A stretch of 64,000 bases of DNA from an uncultured Acidobacteriota bacterium (GCA_963809485.1 CAWEJX010000004.1:64001-128000), one strand, 5' to 3'. Counted from the stretch's first letter, positions 1 through 64,000 are shown. Made by a program: numbers and translations. The notes: generated by a model from the sequence alone, not told the origin.

Positions 1-277
1 CCTTTTCCAGTTCAGTCCCTGTCACCATTTTGACGGTGTTGTTTACATAGGCCTGGTGATGCTTCCCATAGTGAAATGACATTGTGTTCCCGGAGATGGC
101 CGGCGCAAGGGCGTCTTGAGCATAGGGAAGCGGAGGCAAATCGATTGTTGAAGCGGACTGGCTTTGTGCGGGCACCGGATCGGCCATGCCCAGGGTCAGC
201 GCAAGCGCAGCACCTGCAGATCCCGCTTTGGCCAGAAACTCTCTGCGATCGAGCGTTCCAAAACCGTTATACGCCAT
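1..277 (-). CDS. sodB: Fe/Mn superoxide dismutase with Tat signal, N-terminal part (runs off window)
   Basis: Manual translation: [19 protein letters not shown]...[34 protein letters not shown]; SD-like GAGGAG upstream. Absent from the ORF track. Fe versus Mn specificity uncertain. Confidence 0.88.
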
Positions 278-737
278 AGGAATTCTCCTCTCTGCCTGGA
301 AGCGTATCATCAAACAAACCCGTAATGCTTAAGAATACCTTATCAGGGTTTTGGATGGGAATCATGCGCAATTATCCTGCATCCAAATGGATTATGGGCA
401 CTGGCGCGGAATCCGGGCACGCCCTGCCGGCCTGAAATCATAGGGAATCATGGAACAAATACGTTTCCCGGAGCCACTAAAAGGCTGGCAAATTGAAGGT
501 TTTTTTGATATTTAATTAGGCAGGCCAGAATAGCTCGTCAGGACTGTCTTACCCAGCCGGGCCTGGATCGGCTTACTCTATAATCAGGTCTTGATTTTCC
601 GTTCGAACGGAGGGACGGAAGAAGCTTTTGTTCATTTCCGCATAGGGAATATTGCGGCGGTTCGGACCCACGCATCAACGTGTCTTAAAACACAAAAGGA
701 CCGGATGCAGGCTCCTGCTTAAACAAGGAGAGTGGAT

Positions 738-1076
738 ATGAAGATTATGACGCGTACCATCGGGGACGTTCGGATTCTTGACTGCAGCGGCAAGATCACG
801 CTGGGAGAGGGGACCATGGTTGTTCGCAACAAGGTTCGCGATCTCGTCCAAAGCGGCGTGAAAAAAATTGTGCTGAATCTTGCCGACGTAAGCTACATCG
901 ACAGCTCGGGAATCGGTGAACTCGTAAGCACCTACACCACGGTTACAACCGGCGGAGGCCAGCTGAAGCTTCTGAATCTTACAAAGAAATTCAACGAACT
1001 TCTCGCCGTCACCAAACTACTGACGGTTTTCCAGGTATTTGATAACGAGCAGGCGGTGCTGGCAAGCTTCAGCTAG
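738..1076 (+). CDS. Anti-sigma factor antagonist (STAS domain)
   Basis: LNLADVSYIDSSGIGELV motif; AAGGAG upstream of ATG 738. Confidence 0.93.
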   Translation: MKIMTRTIGDVRILDCSGKITLGEGTMVVRNKVRDLVQSGVKKIVLNLADVSYIDSSGIGELVSTYTTVTTGGGQLKLLNLTKKFNELLAVTKLLTVFQVFDNEQAVLASFS

Positions 1077-1153
1077 TTCCGGCCCGTGCGATAGTCACCG
1101 GCCGCTCAAGAAAATCGAATTTGTGATAACTTCGAGGAAGAAAGTGACCGGGC

Positions 1154-1621
1154 ATGACACAAGCTTTTATGCAGGAAGCCATCCGCCTGTCGATCGAGAA
1201 GATGCGCGAAGGCTGCGGCGGACCGTTCGGCGCCGTGGTTGTGAAGGAAGGCCGGATCATCGGCCGCGGCTGGAACCAGGTTACTTCGACCAACGATCCA
1301 ACCGCTCATGCGGAAATCGTCGCAATCCGTGATGCCTGCAAAGGGACCGGTATTTTTTGTCTGCGGGATTGCGAAATATACTCGAGTTGCGAACCCTGCC
1401 CCATGTGCCTGGGTGCAATCTATTGGGCTCGCCTGGATCGCCTCTACTTCGCCGCGACGCGTGAAGATGCGGCGGCCGCCGGATTCGACGACGAGGCGAT
1501 ATACCGCGAAATACCGCTGCCCCCGAACGCGCGCAAGCTGCCTTCCATCCAGATGCTGCGCGACCGTGCCCTGCCCGCATTTGAAGAGTGGCGCGCCATG
1601 CCGGGCAAAATGCGCTATTGA
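1154..1621 (+). CDS. guaD: Guanine deaminase / nucleoside deaminase (cytidine deaminase fold)
   Basis: GGPFGAVVV, DPTAHAE and EPCPMC zinc motifs; C-terminal Tyr. Confidence 0.85.
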   Translation: MTQAFMQEAIRLSIEKMREGCGGPFGAVVVKEGRIIGRGWNQVTSTNDPTAHAEIVAIRDACKGTGIFCLRDCEIYSSCEPCPMCLGAIYWARLDRLYFAATREDAAAAGFDDEAIYREIPLPPNARKLPSIQMLRDRALPAFEEWRAMPGKMRY

Positions 1622-1666
1622 TACCCAAACCGTGTTTCGAAAAACTACCCCACCAAGAGATGCAGA

Positions 1667-2566
1667 CTAAGGATGGAAACCCGGAAAATCTGCGGTTGCG
1701 TCGACAATGGACAATCCGTCACACAGTTCATCCATTGCCCGGACGCCCCAGTGAAGGTGCGGCCCCGTAACTCTGCCGGTTTCACCCGAAAGGCCGACGA
1801 CTTCTCCCTTTTCGATGATATTCGATTTTGCCGCGTAGATTTCGGAAAGATGGGCATAGATCGTGTAGATCCCTATCCCATGATCGACAATCACGACGTT
1901 TCCGGCGTAGAAAAGGTTGCCGGTGAAAACGACCTTCCCCCTGTTGGAGCTTTGGACCGGAGTTCCCGTACCGGCGGCAAAATCTATTCCAAGGTGCTGC
2001 CCTTTTTGCTTTTTGTTGAACACCCTCCGTATCCCATATACGCTGGTCACCTTTGTCGACAAGGGACGGACGAACGGCTCGTTGAAATACGGAGTGCCCG
2101 AGCTTCCCTCTTTGTAGACGGCCGCAATAACCTTTCGTTCTCTCTCCACCCTTAAGGCGTCTTTGCCGGAAAGGGTCACCTTGGCAGGATCCACCCTCAA
2201 CTGTTCTCTGGGAAAAGCCTTTTTACCCACGGTGACTTCGGCGACAACAAGCTCGCCTTTTGATGTTTGAAGCGTACAAGTGTAGGGAGCGAATTTGGAT
2301 GAATAGGGTTCCGATATGAACGCATTCAAAAATCCGTCCGAACCGACATGGAAGCCGGTTCTTTTGTCTCTGCAGCGAAGCCCGGAAGCGGTGATGCCGG
2401 CTGGAAGCTTGTACCGGATAGCCGCAATCTGCCCGGGTGTCAGCGCAATTCTGGCAGGGTCATCCCTGGCTGCAGCCTGTCCGTCAAAGCCTGGGCCGGC
2501 GCAGGCTATCGTTGTGAACAGGATCAACATTCTACAGGAAGCTGGTATTCCCGATTTTCCCGGCAT
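1667..2566 (-). CDS. M23 family metallopeptidase
   Basis: HLGIDF, YAHLS and GPHLHW motifs; start moved to ATG 2566 (GAGGA upstream). Confidence 0.9.
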   Translation of the reverse strand: MPGKSGIPASCRMLILFTTIACAGPGFDGQAAARDDPARIALTPGQIAAIRYKLPAGITASGLRCRDKRTGFHVGSDGFLNAFISEPYSSKFAPYTCTLQTSKGELVVAEVTVGKKAFPREQLRVDPAKVTLSGKDALRVERERKVIAAVYKEGSSGTPYFNEPFVRPLSTKVTSVYGIRRVFNKKQKGQHLGIDFAAGTGTPVQSSNRGKVVFTGNLFYAGNVVIVDHGIGIYTIYAHLSEIYAAKSNIIEKGEVVGLSGETGRVTGPHLHWGVRAMDELCDGLSIVDATADFPGFHP

Positions 2567-2657
2567 CAGGTAATTCCTCAAGACTTCGAGGTTAACCTTT
2601 GAGCCTCCAAAACTCAAGGCCGCGTATCGCCTGGCAAGAGCATCGCCCGCGCAGCAA

Positions 2658-2855
2658 TATCCTTTCCTGATCGCCGGCAAGAGTCTCGACCAGGCCGTGA
2701 GTCAGGTACCTCCGGCAAAGCCGGAGGCTTGCCAATGTAATTATGGCGCAGCTTACGGGGCCCTTGCCATGACCACTCCGGGCAACACAACCATGGCAAC
2801 AAAGGCCGAAGTCGAAAAAGCCATGCGCGGTGGAGGGGCACGGGTGTAATGGTAA
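2658..2855 (+). pseudogene. C-terminal remnant of a PfkB-family sugar (KDG-like) kinase, interrupted by a 39-bp element
   Basis: YPFLIAGKSLDQAV[insert]NYGAAYGALAMTTPGNTTMATKAEVEKAMRGGGARV* resembles the KDG-kinase C-terminus; no N-terminal part. Confidence 0.7.
2701..2739 (-). mobile_element. Minimal 39-bp IS200/IS605-type palindromic element (single hairpin)
   Basis: GTCAGGTACCTCCGGCAAAGCCGGAGGCTTGCCAATGTA; removal restores GTG AAT TAT of the kinase remnant; same termini as the longer copies. Confidence 0.8.
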
Positions 2856-3093
2856 AGCGCGGCATAAGGCGGCAGCTTCGGGAATGAAGGAGGCTGAAAT
2901 ACAAAATCCGTGTAATCCTCGGGATTTTTCTTTATGCTTAAGCCCCATAAACGATTGATTAATCGCCATGAAAATTGATGGCTCGTATACGTGCAATCCC
3001 GGAGTCCATGAATCCGGCACCTATGTACGGACACGGACTGAGCACTCCCGAGCTGCACGGCTTTGGCAATTCAACAGCAAGGAGGATAGATCG

Positions 3094-4821
3094 ATGAAAT
3101 GGCATCTGTGTGCCGCTTTAATCGCGGCTCTATGTCTGAGCCTTTTTTGCAGCCTGCCGGCTCAAAACAATCAGGCTCAGGCACAAGGCAAGATGGTTGG
3201 GCAGAAAATTACCGTGCTCAGCCCAATGGGCAAACCGCCTGCGATTGAGCTGAAACCGATGGCGCCGCGGCTCAGGCTCGCTGGAAGGCAAAACGGTGTA
3301 TCTCGTCAACGACGGCTACCTGGGAACGGACCTTCTCCTTGGGGAGATGGAAGCCTGGTTCAAGGCCAATATGCCGAAAGTCAACATCGTTTACCGATCT
3401 GAAGGGCGGCGGAGGTTTTACTGCCGAAGATCCCAAATTGTGGGCAGAAATCAAGGAAAAGGCCGACGCGGTCGTCATGGGGATGGGGCATTGAAGTCTC
3501 TGTGTGTCGGCGGTCGTCGCACACTGCATCAATATTGAATCAAAACTTGGCGTACCCACGGTTCCCCTGATCACTTCGCGAATTTTACACCCAGGTTAAA
3601 ACCCATCACACCATCCAAAAAGGCATGCCCAATCTCCGGGTCACCTATCTCATATCGCCGGTTTGGGGCAAAACCGCCGAGCGCCTGCGCAAGGAAATCG
3701 TGATGAAGAGCCCGGTAAGCGGAAAGATGATCATGCAGGAGATCGTCGAGGGACTTACGCAGGCCCTTGAGCGCCGAAGAGAAGAAAACGGGCACCATCG
3801 AGCAGTCCGCGGGCCCGCGAGGCTTTCACCGATACCCCGGATAAACTTCAGCAGATGTTTATGGAAAAGAGGATGACCGACTACATGCCGATCATCCTGC
3901 CGACGGAAGAGAAAGGTCGCCGAAATGCTGAAAGGGACCAGCCACCGTCCCGACGAAGTGGTCGGCAAGATGGCGGCGCACACGGCAATGGGCGGCGCCG
4001 ACAATGTCGAGGTTTTTGAGCACTGGTCCTACACGGTGAAGACGGTGGCCATCAACGCGGTCATGGCCGGGTGCAAGACCCGAATACATGCCCGCTGCTG
4101 CTTGCCGTGGCATCCACAGGCAAAGAGGCCATTTCGGTGTCGGACAACTCCTTTACCGAAGGTCTGATCATCAACGGGCCCATCCGCGATGAAATAAAAC
4201 TCAATTACGGCTTGGGCGCTATGGGGCCGTTCAGCCAGGCGAATTCCACGATCGGCAGAGCATGGAACCTGCTGTCCATCAATGCCGGGAATTGCGGGAG
4301 AGTCGGCACAACCTACATGGGAACTGTCGGAAATCCCATGAACTGGAACAACGTCATTATTGCGGAGAACGAGAAAGATTCTCCCTGGCAACCCTACCAC
4401 GTTCGAAAAGGCTTTAAACCGTCCGACAGCGTCGTGACCTTGTGCGAAGGATGGGGAGTCCTGTCGGCCAAAAATTCAAAATACAGCGTATGGCAGAAGG
4501 AGATGGACTTCCCGGGCATCGTCAAGAAGATCGTCAACGACCAGGACGGACTTTTCGGAGCTCTGGTGGTCCTCAATCCTACGGTTGCGAATTACATCAA
4601 GGAAGCGGGCTACGATACGGTGGAGAAGTTTACGCAATATCTGTTGGCACCCGCAGAAGGGCAGGCAACCCCAGAAGCCGGCTCGCCAAACCGGCGCAAA
4701 GGGCCGGGCTTCGGGGCGTCTGCAGGTAAACATCGTTGTGACGGGAGGATCGAACAACAATTACTGGAGCTATGGCGGAATGGCGTGCCGTCAGAGCGTC
4801 CCGATCGATAAGTGGCGTTGA
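3094..4821 (+). pseudogene. UGSC-type selenoprotein paralog (U-S-L-C, TGA 3492-3494) with signal peptide; many single-base frameshifts (pseudogene or assembly error)
   Basis: Frame segments align with 43048-44727 (VMGMGH-U-SLC, AINAVMAGCK, KEAISVSDN, GTTYMGTVGNP, IDKWR*). Confidence 0.8.
3502..3524 (+). promoter_or_regulatory. Putative bacterial SECIS hairpin
   Basis: GTGTG-T-CGGC-[GGTC]-GTCG-CACAC beginning 7 nt after the in-frame TGA. Confidence 0.7.
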
Positions 4822-4833
4822 TCCTCATCCGGA

Positions 4834-5017
4834 GTCAAATACCTCCGGCAGAGGCGGAGGCTTGATTGTTTATCGCTTAAAGCGGCTGGATAAGCTGCAC
4901 TGCCTCTAACCGCCGACATACGCGGATAAAACGCCGGCCCTTGCTTTATAGATCGGCGTTCGTCGGCGTTTTATCCGCGTATGTCGGCGTTCAAGGATCC
5001 TGGAACTGTCGAACTCT
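4834..5017 (-). mobile_element. Divergent IS200/IS605-type non-autonomous element
   Basis: GTCA...CCTCCGGCAGAGGCGGAGGCTTG...CGCTTAAAGCGG end, inverted CGCCGAC/CGCGGAT repeats, GGAACTGTCGAACTCT resembling the other end. Confidence 0.6.
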
Positions 5018-5096
5018 TCGGCAAGGCAGCCACGAACCCGCGAGGCGTTCCTGTTCGCGCGATTCGTGGCTGCTTTTCTTTTTGCGGGATTTTGTC

Positions 5097-5501
5097 CTAC
5101 AGCAAGGGCAGGCTCTTCGGCGGTCCGGCAAATGAGTACACTTTCGCATCCGCCTCGGTGAAGTAAAACGTCACAAAGGTTTCATCGTCGGCGCCCTTGG
5201 GATAGATCTGGAGAAGCATGGCCGCCTCTGAAAAAGCCTGAACCTTGGCCTCGCGGCTGTCGTCCACAGCAACCTTGCCCCGGATGCGGAGCCAGGATTG
5301 ATCCGCGCCCATTGCTGAAATTTCGATATCCGGATTTTTCACCAGTTGCTGGAAAACATCCTTCGTTTTGTTCGTGCACATGTAAAGCGCGTTGTTCCTT
5401 TTCATGACAAATCCGAAAGGACGGACTCTGGCTTTGTTGCCATCGACGGTGGCAAGGTGAAAGACTTGATTGGCTTTTAGATATTCCAACGCAGTATTCA
5501 T
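5097..5501 (-). CDS. Pyridoxamine 5'-phosphate oxidase-like (NimA/NimC) flavin-binding protein
   Basis: FHLATVDGNKARVRPF, TNKTKDVFQQL.KNP, WLRIRG. Confidence 0.85.
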   Translation of the reverse strand: MNTALEYLKANQVFHLATVDGNKARVRPFGFVMKRNNALYMCTNKTKDVFQQLVKNPDIEISAMGADQSWLRIRGKVAVDDSREAKVQAFSEAAMLLQIYPKGADDETFVTFYFTEADAKVYSFAGPPKSLPLL

Positions 5502-5860
5502 GGAAACCTCCTGGTATGCAATGTATCAAAATGCCCTGAACGGCGGCCCGGCAACAGTATACGGAAATAATCCAAACCGCCTGCAGACAGAATCGCCCGG
5601 CGTCAATGGTTCGCTGAAGTCCAGGTCTGCCGGCAGAACCGGCGGTCATCCGGCTTTATTCTGCTGTTTCAGAAGCATACTTTTGCAGCGTCCCGAAGAT
5701 CAATCCAAATATGCATATTGCCCGATCTGCTGCGTTTCGGTGTCAAGACCAGCCACGGATCCCCAGTAAGTACCGCTCTCCAGAGACTGCCTCAAAACTG
5801 CCGGCGAGGATCTCATGACAGTCGTTTTGAGACCGACTTTGGACTCCCATCCATAAATTT

Positions 5861-6116
5861 TAACGCTGATGAACGCCGATAAACGCTGACTCACGCTGAA
5901 AAATCATAAATAAATATTGTTTTCTCAGCAGTTAATGGTAATTGTGCGAGGACGGTCTCTCGAGAGCAGCCCGCACTGGGGATTCGTAGCATTTTTGTGC
6001 CGCCGCAGGAATCTCCATCGGAAGCGCCTCATCGGCTTTTGCTTGCCGACCCTCGCCGAACAAGTCGGCGTTTGTCAGCGCTTTTGTCAGCGTATCTCAG
6101 CGTTTTAAAACACGGA
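5861..6116. repeat. Partial copy of the element core plus AACGCTGA-type decamer repeats
   Basis: 5997-6116 matches the internal arm GTGCCGCCGCAG...ATCGGAAGCGCCTCATCGGCTTTTGC...TCAGCGT of the copies at 35840 and 42591. Confidence 0.75.
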
Positions 6117-6166
6117 ATAATCGATGGAGCTGTCGGCGGATAGTAATGCAGCAGAGAAACGAGGGT

Positions 6167-6871
6167 TCAAGGAAGCAGGCTTTGCATCTGAATCACGGCA
6201 CGGCCCGTGCGCTTGAAGCGGTGGACCTGTCCGCCGGCCGCGCCCGGATCTCCGTCAGAATACGCGACCAGCGCTGCTCCTGAAGGGATTCCATAAGCTT
6301 CAGAGCCTGCGGGCAGCAACCGGGCCAAGGTTCGAAGCTCCTCCCAGTTGTCCTCTTCATCGTGGGTGTCGCAATAGACCTGCGCAATCCCGAGGCAGGG
6401 AAAGAGTTCCGGACCTGAACCCTCGACGGAATCACTCCACCGCACCCATTTTTGCGCCAGTATGATACTGCCTGCCGACACGCCGAAAAAAAGCTTGCCC
6501 TCCCGGTACTGATCCCGCAAAAAGCCGTCCATGCCGGTGCTCTCCAGGATCCTCATGCCCTGTTCCACATCGCCGCCGCTTATAAAAACGATCCGGCTGT
6601 CCTCGATGATGCGCGCGGCCTTTGCCGGATCAGCCCGTGCCCCGCAAAGAGGAGCAAGCCGGACAGCGCCCGCGCCGGCTTTTGCCAGCTGGCGGGAGAT
6701 CATGATGCGAAAGAGCGCATTATCCCCGGAGGCCGTACCCACATAGGCAACCGTGGGGGACCTGATTCCGGCCAACAGCAAAGCTTCACGGATCAGGGGA
6801 TCCGGACCGCGCCGCTGCCTGGACCGGCGGCCGCCGGCAATCAGATAGACCGGTTTACACTCAAGAGGCAT
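6167..6871 (-). CDS. Peptidase E / S51-like (class I glutamine amidotransferase fold)
   Basis: FISGGD, GVSAG nucleophile elbow, CDTHDE. Confidence 0.8.
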   Translation of the reverse strand: MPLECKPVYLIAGGRRSRQRRGPDPLIREALLLAGIRSPTVAYVGTASGDNALFRIMISRQLAKAGAGAVRLAPLCGARADPAKAARIIEDSRIVFISGGDVEQGMRILESTGMDGFLRDQYREGKLFFGVSAGSIILAQKWVRWSDSVEGSGPELFPCLGIAQVYCDTHDEEDNWEELRTLARLLPAGSEAYGIPSGAALVAYSDGDPGAAGGQVHRFKRTGRAVIQMQSLLP

Positions 6872-8210
6872 TCGGACCTCTGTTCACTTCCGCGGAAGGA
6901 GTGGGATCAAGGGAGAAATGCCGCCTGGCCAGAAGAAATTTGCCTGAAGCTTCCGGGAACAGCTCGCCCACCGCTTCCGCCCTGATATCGATAGCGTCCC
7001 CGAGAAGCAGGTGCAGCGCCTCGCGGGCATCCGCGAGCACGGAAGGCCCGGGCCGCTTGCCCGAAAGGACCAGGCGCATTCGGGCACAGCCGGGTGTTTC
7101 CTGATCCAGGCGATAATCGTCGATTCCCTCCACCGGCGCCAGCGCCTGATCCAATTGCCCGTGGGTCACCCGCCTGCCGCCGGAAGCGAGGAAGATGCTG
7201 ATGAGCCTTCCTTCTATCCCCGATAGAGTCAAACCGAATGTTCGGCCGCACGGGCAAGGATCCGGGGCGATACGGGCTACGTCGCCGATTTCGAAGCGGA
7301 GCAGGGGGAACCATCGGTTGCCGAAGGTCGTTACAAGAATGCGGCCAACAGACGGATCCTCGATGCCCTCCAGCGGGGCAATATCCACCCGGCAGCAATC
7401 GCTGTTCTGATGCAAGCGCCCATGTTCGCATTCCATGAATACATAACCCGCCTCGGTGGAACCGTAGGAACTTGCGATTGGAGACGAGAAGGCTTCACGG
7501 ATGGCGCGGAGATGGAAGGCGGAAGGGAACTCATACGTTAGCGTGATCAGCGCGGGCTGGAATACCGGCCCCCCATTTCGCGAAGCCCAGCGTGCGAATC
7601 GCGCGAGCAACGACGGATTTGCTTCGATCGCGACAGGCGCATATTCCTCCAGCTCGGCGGACATCCTGAGCTCGTGCCCTTCCGGCCACTGTGCAGTACT
7701 GCCGTACTCGTTGAGGAAAAGCAGTCTGCCCAGCACCCTTGCCTTGCGCGGGATCTGCGCCCCTTCGCTTCGGGGCCCCACGGACAGAGCGCTCGCGAGG
7801 ATGGCTTCCCGATGAGAACGGGAAAGCACGCGCGCAGCCTGGGCATTCAGAGACCACGATGCCTGTTCGGAATCGTCCCACCAGTTCTGGTTCCAGATGT
7901 TGTTCAACGCCTCGTCGGCGGTACCGCTGGTATGCACAAAAGTCACATCGCCCCGCGCGAGCGCCGCGTCCAGATCCATGCCCTGCGGGACGATACCATA
8001 GGGAAAGTTTCTGCGAATATCGGCTTTGGTAAGTGCGGGAAGCGCCGAGAAGCGCCCGTCCAGCGGAGCCCCTTCTCCGGGATCCAGCGTCCGCCAGGAT
8101 TCGTACATCCGCGTGCGCTCCAGCGCGATATGGAGAGCTTCAAGACAGCGGTTATTGTAAATTGCCAGAGTATCCTGCATTGCGCTCCCGATACACCTCA
8201 GTCCGTTCAC
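6861..8210 (-). CDS. Phenylacetate-CoA ligase-like (PaaK/CapK) adenylate-forming enzyme
   Basis: LPALTK, HTSGT, YGSTEAG, FPLLRFEIGD, SGKF; overlaps the downstream gene by 11 bp. Confidence 0.8.
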   Translation of the reverse strand: MNGLRCIGSAMQDTLAIYNNRCLEALHIALERTRMYESWRTLDPGEGAPLDGRFSALPALTKADIRRNFPYGIVPQGMDLDAALARGDVTFVHTSGTADEALNNIWNQNWWDDSEQASWSLNAQAARVLSRSHREAILASALSVGPRSEGAQIPRKARVLGRLLFLNEYGSTAQWPEGHELRMSAELEEYAPVAIEANPSLLARFARWASRNGGPVFQPALITLTYEFPSAFHLRAIREAFSSPIASSYGSTEAGYVFMECEHGRLHQNSDCCRVDIAPLEGIEDPSVGRILVTTFGNRWFPLLRFEIGDVARIAPDPCPCGRTFGLTLSGIEGRLISIFLASGGRRVTHGQLDQALAPVEGIDDYRLDQETPGCARMRLVLSGKRPGPSVLADAREALHLLLGDAIDIRAEAVGELFPEASGKFLLARRHFSLDPTPSAEVNRGPNAS

Positions 8211-8296
8211 ATGTAATTGTTTGTATTAGGACGACTCTCCGGGGCAGTCCGCCTAAACTGGGCGGCTCTTGAGGGCCATTCCCGCGTGAAAGGATA

Positions 8297-9292
8297 TCAC
8301 GGCTTGAAGGCTTCGACGATGCCGTCCATATGTTCGCCCTGGCGGAGAAAACGCACGCGAACGAATCCGGCCTTCACCAGGCCGGATTTGATCTCCCCGT
8401 AAGTGTAGGTGCCGCCGCCCTGAGTCCCCACGAGCATATTGATCGCGAAAATGGCGCCATCCTTGGGATGCGCCCGGTCGGGCGCCATAACATGGTCCCG
8501 GACAAGAATCCGGCCCCCGTGGTCGAGGGCGCGGAAGGCTTTTCTGTAAAGACCGAGATTTTGTTCGGGGCTGTTTGAATGGATGATGGCGGAAATCAAT
8601 ACCAAATCATGTCCGGGCGGGAATTCCTGCCGGTGAAAATCTCCGGCGACCAGACTGGTCCGGTCCAGCAACCCTTCCCTGATGAGCCGCTCGCGGGCCA
8701 TTTCCACAACGGGCGGCAGGTCAAAGAGGGTCGCCTTCATTTGGGGAACCGCCCGCAGAAACGCGATCGTGTAGGATCCCGATCCTCCGCCCACATCGAG
8801 CAGCGCTCTGGCCAAACCGGGTTCAACGGCCGCAACGATGGCTTTCGCCAGGGGTTCGGCAACGACATGCATCGCTCCTATGAAAGCGCGCAGTTCGTCG
8901 ATATTGCGCTCAAACTGAAATTCGTTTGCGGACGCATCCGTTCCGCGCACCACATCGGTGAGGCAGGACCATCGCTGCCACAGGGAGTTGACATGCAGGA
9001 CCATGGGTAGAATCGAGTCGGGAGAGTCTTCTGCCAGCAGGCGGGAAACGGGGCTCTCGCAGTGATACGTCTGTTCCGTTTTGGCGAGAAAGCCCATGGC
9101 CACCAGGGCATCCAGCAAAAACGCCAGGGCGCGTGCATCGGTCCCGATTCTGCGGGCAGCCTCGCTCGCAGCAAGCGGGATTCGGCTTAGCAATGTAAAC
9201 AGATTCAGCTCCGCCGCAGAAAGGAGAATCCTTGTTTCCATAAAACCCTGGGCCAAACGCAAAACTCTCTCCACACCGATTTCAGTCGTCAT
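8297..9292 (-). CDS. SAM-dependent O-methyltransferase (dimerisation domain + Methyltransf_2)
   Basis: LLDVGGGSG, FDLP.V, AGDF, IIH motifs. Confidence 0.92.
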   Translation of the reverse strand: MTTEIGVERVLRLAQGFMETRILLSAAELNLFTLLSRIPLAASEAARRIGTDARALAFLLDALVAMGFLAKTEQTYHCESPVSRLLAEDSPDSILPMVLHVNSLWQRWSCLTDVVRGTDASANEFQFERNIDELRAFIGAMHVVAEPLAKAIVAAVEPGLARALLDVGGGSGSYTIAFLRAVPQMKATLFDLPPVVEMARERLIREGLLDRTSLVAGDFHRQEFPPGHDLVLISAIIHSNSPEQNLGLYRKAFRALDHGGRILVRDHVMAPDRAHPKDGAIFAINMLVGTQGGGTYTYGEIKSGLVKAGFVRVRFLRQGEHMDGIVEAFKP

Positions 9293-9311
9293 TCTCCACC
9301 TGATCCTGTGA

Positions 9312-9598
9312 ATAAGTATCCCCCCGGCAGAGCCGGAGATTTTTCGGTTGCCGGCCTCTCAAAGGGGCCTGATCGCAACCGATAATAGATTAGACCGGTT
9401 TCACCCGAAATAAACATCCTTAAAGCTCTTTGAACCGCAGAATGTCAAACACAGAATAATGGATTCCGAGGTCGCGCCCCAGCTTCTGCGGTTCGACATT
9501 CGAAATTCGATATTCGATATTCAGAACGCCGGGGAAAAGGCATACTCCTGAATTTGTCAAACCGATACTGCCTCACCGGCAGGGCCGCTGGATGTCCC
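9312..9598. mobile_element. Second, degenerate IS200/IS605-type non-autonomous element with internal TTCGATA repeats
   Basis: CCCCGGCAGAGCCGG and GGCCTCTCAAAGGGGCC at one end, TGTCAAA...CCGGCAGGGCCG at the other; internal block shared with 50659-50744. Confidence 0.55.
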
Positions 9599-9642
9599 AT
9601 TGGATCAGGTTCCAAGTGATATTCCAGGGCCAGGTCCCACCG

Positions 9643-10662
9643 CTAATCTCCACTGAGACCGCCGGGCCAGGGCGAGTTCAGATGATAGGAAACGGATGGG
9701 CCGATCATTTCCACACGGCGGATTTTGCCGTTTTCGATGAGAAACGCTTCCGTTACCAGGATGCTGGATGGGCGGTTAAAGCCTTTGAACTCGTAGGGAC
9801 GGCCGTCGGAAAGAACGCCCCTGCTCACTGTGCCCTGGTCAAACACCGCATGAGCCCATACGATCCCTCGCTCCTGGTCTACAACAGGAAAGCGGCGGCC
9901 GTGGATGCTCTGGACCACAAAATATATCCCCAGCTTAAATTGCGACATGCAATCCATGGAAAAGAGATTGACGGCATCCGCGGGCTGATTGGATGGCCGC
10001 GGAACGTTGGTGGTTGCCGCTCCATTCTCAATCCGATGGCAGTCGTCGGTGAAAGGATAGGTGCCTGTACCGTTGATACCCTTGCCATCGTTCCTTTGAA
10101 GGCCCGTAAAATAGCCGTCGGCAATGGCGATGAGCTCCTGACGGGATAAACGCTGCGCAGGAGGAATCGATTTAAACCACATTGCCTCCGGCTTAAAGGG
10201 TTTGTCCATATCCGCGATGCTGTTCGGGCCGCCTCCGCCGGGCCTGAAGAAAACGCTTTCAATCTCGCTGATGCGGCCCAGCTCGATGCGCAGCCGCAGG
10301 CTCATCAGCAAAGGGGCGCCCGCTTCCCGCATCGTGCCCATGAAAGCCACCTGGCCGAACTCCGGGTCGGCAAAAATGTGCGTGTAGTTGCCCCGGCCTT
10401 CCGCGGTTTTCCAAAAACCGTCGCCGACTTCGACGATCTGATCGTTTTCCGTGTACACAACATCCCTGGAAAGCGGAAGCCGTCCGGGGTTATGGGCTAC
10501 AACTGCGGCAAGATACTGATCCACCAGGTCTTCCATGCATGCACGGTTGCAGTTCAAAGCAATCGGACCGGTGGATGCATCAGCTTCCGGAGAAGGATCA
10601 CCGATCAGGATTCCAGCGGCGATAAGAGCGATGAAACCAAAGATAACACCAATTGAACGCAT
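9643..10662 (-). CDS. Secreted hypothetical protein, tandem NTF2/SnoaL-like domains
   Basis: Signal peptide; CNRAC, YTEN, GFW, C.RIENG; homologous to 54324-55187. Confidence 0.75.
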   Translation of the reverse strand: MRSIGVIFGFIALIAAGILIGDPSPEADASTGPIALNCNRACMEDLVDQYLAAVVAHNPGRLPLSRDVVYTENDQIVEVGDGFWKTAEGRGNYTHIFADPEFGQVAFMGTMREAGAPLLMSLRLRIELGRISEIESVFFRPGGGGPNSIADMDKPFKPEAMWFKSIPPAQRLSRQELIAIADGYFTGLQRNDGKGINGTGTYPFTDDCHRIENGAATTNVPRPSNQPADAVNLFSMDCMSQFKLGIYFVVQSIHGRRFPVVDQERGIVWAHAVFDQGTVSRGVLSDGRPYEFKGFNRPSSILVTEAFLIENGKIRRVEMIGPSVSYHLNSPWPGGLSGD

Positions 10663-10830
10663 GGCTTACCTCCTCCCGTCCATCGGATTGTACTTCATAG
10701 GACGTAATTCAGACAGTCACCAAAGCTCCCAGAATGCATAAAATGTCCCGAACGAGCGCAAATTTGGCTGAAATTTTCAAAACCCGCAACCCGGCGGAGC
10801 GGTGCAGTCTTTATTACTTCATCCTGTCCG

Positions 10831-11586
10831 CTAATACATTTTGAGGGCTTTTCTTTCCTCCGCCGAAAGGCTTTTCTTGAAGCTTTTCAGCTTGGTCTCA
10901 CCTTTCCCTGTAACCGTTGCTTTCCCTCTCTTGATTTCGAGATACCCCATCAGTTCCAGTTCTTCCGACAGAACCCGGACCAGGATCGGGCTGAGAGCAG
11001 GATAGATTTCCTCGATCTGCTCCCGGGTGAACTCCTTCAGGATTTGAGTCACCCGGATTCCGGATTTGGGCAGCACCTTGTGCAAAATAGACATTTGTCT
11101 GCGGAAATAGGTTATGGAATCGCCCTTGTCCGCGAGGTCGAAAGCTTCCACCTTCATTCTCATCAAGGTCCTGGTATCGCCGCAGGTCACTATGGAGTTG
11201 TCCAGGCCGACTATTCTATCGTTGACGGGAGGCCATTGAAACGCATGTTCAGGCTGCAGGCTGGCAATGGAGTTTTTAGGTTCGACTTCAGTTCGCAGTA
11301 CATTTTGAAATCCGATGCCGTCATATTTTTTTTTGCCGGGATCCCTCCGGCTGACAGGTGCATACCAGAAGGCATAATAGAAAATCGGCGCAGGTATCTG
11401 CCTCGGACCCGCAGCAAAGACCGCCATCATTTTCGGCACCACGACGGCCGACATGCCCGGGCAGATCCTGCCGATATACTTCTCCCCGTCATAAATAAAT
11501 TCATCGCCCACTTTGTGCCGAAAGTGGCAGGGGTACTTCTGCTCATCGCCCGCGAAGCCAATTACGGTCGCTTTGACCTTGAACAT
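10831..11586 (-). CDS. Hypothetical protein, TIGR04076-like Cys-containing N-domain plus winged-helix-like C-terminus
   Basis: YPCHFRHKVGDEF...ICP...TCGD; C-terminal ELMGYLEI...VTGKG; AAAGGAGG RBS. Confidence 0.65.
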   Translation of the reverse strand: MFKVKATVIGFAGDEQKYPCHFRHKVGDEFIYDGEKYIGRICPGMSAVVVPKMMAVFAAGPRQIPAPIFYYAFWYAPVSRRDPGKKKYDGIGFQNVLRTEVEPKNSIASLQPEHAFQWPPVNDRIVGLDNSIVTCGDTRTLMRMKVEAFDLADKGDSITYFRRQMSILHKVLPKSGIRVTQILKEFTREQIEEIYPALSPILVRVLSEELELMGYLEIKRGKATVTGKGETKLKSFKKSLSAEERKALKMY

Positions 11587-11791
11587 ACAGACCTCCTTTC
11601 AAGGCGCATGGGATTTTCATGGTTCTGAAAGCTTCAGCCGGTGTCGTCCGCACATCCTGCCGAAATCCGGATTCATCCAGCAAAATTTTTATCGGATAAG
11701 GGTAATGCCTAAAATCGCGTTCTGCTATAGAATAATGGTACCCCCATTTTGGAGGATCCCGGGATAAACCGGCTCCCGTTTAAGGCTCAGT

Positions 11792-13441
11792 TTGGATGAA
11801 CTTGATGGCACGATGAACAACAACCCACAACACCCGGCCCCTTCGGAGCAAGCTCATCAGCCGAACAATACCATTGAGCGTCGCGTCGCGGAGCGCACGG
11901 CCGATCTGGACCGGGCGGTTCAAATGCTGAGCGCGGAACGGTTGCGCTTCAACGAAGTGCTCGATGCGCTTCCGGTTTATGTCATCCTATTGACGCCCGA
12001 CTACCATGTTCCCTTCGCCAACCGTTTCTTTGAGGAACGGTTCGGAAAATCCGGCGGCGCCCGCTGCTTCGAGTATCTTTTCCACCGTTCCGAGCCTTGC
12101 AGCAATTGTGAAACTTACAAGGTGCTGAAGACCAATGACATTCACCGCTGGAAGTGGACGGGCCCCGACGGCCGAAATTACGACATCCACGATTTCCCCT
12201 TCAAGGATGTGGACGGCAAACCCCTCATCATGGAAGTAGGCTTTGACGTCACCGAACAGATCCGGAATGAATTTGCGCTCCGGGAAAAAACGAATGAGGT
12301 TCAACGGCTGGCCGACCAGCTTCGCGCACTTGCCGTGGATCTTTCGCAGGCGGAACTGAAGGAGCGCAAGCGGCTGTCCAGAATTCTGCACGATCACATA
12401 CAGCAGCTTCTCGTGGCGGCGCGGATGCAGGTAGGATGGTTAAAATCCGCCGGGAGCCTGGACAATGTTTATGCTGCGGTCCAGGAAGTGGACAGCATTC
12501 TCCGGGAGGCTCTGGAATCATCGCGTTCCCTGACGATCGAGCTCAGTCCCCCTATCCTCCATGAAACGGGACTGATCGGCGGTTTGAACTGGCTGGCATC
12601 CCAGATGTTCGAGAAGAATCATTTCAGGGTCAACCTGCGTTCCGACAACCATGCGGAGCCGGTCACCGAAGAAATGCGGTTCCTTCTGTTTGAATGCGCG
12701 CGGGAACTGCTTTTCAACGCTATGAAGCACGCCAATGTTTCGGAAGCGCACGTCACCCTCCTGAGAACAAAAGACGACCATATACGGCTGATCGTAAGAG
12801 ATGAAGGGAAGGGTTTTGATCCCGATCTACTTAAGAAGCGCAGAGCCGGAGAGGTCAGCTTTGGTCTTTTCAGCATCCAGCAGCGTCTGGCTCATCTTTG
12901 CGGCGACATGAAAATTGCTACGGCGCCCGGAAAAGGAACGAGCATAATCCTGACTTTACCCGTCGCCGGCCAGCAGGAGGACCGGGGCGCAGTGAGCTGG
13001 GCTACAACGGAACAGGGCCACGCCAATGGAACACCAGTGGGCGAGAAAACGGCCATTCACCGGGTTCTTATTGTTGACGATCACAAGATCGTTCGCGAAG
13101 GGCTGGCCGGCCTGATGCATTTCGAGTCGGATATCGAGGTCGTGGGTCAGGCTGCGGACGGATTGCAGGCCGTCGAGTTGTCCGAGAAGCTTCGACCCGA
13201 CGTGGTTATTATGGATGTCAACCTCGGCGAAATGAATGGCGTGGAAGTTACCAGGGAAATCCTGGCAAGGAATCCAGGCATAAAAGTGATCGGGCTCTCC
13301 ATGCACATCGACCCTGATATCGCCCGCGGCATGCGCGATGCCGGCGCGGCCGCCTACCTGAACAAAGGCTCTCCCTCCGAGGATTTGCTTGCCGCAATCC
13401 GGGCCTGTGCCCGGACCTCCCATTCAAAAACCCCCGGTTAA
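11792..13441 (+). CDS. Hybrid sensor histidine kinase (PAS, HisKA_3, HATPase, REC)
   Basis: ERKRLSRILHD, ELLFNAMKHA, DEGKGF, VLIVDDH...MDVNL; start uncertain. Confidence 0.92.
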   Translation: MDELDGTMNNNPQHPAPSEQAHQPNNTIERRVAERTADLDRAVQMLSAERLRFNEVLDALPVYVILLTPDYHVPFANRFFEERFGKSGGARCFEYLFHRSEPCSNCETYKVLKTNDIHRWKWTGPDGRNYDIHDFPFKDVDGKPLIMEVGFDVTEQIRNEFALREKTNEVQRLADQLRALAVDLSQAELKERKRLSRILHDHIQQLLVAARMQVGWLKSAGSLDNVYAAVQEVDSILREALESSRSLTIELSPPILHETGLIGGLNWLASQMFEKNHFRVNLRSDNHAEPVTEEMRFLLFECARELLFNAMKHANVSEAHVTLLRTKDDHIRLIVRDEGKGFDPDLLKKRRAGEVSFGLFSIQQRLAHLCGDMKIATAPGKGTSIILTLPVAGQQEDRGAVSWATTEQGHANGTPVGEKTAIHRVLIVDDHKIVREGLAGLMHFESDIEVVGQAADGLQAVELSEKLRPDVVIMDVNLGEMNGVEVTREILARNPGIKVIGLSMHIDPDIARGMRDAGAAAYLNKGSPSEDLLAAIRACARTSHSKTPG

Positions 13442-13451
13442 GCCCCTCTCA

Positions 13452-13734
13452 GTCAGGCGCCTCCGGCTTTGCCGGAGGCTTGAAAGATTGGAACCGCTCA
13501 AAGCGGTTGGAGGAGTTACGCCGGTCTTGAACGCTGACTTACGCGGGCAAAAGCCGATGAGGCGCTTCCGATCCCCGCAGGGGCCAACGCTCCTCGCTGG
13601 ACAGTTTTCTGCGGCTTTTGCTCGCCGACCCTCGACGAACAAATCGGCGTTTGTCAGCGTATCTCAGCGTTTCAAAAAGCGGAGCTGTCAAACTCTATGA
13701 GTCCCCCGGCAGAGGCGGTGGATCTACCATTCAC
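13452..13734 (-). mobile_element. IS200/IS605-type non-autonomous element, internal-deletion derivative
   Basis: Both terminal hairpins present (CCTCCGGCTTTGCCGGAGG; CCCCCGGCAGAGGCGG); lacks the inner 26-bp inverted-repeat module. Confidence 0.8.
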
Positions 13735-13837
13735 TTGGCACGGTCCCAAATCCTTTGTATGTTCGCGCCTTCGAGCCTTTGAGTTAGAATACAGGTCCAC
13801 AGTTCCAGCGGCTCAACAGACGAGAGGAGAAATCGGG

Positions 13838-15439
13838 ATGTCCCGGGGAAATTCGGAATACGGATTGTCCAGGAAGCAGATCCTTTGGGGATTGATAGCC
13901 GTTTTCGCCACGTACGGAACAATGAACTATTTCGTACAAACGCTTAATATCGCCAGGCCGCGAATGGCGGCAGACCTGGACGGCATGTCGTTGTACTCCT
14001 ATTCCATTTCCATCCCGGGTCTGGCTGCGGCCTTCGTGACGCTGATCTTCGGCAAATTTTCGGACATGTATGGGCGTAGGATTATGCTGCTCATCGCCCT
14101 GGGATTCTTCCTGGCGGGCACGATCCTGAGCGCCGTAAGTCCAACCTTTATCTTCCTGATCTTCGCGAACGCCGTGGCTCGCGTGGGTTCCAGCTCCGTC
14201 ATGATGCTCGGCTATTCGGTGCTGGGGGACATGTACCCGCCGGCAGAGCGCAGCAAGTGGGTCGGGATGCTCAACATTCCTGCCGGCATTTTCGCCCTTT
14301 TCGGGCCTACCATGGGCGGATGGTTTGTGGACAATCTAAGCTGGCGTTACCTCTACTGGACGTCCGTGCCGCTCCTGCTCATCTGCCTGGCAATGGTATC
14401 GATCGGCGTGCCTCGGCCGGCCGGCAGAATTGCCCGCAAAATCGACGTTCCCGGCTGCATTCTTGTGGCGGTTGCCTCTTCGACGATGATCCTGGGATTT
14501 TCATTTGCCGGGAGCACCTATCCCTGGCTGTCGGCCCCGGTCATCGTTTTGCTGGGAGTTTCCCTGCTCTTCTGGATACTTTTCTTCCGTGCCGAAGCGC
14601 GGGCGCAAGAGCCGGTCCTTGATCCGCAGGTACTCAAAAACCGTATCTTCCTGACCGTGGCAGTCGCGACCATGCTTTCGTTTTTCGGACAACTCGGGCT
14701 CACGATGTATTTCCCGATGTTCCTGCAGGGCGTTCAGGGCATCAGCGCAACCCAGAGCGGCCAGATCATCACTCCATTCAGTGTGCTGATGGCTTTTGTG
14801 GGCGTTCCTGCCGGTTTCCTGCTTGCCCGGACGAAGCGCTACAAATGGATTTATATATTCAGCTTCGGGATCCTCACGGCGGACATGTTCGCGCTGATCT
14901 TCTTCAGCGCCGATACTCCTGCGGTTTGGAGCGTGGCCGCGGCCACGCTGGCCGGCCTGGGAATGGGCGCCATTCCGACCGTAAATACGATGGTCGTTCA
15001 GAATTCCGTGCCCAAAAGACTCCTGGGAGTTGTCATGGGAGCCATTTTTTTCAGCATTTCGATGGGGGGCGCGCTGGCTCCCTCCATTCTCGGATCGGCC
15101 ATGAATGCCTCTTACGAGAAAAAACTCGCCGCCTCCCTGCCCGATGCGCTGAAGCAGTCGGCCAGCAGGGAAACAATGGATTCCCTGGGCAACTCGCGCG
15201 TACTCCTGTCGAAACCGGCAATGGCGGCGCTTGAGGGCACTTTCAACAGGATGGAGGGCGGAGGCCAGGATCTTTTCCGCCAAACGGTTCAGGCGATCCG
15301 CATATCCATGGAGTCCGGCCTGAGAAGCGTTTTCTGGATCAACGCGATTGCCATGCTGCTGGCTTTCCTGCTCATTATCACCGTCCCGGAAGTCCCTCTG
15401 GACGTTGAGCCGCCGGACAAAAAAACAGCCACGAATTGA
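13838..15439 (+). CDS. MFS transporter, DHA2 (14-TM) type
   Basis: GKFSDMYGRR motif A, GPTMGG, WRYLYW; GAGGAG before ATG 13838 (the ORF-track N-extension comes from the repeat). Confidence 0.92.
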   Translation: MSRGNSEYGLSRKQILWGLIAVFATYGTMNYFVQTLNIARPRMAADLDGMSLYSYSISIPGLAAAFVTLIFGKFSDMYGRRIMLLIALGFFLAGTILSAVSPTFIFLIFANAVARVGSSSVMMLGYSVLGDMYPPAERSKWVGMLNIPAGIFALFGPTMGGWFVDNLSWRYLYWTSVPLLLICLAMVSIGVPRPAGRIARKIDVPGCILVAVASSTMILGFSFAGSTYPWLSAPVIVLLGVSLLFWILFFRAEARAQEPVLDPQVLKNRIFLTVAVATMLSFFGQLGLTMYFPMFLQGVQGISATQSGQIITPFSVLMAFVGVPAGFLLARTKRYKWIYIFSFGILTADMFALIFFSADTPAVWSVAAATLAGLGMGAIPTVNTMVVQNSVPKRLLGVVMGAIFFSISMGGALAPSILGSAMNASYEKKLAASLPDALKQSASRETMDSLGNSRVLLSKPAMAALEGTFNRMEGGGQDLFRQTVQAIRISMESGLRSVFWINAIAMLLAFLLIITVPEVPLDVEPPDKKTATN

Positions 15440-15447
15440 CCTAAGTT

Positions 15448-15735
15448 TGCGAGGCAATCAACATCCGGCAATGGAAAGGGCTGGATTCGACCTATTCCGT
15501 GGCTGAGTTGAAGAAAAAGTTACATGGCCGGACGCGCAAGCGCCGCACTGTGGTTGTACGGGAACTACTCAGAGATAAGCTTTCTCTGGGGCGGCGCCTA
15601 CTGAGCGTTCCTGGCTATACGTTTCGTTTATTCGCCCCCTCGCTACCGATGACACCGGAAGAGATCTGGCGTGATTACAATCTCCGATCGGACGTGGAGA
15701 AGCGCATAGCCGAATTGAAATATGATTTGGCAGCC
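15448..15735 (+). mobile_element. IS1380-like DDE transposase internal fragment
   Basis: YSVAELKKKLHG..RKRRTVVVRE...PGYTFRLF...PEEIWRDYN.RSDVEKRIAELKYDL. Confidence 0.7.
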
Positions 15736-15754
15736 GAATCCGCAAGCCTGGCCC

Positions 15755-17401
15755 TTAAATGCCCGGCAGGCACAGGCAGGGGGATTTGATCCGGATATCC
15801 GCATTTTTCCATACCGCATCAAATTGCTTCTCCAATTTTTTTGCCTCGACGGATTTGTTCTGAGCCTGAAGAGAGCGCATGAATCCGTAAAGCCCCCAGC
15901 CGTTTTCCGGAAGCCGCTTCAGATCCTCGCGAAAGACCTTTTCCGCCTCAACGAATTTGCCGGCTTTCAGGAGGGCTGCGCCAAACGCATGTCGCGTCGG
16001 AATTATCCAATCAGGCGGCTCGTCGTAGCGCAGCTTATCTTCGAGGGCAACTGCTGTACGCAGGTAAGAAAGGCCCTCGTCAATCTTGCCGGCGCGGTAA
16101 AGAATCTCGCCCCGCATGAAGGTTTCGGCTATATTGAGGATGTCTGCTGCCGAATTGTTGCCGAAATATGCATCCTCCGGCACTCGGCTGCGTGCTTCAA
16201 AGAACGCAGCCTGTTCCATCATCGCGGAAGACACATCCTCCTTTGCTGCGTATGCGACAGCCCGTGCATAGTGTTGGAGCGCGCGCGAAATAGGCACAAA
16301 ATCAGGGAATTGCGGTTCGGCCAGAATATCGTCCCAGCGCCCGAACCGCATCATCACCTCAAGAGGCATTGCCACGAAACCATCCATGAAGGCGTTGGCG
16401 CGGAGGAAATCCGTCGGAATATCCGCCACCATCTTGCGGATAATTTTCAACGCCAGGGCGGTTTGACCCGTCATCATAGCGCCGTACGCAAGCATGTGAT
16501 GGTTATGGGCCATGTAAAGACGATAAAAGCCCTGCCGGCCCGTTTGTTCGGTGTATCGCCGGTCTGCGTCGATCGCCTTCAGGTTGGCAACAATCGATTG
16601 CTGCCAACGGCCGCGCCGGACATCGATGTGGGACGGCATATGCACAAGGTGCCCCAATCCCGGCTGGAGGTCGCGGAGCGCATCGGCAGCGCGGTCGGCC
16701 ATCTCCGGGCGAGGGGAAGCCTCGACTGCATGAATGAAAAGATGGTTGGCGAGAGGGTGCTTTGGATCAACGTCGAGGACGCGTTCAAGTGTCCTGATCA
16801 ACTCTTCAGTGCCCGGTCGCGGTTCCCCCGAAGCCGTCCAGAGATCCCATGGCCGGAGATCGGCAAGCGATTCTGCAAAGAGCGCACCGACGTCTGCGTC
16901 CTCCGGAAATGCAGCCCAAACCCGACGCATGGCATCGGCATAGGCCAGATCTAAAGACTTTCTGTCAGCGGGTGGCGGATCGGCATAACGGGATCCAAGA
17001 GCCTCTATGAGGGCGCGCTCGACGGGGCTCGCCTTCGAGGCAAGCTCTTTGGCCCGATTCAACGCTGCCCATGCTGCCTTGGCCCGCTCCTCCGGGAGAA
17101 CCGGATTGTTGATGTGCGGGCCATTTGCAATGGCAACACCCCAAAACGCCATCGCGCATTTTGTATCAATCTCCCCTGCCCGCCGAAAAGAACGAATCGC
17201 TTCATCGTGGTTGAACGCATACATGAACGCAAGACCCTGATCAAAGTAACGCTGTGCTTCAGGCGATTCAGTTGTGACCTTCCTGCTGAAGCTGCCCAAA
17301 CCTTCAAAGAAGGGCACATGCGGCATCGGCGTTATGGACACAGCGCCGCTGGCAGCGAAAATGAGAATGGAAAAAACCGCCATTTTGCATAGCTTCGCCA
17401 T
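15755..17401 (-). CDS. Secreted TPR-repeat protein
   Basis: AQRYFDQGL..MYAFNHDEA, H..IHAVEAS, GHLVHMPSHI, YDEPPDW, ENGWGL. Confidence 0.88.
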   Translation of the reverse strand: MAKLCKMAVFSILIFAASGAVSITPMPHVPFFEGLGSFSRKVTTESPEAQRYFDQGLAFMYAFNHDEAIRSFRRAGEIDTKCAMAFWGVAIANGPHINNPVLPEERAKAAWAALNRAKELASKASPVERALIEALGSRYADPPPADRKSLDLAYADAMRRVWAAFPEDADVGALFAESLADLRPWDLWTASGEPRPGTEELIRTLERVLDVDPKHPLANHLFIHAVEASPRPEMADRAADALRDLQPGLGHLVHMPSHIDVRRGRWQQSIVANLKAIDADRRYTEQTGRQGFYRLYMAHNHHMLAYGAMMTGQTALALKIIRKMVADIPTDFLRANAFMDGFVAMPLEVMMRFGRWDDILAEPQFPDFVPISRALQHYARAVAYAAKEDVSSAMMEQAAFFEARSRVPEDAYFGNNSAADILNIAETFMRGEILYRAGKIDEGLSYLRTAVALEDKLRYDEPPDWIIPTRHAFGAALLKAGKFVEAEKVFREDLKRLPENGWGLYGFMRSLQAQNKSVEAKKLEKQFDAVWKNADIRIKSPCLCLPGI

Positions 17402-17522
17402 ATGGCACCCCCTGCTCAAAATTCCTATTGCAGACTCGCCGATCACCCGGGATCGCGGGGGGTTACTCTCCTGAGAGGACGAACCTCGCTGGTAATTTAT
17501 ATAACGCTTCGGTAGGGCTTAT

Positions 17523-17873
17523 GCCAGGCTTGAGCATGACTTTTTCGAATCCTTTCGGCTGTTTCGAGGGTTCTTCTGCCGCCGCCGGGCTGCCCAGGTA
17601 AAGCTGGACCACTTCCGCCCCTTCGCGCTTCCCTGCGTTCGTGATCCGCGCCTTCACCGTCACGCTCTGGCCCGCGGCGTGGTCCACCTGAAGATCGCTG
17701 TAGCGAAACGTGGTGTACGAGAGGCCAAAGCCGAACGGGAAGAGAGGCTCCTGGTTTTTAGCGTCGTACCGGCGGTAACCGACCAGAACCCCTTCCGAAT
17801 AATTGACCGTCATGCCGTCACCGGGATAATCCAGGAAATGGACGCCCGGCCCCTGCTGCTCATTGGCAGGGAA
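17523..17873 (-). pseudogene. Glycoside hydrolase family 3 C-terminal / Fn3-like remnant
   Basis: YSEGVLVGYR.YD, PLFPFGFGLSYT.F.Y, GAEVVQLY, KGFEKV; no catalytic N-domain. Confidence 0.8.
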
Positions 17874-18143
17874 CGCCGCGCCGAGGAACGCAATCAAGCA
17901 TTTGAATGCGTATCCGCCATGCATAATACCTCCCCGCCCCGCAGGGCTTTTGGGCAAGCCACAGATTTCTACAATTCCAGGCCGGGTATCAAAAAAATTC
18001 GTGAAATCCCGGTCTGCTTTTTTATATGATTTCCATTCATATTCCCGTAAAACAGTCTTGGAATTCTTCGAGGCTACATGTCTTCATAGTCCAGGACCAA
18101 ACTCCGAGGATTGGAGGCTCGAAGATGCTTAAAGGAGAACACC

Positions 18144-19769
18144 ATGAATGTACTGATACGCTGTCTGCCTGTTTTTGCTTTGATGGTGAACCTGTTCCCC
18201 GCTGCAGCCGCCCAGACAACACTGGAGGTGCTGAATCCGATGGGGTCGATTGAGCCGCCCAAAACCTACGGGCTCTCCCCTCGGGTTGCGGATCTGGCCG
18301 GCAAAAGGATCGCCCTCATGCACAATAACAAACCCGGCGCTTCCAATCTTCTCGATGCCCTGGAAACGCTGTTGAAGGCGAAGTACCCCGGCGCAAGCTT
18401 TTCGCGCGGATTTCAGACGCAGCCGGTAAAGCCGCCAAAGGATCCGGACATGTACAAAAAGGCGGCGGCGGCAAGCGACGTCTTCATTTTTGCCATGGGA
18501 GACTGAGGAACCTGCACGTGGTGGGGTTCCCACCACACGGTGCAGATGGAAAAGCTGGGCGTTCCCGGAGTGCTGCTCGCCAGCTCGCAGTTCCTTACGG
18601 ATGCAAGATCAGCCGCTGCAGACTGGGCGATGCCCGGCATACGCATCGTCGCTATCCCATCGGACAAATGGTACCGGTTTCGCGGAACGGTGAATGAAGT
18701 GCGGCCGCTCGCGGAGGCAGCCCTGGACCCGATCATCAAAGCTCTCACCACTCCCTTGACCGCGCAGGAGGCAAAGCCGCCCCAGCAAACGAAGGTAGAG
18801 CTTCCTCCGATCAAAATAACCGGAGCAGGCTATGCCGACTCCGTTGAGAAAATGAATGCGCTTTTCCTCAAAAACCATATGAGCGACGGGCTGCCCATTG
18901 TGCCTCCGACCCGGGAGGCCGTTGACGCAATGCTCAAAGGCACCTCGCGTTCCCGCGACGAGGTCATCGGCAAGGTCCCCATGAAGTTCGGCATTGCCAC
19001 GGTTGAGAAGATCGCGATCAATGCCGTGATGGCAGGCGCCAAACCGGAATATTTTCCCGTAATCCTTACGGCGATGGAGGCATTCTGCTCCGGTGAGTTC
19101 TGGCACATGATGGGATCCTCCGGCAGTTTTACGCTCATCATCATGGTAAACGGACCTATCGCGAAAGAGATCGATATGAACTCAGGGATCGGTTTTCTGG
19201 GCGACTGCTGGCGCGCCAACAGCACGATCGGGCGCAGCGTGCGGCTTGCGACGCGCAACATCGGCCACACCTGGCCGGCGGAAAACGACATGGCCCTGGT
19301 CGGCCGTCCATCGGCTCACACCTTTTTCACATTTGCCGAAAACGAAGAAATGAATCCATGGGAGCCCTACCACGTGAGCATGGGCTTTAGGAAGGAAGAC
19401 AGCACGGTGACGATGACGAAGGTGGGATCGTATTTCGGGGCTTCAGGTCAAACGGTAGGAGGCGGCGCTGTCGCAACCTGGACCGCTCAGTCCATCCTGG
19501 ATGGGATGGCGGGACACGCAACATCCAAGGGCGGCGGCTATTACACCTGGTTCCACCCGGAAGGCGCGCAGGCGCTGGTGGATGCCGGCTTCACCAGCCG
19601 CAGCAAAATACAGGAGTGGTTTTCCAGCAAAACCGGAGTCTTGCCCAGGAATATATCGGTCGCCGTCACCGGCGGCGTGCCGGGGTACTCGATGATATGG
19701 GGTTACGAACTGGATTCCCATGTGACCAAGAAGATTCAGGGCGCCACTTTAACCAAAGCCGGCCGCTAA
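18144..19769 (+). CDS. UGSC-type selenoprotein (541 aa, Sec121 in U-G-T-C), signal peptide
   Basis: ORFs 18111-18506 and 18540-19769 share a frame and are separated only by TGA 18504-18506; read-through AMGD-U-GTCTWWGSHHTVQMEKLG aligns with the uninterrupted paralog at 57619. Confidence 0.88.
18512..18545 (+). promoter_or_regulatory. Putative bacterial SECIS hairpin
   Basis: CTGCAC-GTGGTGGG-[GTT]-CCCACCAC-ACG-GTGCAG, 14 Watson-Crick pairs, G-containing loop 19 nt after the TGA. Confidence 0.78.
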
Positions 19770-19775
19770 TTTCCA

Positions 19776-19852
19776 GGGGGACAGTCACCGGTGTCCCCGA
19801 AAGCGTCTGCAAAAGAGCTTTCGTTTAAAGGGGACACTGGTGACTGTCCTCC
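19776..19852. repeat. REP-like inverted pair (GGGGACAGTCACC family)
   Basis: GGGGACAGTCACCGGTGTCCCC ... GGGGACACTGGTGACTGTCC; related copy at 23557-23604. Confidence 0.75.
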
Positions 19853-19927
19853 TTGCCTTCCCTATGATCTCCGATACTTGAGGTTGATGGATGCCTCGAT
19901 CGATAAATCTGCATCCGGGAGGACATC

Positions 19928-20980
19928 ATGCATATTCCGATCATCCGGACATCATTTCTTGCGGGCCTTGCGATGTTCATGGCGATTGCCGCCGCGAACT
20001 CCGGCGATGGGGAGGAGATCCCGCCTTCGCTGGAAAAGCGGCTCGAGGCGATTGAGAAGAAGGTCGACGCCGCTCAATACACCTTCGACCAGATCCTCAA
20101 GCGCATCGACGACGTGCTGTGGTTTGAGCGTGTCGGCGACCTGGCGTCGGTGGACAAGGTTTACATCACTTCGCAGCCCGATCCGAAGGGTGAAGAAACC
20201 TACGGCATCAAAAACGAAAGGCACCCCTTTAAAATCTGGACCTACCTCTTCGTGCCCAGGAATCTCGACCGCTCGAAAAAAGCGCCGCTGCTGGTCCTGC
20301 CGCACGGGGGCGTGCACGCGGACTTCACCACCTACCACACCCACATTGTCCGCGAGCTGATGGACCTGGGATACGTGGTGGCGGCGCCCGAATACCGCGG
20401 CTCTACCGGATACGGCAAGGAATATCAGCAGGCCATCGACTACGGCGGGCTCGAGATCGACGACAGCATCGCCGCCCGCGACTGGGCTGTCGAAACGCTG
20501 CCCTTCGTCGATCCCCGTCGCGTCGGCATTATCGGATGGAGTCATGGCGGGCTCATCGCGCTTATGGCAGTGTTCGACCACCCGGATAAATTCCAGGTAG
20601 CCTATGCAGGGGTCCCCGTATCGGATCTTGTGGCGCGGATGGGATACTCGGACACCGACTATCGGGATGAATTCTCAGCCAAGTATCACCTCGGCAAAAC
20701 GGCCAACGAGGACGTCGAACTGTACCGCCGGCGGTCGCCTGCATGGAACGCCGAAAAACTTCGCACCCCCCTTCTCATTCACACGACCACGAACGATCGC
20801 GATGTTAATGTGATCGAGGTGGAGCACCTGATTGCCCAGCTCAAAGCAGCAGGCAAGGAATTTCAATACAGGATATACAAGGATGCTCCCGGCGGGCACA
20901 GCTTCAACCGTACGGACACAGCGCTGGCCCGTGAGTCGCGCAACGAAATTTACGCCTTCCTGGCGAAATATTTGAAGTAG
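19928..20980 (+). CDS. S9 prolyl oligopeptidase family serine peptidase, signal peptide
   Basis: PHGGVH, YRGSTGYG, GWSHGG, D.DV, GGHSF. Confidence 0.92.
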   Translation: MHIPIIRTSFLAGLAMFMAIAAANSGDGEEIPPSLEKRLEAIEKKVDAAQYTFDQILKRIDDVLWFERVGDLASVDKVYITSQPDPKGEETYGIKNERHPFKIWTYLFVPRNLDRSKKAPLLVLPHGGVHADFTTYHTHIVRELMDLGYVVAAPEYRGSTGYGKEYQQAIDYGGLEIDDSIAARDWAVETLPFVDPRRVGIIGWSHGGLIALMAVFDHPDKFQVAYAGVPVSDLVARMGYSDTDYRDEFSAKYHLGKTANEDVELYRRRSPAWNAEKLRTPLLIHTTTNDRDVNVIEVEHLIAQLKAAGKEFQYRIYKDAPGGHSFNRTDTALARESRNEIYAFLAKYLK

Positions 20981-21007
20981 GTGAATCCGGGCTTCTTCAG
21001 CAATCAT

Positions 21008-21106
21008 TAACGCTGACCTACGCTGACACTCGCTGACCAACGCGGAAAAACATATATATATTTCAGAATCAGCGTGTGTCAGTTTTTGTCGGCGTTCGTC
21101 GGCGTT
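21008..21106. repeat. Inverted arrays of CGCTGAC/CGCCGAC decamers (REP-like)
   Basis: AACGCTGACCTACGCTGACACTCGCTGAC ... TCAGCGTGTGTCAG...GTCGGCGTTCGTCGGCGTT between convergent genes. Confidence 0.65.
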
Positions 21107-21155
21107 ATAAAAACCAGCCTGTCGCTGTTTCCAGTTTACACCGTGAAGAGCAGCA

Positions 21156-22559
21156 CTATCCGGTGCGGGACAGGGATGAAAGCTGCTGCCAGATCGTGAG
21201 GGCGCCGAGCGTCCCGAACATCAGCGTCGCCCATACGAGCACCCACAGGCGGTAGGAACGGACCCGTATGGCTGCGGGCAAATGGCGCCGGTTGATGACG
21301 ATGAGGAGGACGGAGTAAAGGCACATCATCGTCCCGCCCACCGACGCCGAGATGATGAGAAGCGCCATCGGCTGGGCGAGGCCGGAGATCAGAATCGCGC
21401 AGCCGATCGCCACGAGTCCCCACACAAGAATGAAGTAGATACGGCTTTCGGATATTTGCGCGGCCGGCAGATAGGTGGACTTCACGATATCCGCCGCCAG
21501 GCGGCTGGTGTAGTCGATGACACCCATCGCGGCTCCGAACAGGGAAAACGCGCCGATGGCCCAAAAGAGAACCCCGAACCAGGGCGCTACAATGCTCTTC
21601 AGGCGCTGACCCTCGCTCTGCAGGAAAGCAACGTTGTTGGGCAATCCCGGCTGGCCGAAAAGAACCGAGTGCGCCAGCATCGACGTGAAAACGATCGTAA
21701 CCACGGTCATCAAAAAGAATGTCAGCGTCTGTTCCACGTTGGCGAAGCGCCACCAGCGCCGCCAGCGGGCCATATTCGTCTCATCCGGCTCGAAAATGTA
21801 GCTTAACGGCACCGGGGCCGCTTCTTCAGTACCTGTGACGGGGCTGACGATGCGCGGCACATATTTTCCCATTCCAAATCCCTTGTCGCGTATCCAGTTG
21901 CTTTGGCAAAGATTCTGACCTCCGCCGGCTCCTGCGAAAGCCACGGCGCTGAGGAGCAGCGCGAATCCGAGTTCCGCCGGGAATTTCCCGAAACCTGCGA
22001 CACCCGCAGGCAATGCCGCCCAACTGTCCTTTGTAATGGCAAAGACGATTGCGAGTACAACCAGTACCCCAACGGCGGCGACCTTTACAAAAATGATCCG
22101 CTCGAGCGCAATATACACGACAGGCGCGAGCGTAAGCGCTGCGCCGATGACCAGGAGCCCGATGACGGCAATAAGCGCCGGACTGCCGCCCCCGAAAAGG
22201 TAGGTTACGAGCGTGGCCGAGCTCAGCGCCCACCCCGGCCATAGGTTTGCGAAATAGACCATGATGGCAAGCAGAAGCCCCCAGTGCTTCCATATCCGGT
22301 TGAAGCCCGTCATCGCGGTCTCGCCCGTGGCAAGCGTATATCGCTCAATCTCCATGTTGAGAAAAAGCTGGGTACCGGCCCCGACCACGGCTCCCCACAG
22401 GAATATCAGACCGACCTGCGAAGCGATGAAGGGCCACAGCACAAATTCGCCCGATGAAAGGCCGACGCCGGCTCCCACGATGCCGGGTCCGACAATACGC
22501 CAAAGGTTTGCAGGAGGAGCAGGCAGATCACGAACGGTGCGGGATTCATGTGTCGGCAT
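21156..22559 (-). CDS. Nramp-like (APC superfamily) membrane transporter
   Basis: VGPGIV..G..LSSGEF.LWP, EIERYTLATGE, AFAGAGG; about 11 hydrophobic segments. Confidence 0.8.
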   Translation of the reverse strand: MPTHESRTVRDLPAPPANLWRIVGPGIVGAGVGLSSGEFVLWPFIASQVGLIFLWGAVVGAGTQLFLNMEIERYTLATGETAMTGFNRIWKHWGLLLAIMVYFANLWPGWALSSATLVTYLFGGGSPALIAVIGLLVIGAALTLAPVVYIALERIIFVKVAAVGVLVVLAIVFAITKDSWAALPAGVAGFGKFPAELGFALLLSAVAFAGAGGGQNLCQSNWIRDKGFGMGKYVPRIVSPVTGTEEAAPVPLSYIFEPDETNMARWRRWWRFANVEQTLTFFLMTVVTIVFTSMLAHSVLFGQPGLPNNVAFLQSEGQRLKSIVAPWFGVLFWAIGAFSLFGAAMGVIDYTSRLAADIVKSTYLPAAQISESRIYFILVWGLVAIGCAILISGLAQPMALLIISASVGGTMMCLYSVLLIVINRRHLPAAIRVRSYRLWVLVWATLMFGTLGALTIWQQLSSLSRTG

Positions 22560-22657
22560 AGTTCGCCCATATTACTCCAAATCATGTACGCACGACCGCA
22601 ATTCGGGGAGAGCGTCTTATGGTTGCAGGGTTTGCGGGATTGATTCCAGATCCGTAG

Positions 22658-23551
22658 CTATGAATTACGGTGGGGATTGATTTCAGGCGAACCGCCGGAA
22701 TCGTCGCGAAACAATTTCTCGAAAAGCTCGACCGATCCCGGTGCGTACCCGGCATAGTGGTTGTTGAAGTAAACATAGACGGGCTTCGCGGCGGCCAGCA
22801 GGCTTTTTATGGGCGGGATCCAGGCCTTCATCTGTTCCGCGCGGTCCACGATAAGGCTTTCCCAGGAGCGTTTCCGCCGGCCCTTTTCCCGGGCTTCCTG
22901 GACAGCCGCGTCCATCTGTTTGCGGTTGCCGAGGAAGCGCATGTATGCAAAAGGCGCCGTAAAAACCTCTTTGCGGTGGGCCAGCTTGGGAAGCGGATCC
23001 ATGGTGTAGTAGTCGATGAAAACCAGGGAGATGTCGCGGCTGCGCAGGATATCCAGGAGGGCAGGCTGAACCCACCGGGAATTTCGAATCTCTATCGCCC
23101 ATTTGAATTCCCGCGGAAGCAGGCCGGCGAAACCTCTGAGGCGGCGGATGAAATCGGCCCCGGTCGCATACTCTTCCGGCGACTTTCCTTTGGCGACATA
23201 CGGGAACTGCAAAACAAGCGGTCCAAGTTTTTCCCCTAATGCCGACATGACGGATACGAATTCCTTGAGCTCGGCCTCGCATCCTTCCAGATATTTTTCG
23301 TGGCTGATCACCTGGGGAACTTTGGCCGAGAAGACGAATCCTTCGGGCGTCCTCGATCTCCAGTTCTCGACCATCTTCCGGCTTGGCATCCGGTACCAGG
23401 TGCTGTCAATTTCCACCGTTCTGAGCTTGCTTGAATACACCCGGATCATGTCTTCGGGTTCTATGGACTCCGGGTAAAAAGCTCCGCACCAGTCGGTCGT
23501 ACTCCAGCTTGAAGTACCCACAAAGAGGTTGGGTGGCAGTTTCGTGCTCAT
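22658..23551 (-). CDS. DUF72 family protein
   Basis: VGTSSW, W.G.FYP, VEIDSTWY..P, KLGP.VLQFP, YFNNHY.G. Confidence 0.92.
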   Translation of the reverse strand: MSTKLPPNLFVGTSSWSTTDWCGAFYPESIEPEDMIRVYSSKLRTVEIDSTWYRMPSRKMVENWRSRTPEGFVFSAKVPQVISHEKYLEGCEAELKEFVSVMSALGEKLGPLVLQFPYVAKGKSPEEYATGADFIRRLRGFAGLLPREFKWAIEIRNSRWVQPALLDILRSRDISLVFIDYYTMDPLPKLAHRKEVFTAPFAYMRFLGNRKQMDAAVQEAREKGRRKRSWESLIVDRAEQMKAWIPPIKSLLAAAKPVYVYFNNHYAGYAPGSVELFEKLFRDDSGGSPEINPHRNS

Positions 23552-23556
23552 ATTTT

Positions 23557-23604
23557 GGGGGGACAGCCACCAGTGTCCCCCGGGGGACACTGGTGGCTGT
23601 CCCC
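23557..23604. repeat. REP-like palindrome (GGGGACAGCCACC family)
   Basis: GGGGACAGCCACCAGTGTCCCCC-GGGGGACACTGGTGGCTGTCCCC. Confidence 0.8.
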
Positions 23605-24167
23605 TAGATAATACCCTTTTGGATCAGGATCTCGAGCGCCCATCGCGCAGATTTTCCTACCACGCTCATGCATTTCGACGGATCGGAATGTCCGCCGGCC
23701 TCTTCAAACGTTTTCCAGTCGTCGGGATCCAGAAGGTTGAAGGACCGGCCGAAAAGCCTGGACTGGACCTGCGGGCACAGGATTGAGCCATATTCCTTTA
23801 AGAACCGGTCACCCAACAACCTGGCCGTCGCCATGGCTTCAGAGAGGCATTCCATACCCTCCGGAATCGGATGCGTTGCCGAGACCATGCCGGCGGGGCG
23901 GCCAAGATAATAGTCCAGCACCATGGTCCCGCCGATCACACCGCCGCAGGCGCCCGTCGTAAGACCTGCCTGGCCTCCGCACGAAGACGTGGCAACCTTG
24001 ACAACAATATCCTCAAATCCAAGGATTTCATGCAGCGCCGCCGCCGTGCACTGGGAACAGCTGCCCGAATATTTTTCGAAATTGACACCAAGCTCGAAGG
24101 CTTTCTCCAGCAGCTGTTTCTGCGACAGCCCGCGATATTTTTCCGATACCCGCTGTTTTTCTGGCAA
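23604..24167 (-). CDS. C-GCAxxG-C-C family redox protein
   Basis: SCSQC, GACGGVIG, ILCP and terminal C; start uncertain (TTG 24167). Confidence 0.8.
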   Translation of the reverse strand: MPEKQRVSEKYRGLSQKQLLEKAFELGVNFEKYSGSCSQCTAAALHEILGFEDIVVKVATSSCGGQAGLTTGACGGVIGGTMVLDYYLGRPAGMVSATHPIPEGMECLSEAMATARLLGDRFLKEYGSILCPQVQSRLFGRSFNLLDPDDWKTFEEAGGHSDPSKCMSVVGKSARWALEILIQKGII

Positions 24168-24185
24168 GAGAACCCAACCTTTCCT

Positions 24186-24233
24186 AAAAAAACAGCCACG
24201 AATTATCACCAATCCTGCAATTCGTGGCTGTTT
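24186..24233. repeat. CAGCCACGAATT-type hairpin repeat
   Basis: AAACAGCCACGAATT...AATTCGTGGCTGTTT; related arms at 5028-5071, 15419-15437 and near 41891. Confidence 0.65.
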
Positions 24234-24248
24234 CGATCCCGAAACGAA

Positions 24249-25862
24249 CTACATCAGGCCGCTGTAGAAATCATTTCCCTTGTCATCCACCAGGATGAAG
24301 GCAGGGAAGTCTTCAACCTCGATTCTCCAGACCGCTTCCATCCCCAGTTCGGGATAATCGATGCATTCGACCTTCTTGATATTTTCCTCCGCCAGCAAAG
24401 CGGCCGGCCCGCCGATAGATCCGAGATAAAAGCCGCCATGTTTTTTGCAGGCGTCGGTCACCTGTTTGGATCGATTCCCCTTGGCGATCATTATCATGGA
24501 ACCCCCGTTGGATTGCAGCAGGTCGACATAGGAATCCATGCGTCCGGCCGTGGTGGGCCCGAAGGAACCGGATGGTTTTCCCGGCGGGGTTTTGGCAGGG
24601 CCCGCGTAATAGATCGGGTGATTCTTCAGGTAATCGGGCAATAGTTTGCCCGCATCGAGAAGCTCCTTGAATTTGGCGTGGGCGATGTCCCGGCCGACAA
24701 TGATGGTGCCGTTCAGGGAAAGCTGAGTCGCGACAGGATACTTGCTCAATTCGGTCAGTATCTGTTTCATCGGCTGATTGAGGTTGATCTTGACGACACC
24801 GTGCTCGTGCTTCCCGCGGTATCGGTCGGGGATCAGGCGGCCCGGATTCGTGTCCATCTGTTCGAGCCAGATGCCGTCCTTGTTGATCTTGGCTTTAATA
24901 TTGCGGTCCGCCGAACAGGATACGCCCATACCGACGGGGCAGGAAGCGCCGTGACGCGGCAGGCGTATGACGCGCACGTCGTGAGCAAAGTACTTGCCTC
25001 CGAACTGTGCGCCGATGCCGCACTCCTGGGCCGCTTTGAGCAGCCTGGCTTCCATCGCAAGGTCGCGGAAAGCCTGGCCGCCTGCGTTGCCCGAGGTCGG
25101 CAGGTGATCCAGGTAGCCGGCTGAAGCGAGCTTGACGGCTTTAAGCGTGCTTTCGGCGCTGGTGCCCCCTATCACAAACGCCAGGTGATAGGGCGGACAG
25201 GCTGCGGTGCCCAGGGTTTTCATCTTGGCCACCAGGAATTTTCCCAGGCTCTCGGGATTCAGCAGGGCCTTGGTTTCCTGGAACAGGAAGGTTTTGTTGG
25301 CGCTGCCGCCGCCTTTGGCGATAAACAGGAAACGATATTCATTCCCGTCGGTAGCGTAAATATCGATCTGGGCGGGCAGATTGCATCCGGAGTTGATCTC
25401 CTTATACATATCCAGCCCCACAGTCTGCGAGTAGCGGAGGTTCTCTTCGGTATATGTCTTAAAAACTCCTTTGGACAGGAATTCCTCATCCTTGCCGCCG
25501 GTCCACACTCTCTGGCCTTTTTTGCCCATAATGGTGGCCGTGCCCGTGTCCTGGCAGAAAGGCAATTCAAATTTGGCCGAGACTTCCGCATTGCGCAGCA
25601 TGGCGATGGCGACGCCTCGGTCATTATTGGAGGCTTCCGGGTCTTTGAGAATCTCGGCGACCTGCTCGTTGTGCCCGGGGCGCAGCAGGAAAGAGACATC
25701 CCTCATGGCCTGGTTGGCCAGAAAGACCAGCGCTTCAGGCTCGATCTTGAGGATCTCTTCGCCATCGAGCAGGGTTGTGCTGACGAAATCTTTGGTCAGG
25801 AGGCGATAGGGCGTGTCATCCTTGGACAGAGGGAATGGATCCTGGTATTTGAATTCCACCAT
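24249..25862 (-). CDS. fumA: Fumarate hydratase class I (Fe-S)
   Basis: [37 protein letters not shown]. Confidence 0.96.
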
Positions 25863-26075
25863 GTTACTCTCTCCTTATTTTCACTTAACCATCTATGAAG
25901 AAGGGGCAAGCTGCCCGACTATTCCCGCTATTATAGGCAAACGTAATATCTCTGTCGACAACCTCGATCAAATGACCGGAAAAGGCCTTAATCTCCGGCG
26001 AACATACCGGGCCTGCCGATAGGATTCCATGGTCTGATACTGGGGATCGGTCGATGCGGTTCTGCGCGGATTCCA

Positions 26076-27083
26076 TCAGGAATTGCGGGCAGAATCCTCC
26101 GGCACAATGAACAGGGTCCGCTTCTCGAGTCCGCGCAGGATAGTAAGCTTAGAGGCAGCGCCAAGCGTGGCCTCTGTCAAAAGTATGTGCAGGTCATCGA
26201 TACCTGCAGTAGGGTTCTCGTTGTAAGCCAGCAGGATATCTCCTTCCATAAGACCGGCACGCTGCGCCGGGCTGCCGGATTCCACGGATACGACCAGTAT
26301 GCCCGTTTCCAGTGGCAGGTGGTGGAAGCGGATGACGCGCCTGGGCAGGGAGATATTCTGCCCTGCGACGCCGATGAAACCGCGGCGCATCCTCCCGTCG
26401 CGAATCAGGCGGCTGGCCACTAATTTTGCAGTATTGATCGCAATGGCGAAGCAGATCCCCTGGGCCGGAAGAATTATCGCTGTGTTTACCCCTATGACCT
26501 CGCCCCGCGAAGTGACCAGCGGGCCGCCGCTGTTTCCGGGATTCAGGGCGGCGTCGGTCTGGATGATGCTGTCGATCAGACGGCCCGAGGTTGACCTCAG
26601 CGAACGCCCCAGGGCGCTTATAACGCCCGTCGTCACGGTACACTGAAAACCGAAGGGATTGCCGATGGCAATCACCAGTTGCCCCACTTTTGCCCGTTGC
26701 GAATCCCCAAGCGAGACGGGCGCCAGGGAAGGAGCCGAAATGCGGACCACGGCCAGATCCGTATCCGGATCATCGCCGATAAGCTCAGCCTCATAGCGAG
26801 CGCCATCCGTCAACACAACCTCGATCCGCGAGGCGCCGTGGACGACATGGCTATTGGTGAGCACAAAGCCGTCCGGCGTGAAGATGAAGCCGGAGCCGCT
26901 GCCGCGGACGTCCGGTGGACGTTCTTCCTGGCTTCGCCCCGGCTTCGAAGACTGGCGGACATCGATATTGACAACGGAGGGGCTGACTTTCGCAGCGGCG
27001 GTTGTCACAGCCTGCGAATACGCGTCCAGCAGGGCATCATCGTTTGCGGCCGGCGAATGGGAATCCGGGAGCGGATTGCGCAT
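26076..27083 (-). CDS. htrA: HtrA/DegP-like trypsin serine protease with PDZ domain
   Basis: [31 protein letters not shown]; start uncertain. Confidence 0.92.
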
Positions 27084-27234
27084 GCTCTCCGCCCCGGACA
27101 CTCTTCTCAACAAGGATTTCCGGGCCTCATTACTCCTGCTCATAATCAAAGCATAAGATCGGGAAGACAAATTTGCCGCCGGGACGGCATATTCCAAACA
27201 GCAAGACGGCGAAGCCATGGGAATGCAATGCATT

Positions 27235-27253
27235 TACTTTATAATATAAAGTA
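27235..27253. promoter_or_regulatory. Palindromic operator TACTTTATA-N-TATAAAGTA next to a TTGACA -35 box
   Basis: Perfect 9-bp arms; TTGACA at 27255-27260; second copy at 28333. Confidence 0.8.
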
Positions 27254-27310
27254 CTTGACACAATAGTTTCACCTGTGCCAGAATCTGCCGTCATCGGAGG
27301 GCCTTGCGCA

Positions 27311-27916
27311 ATGGTGGAGCATCCTGACGTGCAGACGGCGCATGAAAATCTGCTCTATATCAGAAAAACCCTCGAGGCGGCCGGTCAATTCACGGCTGTT
27401 TCAGGCAAATCGCTGGTGGCGGCGGGTTTTGCCGCGCTGGCCGGGGCTGCCGTGAACCACTGGATTACGGGGGCGCCCTGGAATTCACAAACCGATCCTC
27501 GCCCCGCCCTGGCTGTTTGGGGAATTGTCCTCGGGGTGTCGCTGACTATCGTGCTGTTCGGCATATATCGAAAAAGCCTGCAGATGAGGACCTCGATCCG
27601 GCCGCCGCTGCTGCGCAAGCTGCTCTGGAGCCTGTGCCCGGCTCTTTTCGTGGGCGCTTTGCTTAGCGTCCTCGTTGTCCGGTCGGGCAGCCTGGATTGG
27701 CTGCCGGTCGTATGGCTGGGTTGCTACGGAGCGGCTGTCGCCAACGGCGGTCTGGTGTCCGTGGCGCCGATCCGCTACATGGGGTTGTGTTTTCTGGCGG
27801 CTGCAGCAGGCGCAGCACTGTCGCCGAGAGAGGCAGGATTGGGTTGGCTTGCCCTGGGGTTTGGCTGGCTGCATATCGTCTATGGCGCGTATATCGCCAG
27901 GAGGCACAATGGCTAA
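27311..27916 (+). CDS. Hypothetical membrane protein (about 6 TM)
   Basis: ENL.YIR.TLE.A..FTAVSG N-terminus, hydrophobic helices, GFG.LHI.YG; overlaps the regulator start. Confidence 0.8.
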   Translation: MVEHPDVQTAHENLLYIRKTLEAAGQFTAVSGKSLVAAGFAALAGAAVNHWITGAPWNSQTDPRPALAVWGIVLGVSLTIVLFGIYRKSLQMRTSIRPPLLRKLLWSLCPALFVGALLSVLVVRSGSLDWLPVVWLGCYGAAVANGGLVSVAPIRYMGLCFLAAAAGAALSPREAGLGWLALGFGWLHIVYGAYIARRHNG

Positions 27917-28292
27917 GAAGGGCAAAGCAAAGCATCCTTCCCCCAACGAGCTGGATCCTTTGATCCACGAACGCCTGCGCCTGGGAATCCTCTCCACGCT
28001 GGCAGTGCAGGAATCCATCTCCTTCACGGAGTTGCGCGACCTCCTCCAGACGACCGACGGCAATTTAAGCGTCCAGGCACGCCGGCTGGAATCTGCCGGC
28101 TACGTGACTTGCGACAAGAAGTTTGAACGCCGAAAACCCAAAAGCACGTATCGCCTTACCCCTGCGGGGAGGGCAGCCCTTGAGCAATATCTCAAGACGC
28201 TCGCCGACCTGCTACCGGATCTCGCCCGGGTGCGAAGCCCGGGCGAGCGCGCGCTGCGCGCCAAAATAGACCCTCTCCTGTCCGGTATTTGA
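27909..28292 (+). CDS. Winged-helix transcriptional regulator (ArsR/MarR-like)
   Basis: LDPLIHERLRLGILS.L, SFTELR, TDGNLS..ARRLE.AGYV, YRLT..GR.A. Confidence 0.9.
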   Translation: MAKKGKAKHPSPNELDPLIHERLRLGILSTLAVQESISFTELRDLLQTTDGNLSVQARRLESAGYVTCDKKFERRKPKSTYRLTPAGRAALEQYLKTLADLLPDLARVRSPGERALRAKIDPLLSGI

Positions 28293-28332
28293 AATTGCCG
28301 GGGCATCCGGTCGGAGGAGAGGTGCATACGGT

Positions 28333-28351
28333 TACTTTATATTATAAAGTA
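28333..28351. promoter_or_regulatory. Second copy of the palindromic operator, upstream of uppS
   Basis: TACTTTATA-T-TATAAAGTA, 21 bp before the uppS ATG. Confidence 0.8.
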
Positions 28352-28372
28352 CTTTTTCAATGGAGATTTCCT

Positions 28373-29089
28373 ATGAATCCTGTAAATCATCTGGCGGTGA
28401 TAATGGATGGAAACGGCCGTTGGGCCGAACAGAGGGGCCTGCCGCGATGGAAAGGTCACGAAATGGGAGTGGTTGCCATCAGGCGGCTTTCGGAGGCGGC
28501 ACGCAAGCGGGGAATCCCCGTAGTGACTGTTTTTGCCTTCTCAAGCGAGAACTGGAAGCGGCCCGAGGAAGAAGTGCGCATTCTCTTCGAGCTTTTTCGG
28601 CGCTACCTCCGGGAGGAGATGGAAAACCTGCTGCGAAACGGTATCCGCATCTCCGCCGTCGGGAGGCGCGACCGCCTTCCCGAGGCTGTACGCGAAGCTC
28701 TTTCTGCCGCGGAGGAGGCGACAAAAAACTGCAAGCGGCTTCATCTGCGCATCGCCCTGGACTACGGATCGCGGCACGAAATAACCGAGGCTGCGCGCTC
28801 GATTGCCCGCGATGTGGCGCAAAGAAAACTGCGGCCGGAAGAAATAACGGAAGATTTTTTTTCCAGAAGCCTCACTTCCGAAAGCCTTGCGGATCCCGAT
28901 CTCATTATACGGACGGCCGGCGAGCAACGCCTCTCAAATTTCCTTCTGTGGCAGGCGGCGTACTCCGAGCTCTACTTTTGCGCCAAGATGTGGCCTGATT
29001 TCGGGGAATCCGACCTGGATGAAGTGCTCGCGGACTTCAGCTCGCGAACACGCAAGTTTGGCGCCCTTGCAGGAGGGAGTGCCCGATGA
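28373..29089 (+). CDS. uppS: cis-prenyltransferase (undecaprenyl diphosphate synthase-like)
   Basis: HLAVIMDGNGRWA, FSSENWKRP, DLIIRTAGEQRLSNFLLWQ.AYSE. Confidence 0.93.
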   Translation: MNPVNHLAVIMDGNGRWAEQRGLPRWKGHEMGVVAIRRLSEAARKRGIPVVTVFAFSSENWKRPEEEVRILFELFRRYLREEMENLLRNGIRISAVGRRDRLPEAVREALSAAEEATKNCKRLHLRIALDYGSRHEITEAARSIARDVAQRKLRPEEITEDFFSRSLTSESLADPDLIIRTAGEQRLSNFLLWQAAYSELYFCAKMWPDFGESDLDEVLADFSSRTRKFGALAGGSAR

Positions 29090-30510
29090 AGGTTAAAATG
29101 ATTCTACCTGCTCTGACCGAAGCCAAAGGCCCATTTTGGCGCCCGATCAAATACAGCCTTTTTCCTCCGCTGGGACTCGCCACACTGGCCGGCTACCTAA
29201 ACCCCGAGGACGAGGTCTCGATTCACGACGAACATGTGGAGAGCATTTGCACGGAGGACCATCCGGATCTGGTCGTCATTCAGGTTTACATCACCTCGGC
29301 CTATCGTTCCTACCAAATTGCCGACAGCTATCGCCGCAGAGGAATCTATGTCTGCCTGGGCGGGCTGCACGTGACCTCGCTTCCAGGGGAGGCTGCAGCA
29401 CATGCCGACAGCATCTTCCTCGGCCCCGGTGAGGATACCTGGCCTGCCTTCCTGGCCGACTACAAGGCGGGCGCGCCGCAGAAGGTTTACCGCTCCACCC
29501 GGCGCAGTCTGATCAACGCGCCGAGTCCGCGCCGCGACCTGATCCAGCGCTCTCTTTACCTTGTGCCCAACTCGATTGTGGTCTCGCGCGGATGCCCTCA
29601 TCAGTGCGATTTCTGCTACAAGACCTCTTTCTTCGGGTCCGGCCGCTCCTTCTATACCCAAACGGTCGACCGTGCCCTGGCTGAGATTGAGAGTCTGCCC
29701 GGCCGGCACCTGTATTTTCTGGACGACAATCTGTTCGGGAGCCGGCAATTCGCCCGCCAGCTGTTCGACGGCATGCGCGGCATGGGCCGCATTTGGCAGG
29801 CCGGCGGAACGGTCGACGCGGTCCTGGCCCCCGGGCTGATCGAGCGGGCTGAGCGCTGCGGGCTGCGCAGCCTGTTCGTCGGCTTCGAGACCCTGAATCC
29901 GGACAACCTCAAAGAGCAGGGCAAATTTCACAACCTCAGGGACTACGGGGAAGCCGTGCGCCGGCTGCACGGTCTGGGAGTAATGATTAACGCCAGCTTT
30001 GTTTTCGGGATGGACGGGGACGACCCGGGAGTCTTCGAGCGCACGGTGGAATGGGCCGTCGATCAGGGAATAGAGACCGCCACTTTTCACATCCTGACAC
30101 CGTATCCCGACACGCCGCTCTTTGAGCGCATGCAGTCAGGCGGGCGGATAACCAGCTTTGACTGGAACCGCTACGACACGCGGCATGCGGTGTTCACGCC
30201 GCGGCGGATGTCGGCCGGAGAACTGGAAGCCGGCTACCGCCGGGCCTACCGGGAGTTCTATTCCTGGTCCAACATCCTGCGCTCCACAGCCCGCCAGGAA
30301 GGCCTTATGGGCGAACTGCGTCATTTCGCTTACAAGACTGCCTGGAAGAAGTTCGAGCCTTTCTGGGATGCGGTAATCCGCCTGAAGCGCCTCTCCAACT
30401 TCACGCCCATGCTGGAATCGCTGCTCTCCAGCCGGCCCGCGCCGGCGGCGGAAAATATGGGGGAAAATATGGGGTCGGATCACGTTTATTTGCGGGATAA
30501 TTACACTTAG
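29086..30510 (+). CDS. B12-binding domain radical SAM protein
   Basis: PPLGLATLA, GGLHVT, SRGCPHQCDFC, FLDDN, GFET; ATGA overlap with uppS. Confidence 0.92.
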   Translation: MKVKMILPALTEAKGPFWRPIKYSLFPPLGLATLAGYLNPEDEVSIHDEHVESICTEDHPDLVVIQVYITSAYRSYQIADSYRRRGIYVCLGGLHVTSLPGEAAAHADSIFLGPGEDTWPAFLADYKAGAPQKVYRSTRRSLINAPSPRRDLIQRSLYLVPNSIVVSRGCPHQCDFCYKTSFFGSGRSFYTQTVDRALAEIESLPGRHLYFLDDNLFGSRQFARQLFDGMRGMGRIWQAGGTVDAVLAPGLIERAERCGLRSLFVGFETLNPDNLKEQGKFHNLRDYGEAVRRLHGLGVMINASFVFGMDGDDPGVFERTVEWAVDQGIETATFHILTPYPDTPLFERMQSGGRITSFDWNRYDTRHAVFTPRRMSAGELEAGYRRAYREFYSWSNILRSTARQEGLMGELRHFAYKTAWKKFEPFWDAVIRLKRLSNFTPMLESLLSSRPAPAAENMGENMGSDHVYLRDNYT

Positions 30511-30851
30511 GTCGTCCCAGACATCACATTCAGGATGCTGCAGCCCTTGTGTGAGACAATTCCTGCATGCAGCACTTCGCCAAATAGCCTTATCAACCGC
30601 TTGCCCTAAATGCAGCGGGGCCGGCTGATGCACGGACGCCGATGACACGATTTCATGAGCTGGATGCGAGCATCGATTTTGAGATAGGTTTATTCTTCGC
30701 CACTTTCCTCTTGTCCCCCGTAGCGGAAATGCATATAAATGAAAGGCTGGCTATTATTTCGGAACCGTGCAAGGGGAGGGACCAGAGGCCCTTTGCAGCA
30801 TTTCAGAGGCAGGGTGTAAAGCCCGATAAAATCCAATCGGAGAATAATTCC

Positions 30852-31703
30852 ATGGAAATCAGATTAAGTGCAAGCGGTCAAAACTCACTATCCACAAAAG
30901 TCTGTTTCAGCGATGAGAACGGATTTGAGGTCGCATCCACGATCGTCATGGGGAAAAAGGACGCAATTCTCATAGACGCGCAGTGGACGTTGTCCAACGC
31001 CTACCGCGTCATCACCGAAATCCTGGAAACAGGCAAGAACCTCACGGCTATTTATCTTTCGCACGCGCACCCGGATCATTATTTTGGAGCCGGCGTCATC
31101 GCGCAGGCTTTCCCCAAAGCCCGCGTCGTGGCGATACCCTCCGAAGCCGACATCATGAACAAGCAGTTCTTCGGCAAGATCGAGCATTGGGAAGGCATTA
31201 TCGGATCCCACAACGTTTGCCGGGTCTCCGCAAAAATCGAGCCCCTGAAAGAAAACCGCCTCGAACTGGAAGGACAACCGCTCGAGATCATGACCAAGGT
31301 CATGGGGGATATGCGGTACAACACTATGGTGTGGATCCCGTCGATCAAGACCCTGGTTGCCAGCGACGTGCTCTTCAATCAGGCGCACCCGTTCACCTGC
31401 GAGCTCACGAAGGAAGAACGCGCGCAGTGGATCGCCGATGTCGACAAGATCGAAAAGATGGGCGCCGAGGTGATTATTCCCGGCCATCAAAAGCCCGGGA
31501 TGCAGTTCGACAAGAGCTCTCTCGACTTCACACGGGAATACATCGTCGCCACCGAAGAGGAGCTGGTAAAACAGGACACGGTTGCCGGCTTCTACTTTGC
31601 CATGGCGGACCGCTTCCCGCAGGCGAATCTCGTCCGTCTCAGCAACGGAATGAACGCCGCGGTATTCAAGGGCGGGCTGGATTGGAACTGGCGCGAAATT
31701 TAA
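30852..31703 (+). CDS. Metallo-beta-lactamase fold hydrolase
   Basis: LIDAQ, SHAHPDH, ASD, IIPGH. Confidence 0.9.
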   Translation: MEIRLSASGQNSLSTKVCFSDENGFEVASTIVMGKKDAILIDAQWTLSNAYRVITEILETGKNLTAIYLSHAHPDHYFGAGVIAQAFPKARVVAIPSEADIMNKQFFGKIEHWEGIIGSHNVCRVSAKIEPLKENRLELEGQPLEIMTKVMGDMRYNTMVWIPSIKTLVASDVLFNQAHPFTCELTKEERAQWIADVDKIEKMGAEVIIPGHQKPGMQFDKSSLDFTREYIVATEEELVKQDTVAGFYFAMADRFPQANLVRLSNGMNAAVFKGGLDWNWREI

Positions 31704-31729
31704 TAAGCGGCTATTGACCGCTACGGACC

Positions 31730-31763
31730 GTTGAGTCCCGCATTCCCCAATGCGGGGCTCAAC
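31730..31763 (+). terminator. Strong stem-loop downstream of the MBL gene
   Basis: GTTGAGTCCCGCATT-CCCC-AATGCGGGGCTCAAC; weak U-tail. Confidence 0.5.
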
Positions 31764-32032
31764 TTCCGAGCATACGACACTCCCTGCAGCAAACAGCCAT
31801 GCGGAACCTCCAGAAACTATGGCGGCAAGAGATCCGCACCGGACAGGTCTCTTTCTCCACCCCAGTTTTTAGCGGACGCAAAGCGTAGCCTCGATATCAG
31901 CGCAGCACCCTGCGCGACCATCAACCACAAAATTATCGGGAAGATTTTTCCATGAAAACCAGGTTCAGCTCACTGTCGCGCCGTATTCGGGCTGCAACGG
32001 GAACAACCTGAGAGCCGGGACGCCCCCGACTG

Positions 32033-32269
32033 CTATCTCAGGGCTTTTAGCCTGGCTGAGGCGAAAGCCGATCCAACATCCGGCAATCTGGGATGCGTCG
32101 GGCTCTTCCCTCGAATCACCGATCGATATTGGGATTCTCTGCCGAGACACACCAGCAGCATGCATGCGCATTGGACAACAAGGCTGATCAGCAAAAAAAC
32201 CAACAGGATCCAGAAGATATCTCTGAGAAGTGCAAGCACCTGCCAAGCATCCAGTGACATGGAGTACAT
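32033..32269 (-). CDS. Small hypothetical single-TM protein
   Basis: One hydrophobic segment IFWILLVFLLISLVVQCACMLLVCL; AAGGGGG RBS-like element upstream. Confidence 0.4.
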   Translation of the reverse strand: MYSMSLDAWQVLALLRDIFWILLVFLLISLVVQCACMLLVCLGRESQYRSVIRGKSPTHPRLPDVGSAFASARLKALR

Positions 32270-32644
32270 AGGCCGTCCCCCTTCTTGCGGGCTTCCGCTT
32301 CGAAAGGAGGTTCGCGACACCCCAGGCGTTGCCGTTCAGCGTTTTAAAGGGTAGGCGCAGGAGCCGGCGGTACATGCCGATTACTGTCGCTTGAGCAGGC
32401 AAGCCCACGCTTTTGAATTGAGGCGTCGTATCCTCATGTATTGGTTTTCCGGGCCTGACACGGCTTCATTATAGGATATTTGTCAAGGCTGATGCACCCG
32501 AAAAAGGGGAACCGTCAGACTCCCGGCTTTGCCTGAGGATACTGGAATATATTGCGACTCGGGCCTGCATGCAATTCGCCCCTGATTTCAGAAGAGATGC
32601 CGTAGAATTATGCTATCCTAATCCCCCAGCGGGGAGCGGACATC

Positions 32645-33595
32645 ATGGAGTTCAACATCGAAAAACACAGTTCCAATTCCGCTATCAGACAGATCCAGGA
32701 ACAAATCAAGCTGGCTGTGACAATGGGAGTACTGCGACGGGGTGATACCTTGCCGTCGATCCGGGATGTTGAAAAACAGACGGGCATCAACCGCGGCCTG
32801 GTACACAAGGCATATCTGGGCTTGAGGAAATCCGGCCTGCTTACCTTGGCCAGAGGAAAGGGCACGGTAATTTCCACGGACGCTCCCGCCCCCCCTCCGG
32901 TGAGTGAAAAATTCAGGCAGTGGAGCATCGAAATCGTTTCCAAAGCCCGCCGGAAAGGCCTGTCCCCTACAGCCTTTGCAAGATACCTGAGCCATCACGC
33001 CCAGGAGGTCGAACGCATGGCGCCGTTCATCGCATTCATAGAAAACGATGCGGAGGATGCCACGGCGAGGGCGGATGCGATCTCGCAGGCGTGGCAAGTT
33101 CCCGTGGCCGGTTTGACAACCCCGGAGCTGAAAAATGCCGTTCGGGACGGCTTGAGGTTCGGGAAAGTTCTGACGAATTACTTTTTGTACGATCGCGTCA
33201 AATCACTCCTTTCCGGCAGGAAAATTGACGTCATAGCGATTACGACCCGCGGCACCGAACAGACCAACAAAGCGCTGGCAGGGATCCAGGCGAATTCCTC
33301 CGTGCTGATCATAATCCCTCAGGGGATTTACGCCCATGCATCCTTCATTGTCGCTCAGCTGCCCAAATTTTTCGATTCCCGCGGCGTCAAGGTTTCCCAT
33401 ATCTCCGCGCACGATATCTCGAATTTCGAGGAGCTTTTCAATAACGCCCGATATGATCTATATCTCTTGTCGCATGGCACGCATCAGATTGTTCCCAAAA
33501 AGCTGCACGTCAACCCCCGCATTCTCCTGATGCGCATGGAACTGGATCCCGTCTCCGTGGAAGCCGCAAGAATCCGAGCCGGCGTTCTCATCTGA
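32645..33595 (+). CDS. GntR family transcriptional regulator
   Basis: QIQEQIK..V..G.L..GD.LPS.R....GIN...V.KAY..L...G.....GKGT. Confidence 0.9.
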   Translation: MEFNIEKHSSNSAIRQIQEQIKLAVTMGVLRRGDTLPSIRDVEKQTGINRGLVHKAYLGLRKSGLLTLARGKGTVISTDAPAPPPVSEKFRQWSIEIVSKARRKGLSPTAFARYLSHHAQEVERMAPFIAFIENDAEDATARADAISQAWQVPVAGLTTPELKNAVRDGLRFGKVLTNYFLYDRVKSLLSGRKIDVIAITTRGTEQTNKALAGIQANSSVLIIIPQGIYAHASFIVAQLPKFFDSRGVKVSHISAHDISNFEELFNNARYDLYLLSHGTHQIVPKKLHVNPRILLMRMELDPVSVEAARIRAGVLI

Positions 33596-33674
33596 AATTC
33601 CGGCAGGACCCTAAAGATTGCTGGCTAGCGATCCCGTCCTTACGGACGGTCTTTCCGAATCCCGTCAAAAGGGA

Positions 33675-33817
33675 TGTCATAGATCGATGACAAAAGTCCA
33701 AATAATCCAAGCCATTCAGGTACAGTTTCCATAAAACCGCCATTTGTGGCCGATTCCAAACATTTTATATGTCATTAAACAATGACAATTGACATCATTT
33801 GCAGAAGATGATAAAGT
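33675..33817 (+). promoter_or_regulatory. Two TGTCAT-N6-ATGACA palindromes plus a sigma70-type promoter
   Basis: Palindromes at 33675-33692 and 33770-33787; TTGACA (33789)-N17-TAAAGT (33812). Confidence 0.65.
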
Positions 33818-34148
33818 TCTAATGGTAACGCAGAGTAATCCTCTGGGGGGAGGCAATCCGGCCAGGGATTTTGCCATCCCCCCTTTATTGTGCCCCTGCA
33901 GGTCCCTACAGGGTTGTTTGCGTCACCACCGGAATGCAGGAAGGCAAAATTGCAGGGGGCAAGGAGAAAAAAACAACCAGAATTCCCAGGCCAGAAAATT
34001 CGAGCCAAATTGATTTCCAGTCCATGCGCACGGAACAGGGAGCATGCCCGCCGGGCCTCGCGCAATACCGAATCTGAGCCAAAGGGCGTTTGAAAGGCAC
34101 CGATTCCCTGTCTCGACTTCGCTGGGTTAACCATCAGGAGATATTTTC

Positions 34149-34517
34149 ATGTGTAACAGCAGAGATTGGATGATAATTTTCATGCTTTTGATCCTTTGTG
34201 TTGCCGCACCTACAGCTGCAGTGGCAAAAGGGTCGGATCACGGTTCCGTCAAAGTGACCGTGGCAAACAACGTCTTCGCCGCAGGAACCGAAATCAAATC
34301 CGGACAATATGACATCATGTGGGAATCCAACGCCTCAGAAGCCACTGTAATCTTCATATTGAAGGGAAAAACCGCAGCCAAGGTTCAGGGCAAAATTGTC
34401 GAGGTGGAAAATAAACCTGAGTACAATACCATACAGACCGCAAAAGATTCCTCAGGCCGTGAATCTTTGAAGACACTTCTGCTCGGCGGGAAAAATTTTA
34501 AAATCGTTTTTGAATAA
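34149..34517 (+). CDS. Small secreted beta-rich hypothetical protein
   Basis: Signal peptide; AGTEIKSGQY.I.W pattern; AGGAG RBS. Confidence 0.75.
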   Translation: MCNSRDWMIIFMLLILCVAAPTAAVAKGSDHGSVKVTVANNVFAAGTEIKSGQYDIMWESNASEATVIFILKGKTAAKVQGKIVEVENKPEYNTIQTAKDSSGRESLKTLLLGGKNFKIVFE

Positions 34518-34712
34518 GGATTGATTAAAAATCCGCGTCACTGGCGAGCGCCGAAGGCGAAGCACAAATGGGACTCTCTTGCGGCTGAGCCTTCGGCCTC
34601 CAACCATGCCCGCCCGTCCCATCAAATAAAGGCAAAAGCCTGAACCACACCTCTCGGGATATAGCCTGTCAGGTTCTTACAGGATACGGTTTTCCCCGAT
34701 GCCAGGCAGAAA

Positions 34713-35524
34713 TCAGCAGGGTCCGGCCTCAACTCCGTACAGGTCGAGCATGCGGCCCAGCTTCCCGATCTTTTTGTTTCCAAAGTAATAGTCCTCGCCG
34801 ACAAGAACGAGACCCGGAGGTCCGTTCCTCTCTTTCTGAGGCCTGGGAGGAAAACCGGCGAATTCAGGGAGCTGATCCTTCAGCTTTTTCGCCTTCCCTA
34901 TATTCAACATCGGGAAATCGCCGAAGGTAACTCCCATGGAGCCGTAATGCTTCTTCATCTCCTCCGGCAGAGAAGAATTCGGATCCTTCGTGACTATTAC
35001 GATCACATGCGTGGAAAGGAGGTTCCTTTTTTCATCGGGAATTGTCTCCATGAGCCCTGGTGATATTGTCAAGGCTCAGCGCCCTGCCCTTTTCCTGGTC
35101 GTAGTTTTTATGGAATTTATCCATGCTGATGAAGGTCCTGCAGAGGCGCGTCGGAATTGTCTATATACCTGTGGAAAAATTCGAGGCACTTGTCGTAGTC
35201 GTCAAAATAGCTTCCGTTGCTGTTATAACTGGGCAGGGCTCCTCCTTGGGCCGTGGCGATCAGGATGTCCGCCAGATCCTTGCCGTCCTCTTTCCATAGT
35301 GTCGGTTCTCCACCGGTGTAATTCATGTTCCAGTAGGAATCTTTCAGGCTTGCGCAGTCCCGAATCGCGGTCAGAACCTGATCCCATGTCAGGCGGTATC
35401 CGGGGCGGATGATATGATCCTCCGCATCGCCCACGTAAATGTATCCGCAGTGCTCGCAACTAAAATTGCACTTATGAAGCAAGGACACGCCCATGACATG
35501 CGTCGGCATTCTTTGGTCGACCAT
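34713..35524 (-). pseudogene. Radical SAM protein with two +1 frameshifts (near 35140 and 35052)
   Basis: CNFSCEHC, YTGGEP, NSNG; continues as RTFISMDKFH after removing one base, then joins ORF 34713-35072. Confidence 0.75.
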
Positions 35525-35839
35525 AGTAATCCCCCAGCAGCCGATTTGGCCCAAGTCCGCAAAAAGTGAAATGCATGAAAATGAATATCGGGAGACCGGG
35601 TCATTGTACTTCGATTATTGTGAGTTTCACGGAAAATACACGAAAAAGGGAAGCCTGAGGCAGCCCACAGCCGGCAGCAAAACCGGAGGCCGGCCGATGG
35701 CATTTGGGAATTCCATGTCCGGGTTCTCCCTGACGGAACGATGCGGTTGCCTGGGCCGCAATTTCGAGGGAAAACACCTGGCCGGATGCAAATGGAGAGT
35801 GCTACAATCGCCCAATCAATTACGGCACAGGGAATTATT

Positions 35840-36224
35840 GTCAGGTACCGGAGGCTTGAAGGATTTGAACCCCTCAAAGCGTTGGAGGAGTTACGCCGGT
35901 CTTGAACGCTGACTTACGCGGGCAAAAGCCGATGAGGCGCTTCCGATCCCCGCAGAGGCCAGCGCTCCGCGCTGGACAGTTTTCTGCGGCGGCACTGTGG
36001 CAAGAGCCGTGCGGCAAGGAGATGAAGGGTATGAGAAACCGGGCGTTTGCCACAGTGCCGCCGCAGAAAACTTCATCGGAAGCGCCTCATCGGCTTTTGC
36101 TCGCCGACCCTCGCCGAACAAATCCGCGTTTGTCAGCGCTTTTATCAGCGTTTCTCAGCGTTTCAAAATACGGAGCTGTCAAACTCTTTGAGTCCCCCGG
36201 CAGAGCCGGGGGTTTACCAATGTG
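35840..36224 (-). mobile_element. IS200/IS605-type non-autonomous element, long form (one terminal hairpin collapsed)
   Basis: GTCA terminus, nested 30-bp and 26-bp inverted repeats, CCCCCGGCAGAGCCGGGGG, flanked by ATTA. Confidence 0.85.
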
Positions 36225-36286
36225 ATTATCGTCAGAACCGGTATGTCGCACTTTCAATCAAAGCATACATCAGGGGGCATAAGGAT

Positions 36287-37552
36287 ATGAGCAAAGCGCT
36301 TGAGCAGGACAAGACTCCACAGGAACTGCGACGCGAAAGAGAACAAAGAATCACGGACGCCATCAATCTTAGAATTCCGGACAGGGTTCCAGTCGCTTGC
36401 GATCTGGGTTTCTTCGTGGCCAAATACGCCGGCATACCCTGCTCCGCTGCCTACTATGATAGCGATGCATGGTTGGCGGCGTACCGAAAGACACTCCAGG
36501 ATTTCCAGCCCGACATGGCGTTTGTCCGGGCTCCCACTTCAGGAAAAGCTCTGGAATATATGAATCCGAGATTTCAGCGATGGCCCGGTCACGGGGTAGA
36601 TCCCAACCATGGGATGCAGGCGATCGAAATTGATAGCCTGAAGGACGACGAATACGACCTCTTCATCAACCATAATGCGGACTTCGGCATCCGATGCCAT
36701 TTGCCGCGTATCTACGGAAGCCTGGAAGCTCTGTCGATGCTTCCGCAGCTGTCCAACACGAATTGGGTTGAGCCCTGGGCTGCGCAGACGCTAGCCATGC
36801 TTGTTACGGAACCCAAAATCGAGGCCGCGATTGAAAATCTTCAGAAGGCCGGCCGGGAGATGAGGAGCTTCCAGCCTAAGGTGGACGAATTCAATCAGCT
36901 GCTGCTCGACTACGGCATACCGCAGTTGTACCAGGGGGCGGCGATGCCACCCTTCGACGTAATTTCCCACAGCGTGCGCGGCATGAAGGGTACGATGCTG
37001 GACATGTACCGCCAGCCTGACAAGATCCTGGAGGCCTGCGAATTTTTGCTCAGGAAAACGCTGGAAAAGCCGATTGCGCCGCCTAATGAATACGGCAACC
37101 TGAGATATTTCATGACCAATACCAGGGGTTCCGACGACTTCATGTCCATGAAGCAGTTCGAGACCTTCTACTGGCCAACGTTTAAAAAGCTTGTCCTGGC
37201 GCTGGTCGAGCGGGGAGTGACTCCGTGTATTTTCTTCGAAGGCAACTTCACATCACGTCTGGAGCGCCTGCTGGAATTCCCGAAAGGAAAGGTGCTCGTC
37301 CGCCTCGATACCACGGATATATTCAAAGCAAAAGAAATCCTCAAGGATCATCTTTGCATTGAGGGGAACATCCCGTCTTCACTTCTGCAGATAGGATCGG
37401 TCCAGGAGGTTAAAGACTATTGCAAAAAGCTGATCGACACCGTGGGCAAGGGCGGCGGTTACATCCTGGGACCCAGGAGTTCCACCGATGAGGTCAAACC
37501 GGAAAACCTTAAAGCCATGATCGACTATACAAAGGAATACGGTCGGTATTAG
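36287..37552 (+). CDS. Uroporphyrinogen decarboxylase family (MtaA/CmuA-like) protein
   Basis: PDRVPV, PFD.I...RG..G...DM.R.PDK, FMS.KQFE.FYWP, GNIP, GGGYI. Confidence 0.88.
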   Translation: MSKALEQDKTPQELRREREQRITDAINLRIPDRVPVACDLGFFVAKYAGIPCSAAYYDSDAWLAAYRKTLQDFQPDMAFVRAPTSGKALEYMNPRFQRWPGHGVDPNHGMQAIEIDSLKDDEYDLFINHNADFGIRCHLPRIYGSLEALSMLPQLSNTNWVEPWAAQTLAMLVTEPKIEAAIENLQKAGREMRSFQPKVDEFNQLLLDYGIPQLYQGAAMPPFDVISHSVRGMKGTMLDMYRQPDKILEACEFLLRKTLEKPIAPPNEYGNLRYFMTNTRGSDDFMSMKQFETFYWPTFKKLVLALVERGVTPCIFFEGNFTSRLERLLEFPKGKVLVRLDTTDIFKAKEILKDHLCIEGNIPSSLLQIGSVQEVKDYCKKLIDTVGKGGGYILGPRSSTDEVKPENLKAMIDYTKEYGRY

Positions 37553-37673
37553 CCGCTCAGAATCGTTTAACGCTGACATGCGCCGACAAAAGCACTGATG
37601 GACGCTGATAATAGAGTTGGCGGTCCGCGTCCATCAGCGCATGGAGTCGATAGAAGTCACACCAAGGCTTTGA

Positions 37674-37871
37674 GCAACAATTTATCGTGGTCCGACCCCG
37701 ACTTCCAAGTTCCTGCAATCTACAACTCGCGGCATGGCAATCTCGCCTAAGGGAATTGGATAGGCTTAATAGAAGAAAAGAGCTCAAAATAGTCATGCAG
37801 AGCCCATTTATGCTTTTCTATTGGAGTCAACCGCAAATTAGGCAACAATTTATCGTGGTCCGACCCCGACT
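37674..37871. repeat. 30-bp exact direct repeat (two copies) of a REP-like family
   Basis: GCAACAATTTATCGTGGTCCGACCCCGACT at 37674-37703 and 37842-37871; degenerate copy near 39007-39080; inverted core at 30471. Confidence 0.8.
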
Positions 37872-38934
37872 CTTCACCATACTGGCTCTGATCTGCATGT
37901 TGCTGACTGGATGCGGTTCTCAAAAGGGACCGGATGCCGGAGATCCGGATCCGGTAATACCCACGACTGCCCCGGCCGCGCTGCACGCGCCCTTTTTCCA
38001 GACCGGCTTTGCCTATTCCCACATCGGCGGCAGCTACGACAGCGACGCCTCGTCCCTGGAACTCGAAAAGATTCGCGCCGCCGGCGGCAACACCGTCCAG
38101 CTCCTTGTCTTCGCCTACATCTACAAGCTGAACGAACCAGAGATCGGCATGATGGGACAGGAAGCTTCGGAACGGATCCTCCTTGGAGGCATTTCCCGGG
38201 CAAAGGCGGCGGGGTTGCGAACCATGGTGAAGCTGCAGATGTGGGGGCCCGGGTTTCAAGATGACAAGTTTTCCGCGGACATCGGGATGACCAATGCTGC
38301 AGATTGGCGAGCATTCATGGCCAATTACCGGCTTTACGTGTTGCGCTATGCCCGCCTGGCGGCAGAAAGCAGCGTCGACATTCTATGCATTGGCACGGAA
38401 ATGGCCCAGGCCACGCAGTCCGCATACACCACCGCTGACTGGCGCGCCCTGGCCAAAGAGGTCCGGTCATTTTACCGCGGGCCGCTTACTTATGCTGCCC
38501 ACAGCAGCGAGGTCGAGGGAATCCCATTCTGGGACAGCCTCGACTACATCGGTATCGACGGCTACTACCCGATCGCCCGGCTGACTTCCGCCCTGGAGAA
38601 TCTTGAGCGCCTGTCGCATCGATGGAACAGGCCCGTGCTCTTCACCGAAGCCGGATTCTCTTCCAGCCCTTATGCACTGACGGAGCCCTGGAGGCCGGGG
38701 CCAAGTGCGGCAGCTCCCGGCTCCGTCCGGCTCGAGCTCCAGGCGAAGGGGTGGGAGACTTTGCTGGCAGAGCTGTGGCGCCGCGATTTTATATGGGGAG
38801 TCTATGCCTGGAAATGGCATCCCAATCGCGCATGGGGCGGCCCGAAAAACGCCGACCACACGCCCCAGGGGAAACCCGCGCTGGAGGTTATCCGCCGGTT
38901 CTATACCAGGCCTCCGGCTCGCGCCGGCCAGTAA
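37855..38934 (+). CDS. Glycoside hydrolase family 113-like TIM-barrel lipoprotein
   Basis: Lipobox LLTGC; CIGTE, LTYAA, FWD.LDYIGIDGYYP, FTEAG, W.W, TPQGKPA; start uncertain. Confidence 0.8.
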   Translation: MVRPRLFTILALICMLLTGCGSQKGPDAGDPDPVIPTTAPAALHAPFFQTGFAYSHIGGSYDSDASSLELEKIRAAGGNTVQLLVFAYIYKLNEPEIGMMGQEASERILLGGISRAKAAGLRTMVKLQMWGPGFQDDKFSADIGMTNAADWRAFMANYRLYVLRYARLAAESSVDILCIGTEMAQATQSAYTTADWRALAKEVRSFYRGPLTYAAHSSEVEGIPFWDSLDYIGIDGYYPIARLTSALENLERLSHRWNRPVLFTEAGFSSSPYALTEPWRPGPSAAAPGSVRLELQAKGWETLLAELWRRDFIWGVYAWKWHPNRAWGGPKNADHTPQGKPALEVIRRFYTRPPARAGQ

Positions 38935-39069
38935 ATCCGGGCTTTCAGTTTATTGACCTCGCTCAGGAATCCCAAATAGCCTGATAGCAAAAAATATCGC
39001 CAATCTTCATGCAGATTACTTTTGTTGATTTTCTATTGGAGTTATTGCGAGATTGCGCAACAATTTATT

Positions 39070-39756
39070 ATGGTCTCACCACAAAAAATTATCCGGAAAC
39101 GCAGCCGTCGCGAAATCCTAAGAATGGGCTCCGCCGTCAGCGGCATCGTCGCAAGTGGATCCATACTGCGCACATCCAGTCTTCTGGCCGCACAGGAGCC
39201 GGCCTCAGCCCTTCCCTGGCCCTGGAAGGAAATCGAGCCGGCCAGCATCCAGGAACGCGCGTATCAATCAACATGGTCAAAAAACGCCTGCATGTTCGGC
39301 ATCCTCGAGGCTGTGCTTGGGACATTGGCCGATAAATACGGCGCTCCTTACAGCATCTTTCCGGTGGGCGCCGTTTTATACGGCAGCGGCGGCTTTGCCG
39401 GCACCGAATCACTATGCGGCGCCATCAATGGATGCGGGCTGCTTTTCGGCCTTTTCGCCAGGAAAGAGCGGGACATTTTCGCTCTCTCGAGAGAAATGGC
39501 TCGCTGGTACGAGACTGCGAACCTGCCGGCCTACAAGCCGAAGGATCCCAAATTGGATATCCCCATTGTCCAGTCGGTAGCCGGTTCAACCCTCTGCAGT
39601 ATCTCGTCGAACGTCTGGACCAAGGTCTCCGGCCACAAGCTTCTGAGCATGCAGCATATGGAACGATGCAGCCGTCTTGTCGCCGATGTCGCGATGCAGG
39701 CCGTCACCCTTCTTAACGGTTACGGTACCGGCAAGAGTCCTGTAAAAAAGGGCTAA
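39070..39756 (+). CDS. Tat-exported C-GCAxxG-C-C family protein (split-Soret cytochrome c-like)
   Basis: SRREIL Tat motif; ACMFG, LCGAING, LCSIS, ERCSRL. Confidence 0.8.
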   Translation: MVSPQKIIRKRSRREILRMGSAVSGIVASGSILRTSSLLAAQEPASALPWPWKEIEPASIQERAYQSTWSKNACMFGILEAVLGTLADKYGAPYSIFPVGAVLYGSGGFAGTESLCGAINGCGLLFGLFARKERDIFALSREMARWYETANLPAYKPKDPKLDIPIVQSVAGSTLCSISSNVWTKVSGHKLLSMQHMERCSRLVADVAMQAVTLLNGYGTGKSPVKKG

Positions 39757-39803
39757 AACGGATCCCGGAGTTCTGGCCTTCGTTTACCATAGAGGAGGCA
39801 GCT

Positions 39804-40032
39804 ATGAGCAATACTGTCGAGATCAGAAAAGGCTGGTGCGGTCCTTGCCATGGTAAGAGTGCAGCACGGCTGGTGGTTCCCGGAAAAGCCTGCAGCCGAG
39901 CCCTCTCTTCACGGTATCTGGGAATCCAATTCGAATGCTCTTTGTCCCGTGGAACCCGAATACTGCAATCCTGAGGTGGGAGGCTGGCCGCACACCGCGC
40001 TTTTGTGCAAGGTATATAAAGCCGGCGCCTGA
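39804..40032 (+). pseudogene. Molybdopterin oxidoreductase remnant: first ~16 codons fused out of frame to the last 60 codons
   Basis: GAGGAGG RBS then MSNTVEIRKGWCGPCH, followed by MVRVQHGWWFPE...SNSNAL...LLCKVYK*. Confidence 0.75.
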
Positions 40033-40210
40033 TTCGGAACCGCTCAAAGCGGTTGGAGTAGTTACGCTGGTCTTGAACGCTGACTTACGCCGACCCTCGC
40101 CGAACAAATCGGCGTTTGTCGGCGCTTTTGTCAGCGTATCTCAGCGTTTCAAAATACGGAGCTGTCAAACTCTATGAGTCCCCCGGCAGAGCCGTGGGTT
40201 TACCAATAGT
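40031..40210 (-). mobile_element. IS200/IS605-type element, short derivative lacking one terminal hairpin
   Basis: AACCGCTCAAAGCGGTT ... CCCCCGGCAGAGCCG...TTTACC-AATAGT, then ATTA. Confidence 0.8.
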
Positions 40211-40343
40211 ATTAACCGATGGCATACGCCGCCAGGAGTCAGCGTTCCTTCGCGCTGTATTCAGCCCGTGTCTGCCTTAGCCGATTCCGGATCAAAGCAG
40301 GAGGCCAGCCGGCCGCCTCTGCAGATCATCGGGCGTGTCCCTA

Positions 40344-41849
40344 TTATGACAAATACTTGACGGCGTTCTCTCCTGCAATGCGGCCGGAGTTGAGGGCAAA
40401 GCCGACCAGGTGCCCGGTGAGGCGGTAGCAGTAAGCCTCCGATTCCCAGCACCCGGAGGTCGAGCCCGCTGCGTACAGCCCCGGGATTGGATTGTCCTCA
40501 GTATCGAGCGCCTGCATGCGCTCATCGATCTTGATCCCGCCATACGCGTCGCACAATGCCACGTGACTCTTGACAGCATAGTAGGGAGGAGTCCGCAGAG
40601 GCAGCAGATATCTGCGGTCTTTGGCAAATAAAGGATCGTGCCTGTCGTCGCAGGCGGCATTGTATTCTTCTATCGTAGCCTTCAGGACGGCCGGATCGGA
40701 TCCCATCCAGGCGGCAATTTCGCCCCAGGAGCCGGATATCTTCAAATCGCCCTTATCCGCCTGTTTGCGCATTTCCCTCTCCAGACCGGGCAACGGAGTC
40801 GCCGCTGAAACCGGCAGCCAGTTGGCGCGGGAGGCGGCTCCGGGCCTGATAAGCCCCTCCTTTTCGATGGTCCGCATCGTGTCCCTGTCGAAAAGCGTAT
40901 AGCAGATTCCGTCCGGTTGCAGGCAGACTGCGTTGCCGAAGGCGAAGAAAGCAAGGTTGTAGCCTTCGTCGATGAATCTTCTGCCTCTTTTGTTCACCCA
41001 AAGCATCTGCGGTTCCCAGGCAAGAAACCACAGCGAGATTTTTATGAGCGACCCGTCGGGTCCCTTTGCGTCCATCTTCAACATCTCAGAATCGGACTTG
41101 GGCTTGAGGAATGGCGCGTGCAGGTTCATCGCGCCCATGCCGGCCGTCGCGGCGCCTATTTCAGCGGCCATTATTATACCATCCCCGGTATTGCTGGGCG
41201 GCCCGTCGTAGGAGATCGTGTCATGGAAGTACGGGCAGTATTTCTTCAGCATCTCCTTGTTGTTGCCATATCCGCCGGTAGTCACGATGACGCTTCGCGC
41301 CTCTATTTTAAATTCGCCCTGTTTGGATTCCGCCATAACCCCGCTGATTTTGCCCTTTTCATCCCTCAATATCTTCTTCCCGGGAGTGCGTGTGAGTATT
41401 TGAACTCCCAGGGCCTGACAGTTTTCGCGCAGCGTTTTCATCAGCGCGTTGCCGTGCCCCTTCACCGAATGGCGCACCAGAGGCACCTGGTTGGGGAAAT
41501 ACTGTATGAGCTCGAAGCTCAATCCCTTGCTTTCCAGCCAGCCGATCGTGTCCCCGGACTTGTCGATAAACGCGCGCACAATCCTGGGATTGATTCTCGT
41601 CCAGTGCGCCCATTCCATGGCTATCTTGAAAAGCTCGTCCTTGCGGGCGTCCACGCCCTGCCGTTTCTGAACCGGGCTTTCCGCGCCGAAAATGTCGTGG
41701 GCCATGGCAGTACTGCCGGCCGCAGAGCCTGCTTTTTCAAGCACAATGATGCTCTTGCACCCGTTTTCCGCAGCAGCCAGGGCTGCCGCCAGGCCGGCGC
41801 CGCCTCCGCCGATCACAACCAGGTCTGCCTTTAGGTTTTCAGCCGTCAT
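40344..41849 (-). CDS. FAD-dependent oxidoreductase (fumarate reductase / flavocytochrome c flavin subunit-like)
   Basis: VIGGGGAGLAAA, EK...GST, TTGGYG.N, TGDG, GGIKID, IPGLYAAG, SGRIAG. Confidence 0.9.
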   Translation of the reverse strand: MTAENLKADLVVIGGGGAGLAAALAAAENGCKSIIVLEKAGSAAGSTAMAHDIFGAESPVQKRQGVDARKDELFKIAMEWAHWTRINPRIVRAFIDKSGDTIGWLESKGLSFELIQYFPNQVPLVRHSVKGHGNALMKTLRENCQALGVQILTRTPGKKILRDEKGKISGVMAESKQGEFKIEARSVIVTTGGYGNNKEMLKKYCPYFHDTISYDGPPSNTGDGIIMAAEIGAATAGMGAMNLHAPFLKPKSDSEMLKMDAKGPDGSLIKISLWFLAWEPQMLWVNKRGRRFIDEGYNLAFFAFGNAVCLQPDGICYTLFDRDTMRTIEKEGLIRPGAASRANWLPVSAATPLPGLEREMRKQADKGDLKISGSWGEIAAWMGSDPAVLKATIEEYNAACDDRHDPLFAKDRRYLLPLRTPPYYAVKSHVALCDAYGGIKIDERMQALDTEDNPIPGLYAAGSTSGCWESEAYCYRLTGHLVGFALNSGRIAGENAVKYLS

Positions 41850-42022
41850 AGCAACACGCCTCCCCTCTGATATGCAGTTCGAAAAATGATGCCACGAATT
41901 ATTTAGAATTATATGAATTCCGGAACGGGTATCACCAAAATTCGCGCAATTTTTCTCAATCCATAGTAATTTTGCTGTTGTTTGGCAGGATCGGACAACG
42001 GCATTCAAAGGAAAAAGCCCCC

Positions 42023-42511
42023 ATGGAACTAACCTACGAAAATATCTCCAAATGGTTTGACGGCTATTTCGAAGCTGTGCGCAAAAATCAGGCGGATCTC
42101 GAGACGGTGCCGAACCTCAGGAAATATTTCGCCCCCGAGCTGGAACTGGCGATGTACACAGCCCCGTCCGGCAAAGTATCGATGTCACGGGATGCGCTCC
42201 TGATGTCCTTCGTGCACCCCGGTCTGTTTGAGGAGATAACGCCTCAGCATTACGTTATCGATCTGAGACAGCTGATTGTTGCGGTTCAGTTTGAAATACG
42301 CTTCAGGGACGAGCCTTCGTCCACAAAATGGGCTCCGCTGCAGGCAAGCGCACATTACCATTTGGCTGTGGATTACAACAAAGAGCTCAAAATCCGGAAG
42401 ATCCAGTATTGGACGGAAACTCTGCCCGCGGATGTATTTGATTTCTGGTCCAGGCACAGGGATGAAGCGCTGACGAAACTGGCGATCAGGCATATGAACG
42501 CGAAAGCTTAA
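42023..42511 (+). CDS. Hypothetical NTF2/SnoaL-like protein
   Basis: Clean ORF with AAGGA upstream; SnoaL-like pattern (YF..., LKIRKIQYW). Confidence 0.65.
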   Translation: MELTYENISKWFDGYFEAVRKNQADLETVPNLRKYFAPELELAMYTAPSGKVSMSRDALLMSFVHPGLFEEITPQHYVIDLRQLIVAVQFEIRFRDEPSSTKWAPLQASAHYHLAVDYNKELKIRKIQYWTETLPADVFDFWSRHRDEALTKLAIRHMNAKA

Positions 42512-42590
42512 GCCGCATCTGATGCGGCGCCAAAATGCCGTTTATGGGAAAGGATACATGGATCGGAATCGCTGCCGGCGTCTCGAATGA

Positions 42591-42986
42591 TTCAGTTACC
42601 TCCGGCAAAGCCGGAGGCTTGAAAGATTGGAACCGCTCAAGGCGGTTGGACTAGTTACGCCGGTCTTGAACGCTGACTTACGCGGGCAAAAGCCGATGAG
42701 GCGCTTCCGATCCCCGCGGGGGCCAGCGCTCCGCGCTGGACAGTTTTCTGCGGCGGCACTGTGGCAAGCGCCGTGCGGCAAGGAGATGAAGGGTATGAGA
42801 AACCGGGCGCTTGCCACAGTGCCGCCGCAGAAAACTCCATCGGAAGCACCTCATCGGCTTTTGCTCGCCGACCCTCGCCGAACAAATCGTTTGTCAGCGC
42901 TTTTATCAGCGTTTCTCAGCGTTTCAAAATACAGAGCTGTCAAACTCCTTGAGTCCCCCGGCAGAGCCGGGGGGTTTACCAATGTA
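42591..42986 (-). mobile_element. IS200/IS605-type non-autonomous element, most complete copy (~396 bp)
   Basis: Both terminal hairpins intact, all nested inverted repeats, followed by ATTA. Confidence 0.88.
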
Positions 42987-43047
42987 ATTACGCCGGCGGC
43001 GATTCCGGTTTTCCCTGCACTGGTTTGTCTCTACGGCAGAGGAGCTT

Positions 43048-44727
43048 CTACCTCCACTTGTCGACCTCGACGCTCTGCAGATACATCAGTCCGCCGATGC
43101 TGTAGTAATTGTTGTTGGTTCCGCCGGTGACGATGATTTCCATCGCATTGGGCTGGAACCAGGGCTCCTGCCCTGCCGGCGCTTCCATCAGGTATTTCTT
43201 GAAATCATCAATCGTATTGTAACCGGCATTCTTGACAAAATTGGCGATCGGCGGGCTGAGGACCGCCGTGGCGCCGAAAAGGAACGGGGCCTGTGTGATA
43301 AAGATATCCTTGATGATCTTGGGGAAATTCATCTCTTTGCCCCAGACGTTGGCCCTCCAGTTTTTCGCCGATAGAACGCCCCATCCTTCAAACAGGCTCA
43401 CGATGTTCTGGTTCGGCTTGAAGCCCTTTCGAACTGAAAATGGCTGCCACGGGGAATCGCGCTCGTTCTCGGCAATGACGATGTTGATCAGGTTCATGGG
43501 ATTCCCCACGGTGCCCATGTAGGTCGTCCCCACTTTGCCGCAGTTGCCCAGGTTGATGGCGATCAGGCTCCACGCTCTTCCAATGGTGGTATTGGCATGG
43601 GCATACGGCCCCAGCGCGCCGATCTCATAGTTCAGCCCGATCTCGTCGCGGATCGCGCCGTTGATTACCAGGGCGCCCACAAAGCCGTTGTCGGACACCG
43701 AGATGGCTTCCTTTCCGGTGGACGCCACCGCAAGCAGCAGCGGCAGATATTCCGGTTTGCAGCCGGCCATGACTGCATTCACGGCAACGTCTTTGACCGT
43801 GAAGGTCCAGTACTCAAAATAGCCGCCGGTGTTGGTGGGCGACATCTTGCCGACAATTTCATCGGGATCGTGGCTGGTTCCCTTCAGCATGTCGGCGACC
43901 TTCTCCTCGGTCGGCAGAACCACCGGCAGGAAATCGGTCCACCGCTTTTCCAGAAACATCTTCTGAAGATTATCGGGAGTATCCGTAAATGTAGCCGGGC
44001 CTTTGTCCCGGACCAATTCGCCGGTCCTCTTTTCTTCAGCCGTCAACGGCTTGGTCAGATGCTCGACGATTTCCTGCATGACGTTCTTTTTGCTGATCGG
44101 ACTGATGCCGTTGACGACATCCCGGCGCAACTGTTCGCGGGTTTTTCCCCAAACCGGACCGCGAACCCACTCGATGCGCAGGCCGGGCATGCCTTTGAGA
44201 AGGGCGGCCTCTGTTTCCTGTTTGTAGAATTCGGAAAGGACCAGCGGAACGGCGGGAATACCCATGCTTGCTTCGAAATTGATGGAGTGGCCGACAACTG
44301 CCGGCGCACATTGGCTTCAATGGCCCATCCCGATGATTACGGCAGCGGCATTCTGCTTGATTTCGGCCCACAACTGCGGATCTTCAGCCTCAAAGCCCAT
44401 GCCGCCTTTTCTCTTGAACACAACCTTGGTCTTGGGCATGTTCTGTGTAAACCAGTCCACCATTTCGAGCAGAAGGTTGTCTCCTCCCACAAAGCCGTCG
44501 TCGACAATGTAGATTGTTTTGCCGTCGAGGGAGGCCGGACGCGGCGCCATTGATTTCAGTTTTACAGGGGGAGGATTCCCCAGCGGATTAAGCACCGTTA
44601 TCCTGGTCTCAGCGGAGGCTGCCGCCTTATTCCCCTGTGCCATAGCCTGATTGTCCAAAGCCGGGAAGCCGCAAAACAGGCCCAGGCAGAGCGCCGTAAT
44701 GACGGCCGTCGATATAAAGCCCTTCAT
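43048..44727 (-). CDS. UGSC-type selenoprotein (559 aa, Sec137 in U-S-Q-C), signal peptide
   Basis: ORFs 44317-44727 and 43048-44265 are in frame, separated only by TGA (44319-44317) and 17 sense codons: IIGMGH-U-SQCAPAVVGHSINFEASMGIP. Confidence 0.88.
44287..44309 (-). promoter_or_regulatory. Putative bacterial SECIS hairpin
   Basis: GTG-C-GCCGGC-[AGTT]-GTCGGC-CAC beginning 7 nt after the TGA. Confidence 0.72.
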
Positions 44728-45059
44728 TGATTCATTACTCCTTTGATTTGGATTGGGATGGAATGCTTCCCCGGACCGCCCGCCAGGAGTGAGTAAGAAA
44801 ACCGCATGCGGGCGCGAGGCTTACATGGTCAATTCCCAATATTCCGTTACATTTTAAATCGTCCATCCCAACCTGCAGCCAACCGGCAGCAGGTTTGTCT
44901 GCATCCAATATGCGACGCAGACCATAACTGGGTTACATTAAACCATCAGCCGATCATCCTTATGACGGAGATCGCCTTCACTGTAGGCAGACGCTCCAGC
45001 ATCTGTCAAGGGCAAGGCAAATGACAGATGCGGCGCCGGACTAATTGGGCAGCCTGAAA

Positions 45060-45294
45060 GTCAGGTACCTCCGGCAAAGCGGAGGCTTGAAAGATTTGAA
45101 CCGCTCAAAGCGGTTGGACTAGTTCCGCCGGTCTTGAGCGCTGACTTACGCGGGCAAAAGCCGATGAGGCGCTTCCGATCCCCGCCGAACAAATCGGCGT
45201 TTGTCAGCGCTTTTATCAGCGTTTCTCAGCGTTTCAAAATACGGAGCTGTCAAACTCTTTGAGTCCCCCGGCAGAGCCGGGGTTTACCAATGTA
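45060..45294 (-). mobile_element. IS200/IS605-type element, internal-deletion derivative
   Basis: GTCA ... AATGTA then ATTA; core deleted between ATCCCCGC and CGAACAAATC. Confidence 0.85.
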
Positions 45295-45390
45295 ATTATG
45301 CTGCCGGCGTCGGAATCCTGCCCGAATTGTCGTAATATGCCGCATAATAGCCGACTATTGATGTCGTCGAACACAAAGGAGGTTCGCATC

Positions 45391-46803
45391 ATGAATGCAA
45401 GTTCAGCGAGAAAGACAATCCTGGAGCCGGCAAGGGATATAGAAATCTGCCGGGAGGCCGACGTCGTTGTTGTGGGCGGCGGGCCGGGAGGTATCGGATC
45501 GGCTCTGGCCGCGGCGCGCAGCGGCGCAGACACGGTGCTGGTGGAGAGGTACGGCCACCTCGGAGGCATGGCTACCGGCGGCCTGGTCACCATCATTCCG
45601 AACTTGAGCACCATAGACGGGAAGCAGCAGATAGCCGGCCTGTGCCAGGAACTGATTGACAGGCTGGACGCCAAAGGAGCAACGCACTATCCGAAGAAAG
45701 AGGACTGGGGCACCACGGACGAAAAGCTGGTCAAGTATTACATCGATGCAAACCTGGCCTGGTTCTACATACGCGACGACCTGAATATCGGCCGCAAAAG
45801 AGTGCTCTACACCGCCCTTTTCGATCCCGAAATCATGAAATGCGAGTTGAACACCATGATGGAGGAAGCCGGCGTAAAGCTGTATCTTCACTCGTGGGGC
45901 ACGCGGCCCATAATGGAGGGGAATACGGTTAAGGGCGTCTTTATCGAAAACAAGTCGGGAAGACGGGCGATCCTGGCAAAAGTGGTCATAGATTCCACCG
46001 GGGACGGCGACCTGCTGCAGCCTGCCGGCGCCGAGTGCGATACCCGGATGATCCCCGGCCTGAGAATTGCGGCCTTCGCATTTCCCTTCTGGATCGGCAA
46101 CATTAATATGAAGAAGGTCGAGGAATTCCGGCAAACCCAGCCCGACAAATACGCCGAATTGATGCAGGATCTTCGCCGGCAGGGCGGCGCCGCATTTTAT
46201 ATGAAGGACCTGGTGAAATATCACGACGGCGTCGTCTGGTACCACCCTTTCTTCCCATCAATGAAACAAGCAGATAATGATGAGATCAATCGGGTAGAAA
46301 TCGAAGGCCGCAAGAAAATGCTTCTCTCGTATGAGTTCTACCGGAAAAACGTGCCCGGTTTTGAGAACAGCTACGTCGCCCTCAGTTCACCGCAGCTTGG
46401 CCTCCAGGGTGGACAGAGAGTGGTCGGGGAGTACGTCTGCACGGCGAAAGACATGACGTCCGACGAAGTATTTCCCGACACCATTGCCATTTTCCCTGAC
46501 AACGACAACGGCGAGATCTCGGCCAAACACCCCAGTGTCTATGTCCCTTACCGAGCCCTGGTGCCGAAGAAAATCGACGGCTTGCTTGTCGCCTGCCGGG
46601 CGTTTTCCTCGGAATGGCAATATAACGAATACTTCAACCTGATCCCGCACTGCATCGCGATGGGGCAGGCGGCGGGAACAGCCGCAGCCTTGGCAGCAAG
46701 CGCAGGCATTCAACCCAGGCAGATTGATTGCGGCGCGCTGCAGAAGCGCCTGTTGCGCCAGGGAGTGATACTGCCCGACGAGATAGCGGGAAAGCGCGCG
46801 TAA
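45391..46803 (+). CDS. FAD-dependent oxidoreductase (FAD_oxidored family)
   Basis: VVVGGGPGG..SA.AAAR.GA, ER.G.LGG.AT.G, IDSTGDGD, VPYR.LVP, MGQAAG.AAA. Confidence 0.9.
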   Translation: MNASSARKTILEPARDIEICREADVVVVGGGPGGIGSALAAARSGADTVLVERYGHLGGMATGGLVTIIPNLSTIDGKQQIAGLCQELIDRLDAKGATHYPKKEDWGTTDEKLVKYYIDANLAWFYIRDDLNIGRKRVLYTALFDPEIMKCELNTMMEEAGVKLYLHSWGTRPIMEGNTVKGVFIENKSGRRAILAKVVIDSTGDGDLLQPAGAECDTRMIPGLRIAAFAFPFWIGNINMKKVEEFRQTQPDKYAELMQDLRRQGGAAFYMKDLVKYHDGVVWYHPFFPSMKQADNDEINRVEIEGRKKMLLSYEFYRKNVPGFENSYVALSSPQLGLQGGQRVVGEYVCTAKDMTSDEVFPDTIAIFPDNDNGEISAKHPSVYVPYRALVPKKIDGLLVACRAFSSEWQYNEYFNLIPHCIAMGQAAGTAAALAASAGIQPRQIDCGALQKRLLRQGVILPDEIAGKRA

Positions 46804-47104
46804 TTCCGGGATCCTATCATCCGCGTATTTCTTTGTATTATTTAATCTTATGACGGATTCACTCCCGGCCATTTCCACGCAAAAGCAGCTATAGCTTTAA
46901 AATGTATTGGAAAATTTGTGCGCTCTGCGCCGAATGAGGACGATAATTATTATGTCCTCATTCGTTTTCTGTCTATTAAAATGGGGAGGGGATGCCTGCT
47001 CCCTCAGCATCCTGCATTCTTCATAGGAATGCGACAGCTCGGCATTTAGGCTGAGCGGAGCGCAACGGTTGTTTTATAGCGTTCCTACTTTATCGGGAGG
47101 CTCT

Positions 47105-47797
47105 ATGCGGCATTCTTGTGCATTTCTGTTCTTCATCCTGTTGCTCGGCTCATCGGCATTTGCCCAGGGCAGGGGGATCATTCAATGCGACCCGGGCTCC
47201 AAAATTCCGGTGCCGTCCTGGATCGCGCCTGGCAGACCTCATGTAATCGAGCAGCTGTCCTGCGGTCAAATGGTCAGTGTCGTCGGCATGGAGCGTGGAT
47301 ACGTGAAAATACAGATTGCCGACAAGCCCGCGTACATCGATGCCAAATACGTCCGCATCCTGGATGCCTCGGAACGAATACCGGTGGATGCCGGTGCCGG
47401 CAATAATGTCGCAGCCAAAAAGCCGGTCCCCATAGAGGACGAGGAACAGAACAAATGGAAGGTGCTCACCAAAGAGAACGTGGAAATCCGCGACGAGAAG
47501 CTCCTGAACCCGACGCATAAAAATGGGCCGAGAACCTTTTCAGCTACTATCCGCAATAAAAGCTCCTTTCCCGTCTCCCATCTCCAGCTGTTGGGAAGGC
47601 TGTACGACTGCGCCGGAACACCGGAAAAGGACAATTCCAATTGCGAGATCATCGGCGAAGTGAAGCCTGTAGTTCCTATATCTGTTCCACCCGGCCAGAC
47701 GCGGCGTTTGGCGGCCTCAATGATGTTTGAGTCCACTCCCCGCGCTAAAGGCACTTTTGCCTGGAGCTACAAAATTCTGGGTGTCCGCGTGGAATAA
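47105..47797 (+). CDS. Secreted hypothetical protein (SH3-like N-domain, Ig-like C-domain)
   Basis: Signal peptide ending AFA; GYVKIQ..AYID.KYV; VPPGQTR. Confidence 0.7.
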   Translation: MRHSCAFLFFILLLGSSAFAQGRGIIQCDPGSKIPVPSWIAPGRPHVIEQLSCGQMVSVVGMERGYVKIQIADKPAYIDAKYVRILDASERIPVDAGAGNNVAAKKPVPIEDEEQNKWKVLTKENVEIRDEKLLNPTHKNGPRTFSATIRNKSSFPVSHLQLLGRLYDCAGTPEKDNSNCEIIGEVKPVVPISVPPGQTRRLAASMMFESTPRAKGTFAWSYKILGVRVE

Positions 47798-47956
47798 ATT
47801 CGACCTCGCAAACCAACGGATACGATTTTTGCCGGCATCCTTCCGCGCTTGTCGGTATAAGCCGGCGTGTCATCAAAGTCTGCCGGCGCTGCACAGGCGT
47901 GTGAATTGCCGGCATCTCCGCTGACTCTGGTTTAAGGGCAATTTGCCGAAATCACT

Positions 47957-48898
47957 TCAATAGGCAACCTTCTGCTCAGCGAGCTCGCCGGCTGTAAATG
48001 GAACAGTCGCAAGAACTTCATCAGCAAAACCATCCTGAATGACAAAGAGGGCTGCGCCCAGCACCTGAGCCACCAGATCCGGATCGTCTATCTGAATGCC
48101 CTGCAAGGCTGCCATCCCCTGCAGGTAATAGACGAGGTTATTAAAAACCTCCTCCGGGTTGGTTCCTGTAAACAGATTGCCGTAAGAAATCATGCCCGCT
48201 CGGAACATGAACTCGCTGCCGGTGATGATGCTGGCAGCTTCAGGCTGGTTGAGCCGAATCTTGTTCCGATTGGAAAATGCCACCAGGTTACCGGCGTACG
48301 CCTTTGTCAGGAGTGCGGGAAAATCCTTGTTGCATCCGGCCGCAGAATCCGACAGCAGTTTCCCGGATGCCGGATCGAGATACGCATAGACAAAAAAGTC
48401 CCCGGCGAATTCAATGACTTCGTGGGACAGCTCCGCGCGCAGAGCGGCGTACTGCTCGCCATCCAGGCCCAGCTGCTGCCAGGCGTCCCCGAGCATCGCG
48501 TTCAGAATTGCCGCTTTCTGAATTACATATCCGCTCCCGGGATCGAGCGTAATCGATCCGGAATGCGCCGTGTAATCTTCCTCGTTGTGGGCTACAAAAC
48601 CGAATGCCACGGCCTGCTCCAGCTGGTGAGCGGGGCCGCCTCGCGCCATTTTCCAGACTCTGACGTAATCGACGTGAGTGCGGTCCATCAGGTACATTTG
48701 ATAATGCGACCCGAACATGTAGTTGGCAAAATCCGGAGCGGTGCTGCCGTAGATCGCGTTTTGGCGGCTCGATTCGCTCCCGCTCGCAATTTGGTTGGTG
48801 ATAAAGGCATGTGTCAGCGATCCCCAGGCAAAGGCTCCCTGGGAACCCGGCAGAAAAGCCAAAACAAAAGCAAGTGCGATTGTTGATTTCCGGCTCAT
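47957..48898 (-). CDS. Secreted zinc-dependent phospholipase C-like protein
   Basis: Signal peptide then WGSLTH; GSTAPD, TH, GFVAHNEED..AH, H..IE. Confidence 0.7.
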   Translation of the reverse strand: MSRKSTIALAFVLAFLPGSQGAFAWGSLTHAFITNQIASGSESSRQNAIYGSTAPDFANYMFGSHYQMYLMDRTHVDYVRVWKMARGGPAHQLEQAVAFGFVAHNEEDYTAHSGSITLDPGSGYVIQKAAILNAMLGDAWQQLGLDGEQYAALRAELSHEVIEFAGDFFVYAYLDPASGKLLSDSAAGCNKDFPALLTKAYAGNLVAFSNRNKIRLNQPEAASIITGSEFMFRAGMISYGNLFTGTNPEEVFNNLVYYLQGMAALQGIQIDDPDLVAQVLGAALFVIQDGFADEVLATVPFTAGELAEQKVAY

Positions 48899-49387
48899 AC
48901 GTACCTCCACAAAATTGTGATTGCGGACGCTATAGGTTGGATTCCCGCTATTGGCTGCGATCAATAATGGATGAGAGGTCGCAAAAAATAATACTATACA
49001 TTTTCATCACGTGCACGACAAAAGGGCTTTAGCTCAGGAGGTGTTTGGCGCCTTTGCGGCTCGGCCAGCATCGGTATGTTCAAATGTTTCAAGGCCTTAC
49101 ATGGTTCTCCATGCATTTCGCCCGGAGTGTCTGTAGGCCCATCAGAAGGACAATAGACTATCCGCAGGCCGTTTCTGTGGTAGGATCATTTGTTACCTTA
49201 AAATACCGATCGACGCGCTGTCGACTGCGTGTCGAAGACAAGAAACTGAAACCAAAAGAATGCCTGCTCAGCCTTCGTCATCTGCAGTGAAATCCACAGG
49301 CCGCTCCCCGGGTCAGCATTCCCTTTTTCCGGCGTCAGGCATCACAAACGAGGAATTCAGCCTCAAACAACGACAGGAGCAATAAGC

Positions 49388-49969
49388 ATGCAGCCCGATT
49401 GGGTCAAGCAACTCTCCCACATGAAACTGGCCCCGTATATATGCAAGGCCAGGGCTCTCATCGGCGTTCCGAGAATCGGGGGCGAAAACATGTTCAGGCA
49501 CCAGATGATGACCCTTACGATTTTGCTGGATTACCTGGTGATCGATTCCGTCCTGCTCAAGGCCGCCACTATTCACGATGTCGCCGAAGATGCTCTCGGG
49601 ATGCCCGGGTTGAGCCGCAACGAGATGCTGGAGATCGACGACGAAGGCGGGCAGGTGTATGACCTGATGATCGAAGTCACCCGGCGCGTCGACGAGAATG
49701 GGAAAAAGGAACCAAAATCCCGGTACCTGCGGCGCATCATGGAATCGGGCAGCAATCGCGCCAAGGTCCTGAAGCTTGCCGACAGAATCAGCAATCTGGC
49801 TTCTCTGGGATGGGTTCACGACCGGCATTTTGTGGACAGAATAGTCGCTGAGACACGGGAATTTATTCTCCCGTACGCGCATGACATCAACGCCGATATG
49901 GAACGCGAGTTGCGGGATCTCATTGCTTCGAGAGAACGCAGACCTCATTCTGTCGATGCCGCAAGGTGA
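49388..49969 (+). CDS. HD-domain phosphohydrolase (RelA/SpoT hydrolase / Mesh1-like)
   Basis: AATIHDVAED and LKLADRISN. Confidence 0.75.
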   Translation: MQPDWVKQLSHMKLAPYICKARALIGVPRIGGENMFRHQMMTLTILLDYLVIDSVLLKAATIHDVAEDALGMPGLSRNEMLEIDDEGGQVYDLMIEVTRRVDENGKKEPKSRYLRRIMESGSNRAKVLKLADRISNLASLGWVHDRHFVDRIVAETREFILPYAHDINADMERELRDLIASRERRPHSVDAAR

Positions 49970-50162
49970 TCGGACCACCGATACGTCCGCAGCATGGGTC
50001 CGGCCTCCATACTCCCAGTGAGAATCGAAGGATTCCTGTGAGCGTTGCATTCCTTCTGCCGATATACGCTGCCCTGTTGCGAAATCCTGCAAGCAATGCC
50101 GGCCGCTGTGGTCTAAAATAGTCCGATAAGACAACCGGGCAACCTATGGGGGATGATGCCAA

Positions 50163-50600
50163 ATGACCGAATCAAAGTATGGAAAGTATGTGGTAACCGA
50201 TCTGATAATTCCCGAAGAAAAAAAGAAAATCGCCGCCGATTATGCCAAATACGCCACGCGCATTCTCTGGATGGATGAAGACGTCGTCAAAGGCGCTTTT
50301 CACATGAACACGGCGTGGTACCTGAAAGCCGCCGCTACGCTTGAAAATACGCCCCACGTCCACGATACGGACGAAATTATAGGGTTTTTCGGGAACGATG
50401 CCGCAAATCCGCACGACCTGGGAGGAGAAATAGAAATCTGGCTCGAGGATGAAAAGCAGGTCATCACCAAAAGCGCGCTGCTTTTTGTCCCGGCCGGGAT
50501 GAAACACTGCCCCCTTGTGCTCAAGCGGGTCGACAGGCCCATATTTCATTTCACTATCGTGCCCGGCGGCCGCTACATCAAGGACGAAAATCCAAAATAG
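50163..50600 (+). CDS. Cupin-like hypothetical protein
   Basis: PHVHDTDEIIGF.G, DLGGEIE.W, VPAG.KHCP. Confidence 0.8.
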   Translation: MTESKYGKYVVTDLIIPEEKKKIAADYAKYATRILWMDEDVVKGAFHMNTAWYLKAAATLENTPHVHDTDEIIGFFGNDAANPHDLGGEIEIWLEDEKQVITKSALLFVPAGMKHCPLVLKRVDRPIFHFTIVPGGRYIKDENPK

Positions 50601-50658
50601 CCATGCACGGGCAGGGGATTCCCGCGGCCGACAAAAGAGTTTCGTGCACAATAGGTTT

Positions 50659-50744
50659 TTAAAGCTTTTTGAACCGCAGAATGTTGAATATGGAATGATG
50701 CATTTCGAAGTTCTGCGATTCGAAATTCGACATTCGATATTCAG
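50659..50744. repeat. GAACCGCAGAA...TTCGATATTC heptamer-rich repeat
   Basis: Matches 9420-9525. Confidence 0.65.
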
Positions 50745-50918
50745 CGAAATTTCTTTTATCCGGCCAGGAACAGAAAACATGCAACGAGGAGCGCCGCAAA
50801 CATGCAGAAAAAGCTTTCCCTCATGTTTTCCTTCCTGTGCCGGGTAAACCCGGCCAAGGCCTCCAGCTTTTGGTGCAAGCTTTTGCCTTCTTCCATAGCC
50901 GGGCGTTCCCAAATGCCT

Positions 50919-52841
50919 TCATTCGAGGCATTTTATTGAAACGAGTTCCACCTGATTGGGCGGCCATCCAAGCCAGTCGGATGGCTGGGGCGCAAACTGC
51001 ACCCGGTCCCATATCCTGCCCGGCGGCGGCGACGGACCAAAAATTTCGATGAATTGGCCGGGGCCGGCCAATGAAACGTCTGTTGAGAAAATCCGGGATA
51101 TTTCAATCGGCACAAGCGCTGACCGAAAGACAGCGGCGTTTCCCCTTGAAAACGCCACCTCGAGTCCCGCGGGCCGCCCGAGGATGCGGGCAGCAGGGTA
51201 CCGGATCTTCAAATCAAAACGGACCGTGCTGCATGCAGCCGGTTCGTCCAGAATTGCTTCCACCCCTTTATCTCGTGCATGGTCTGTCCGGAACCTGAGT
51301 TCGCGGATGCGGAGATCCTTCGGGTGCGGTCTTTTCCGGAGAAGATAAAATCCTGCCCCGGATTTCTGGCCGGGAACCAATTCAAAGCTGCGCCAGAGAT
51401 ATTCAAATACGAGGGGTGTTCGGGTGATGGACTGAACCGAATCAATTGGGCTCGACCCGATTGTGTCCACCGCATAAATGACCTCGGCATCCGGCCCGGC
51501 CCGATCCAGCATTTCCACGTAATATCTTTGCAGGGCTTCCGTACCGGCATTTATGGCCAACAACACTGGCGCCACAAGAGGCCGGCCCAGGGCAACGCTG
51601 ATAGAATTCTGATATGGGAAAACCAGGACAGGTCTATTGCGAGCGTTCTCCACTGCCAGGTGAAGCTCAGGCGGGACCGCTTCCTCGATTTTCGAGGAAG
51701 CCGATAAAATCCGCTTCACTTTAGCCGGCAGCGACGCCGTCCCGTCTAAGACACTCCTGAAGTGAAGGAAGGCGCTTGCGCCGGCCCAGGGCCAGGCGAG
51801 CAGCAGAGCGGCGAAAAGAGTCATCCAAAGGGTTTTTATCGCCCGCGGAATGGGCCAGCCAAAACCCAGAACAAGAAAAAGAACAACGGCCGGACTCAGT
51901 CCCTGGGTGATATGTCCAAGATCGCTGCGAATCAGCGCGGATTTGAGTGATGCTGCCGCGCAAATGGCCAGGCTCATCAACAAGGCGTAATCGGAAACGT
52001 TCAATCGGCGCAGCAGATACACCGCAGCCCCGAAGACATAAATGCCGGCAAGAACCAGCGCCAATGTGGGCCAGAGGCCCAAAGCCCAATTGCTTCCCAT
52101 ACCATAGGTATAGCCGCGCATCATCTCGATGGCATAAAAGTGATAGGCGAAAACGGGCCGGGAGGCAAAACCGATGATGAGATTGCCGGCTGTGAAGAGG
52201 CCCAGCGCGATCCAAAGACTTTCGGTCATGGAACGCCTGTCCACTTTGAACAAAAGCAGAAGGAACGAGGCGGCAATGATAAAAACTGCATATGCGCCCA
52301 GTTCGACGGTTATCAGCTGCGCAACGAGGCATAGAAGCCCAGTTACCGAAGCCCAGGCGCGGCGCTGTTTAACGTTCCCGGCGGCGACCGTCCTGACGAC
52401 GGCTGCCGCGCAGAGCATGAGTGTCAAAACGCGAAAACTCGTAGGCTCAGAGAAGAGGTTCAGAAAAGTCGCCACGACATAAATGAAGAGGGTATGGAGC
52501 CAGCTTAACCGGCGGATCCACAGCAGAAATATTGCGAGCAGGACGATACACGCCAGGTGGAAAGAAAGCAGGATCAGGGGCAGGCTGTCATAAGCCGAAT
52601 GGCTTTGGTGCATCCACTGGCCGAACCGCGCCAGCATCTGGGAAACACTGCCATAGGTAAAATAGAAATCCCGACCGCTGATCTTGCCCTGCTCCCACAT
52701 GGCGGCAAGGCTCAGAGCCCACGATCCGTCGGGGCCTACTTCCCAATAAGTTCCTGTTCCGGGAGGAACCCTCATGATGGAGACCACAATCCACATGAGG
52801 CTGAACAGGATCACAATCGAGTACTTGGCGTATGTCTGCAT
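50919..52841 (-). CDS. Large multi-pass membrane protein with soluble C-domain (possibly GT-C glycosyltransferase-like)
   Basis: D.SW...L, G.DF.FTYG, about 11 TM, RSD.GH. Confidence 0.7.
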   Translation of the reverse strand: MQTYAKYSIVILFSLMWIVVSIMRVPPGTGTYWEVGPDGSWALSLAAMWEQGKISGRDFYFTYGSVSQMLARFGQWMHQSHSAYDSLPLILLSFHLACIVLLAIFLLWIRRLSWLHTLFIYVVATFLNLFSEPTSFRVLTLMLCAAAVVRTVAAGNVKQRRAWASVTGLLCLVAQLITVELGAYAVFIIAASFLLLLFKVDRRSMTESLWIALGLFTAGNLIIGFASRPVFAYHFYAIEMMRGYTYGMGSNWALGLWPTLALVLAGIYVFGAAVYLLRRLNVSDYALLMSLAICAAASLKSALIRSDLGHITQGLSPAVVLFLVLGFGWPIPRAIKTLWMTLFAALLLAWPWAGASAFLHFRSVLDGTASLPAKVKRILSASSKIEEAVPPELHLAVENARNRPVLVFPYQNSISVALGRPLVAPVLLAINAGTEALQRYYVEMLDRAGPDAEVIYAVDTIGSSPIDSVQSITRTPLVFEYLWRSFELVPGQKSGAGFYLLRKRPHPKDLRIRELRFRTDHARDKGVEAILDEPAACSTVRFDLKIRYPAARILGRPAGLEVAFSRGNAAVFRSALVPIEISRIFSTDVSLAGPGQFIEIFGPSPPPGRIWDRVQFAPQPSDWLGWPPNQVELVSIKCLE

Positions 52842-53124
52842 GGGCGCATCGACCCGCGACGGAAAATTCCGTGACGCTTTTTATCTCAGTTGGCCAACTT
52901 TTTCAAGGTAACCCTCTTACCCTATGACCCTTTGCCCATCCTGCATCAATAAATGTCAGCGTTCATCGGCGCTTTTGTCAGCGTATATCTGCGTTACCAA
53001 ATCCGGGAACTGTTAAGCTTCATGCCCCCGGATGACCTTCTATCGAGTTTATGTGATCCGAGACCCATTGCAGAGTTGTGATGGAGTATCGATTCTTATA
53101 TCCTTGGATTCGAGGTGAGGATAT

Positions 53125-54138
53125 ATGAAGCGAATCGTGCTCGGAAATACAGGCATTGAAACCGTCAGGCTGGGATTCGGCGGCATCCCGATTCAAAGAG
53201 TCAGCGAAGCCCAGGCCATTGAAGTTATCCTGCACGCTCTGGAGAAGGGCATGGATTTTATCGATACCTCCAGGGTTTATACCAACAGCGAAACCAGGAT
53301 CGGCAAGGCGCTTAAAGAGACGGACAAAAAGGCCGTGATCGCAACAAAATCATTCAGCCGCTCGGCAGATGGGATCCGGAAAGACGTGGAAATCAGCCTC
53401 AAGGAGCTTCAGCTCGACTATATCGACCTGTATCAATGTCACGGCATCAGTGACCAGGAAGATTACGGGCGTATCACGTCACCGGGCGGCGCCCTGGCCG
53501 GGTTGCTCAAAGCCAGGGAACAGGGTCTGATTGGCCATATCGGGATTACGAGTCACAGCCTTGATTTGCTGGAAAGGGTGCTGGATGACGGCTTGTTTGA
53601 AACCATCATGATTTGCTTCAGTTTTCTCGAGCCCGCCGCCAGGGAAAAAGTAATTCCCATAGCCCATGATAAGAAGGTCGGGATCATTGCCATGAAGCCC
53701 TTTTCAGGCGGGGTTATCGAGGCACCCGAGGTAGCCCTGAAGTGGGCTTTGTCCTATCCCGATATCCTGGTGCTCACGGGCGTCGAGGAAAAGGCATACA
53801 TCGATCAAAACTGGAAGGTTTTTCAGGGCAGCTGTGAGATGACGGACGATGAGCGGCGGATTCTGGCGGTGATAAGCAAGGAGTATGACGGGAAATTCTG
53901 CCGACGCTGCGACTATTGCCTGCCCTGCCCTGAAGGGATCCCCATTCAGTTTGTTCTCGGCGTACGTTCCATGTTGAGGAGGATGGGTCCCGCCATAAAG
54001 CAAACGCCCATGTGGGGTAGCATGCGTGAAAAAGCCGCCGGCTGCACGGAATGCGGTGATTGTATGGGGAGATGCCCCTATAACCTTCCCATACCCGATT
54101 TGATCAAAGCCAATCTCGACTGGATCAATTCCGTCTAG
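53125..54138 (+). CDS. Aldo/keto reductase with C-terminal 4Fe-4S dicluster
   Basis: GFGGIP, FIDTS..Y, IDLYQ.H, AMKPF.GG, CRRCDYC.PCP, CTECGDC..RCP. Confidence 0.93.
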   Translation: MKRIVLGNTGIETVRLGFGGIPIQRVSEAQAIEVILHALEKGMDFIDTSRVYTNSETRIGKALKETDKKAVIATKSFSRSADGIRKDVEISLKELQLDYIDLYQCHGISDQEDYGRITSPGGALAGLLKAREQGLIGHIGITSHSLDLLERVLDDGLFETIMICFSFLEPAAREKVIPIAHDKKVGIIAMKPFSGGVIEAPEVALKWALSYPDILVLTGVEEKAYIDQNWKVFQGSCEMTDDERRILAVISKEYDGKFCRRCDYCLPCPEGIPIQFVLGVRSMLRRMGPAIKQTPMWGSMREKAAGCTECGDCMGRCPYNLPIPDLIKANLDWINSV

Positions 54139-54323
54139 CCCCATGTCTGCCCGGTATTTCGGGGCACGGCGTAACGGGCATGGATGCAACCGGCTATAGC
54201 CCGCAGGCTCCAGGCAAAAGAGAGTTGGCTGCGGCCAAAAGCAGGAGTTGGCAATCGTGCCAACGGGGCGCAGGCGGCATGCTTGCAACGATTCCGTGAA
54301 TAAACGGCATTCAAGGAGGACGT

Positions 54324-55187
54324 ATGATGCGGGCAATCACACTGTTTGCGCTGCTTGGCTGCACCTTGTCTTTGCGGGCGGAGACCGTCCCGATTAGCGC
54401 CGAGAAAGCCGCATGCACACGAGCGGGGCTCCAGCAGACCGTAAACCTATATCTGGATGCCCTGAAAAAAGGCAATCCCTCGCTTATGCCGCTTGCCGAG
54501 GGGGCGAGATACATCGAAAACAGGAAAGTGGTTCCGTTCGGCCAGGGCATCTGGCAAAGCCCCCTGGAGATTGATTTTCACCGCAGCCTGCTCGATGTCG
54601 AAACGTGCGAGACATTCACGGAGATAATCCACGCGAGCGGCAGTCACCCTTACGTTCTCGGTACACGCCTGAAAATACTAGACGACAAGATCGCTGAGGT
54701 TGAAGCCCTCGTCACCGACCAGGACGACTGGCTTTTCAACGCTTCAAACTACCTGAAATACTCCTCTCAGGAGAAGTGGGACATACTCCCCCCGGCACGG
54801 CGCAGCGATCGGGAGACTTTGCTTAAGGCGGCCAACGCCTATTTCGACGTGTTTTCGAATCCGGCATCCTCCTCCAATGTGCCGTGGGGCATCCCATGCG
54901 CCCGCCTTGAAGGAGGCGCATACACCAATCCCAAAGGCGAGCCCGATGCTTCCTGTACGGGCGGCCCGCCGCTGGAAGGCAGCGTCAAAATCGTCAACCG
55001 GCGCTTTATGGTCGACCTGGATATGGGAACCGTCGTCGGCCTGGTGGACTTTGGAGAAGAGAACGGCTGGCCCGATTCCCACATATTCCGCCTGGAAGAC
55101 GGGAAAATCCGATACGTTCACACACTGACCGTATGCCCCAATGGCTGCGCACTTCCTTCACCGAAGGAGTCAGCGAAACCTCAATAG
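54324..55187 (+). CDS. Secreted hypothetical protein, tandem NTF2-like domains
   Basis: Signal peptide; CTR..L, YIEN, GIW, C.RLEGG; homologous to 9643-10662. Confidence 0.78.
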   Translation: MMRAITLFALLGCTLSLRAETVPISAEKAACTRAGLQQTVNLYLDALKKGNPSLMPLAEGARYIENRKVVPFGQGIWQSPLEIDFHRSLLDVETCETFTEIIHASGSHPYVLGTRLKILDDKIAEVEALVTDQDDWLFNASNYLKYSSQEKWDILPPARRSDRETLLKAANAYFDVFSNPASSSNVPWGIPCARLEGGAYTNPKGEPDASCTGGPPLEGSVKIVNRRFMVDLDMGTVVGLVDFGEENGWPDSHIFRLEDGKIRYVHTLTVCPNGCALPSPKESAKPQ

Positions 55188-55235
55188 CCTTTTGCTGCTG
55201 CGCTCGACGTCGGGTTGTGTGTTTTTGCTGGAATA

Positions 55236-56057
55236 TCAGAACAGGATCATGCCCGCCAGAAAAACGGCAATGGCCACAGCGACTCCGAGAACTGCGTCCG
55301 CCGCATAGTGATAACGACCCAGCACCACTCCGATCGCAATGCTGACCGATATCCACATAAAGACCGCTCCAACCGGCGGTAAGAGGTAAAGCAGCACGAG
55401 CGAGACGGAAAATGCCGTTGCCACATGCGCGCTGGGGAAGGTGTTAACATGGATGCTTCCGTGGCGGAGTATCCAGAGATTAAGCTGGCGTATTCTTGTT
55501 GGCGGCAGGATCGATGGTTCGCCGTTGGTCAATATCCGTGGCGGTATAGTCCGGGCAAATGGCAAGGCCGCATTGCACAGATATGCCGCCGGCAGCACGA
55601 TGGCCCAAAACTCATCCGCGTGGCGTGCCATATGCGCGATATAGAGCACGCCCAAACCAAAAGGCAGAAGGGGATAGCAGAGCAGATAGGTCAGCTCAAA
55701 ATAGGCTGCCATCCATGAAGAAGCGCGTGCGCCCGGACGATATTTCCCGAACCACCCAAGAATTCTATGATCGAGCCGGATGAGACGGTTCTGGAGTACC
55801 CCGCTTGGAGTGGTGAAAAACAGACCTGACGCCCAATAGGCCACAAGGAAAAGGGGGGCAGGCAGCCAATCGCGGATCACGGAAGCCGGCAGGGGATGAA
55901 CAAGCCGGTCCAGGAACTGAACGCTCGAAAAAAGTGCAATCACTCCCAGCCCGAGGGCCGTAATTTTGGCCCGCCGATCGGGACGCAAGGGGCGCAGCCA
56001 GGCCAGCGCAATCAGAAACGCAAAAAAAAGGACATTGATCCATTCAGCTGCACGCAT
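55236..56057 (-). CDS. PAP2 family membrane phosphatase
   Basis: PPR, NTFPSAHVA, RYHY..D. Confidence 0.88.
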   Translation of the reverse strand: MRAAEWINVLFFAFLIALAWLRPLRPDRRAKITALGLGVIALFSSVQFLDRLVHPLPASVIRDWLPAPLFLVAYWASGLFFTTPSGVLQNRLIRLDHRILGWFGKYRPGARASSWMAAYFELTYLLCYPLLPFGLGVLYIAHMARHADEFWAIVLPAAYLCNAALPFARTIPPRILTNGEPSILPPTRIRQLNLWILRHGSIHVNTFPSAHVATAFSVSLVLLYLLPPVGAVFMWISVSIAIGVVLGRYHYAADAVLGVAVAIAVFLAGMILF

Positions 56058-56159
56058 GGCTCAATCCATACGCCGCCATGGGAAATGAATGCGGGCCGGG
56101 CAAAGTGTTTGACCGCATGGTATGTCTTCATGCGCCGCATCGGCGCAAAATGCCCTTGG

Positions 56160-57215
56160 CTATTTTTCGGGCGGATTCAGAGTGTATTTGCGCGTCATTC
56201 CCAGCGTAAACAGGATATACGGCCGGTCGATGCGATTGAATTGTATAGGACAATGCTTGAGGTTCGGCGGTACCCATATCAGGCTGCTTTGGGTGATAAG
56301 ATACTTCTCGCCGTTGAGCCAGAATTCGAGCTCTCCGCCCAGGTCGCCCGTGTTTCCCTTCCCCCCGGTACCGATAAATCCGAAAACTTCACCCCACGCG
56401 TGGCTGTGCTCCGGGTGGTTGGGGCCCTTTTCGGATCCTTTCCACATATATACAAAATCTATATACGGCGCCCCCTCGATGGAATCGAGGTCCAGAAGGC
56501 GGTCTCCTTCAGTGGTGGAGCTGTTCTTCTTTCCCATTTCAGCCCACTTCTTCAAGGTCTCAGGTGAGACTTTGTCGGGGTTGACTCCGTAAGAAATATA
56601 TTTGGCAAAGTTCCTTTCCTCGGCTTTGTCGGGTTTGAATTCGGTTGCGGTCCTGGAGTACTGGGTTGCCATTCCGCCGGTAAAGAAGAGAACGGGCGAG
56701 TCTATCCGGGTGAATCGGATCGGGCAGTGCCTCACTCCCTTCGGAACATAGATGAGGCAGCACTTGTTTATCATGTATTTCTCTCCGCCGAGCCACACCT
56801 CGATTTCCGAGCCCAGGTTCCGGAAATCCTTTTGCCCTTTGACCCCTATGAATCCAATGAATTCGTCGAAGTCATGGATATGCTCCTGTTCAGCGTAACC
56901 CTTGGCGGCACCCTCCCAAAGCCAATGGAAATCAAGATACGGAGCCCCTTCGGTCCGTGTCGTGTCCAGATTCAGAATCTGAGTCGATGGAACCATCGAC
57001 TGCTGAACCTTTTGTTCCTTGCGGATTTTCTCCAGCATCTCCGGAGAAATATCCAGAGGCTTGACGTCGGTGAAAATATACTTGGCATATTTCCTCTCCG
57101 CGCTTCGGTCCTGCGCAACCGCATTGTCTGACGGCCAAAGAACCAGGGCTGCGGAAACGGAGGTCAGGAGAATAAGCAAAACGGCCAATCCGATATATCG
57201 ATATGCTCTGCGCAT
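56160..57215 (-). CDS. Exported or anchored protein with two cupin-like domains
   Basis: N-terminal TM; repeated ER.YAKYI...EH.H...E..GFIG...LG.E.E.WL.GEKY.I...P....HCPI.F.RID. Confidence 0.82.
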   Translation of the reverse strand: MRRAYRYIGLAVLLILLTSVSAALVLWPSDNAVAQDRSAERKYAKYIFTDVKPLDISPEMLEKIRKEQKVQQSMVPSTQILNLDTTRTEGAPYLDFHWLWEGAAKGYAEQEHIHDFDEFIGFIGVKGQKDFRNLGSEIEVWLGGEKYMINKCCLIYVPKGVRHCPIRFTRIDSPVLFFTGGMATQYSRTATEFKPDKAEERNFAKYISYGVNPDKVSPETLKKWAEMGKKNSSTTEGDRLLDLDSIEGAPYIDFVYMWKGSEKGPNHPEHSHAWGEVFGFIGTGGKGNTGDLGGELEFWLNGEKYLITQSSLIWVPPNLKHCPIQFNRIDRPYILFTLGMTRKYTLNPPEK

Positions 57216-57618
57216 GGGGGATCCCTCCTCAAGAAAAATTAGCCTGTTTCTGGAGCCGTCCTGTGACGCATGGACCTTTCCGAGCAAGCATAATAAAAGG
57301 ACACTAAACCGATGTCCGTGCATCAATAGGCAATCGGACAGAAACAACAATGCTCTTTGAGGCATTTTTATCACGAATGCGCATCCTGCCGCAACACGGG
57401 AGACAGATAACCGGATTTGCAGGTCTACACCCGAAGCTGCTAGCCGATTTCCATGCGTCAGGCCCAGCGGGTTCTCGAGACTCCACGGTCCGGGGAAACA
57501 TAGTCAAAAAAATCGGCAGCGTCGTGAGATAATGCGCAGATACCGCTTGCTGTCCGCATCAAGGAGGCAAGAAGTGAAAAACGCCAGGAATCCCGGCTCA
57601 AGCTTGGAGGGTAATTCA

Positions 57619-59379
57619 ATGAAAGAGAAAGTTGCGTTCACATGCCTGAATCCTCAGGGTGCAGTCGATATCGCCGCTCCTGCGGGTCTGACCGCTCCCC
57701 GCGTCAAAGACCTGGCCGGCAAGAGAGTCGGCATTTTCTGGGATGGCAAAAAGGGCGGCGACAACTTCTGCATCGCGCTGGAAGAGGCTCTGAAAAGGAA
57801 ATATCCCACAGCCCGGTTCATCCGCCTCGTATGGGGAGACGTCGAGGCGGCGGAGAAAAGCAAAAACGAAGTGGACACATTTGTCTTTGGTGTCGGCGAT
57901 GCGGGAATGGGGGGATGGGGCCAGTGCCGGAATGTAATGGACCTGGAAAAACTCGGCAAACCCGGAATTTTTGTAGTGGGAGAGAATGCCATTCACACGG
58001 CAAGAATGTCGGCGCGCGACTCGGGAATGCCCGGATTGCGGATCGTGAGCCTGCCTTCCATAGATTATTACCCCAACCGCTCGACGGCAGACGGACTGAG
58101 ACCTGTGGTAGAGGCACGCATAAGCCTCATTATCGACGCCTTAACCAAACCCCTGACGCCCGAGGAGAAGAATCCATCTTTGATGCCGCAAAGAGAGTTT
58201 CCGGCAAAAGTCAGGATTTCCGCCGAGAGCTATGAATTCGCACTGGATGAGTTCAACCGGGTATACCTCGAAAACCATTGGGGGGACGGCTTACCCCTTA
58301 TTCCTCCCACAAAAAAAGCCGTCAAGCGGATGCTTTCGGGGACCAAACGTTCCCCGGACGAGATTCTGGGCAAGATCCCCTTCCGCAACGGAATTGCCAC
58401 GATCGGGAAGGTGGCTGTGAACGCAGTGATGGCGGGCGCCAGGCCGGAGTACCTGCCCGTGATCATCGCCGCTATCGAATGCCTTGCCGAGGAGGGCTCC
58501 TTTTCTCACATGATGAGTTCGGAGGGCTCGTTCACCCTGATGATCATGGTCAGCGGGCCTATCTGCAGCGAGATCAACATGAATTCCGGCGTGGGACTGT
58601 TGGGCCATGGATGGCAGGCCAACAATACCATCGGTCGTGCCGTAAGATTGTGCATGACGAACCTGGGATATCTATGGCCCGGAGAAATCGATATGGCCCT
58701 GATCGGCCGCCCTTCCTCGCACACTTTCTATACCTTCGCCGAAAACATGGAGCAGAGCCCCTGGGAATCATTCAACGCGGGCCTGGGTTACGGGCCTGAG
58801 GACAGCTGCGTAACGCTTTCCACGGTTGGCGGCGCCGGTGGATTGGGCATGAAGATATACGGCGGAGGCGTGGTGGAACCCTGGGATGCTGCGGAGGTCC
58901 TTCAAAGCATGGCTGAGGAAGTGGCCGGCGATAGGGCGATATTTGCGGCTTACAAACTGGGAGTCGCCAATTATTTCGCTCATTTCCGCAAGCACATCAT
59001 GATCATTCATCCCGAACTGGCGATCATGCTGCAGCGTCTCGGATACAAAACCAAACGCAGTTTGCGCGACTACTTTTACGAGAGCTCAAGAGTGCCGTTT
59101 GAAGAACTCACCCTGGATGAGGTCAAGGGCTTAAGAGACAGGATGAACACAAAGCCGGGCGGAGTGTTCTTTGCGAACGATTCGATTGCCGCAAGCCAGC
59201 TTCCGCTTTTTAAGGCAGCTCTCAAACCGGGCGGCAAAGTCCCGGTAGTGAACCCCGACGACATCCACCTGATTGTCTCCGGCAGCATACCGGGATATTC
59301 GTTCGGCATGTCGTATATGCGTTCGGCGCACAAAACAAAACGCATCCAGGGGGCCAAGTTAACACGGTCCGGCCGCTGA
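57619..59379 (+). CDS. UGSC-type family paralog without Sec or Cys (A-G-M-G), no signal peptide
   Basis: Full-length homology to 18144-19769 (PRV.DLAGKR, DGLP.IPPT, NAVMAGA.PEY, DMAL.GRPS.HT, IQGA.LT..GR). Confidence 0.88.
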   Translation: MKEKVAFTCLNPQGAVDIAAPAGLTAPRVKDLAGKRVGIFWDGKKGGDNFCIALEEALKRKYPTARFIRLVWGDVEAAEKSKNEVDTFVFGVGDAGMGGWGQCRNVMDLEKLGKPGIFVVGENAIHTARMSARDSGMPGLRIVSLPSIDYYPNRSTADGLRPVVEARISLIIDALTKPLTPEEKNPSLMPQREFPAKVRISAESYEFALDEFNRVYLENHWGDGLPLIPPTKKAVKRMLSGTKRSPDEILGKIPFRNGIATIGKVAVNAVMAGARPEYLPVIIAAIECLAEEGSFSHMMSSEGSFTLMIMVSGPICSEINMNSGVGLLGHGWQANNTIGRAVRLCMTNLGYLWPGEIDMALIGRPSSHTFYTFAENMEQSPWESFNAGLGYGPEDSCVTLSTVGGAGGLGMKIYGGGVVEPWDAAEVLQSMAEEVAGDRAIFAAYKLGVANYFAHFRKHIMIIHPELAIMLQRLGYKTKRSLRDYFYESSRVPFEELTLDEVKGLRDRMNTKPGGVFFANDSIAASQLPLFKAALKPGGKVPVVNPDDIHLIVSGSIPGYSFGMSYMRSAHKTKRIQGAKLTRSGR

Positions 59380-59617
59380 CCGGAATTCCCTGTGGACTGT
59401 CGATGGGATGGGGGAAAACAGGTTTCCGCAACTGCTTCGAAATCCGAAACTGGACGGCTGGCTGCGGATCGGTGGGCGCCGGCGCCTTGTCCGCAGGCTT
59501 TAGCAGCATAATCGGGGTCGCATTCGTTTTCGGTATCGCTGCTGCTTCTCGTTTCCCGTTTTCGACCGCGACCCCAACTCCGAACGATTTGGGCGCTGGC
59601 AGCGCCCAAAATTCCAA

Positions 59618-59722
59618 GTCAGGCACCTCCGGCCTTGCCGGAGGCTTGAAAGATTTGAACCGCTCAAAGCGGTTGGACTAGTTACCCCGGTCTTGAACGC
59701 TGACTTACGCGGGCAAAAGCCG
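59618..59722 (-). mobile_element. IS200/IS605-type element, truncated (one end only)
   Basis: GTCAGGCACCTCCGGCCTTGCCGGAGGCTTGAAAG...AACCGCTCAAAGCGGTT...GGGCAAAAGCCG. Confidence 0.8.
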
Positions 59723-59739
59723 GAGGATTTTTGAGCAAA

Positions 59740-61545
59740 TCAGTCCGGAAGATGCGCTGCCTTGCCGGGAATCACGGGTATCGCCGTGAATTGATCCTGA
59801 TTTTGGAAAACGCCTATTGCCGTAAAGCTTCCGCCGCCTTGAGCCCGTATCACAATCGATCCTTTGTAGCGAAACTCGGAGTCATTGAGATCTTCATGGA
59901 GATAGCGGGCGACCTGCTGTCCGGGGGCAAGGCGAATCGTAATTCTGTCTTTGTCCAGCTTGCCCATCTGGTCGACGAGCCCGATCTTTATCGTGACGTT
60001 TCGCGACGTTGGGTTCGACAGTGCATACGAGGTTAATTGGCGCTGGCTGTAGTCGTCATAAACGGGAATCGTGGCATACTGCATCAGCGCGGATGGGAGC
60101 ACTCCGACGGCGCTGGTCAACACTTCGTCGATCACAAGTTTATACATCGATACGGCATAAACGGATCCTCCGGAACTCAGAATTTCGGCGGACCCCACCT
60201 TGACAGGATCCTCGGGATTCAGGGCTTCGGCAATCACAAAACCGACGCTTCCAGGGGCCAAATCAAAAGAGAACTCGGAATCGATCACGCTTACGGGATC
60301 GCTGCCGGGAAGGCTCCAGGTGGCATTGACTGCGAAGGGATTTCCCAGCTGATCAAAAAGCCTGAGGGTGGCCGAGGTGGTGTCCGCACCATTGTTACCA
60401 ATGGTGATCACCGTGGCGTACCCTCCGCCTGCAGCGAACTGCGAGAAAAATGTGGCGACGCCCAGCGCTCCCGACACCTTCCGTACCCTGTGATTTCCGG
60501 TGTCCGCAATGAGCAGATTACCCAAAACATCGGCGACGACTCCTACCGGGCCGTTGAGCCGGGCTGATGTTGCGGGGCCGCCATCCCCGGTGAAACCGAT
60601 TGCGCCCATGCCCGCAATAGTGGTGATGACACCCTCTGGCGTTACCTGGCGAACTGCGTTGTTATATGTGTCCGCGACGAGCACATTGCCCCACGCATCA
60701 AGCTTGACGCTGGATGGCGAATTCATTTCTGCGGAAATTGCGGGCCCCCCGTCGCCGCCGTAACCGAAGGAGGAACTGCCGGCAATGGTCGTGATAATTC
60801 CAGCCGGACTGACTTTGCGGATTCGATTGTTGAAGGTATCCGCAATATAAATGCTGCCGTCCGGACCAATTTCGACCCCAAAGGGAGCGTTGAGAAGAGC
60901 CGAGGTGGCCGGGCCTCCGTCTCCGTCGAAACCGCTGAGTGTACCTCCGGCCACGGTGCTTATAATTCCCGTGCGCGTCACTTTGCGAATGCGATTATTG
61001 AAGGTATCCGCTATATAGAGGTTGCCCTGCACATCGATATCTATACCGAAAGGATTGTTGAGCTGGGCTGATGTGGCGAGCCCTCCATCGCCGCTGAAAC
61101 CCGGTGTCCCCTTGCCGGCGACGGTTGTGATGATTCCCGACTGCGATATTTTGCGGATGCGGTTATTATAGCGGTCCGCCAAATAAAGGTTGCCGTCCGG
61201 GTCAAAGGCCAATCCGGAAGGAGCCGATAGTGCCGCCGACGTGGCCTGGCCTCCATCCCCGCTGAAACCCTGCATCCAGATGCCGGCTATGGTGCTGATC
61301 TTCCCGTCTGCCGTAAGCTTGCGGATGCGATGATTGAAGGTGTCCGCCAGATAGATATTTCCCGCGGGATCAACCTCAAGGCTCAACGGGCTGTTCAGCT
61401 CCGCAGAAAGGGCCGGAATGCCGTCGCCGTTATAGCCTTGCGCCCCGTTGCCGGCAATCGTGTTGATAACGGATGCTGCAAATACAGATGCACCGGCTAA
61501 CGCGATGCATAAAGCGGCTGCGCCGATTCTAAAAAATGTCTTCAT
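59740..61545 (-). CDS. Secreted NHL-repeat beta-propeller protein
   Basis: About six repeats of GF.GDGG.ATSA.L..P.G...D..GN.Y.AD..N.RIRK; signal peptide. Confidence 0.92.
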   Translation of the reverse strand: MKTFFRIGAAALCIALAGASVFAASVINTIAGNGAQGYNGDGIPALSAELNSPLSLEVDPAGNIYLADTFNHRIRKLTADGKISTIAGIWMQGFSGDGGQATSAALSAPSGLAFDPDGNLYLADRYNNRIRKISQSGIITTVAGKGTPGFSGDGGLATSAQLNNPFGIDIDVQGNLYIADTFNNRIRKVTRTGIISTVAGGTLSGFDGDGGPATSALLNAPFGVEIGPDGSIYIADTFNNRIRKVSPAGIITTIAGSSSFGYGGDGGPAISAEMNSPSSVKLDAWGNVLVADTYNNAVRQVTPEGVITTIAGMGAIGFTGDGGPATSARLNGPVGVVADVLGNLLIADTGNHRVRKVSGALGVATFFSQFAAGGGYATVITIGNNGADTTSATLRLFDQLGNPFAVNATWSLPGSDPVSVIDSEFSFDLAPGSVGFVIAEALNPEDPVKVGSAEILSSGGSVYAVSMYKLVIDEVLTSAVGVLPSALMQYATIPVYDDYSQRQLTSYALSNPTSRNVTIKIGLVDQMGKLDKDRITIRLAPGQQVARYLHEDLNDSEFRYKGSIVIRAQGGGSFTAIGVFQNQDQFTAIPVIPGKAAHLPD

Positions 61546-62120
61546 CGAAAAAACTCCTTGCCTTGGGAACTCGGGGGATGAACGGTTGACAATTTCCACC
61601 CATGACTTCGCGTTTATAATACTTGTTTATGTTTTGGACGCAAGCAAGAACGGCTTATGCGCCAGTTTCTCTTCAGGCGGAGAGCAAGGGAAGCTGTCAG
61701 GAAGCAAAGGCTTTTCGCCCCGATAACGCATCAGCAAAACTCCGGTCTTGACGGGAGACTTCATAGAGTTTGGCTGCTTCGGGACCATGGGATCAGGAAA
61801 TCAGACATACGCTGAAAATAATGATGATGAACGTTCAGGACTTCATTTCAGTCAAGATAAGGATCAGCAGCCAAAGGACTCGAATCAGAGATGCATATTT
61901 TCTGCGACAGATGAATATTTTTTAAATGCACCTAATAAGTTCTTTATTATCAATGATATAATAATTTATCATCAAAAACTGATCCTCGATTGCCCTCCAA
62001 GTGTATATTGAATGCATACACCTGAAGCAAAACAGTAAACGGTTTATTCAACCCAAATAATCGTATAAATACTTTAATAATAATAACTTAGCCGTAATGG
62101 TCGAGCCTTTTGGAATGATT

Positions 62121-62136
62121 TGGCACGCAAAGTGCA
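62121..62136 (+). promoter_or_regulatory. Sigma-54 (-24/-12) promoter
   Basis: TGGCACGCAAAGTGCA (GG-N10-GC) after an AT-rich stretch, 63 bp before the ATG. Confidence 0.65.
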
Positions 62137-62199
62137 TTAATCAAGGACGTCATGAAAGAAGCAATAAATAAAATAAAAAATTCCTGGGAGGAAAAAGCG

Positions 62200-63381
62200 A
62201 TGTCACAGACACTATCAAAAACCGATGGGCTTAACGTGCTGGTGGTGGACGATGAAGAGGTTTTATGCCAGAGCGTGGAGAAAATCCTGAAAAGAAAAGG
62301 GCACAAGGTTGATATGGTAACCACTGTTGCCGATGCCTTGAAGCGCCTGGACGCCGGCAGCCGTTACGACCTTATCATTGCCGATCTGATGATGCCGCAA
62401 GCGGGCGGCTTGGATCTTCTGGCGGCTGTTCAGACAAGCTGGCCTGAACTTCCGGTGCTGATCATCACGGGCTTCTCTTCCATCGCGTCGGCAGTTGAGG
62501 CAACCAAGCTGGGTGCTGCCGGATACCTTCCCAAGCCGTTCACGCCAGATGAACTGGAACAGGCGGTCAGCGAGGTGCTTTTTCGGAACCCGGTGAAGTC
62601 CGAAGATCCGGAAACCGAATCCGATGAGATTCTTGACGTCGATATGCCGTTCAGCGTCAAAGAGCTTGAAAAGGCGACTTCCGCGAGCTATGTCGAGCGC
62701 CTGTCGAGATCGGATATGCCGATTGTCGCGGCCAAGCCGATGCCGGCCGAGGATTTCTGTTCGCTGGGCCAGCGCGCCTGCAAGAAGTTCCTGAAAAAGG
62801 GCGTCTGCCAGCAGGATGAATGCCCAATCGTTACCGCGGAAAGGAAGAAAGGGCGCGCCGCTGCGGCCACCGAGTACGTTTTCGATCCGATCGATGTGGA
62901 CATGCCTTTCAGCATCGCCGAATTGACAGCCCTCACCAGCGAAGCTTATGTCGCCGCGCTTGGGCGTTCCGACATGCCGATTGCAGGACATTGGGGACAG
63001 TTTGCTCCTTCGGCCCACAAGGTCCTCGTAGTGGACGACGAAGCCGTCGTGGTCAACAGCATCCGGAAGATTCTCACGAGAAAGGGTTTCGCCATTCAGG
63101 AGGCTTTCAGCTGCAAGGATGCGCTGGCCCAGGTTTTCGCGCAGGATTACGACCTCGTCCTGCTGGATATGAAGATGTCTGACGGCAACGGCCTCGATGT
63201 TCTGCAGAGAATAAAGGCCAAGAGACCCGATCTGCGCGTGGTCATCGTGACAGGGTACGCATCCATCGACACGGCCGTGGAAGCAATTCAGAAGGGTGCA
63301 AGCGACTACATGGCTAAGCCCTTCACCCCGGATGAGCTGTACACCGTGACCAACCGCGTACTTGGGACTGCCGCCGCATAA
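62200..63381 (+). CDS. Response regulator with two receiver domains and a repeated, Cys-containing linker
   Basis: VLVVDDE...ADLMMP...KPF and VLVVDDE...LDMKM...KPF; GGAGG RBS. Confidence 0.9.
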   Translation: MSQTLSKTDGLNVLVVDDEEVLCQSVEKILKRKGHKVDMVTTVADALKRLDAGSRYDLIIADLMMPQAGGLDLLAAVQTSWPELPVLIITGFSSIASAVEATKLGAAGYLPKPFTPDELEQAVSEVLFRNPVKSEDPETESDEILDVDMPFSVKELEKATSASYVERLSRSDMPIVAAKPMPAEDFCSLGQRACKKFLKKGVCQQDECPIVTAERKKGRAAAATEYVFDPIDVDMPFSIAELTALTSEAYVAALGRSDMPIAGHWGQFAPSAHKVLVVDDEAVVVNSIRKILTRKGFAIQEAFSCKDALAQVFAQDYDLVLLDMKMSDGNGLDVLQRIKAKRPDLRVVIVTGYASIDTAVEAIQKGASDYMAKPFTPDELYTVTNRVLGTAAA

Positions 63382-63402
63382 GGCATCATCGCAACGGCTC
63401 CG

Positions 63403-63453
63403 AAAACAGCCGCAGATCGCCAAAATCGCGCGATCTGCGGCTGTTTTTGTTTT
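63403..63453 (+). terminator. Intrinsic terminator
   Basis: AAAACAGCCGCAGATCGC-loop-GCGATCTGCGGCTGTTTTTG. Confidence 0.7.
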
Positions 63454-63765
63454 GGGACCCGTTCGTCAGCACTTATGTCAACGCAGGTCCGCCTTTTCGA
63501 CCATGGCGTTGTCAAACTCCATCCGTCCCCCGGCAAGGCCCGTGGTTCGCCGGTGGAATATCCTGTCCGCGGCAGGCACTGAGGATTGGACTGTCCAAGT
63601 CTGCGTCTGTCGACTATAATCGCGACAGGTTCGAGCTTTGGACGTTGCAGTGCGTGCATCGCCGGTGGAGAGAATCTCTGCAATCGGCAAAAGCATCCCG
63701 CACTGCCTGGCATAACAGGTAGGGGAATTGCCGAAATGGCGAGATTTGAAAGGGGAGAATTGGCG

Positions 63766-64000
63766 ATGATCAATGGGAATCAGAAAAAAGCCCATGTCGG
63801 AAGACGAGATTTTATAAAAACAACCACTATGGCGAGTATGGCTGCGACCATTCCGGGGACAAGCCTTCTAGGCCGGGACGCCGCCGGCTTTCCGAAGCCG
63901 CAAGCTGCAGGGAAAAAGAGAAATGTACTTTTCGTGGGCAACCCCCGTCCGGAACATGAGCGGCTGATCGAGTCCATTAAGTCCCTCAAGGAATTTGAAT
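63766..64000 (+). CDS. Tat-signal protein, N-terminal part (runs off window)
   Basis: Manual translation MINGNQKKAHVGRRDFIKTTT..., open to the window edge; GGGGAG RBS. Confidence 0.7.
   Translation, partial: MINGNQKKAHVGRRDFIKTTTMASMAATIPGTSLLGRDAAGFPKPQAAGKKRNVLFVGNPRPEHERLIESIKSLKEFE

Follow-up and report, generated by a model that had tools for sequence, protein, structure and literature searches.

Two-domain UGSC-family proteins with probable selenocysteine recoding, and a non-redox paralog, in a genomic stretch of an uncultured Acidobacteriota bacterium

A 64-kb stretch of DNA from an uncultured Acidobacteriota bacterium, analysed over its full 64,000 nucleotides and called the window below, carries two genes, G2 and G3, that very probably encode two-domain selenoproteins of the UGSC family with a recoded UGA, as does a third, G1, if its reading frame is truly intact; this high confidence covers the identity of the genes and their recoding with selenocysteine (Sec, U), and excludes the function proposed further on. 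The in-frame UGA of each of these three genes is almost certainly read as Sec. The genes are further members of a known, functionally uncharacterised selenoprotein family, and each paralog fuses the Pfam UGSC domain to a conserved C-terminal domain (C-domain) of ~350 residues.

A tblastn search with the read-through proteins found four paralogs in the window and no fifth. G1 (3094-4821, plus strand, delimited by a three-frame reading and alignment to G3) has the motif H-U-S-L-C in a broken frame, G2 (18144-19769, plus strand) has D-U-G-T-C and encodes 541 residues from ATG 18144, G3 (43048-44727, minus strand) has H-U-S-Q-C and encodes 559 residues, and G4 (57619-59379, plus strand) is a non-redox paralog of 586 residues with alanine at the U column. 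The preliminary description of four homologous genes for proteins of ~540-590 residues holds as regards their lengths, number and kinship, but G1 is not open, being interrupted by nine +1 frame changes. The listed open reading frame (ORF) of G2 begins at TTG 18111; ATG 18144 is the likelier start, and a GGAG-type ribosome-binding site lies ahead of both this codon and ATG 57619, the likely start of G4. Amino acid identity is 40% between G2 and G4 and 32% between G2 and G3; G1 and G3 share 68.8% of their nucleotides (1144 of 1662 aligned bases). The division into two subfamilies is borne out, with G1 and G3 falling into an H-U-S-x-C clade and G2 and G4 into a D-U-G-x-C clade, and so are the C-terminal tails as first described, ...DKWR in the former pair and ...LTKAGR or ...LTRSGR in the latter. 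Relatives in the H-U-S-x-C clade come mostly from Acidobacteriota genome bins; the nearest genomic relative of G3, in locus L077, is 72% identical and has HUSQC too. In G4, the U column is occupied by GCG (57901-57903) in the context G-D-A-G-M-G, with no cysteine at +3, so that neither redox residue is present; a signal peptide is absent as well, and G4 appears to be a cytoplasmic paralog that has lost both residues. It had been put forward as the copy without a stop, and its frame is indeed continuous, with alanine at the column, but it is not a cysteine homolog.

The in-frame TGAs lie at 3492-3494 (plus strand, a Sec codon in the local frame of G1), 18504-18506 (plus strand, U132 of the reading from TTG and residue 121 from the ATG of G2) and 44317-44319 (minus strand, U137 of G3), that is, at the positions and in the one aligned column first reported. 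In G2 and G3 the UGA has coding sequence on both sides within a conserved domain, the PF24696 match spanning it in G2 (residues 39-213 of the reading) as well as in G3; for G1 this is true in the local frame only. Whether the TGA aligns to Cys or Sec in homologs, a check proposed at the outset, was answered by a survey of the best 80 of 593 related genome loci, which yielded 113 family instances: the U column is covered by 94 of these, with TGA in 80, Cys in 10, Thr in 2 and Ser in 2. The library representatives, 150 of which were listed, reach across the column in 79 cases, with Cys in 38 of these, while 50 more start just past it. The Cys motifs at this column include CSTC and CSSC, and the genomic homologs show UGSC (36), USTC (16), UGGC (11), UGAC (6), USSC (3) and USQC (1, the relative of G3 mentioned above). 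U and the +3 Cys are retained or lost jointly, both being absent from the motif that is the consensus among non-redox relatives. Within the window TGA terminates 11 of the 33 family-supported ORFs at normal lengths, and the genetic code is therefore not reassigned. A reading in which the organism decodes UGA as a standard amino acid throughout, for which nothing speaks beyond the frames that open under TGA = U, has next to no probability, given these ordinary stops and given that most other ORFs opened in this way are antisense or overlap real genes. The evidence for Sec recoding is good: the TGA column is conserved, Cys occurs there in homologs, the hairpin described below covaries, and TGA serves as a stop elsewhere. 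No selA, selB, selD or tRNA-Sec was found within the 64-kb window, where the Rfam and tRNA scans returned no match (no Rfam family reached its gathering score). Further selenoprotein candidates in the window were rejected, the ORFs opened by a single TGA being antisense, trivial extensions or junk; both C_GCAxxG_C_C genes were dismissed likewise, as Cys forms.

In the databases, these genes are stored as separate 5' and 3' halves named "hypothetical protein", in keeping with the earlier contention that gene callers split them. The 120 relatives listed for a G1 piece all have 331-453 residues, and the closest of them, P0299, begins directly after U-S-L-C; the U-S-x-C subfamily falls below the NCBI naming cut-off, and its relatives, to judge by these 120, are stored as 3' halves. 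For the U-G-x-C subfamily of G2 both halves are stored separately, and 58 of 59 matches to the N-terminal half are fragments of ~111-181 residues ending at the TGA, the window's own 120-residue call among them. Taken at face value, such halves would mean that the TGAs are real stops, each delimiting an N-terminal protein of ~120-136 residues from a separate protein of ~405 residues with an internal start; gene callers yield exactly these products, ORFs with ATG, GTG or TTG starts lie past the TGA (18540-19769 and 43048-44265), and truly split forms of the family do occur. The domains were found as separate ORFs in 10 N-only and 18 C-only instances, lying side by side in L023, L048, L075, L015 and L034 (judged from the printed start coordinates). 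These genuine splits, however, sit at the domain boundary, at profile positions ~185-205, and not at the U column, where a stop would cut the Pfam domain mid-way; a stop confined to one column in most homologs and replaced by Cys in others is the signature of Sec, and the covarying hairpin likewise speaks against termination, which is thus very improbable. Recoding of the UGA as Sec remains the reading followed here.

Hairpins lie downstream of all three TGAs, with an onset ~10 nt past the codon: at 3502-3524 in G1 (plus strand, apical loop GGUC), at 18512-18545 in G2 (plus strand, 14 pairs interrupted by an internal loop, apical loop GUU) and at 44287-44309 in G3 (minus strand, apical loop AGUU); there is none at the equivalent place in G4. 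The G2 hairpin (-28.5 kcal/mol) has a z-score of -2.37, equalled by 4 of 200 shuffles, and those of G1 and G3, folded alone, do not exceed shuffled sequence in stability (z = -0.11; equalled by 76 and 80 of 200 shuffles). Over all homologs, the mean z is -0.90 for the TGA forms versus 0.04 for 14 non-TGA forms. Comparison across the family revealed compensatory changes in a stem-loop directly 3' of the UGA. In the U-G-x-C helix (56 sequences), 79.5% of cells are paired, versus at most 44% with slid partners, and 46 cells are changed on both sides, values that none of 500 shuffles reach; in the U-S/P-x-C helix (26 sequences), 86.5% are paired versus at most 54% after sliding, again reached by none of 500 shuffles. 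Two pairs of the U-S-x-C alignment fail in 9 of the 26 sequences, where the register seems shifted, and by eye a similar hairpin is possible in 2 of 5 Cys-form sequences with HCST(C/Y). The bacterial SECIS element, exemplified by E. coli fdhF, is a stem-loop 3' of the UGA whose apical loop contains G and U. The hairpins of the window resemble it in starting ~10 nt after the UGA and in placing the apical G and U ~20-24 nt from this codon; they differ from it in sequence and in lying within another coding context. A ribosome that meets the in-frame UGA would thus find, ~10 nt downstream, a stem-loop carrying G and U at its apex; this element would provide SelB and Sec-tRNA(Sec) with a SECIS of the bacterial type, whereupon Sec would be inserted and translation proceed through the remainder of the protein. 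The SelB step itself is postulated.

The state of G1 calls for separate comment. Against G3 it shows eight single-base insertions, near 3269, 3393, 3573, 3759, 3818, 3912, 4077 and 4091, and an insertion of 37 nt with a net +1 shift at 4666-4725, so that every one of the nine frame changes is +1 and none is a deletion. For G1, decay into a pseudogene or locally poor sequence comes into question. Once the extra bases are removed, no stop is left besides the Sec TGA and the one that ends the gene, the differences from G3 in register amount to 26%, 20% and 47% at the three codon positions, all family-invariant residues are retained, and relatives of up to 96% identity are intact past the TGA and open for 435-443 residues. 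Sequence errors are accordingly the more likely origin of the nine shifts. That G1 is a true pseudogene, a recently decayed third Sec-type paralog that would leave G2 and G3 as the only live selenoprotein genes, is a possibility of some weight, if the less favoured one: nine frame changes fall within 1.7 kb, and redundancy with G3 would loosen selection. G1 is, moreover, the sole visibly broken gene of the window, where sequence quality elsewhere looks good, since the remainder consists of intact, densely packed ORFs; this isolation fits a real pseudogene equally well as a sequence error. Neutral decay with nine indels would, however, be expected to leave nonsense codons and hits at conserved sites as well, and neither these nor any disruption in the closest relatives is seen. 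Errors in the sequence of an otherwise intact gene are hence preferred for G1.

Membership of the family is clear from the Pfam profile, PF24696 (gathering cut-off 25 bits), which scores 105.5 bits for G2, 84.9 for G3 and 54.4 for G4, all above the cut-off. The NCBIfam model NF041046, 'UGSC family (seleno)protein', whose 147 positions correspond to the N-terminal domain alone, gives 90, 50.9 and 42.4 bits, so that the three proteins scored lie below its equivalog cut-off of 125 bits. The literal U-G-S-C motif is absent from the window, which has UGTC, USQC and USLC, plus AGMG in G4. Like the named family, the proteins have U-x-x-C at the same place, with interchange of Sec and Cys; unlike it, they reach ~540-590 residues with a second domain and, in G1-G3, apparently carry signal peptides. 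The UGSC selenoprotein family was first listed in the surveys PMC1976440 and PMC2398784, the latter counting it among the most abundant selenoprotein families of aquatic metagenomes, and passages of these two and of PMC9312934 and PMC13188914 give its function as unknown. The literature found on UGSC and on PF24696/NF041046 consists of surveys and reviews, with no functional or structural study. Zhang and Gladyshev (2008) name a 'UGSC/Unknown_1 fusion' in the text and in the legend to Figure S1A (PMC2398784), which by its description resembles the present architecture in joining a UGSC domain to a conserved domain of unknown function. In the present analysis, the whole-protein query retrieved 4713 representative clusters at E ≤ 0.001 (797 at E ≤ 1e-30), and the C-domain motif is encoded at the 593 genome loci. 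Selenoprotein B of glycine reductase and PrdB of D-proline reductase are U-x-x-C enzymes that are reduced via thioredoxin. By analogy they may serve as a model, in which the Sec of U-x-x-C would attack a small substrate in its bound state and form a selenenylsulfide that is then re-reduced, and the thioredoxin-reductase-like neighbour seen at 6 of 80 loci is a point of resemblance; unlike them, many members of the present family are apparently exported, and no pyruvoyl partner is evident. Their motif is entered in Table 2 of PMC2398784. By sequence, neither a solved structure nor the GRDB Pfam family was matched, and membership of the selenoprotein B/PrdB family is not claimed.

The AlphaFold model of G2 (pLDDT 92.6, pTM 0.91) places the UGSC domain (18225-18749, plus strand) in a Rossmann/flavodoxin-like α/β arrangement, with strand and helix alternating five times and U132 situated between the strand 124-130 and the helix 133-148. 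Among the PDB matches listed for the whole model (from ranks 1-50), most are α/β nucleotide- or flavin-binding folds and thioredoxin is absent; these matches seem to fall on the N-terminal domain, because the C-domain alone gives different ones. The motif had been assigned to a thioredoxin-like setting, which the model contradicts: the domain models as Rossmann/flavodoxin-like, and the thioredoxin fold by which U-x-x-C oxidoreductases are recognised is not predicted. The C-domain (18750-19766, plus strand) belongs to no described family, with no Pfam match even at E ≤ 10, no NCBIfam match and one chance match (E = 0.17) to PDB by sequence profile. Its invariant or near-invariant residues in G2 are D259, T267, N304, N370, R375, E410 and W417, with E410 as the invariant Glu and the Asp, Asn and Arg near-invariant, and it has no conserved Cys. 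Foldseek against the PDB gave at best E = 9e-4 with TM ≤ 0.30 and an rmsd of 14-16 Å, the weak leads being class I fumarate hydratase, Toblerone-fold amidohydrolases and MmgE/PrpD epimerase; kinship with the first and the last was rejected, as hhalign comparisons with the fumarate hydratase encoded in the window and with a neighbouring MmgE/PrpD protein gave probabilities below 1%. The ESM Atlas returned solely unnamed or automatically named clusters of ~400-430 residues, probably the same family in truncated form, and no named match once PF24696 was excluded.

According to the model, Sec in U-x-x-C would sit at the N-terminal end of a helix of the Rossmann/flavodoxin-like domain. It can be envisaged that a small substrate, polar or a carboxylate, is bound by the C-domain and reduced by U-x-x-C, which would cycle between the selenol/thiol and selenenylsulfide states; this scheme stands an even chance of being right. 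Of 305 classified relatives, 239 keep the redox pair; the 66 without both residues, surface-anchored forms among them, keep every invariant C-domain residue, and the pair is therefore dispensable for the core of the fold. This retention, which includes D259, N304, N370, R375, E410 and W417, lends some credit to a different assignment, in which the conserved activity is non-redox: polar substrates outside the cytoplasm, e.g. glycans, would be bound by the C-domain or converted by it in the manner of a hydrolase or isomerase, and U-x-x-C would be only a regulatory or stabilising selenenylsulfide switch. Along these lines, 21 of 35 long or otherwise extended relatives scanned contain fn3, Big_2, SLH, Flg_new or Cu_amine_oxidN1 domains, with signal peptides present and U-x-x-C absent; export signals are found on G1-G3 and many homologs; and the residues that tell redox and non-redox forms apart are found largely near the U-x-x-C helix of the N-terminal domain, with no strong discriminator in the C-domain. 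This assignment is nevertheless somewhat unlikely, in that most classified relatives retain the pair and the Foldseek search gave no structural match to any hydrolase. Sec, furthermore, is nearly always catalytic in characterised selenoproteins.

As to location, visual inspection suggests signal peptides at the N-termini of G1-G3, and a crude heuristic recognises Tat- or Sec-like leaders in 15 of 21 U-S/P-x-C homologs; on the strength of these sequences G1-G3 probably carry Sec-type signal peptides and act outside the cytoplasm. On redox catalysis in this compartment one may go a step further, to the rather speculative view that the H-U-S-x-C clade and part of the U-G-x-C clade, G2 included, are exported selenoenzymes with Sec/Tat leaders, whose Rossmann-like UGSC domain presents the selenolate to the active site of a fold without a solved relative. 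The neighbourhood shows no operon logic. Clustering of the 696 ORFs that neighbour the family genes at the 80 loci gave no cluster present in more than 11 loci, the commonest being TctC (11), ABC ATPase (11), SDR (10), AMP-binding (8), MmgE/PrpD (8) and a thioredoxin-reductase-like gene (6, within 6 kb), and few window genes recur beside homologs. The proposal of a paralogous selenoprotein system is upheld as regards the paralogs and Sec, but nothing shows that the four genes act together.

The UGSC family has had no known function since 2007, and the window offers a compact test case, with two intact Sec paralogs from two subfamilies, one non-redox paralog and one broken copy. New handles are provided by the many members that look exported, by a fused C-domain with an invariant Glu and no structural relative, and by a UGSC domain whose model lacks the thioredoxin fold. 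In practice, the number of selenoproteins counted in Acidobacteriota and related anaerobes is probably an underestimate. Should the view of exported selenoenzymes prove true, these proteins would represent an undescribed selenium-dependent chemistry on extracytoplasmic substrates, and the non-redox, surface-anchored relatives of Gram-positive bacteria would be a redox-free offshoot of it.

Four related places, and exactly four, were found in the window by tblastn with the G2, G3 and G4 proteins as queries, which bears out the four paralogs of the preliminary description but not its four genes of ~540-590 aa, as G1 is not open and its homology is spread over all three frames. Reading TGA as selenocysteine (U) opened two long frames with one recoded codon each, 18111-19769 (+) for G2 and 43048-44727 (-) for G3. 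The Sec codon of G2 (18504-18506) yields D-U-G-T-C at U132 of the translation, and that of G3 (44319-44317) H-U-S-Q-C at U137. The fourth place, G1 (3094-4818, +), was found by tblastn and holds H-U-S-L-C in its local frame, with the TGA at 3492-3494. The frame of G4 (57532-59379, +) is open under table 11, with Ala (GCG, 57901-57903) in place of U at this column (the U column) and Gly in place of the resolving Cys. The likely starts, each with a GGAG-type site upstream, are ATG 3094 (G1), ATG 18144 (G2, 541 aa), ATG 44727 (G3, minus strand, 559 aa) and ATG 57619 (G4, 586 aa). A 164-aa ORF just upstream of G2 (17463-17957, -) has an Fn3-like domain (PF14310) as its sole domain, of the type that closes GH3 glycosidases at their C-terminus; the ORF appears to be either a remnant or a small domain standing alone.

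The Pfam UGSC domain (PF24696) matches the translations of G2, G3 and G4 at roughly residues 39-213 with 105.5, 84.9 and 54.4 bits (cut-off 25), and NCBIfam NF041046 scores 90, 50.9 and 42.4 bits in these translations, all below its cut-off of 125. The C-terminal ~350 residues (the C-domain) gave no Pfam match, even at E <= 10. The whole-protein family amounts to 3102 word-indexed matches and to 4713 representative clusters at E <= 0.001 (797 at E <= 1e-30), with 593 confirmed places in one-genome-per-species contigs. Most of the best 80 of these 593 loci come from Acidobacteriota, Dehalococcoidia, Desulfatiglans/Thermodesulfobacteriota and Betaproteobacteria, and some from Actinomycetes and Bacillota; 15 of the 80 hold 2-3 family copies within about 21 kb (e.g. 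L037, L049, L034), local paralog clusters being a habit of the family and not peculiar to the window. No name besides 'hypothetical protein' occurred among ten family clusters checked. In the literature searched, UGSC-containing proteins appear in surveys and reviews only; one of these, PMC2398784, describes a 'UGSC/Unknown_1 fusion' (its Figure S1A). G1-G4 are new members of a known, uncharacterised family.

In an alignment of 17 sequences, the U column is occupied by C (CSTC, CSSC), T, S, N or A. It is covered by 79 of the 150 library representatives listed, with C in 38 (including 18 CGSC), T in 9, S and E in 8 each, D and A in 5 each, and rarely M (2), G (2), H (1) or I (1); a further 50 start 6-66 residues past the column, as expected if the gene caller restarted after TGA, and the remaining 21 are other cases. 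When TGA was read through in the best 80 loci, 113 family instances were obtained, 94 of which cover the column: 80 carry TGA, 10 Cys, 2 Thr and 2 Ser, so that the TGA aligns with TGA or Cys in most homologs. UGSC is the most frequent motif (36), followed by USTC (16), UGGC (11), UGAC (6), CSTC (4), CGSC (3), USSC (3) and UPGC (2), with singletons including UGTC (L068) and USQC (L077, from an Acidobacteriota bin, 72% identical to G3 with the same HUSQC). The genetic code is not reassigned, since TGA terminates 11 of the 33 family-supported ORFs in the window. Neither sel genes nor a tRNA-Sec were found within the 64 kb. The window also holds two genes of the C_GCAxxG_C_C family (PF09719), at 23604-24212 (-) and 39022-39756 (+), the latter with a Tat-like N-terminus; both encode Cys forms and contain no in-frame TGA. 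This family is counted among the selenoprotein families in the 2026 review PMC13188914.

Downstream of each of the three TGAs lies an RNA hairpin, which is absent at the equivalent place in G4. That of G2 (18512-18545, +) has a folding energy of -28.5 kcal/mol (z = -2.37); those of G1 and G3 begin at +10, have GGUC and AGUU, respectively, as their loops, and folded alone are no more stable than shuffles (z = -0.11). Among homologs, compensatory changes preserve the helix. The paired cells make up 79.5% in the U-G-x-C set (56 sequences) vs <=44% with slid partners, both sides having changed in 46 cells, and 0 of 500 shuffles equal this pairing or this covariation; in the U-S/P-x-C set (26 sequences) they make up 86.5% vs <=54%, again equalled by 0 of 500 shuffles. 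These figures, coming from related, coding sequences, are to be read as support and not as probabilities. Two pairs of the U-S/P-x-C helix fail in 9 of the 26 sequences, where the register appears to be shifted. Cys or TGA at the U column, a covarying hairpin, and TGA serving as a stop elsewhere in the window support selenocysteine at these codons, and the selenoprotein genes recognised in the preliminary description are almost certainly real.

The suspicion that gene callers split these genes was justified. Among the G2 relatives listed, 86 of 120 are 3' halves, and 58 of the 59 matches to the G2 N-half, including the window's own 120-aa call, cover just 53-54% of the query, i.e. they stop at the TGA. 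For a 184-aa piece of G1, every one of the 120 relatives listed has a length of 331-453 aa, and the closest of them (P0299) starts at the codon directly past U-S-L-C.

Aligned to G3 (68.8% nucleotide identity, 1144/1662 aligned bases), G1 contains eight single-base insertions and one 37-nt stretch with a net +1 insertion, i.e. nine frame changes, every one +1. Put in register with G3, it retains no stops except the Sec TGA and the terminal one, with 62% amino acid identity, and the two genes differ at 26% of first, 20% of second and 47% of third codon positions; in relatives up to 96% identical the frame is open for 435-443 aa past the TGA. We lean towards sequence error as the origin of the extra bases, because nine insertions are accompanied by no deletions and no nonsense codons. 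The same absence counts against a pseudogene, which we regard as possible if rather doubtful and which is favoured by G1 being the sole visibly broken gene of a dense window. A further degraded or poorly sequenced region may lie at 33600-36050, where short ORFs (107-162 aa), none of them matching a family, occur in varying frames of both strands; this region precedes a 501-aa gene in which the URO-D match is confined to the C-terminal 200 residues.

The AlphaFold model of G2 (89-sequence alignment) reached pLDDT 92.6 and pTM 0.91. Its N-domain is predicted to alternate strand and helix five times, and U132 lies where strand 124-130 gives way to helix 133-148. A Foldseek search of the PDB returned loose matches only (TM about 0.2), namely the GH3 second domain, EF-Tu, FMN azoreductases and lumazine synthase; thioredoxin is absent from the matches listed. 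The Trx-like fold proposed in PMC2398784 finds no support in this model. The C-domain modelled by itself (pLDDT 94.0, pTM 0.93) resembles no PDB entry convincingly (best E = 9e-4, TM <=0.30), and two structural leads were discarded after negative profile comparisons.

Fused proteins (80 instances) exceed N-only (10) and C-only (18) ORFs, a ratio biased by the retrieval of loci through a C-domain motif. In eight loci (L015, L023, L034, L036, L048, L063, L065, L075) the UGSC domain, with its TGA kept, and the C-domain lie on separate ORFs, adjoining in most as read off start coordinates only; the boundary between the two domains would then be where the gene naturally divides. The columns that strongly discriminate 239 redox relatives, a group including 3' halves taken as Sec forms, from 66 non-redox ones (no U and no +3 Cys) lie near the U-x-x-C helix, with F161 in 98% vs 24%. 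D259, T267, T297, N304, N370, R375, N383, E410 and W417 are common to both groups, and the C-domain probably holds a conserved active site of acid/base type. The U-x-x-C pair would most likely be a redox centre added to this site and acting directly on bound substrate; a purely regulatory role is a serious rival. Of 35 scanned relatives that are long or extended in some other way, 21 carry fn3, Big_2, SLH, Flg_new or Cu_amine_oxidN1 domains; signal peptides are present in these, but no U-x-x-C.

No conserved neighbourhood emerged, since even the top neighbour cluster occurs in just 11 of the 80 loci; TrxR-like genes are neighbours in 6. Two window genes provide the sole link that recurs, and a weak one: a cupin-domain gene divergent from G4 (56160-57374, -) has homologs within 6 kb of family genes at 2 of the 80 loci, and a 339-aa protein without family (9643-10662, -) has such homologs at 3; the best matches of the latter, L005_8957_9901 and L001_7917_9824, lie just upstream of a family gene. 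A metallo-beta-lactamase-fold gene (30642-31703, +), which adjoins none of the four paralogs, is 74% identical (amino acids and nucleotides) to L014 11717-12571 of an Acidobacteriota bin, directly downstream of a UGSC-family gene.

A crude heuristic built on hydrophobicity and RR assigned a leader to 15 of the 21 U-S/P-x-C proteins, 11 being Tat-like, to 8 of the 43 with U-G-x-C and to 2 of the 10 with Cys. The leaders of G1-G3, judged by eye, are of the Sec type, whereas many Acidobacteriota homologs of G1 and G3 bear a twin-arginine-like N-terminus (…NRRKLLSLLG…), among them the H-U-S-T-C proteins of L037, L049, L052, L053, L058, L061, L062 and L039. Export of a selenoprotein by Tat would be unusual, formate dehydrogenase apart. 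The window genes extend the UGSC family by a poorly annotated U-S-x-C subfamily that is apparently exported.
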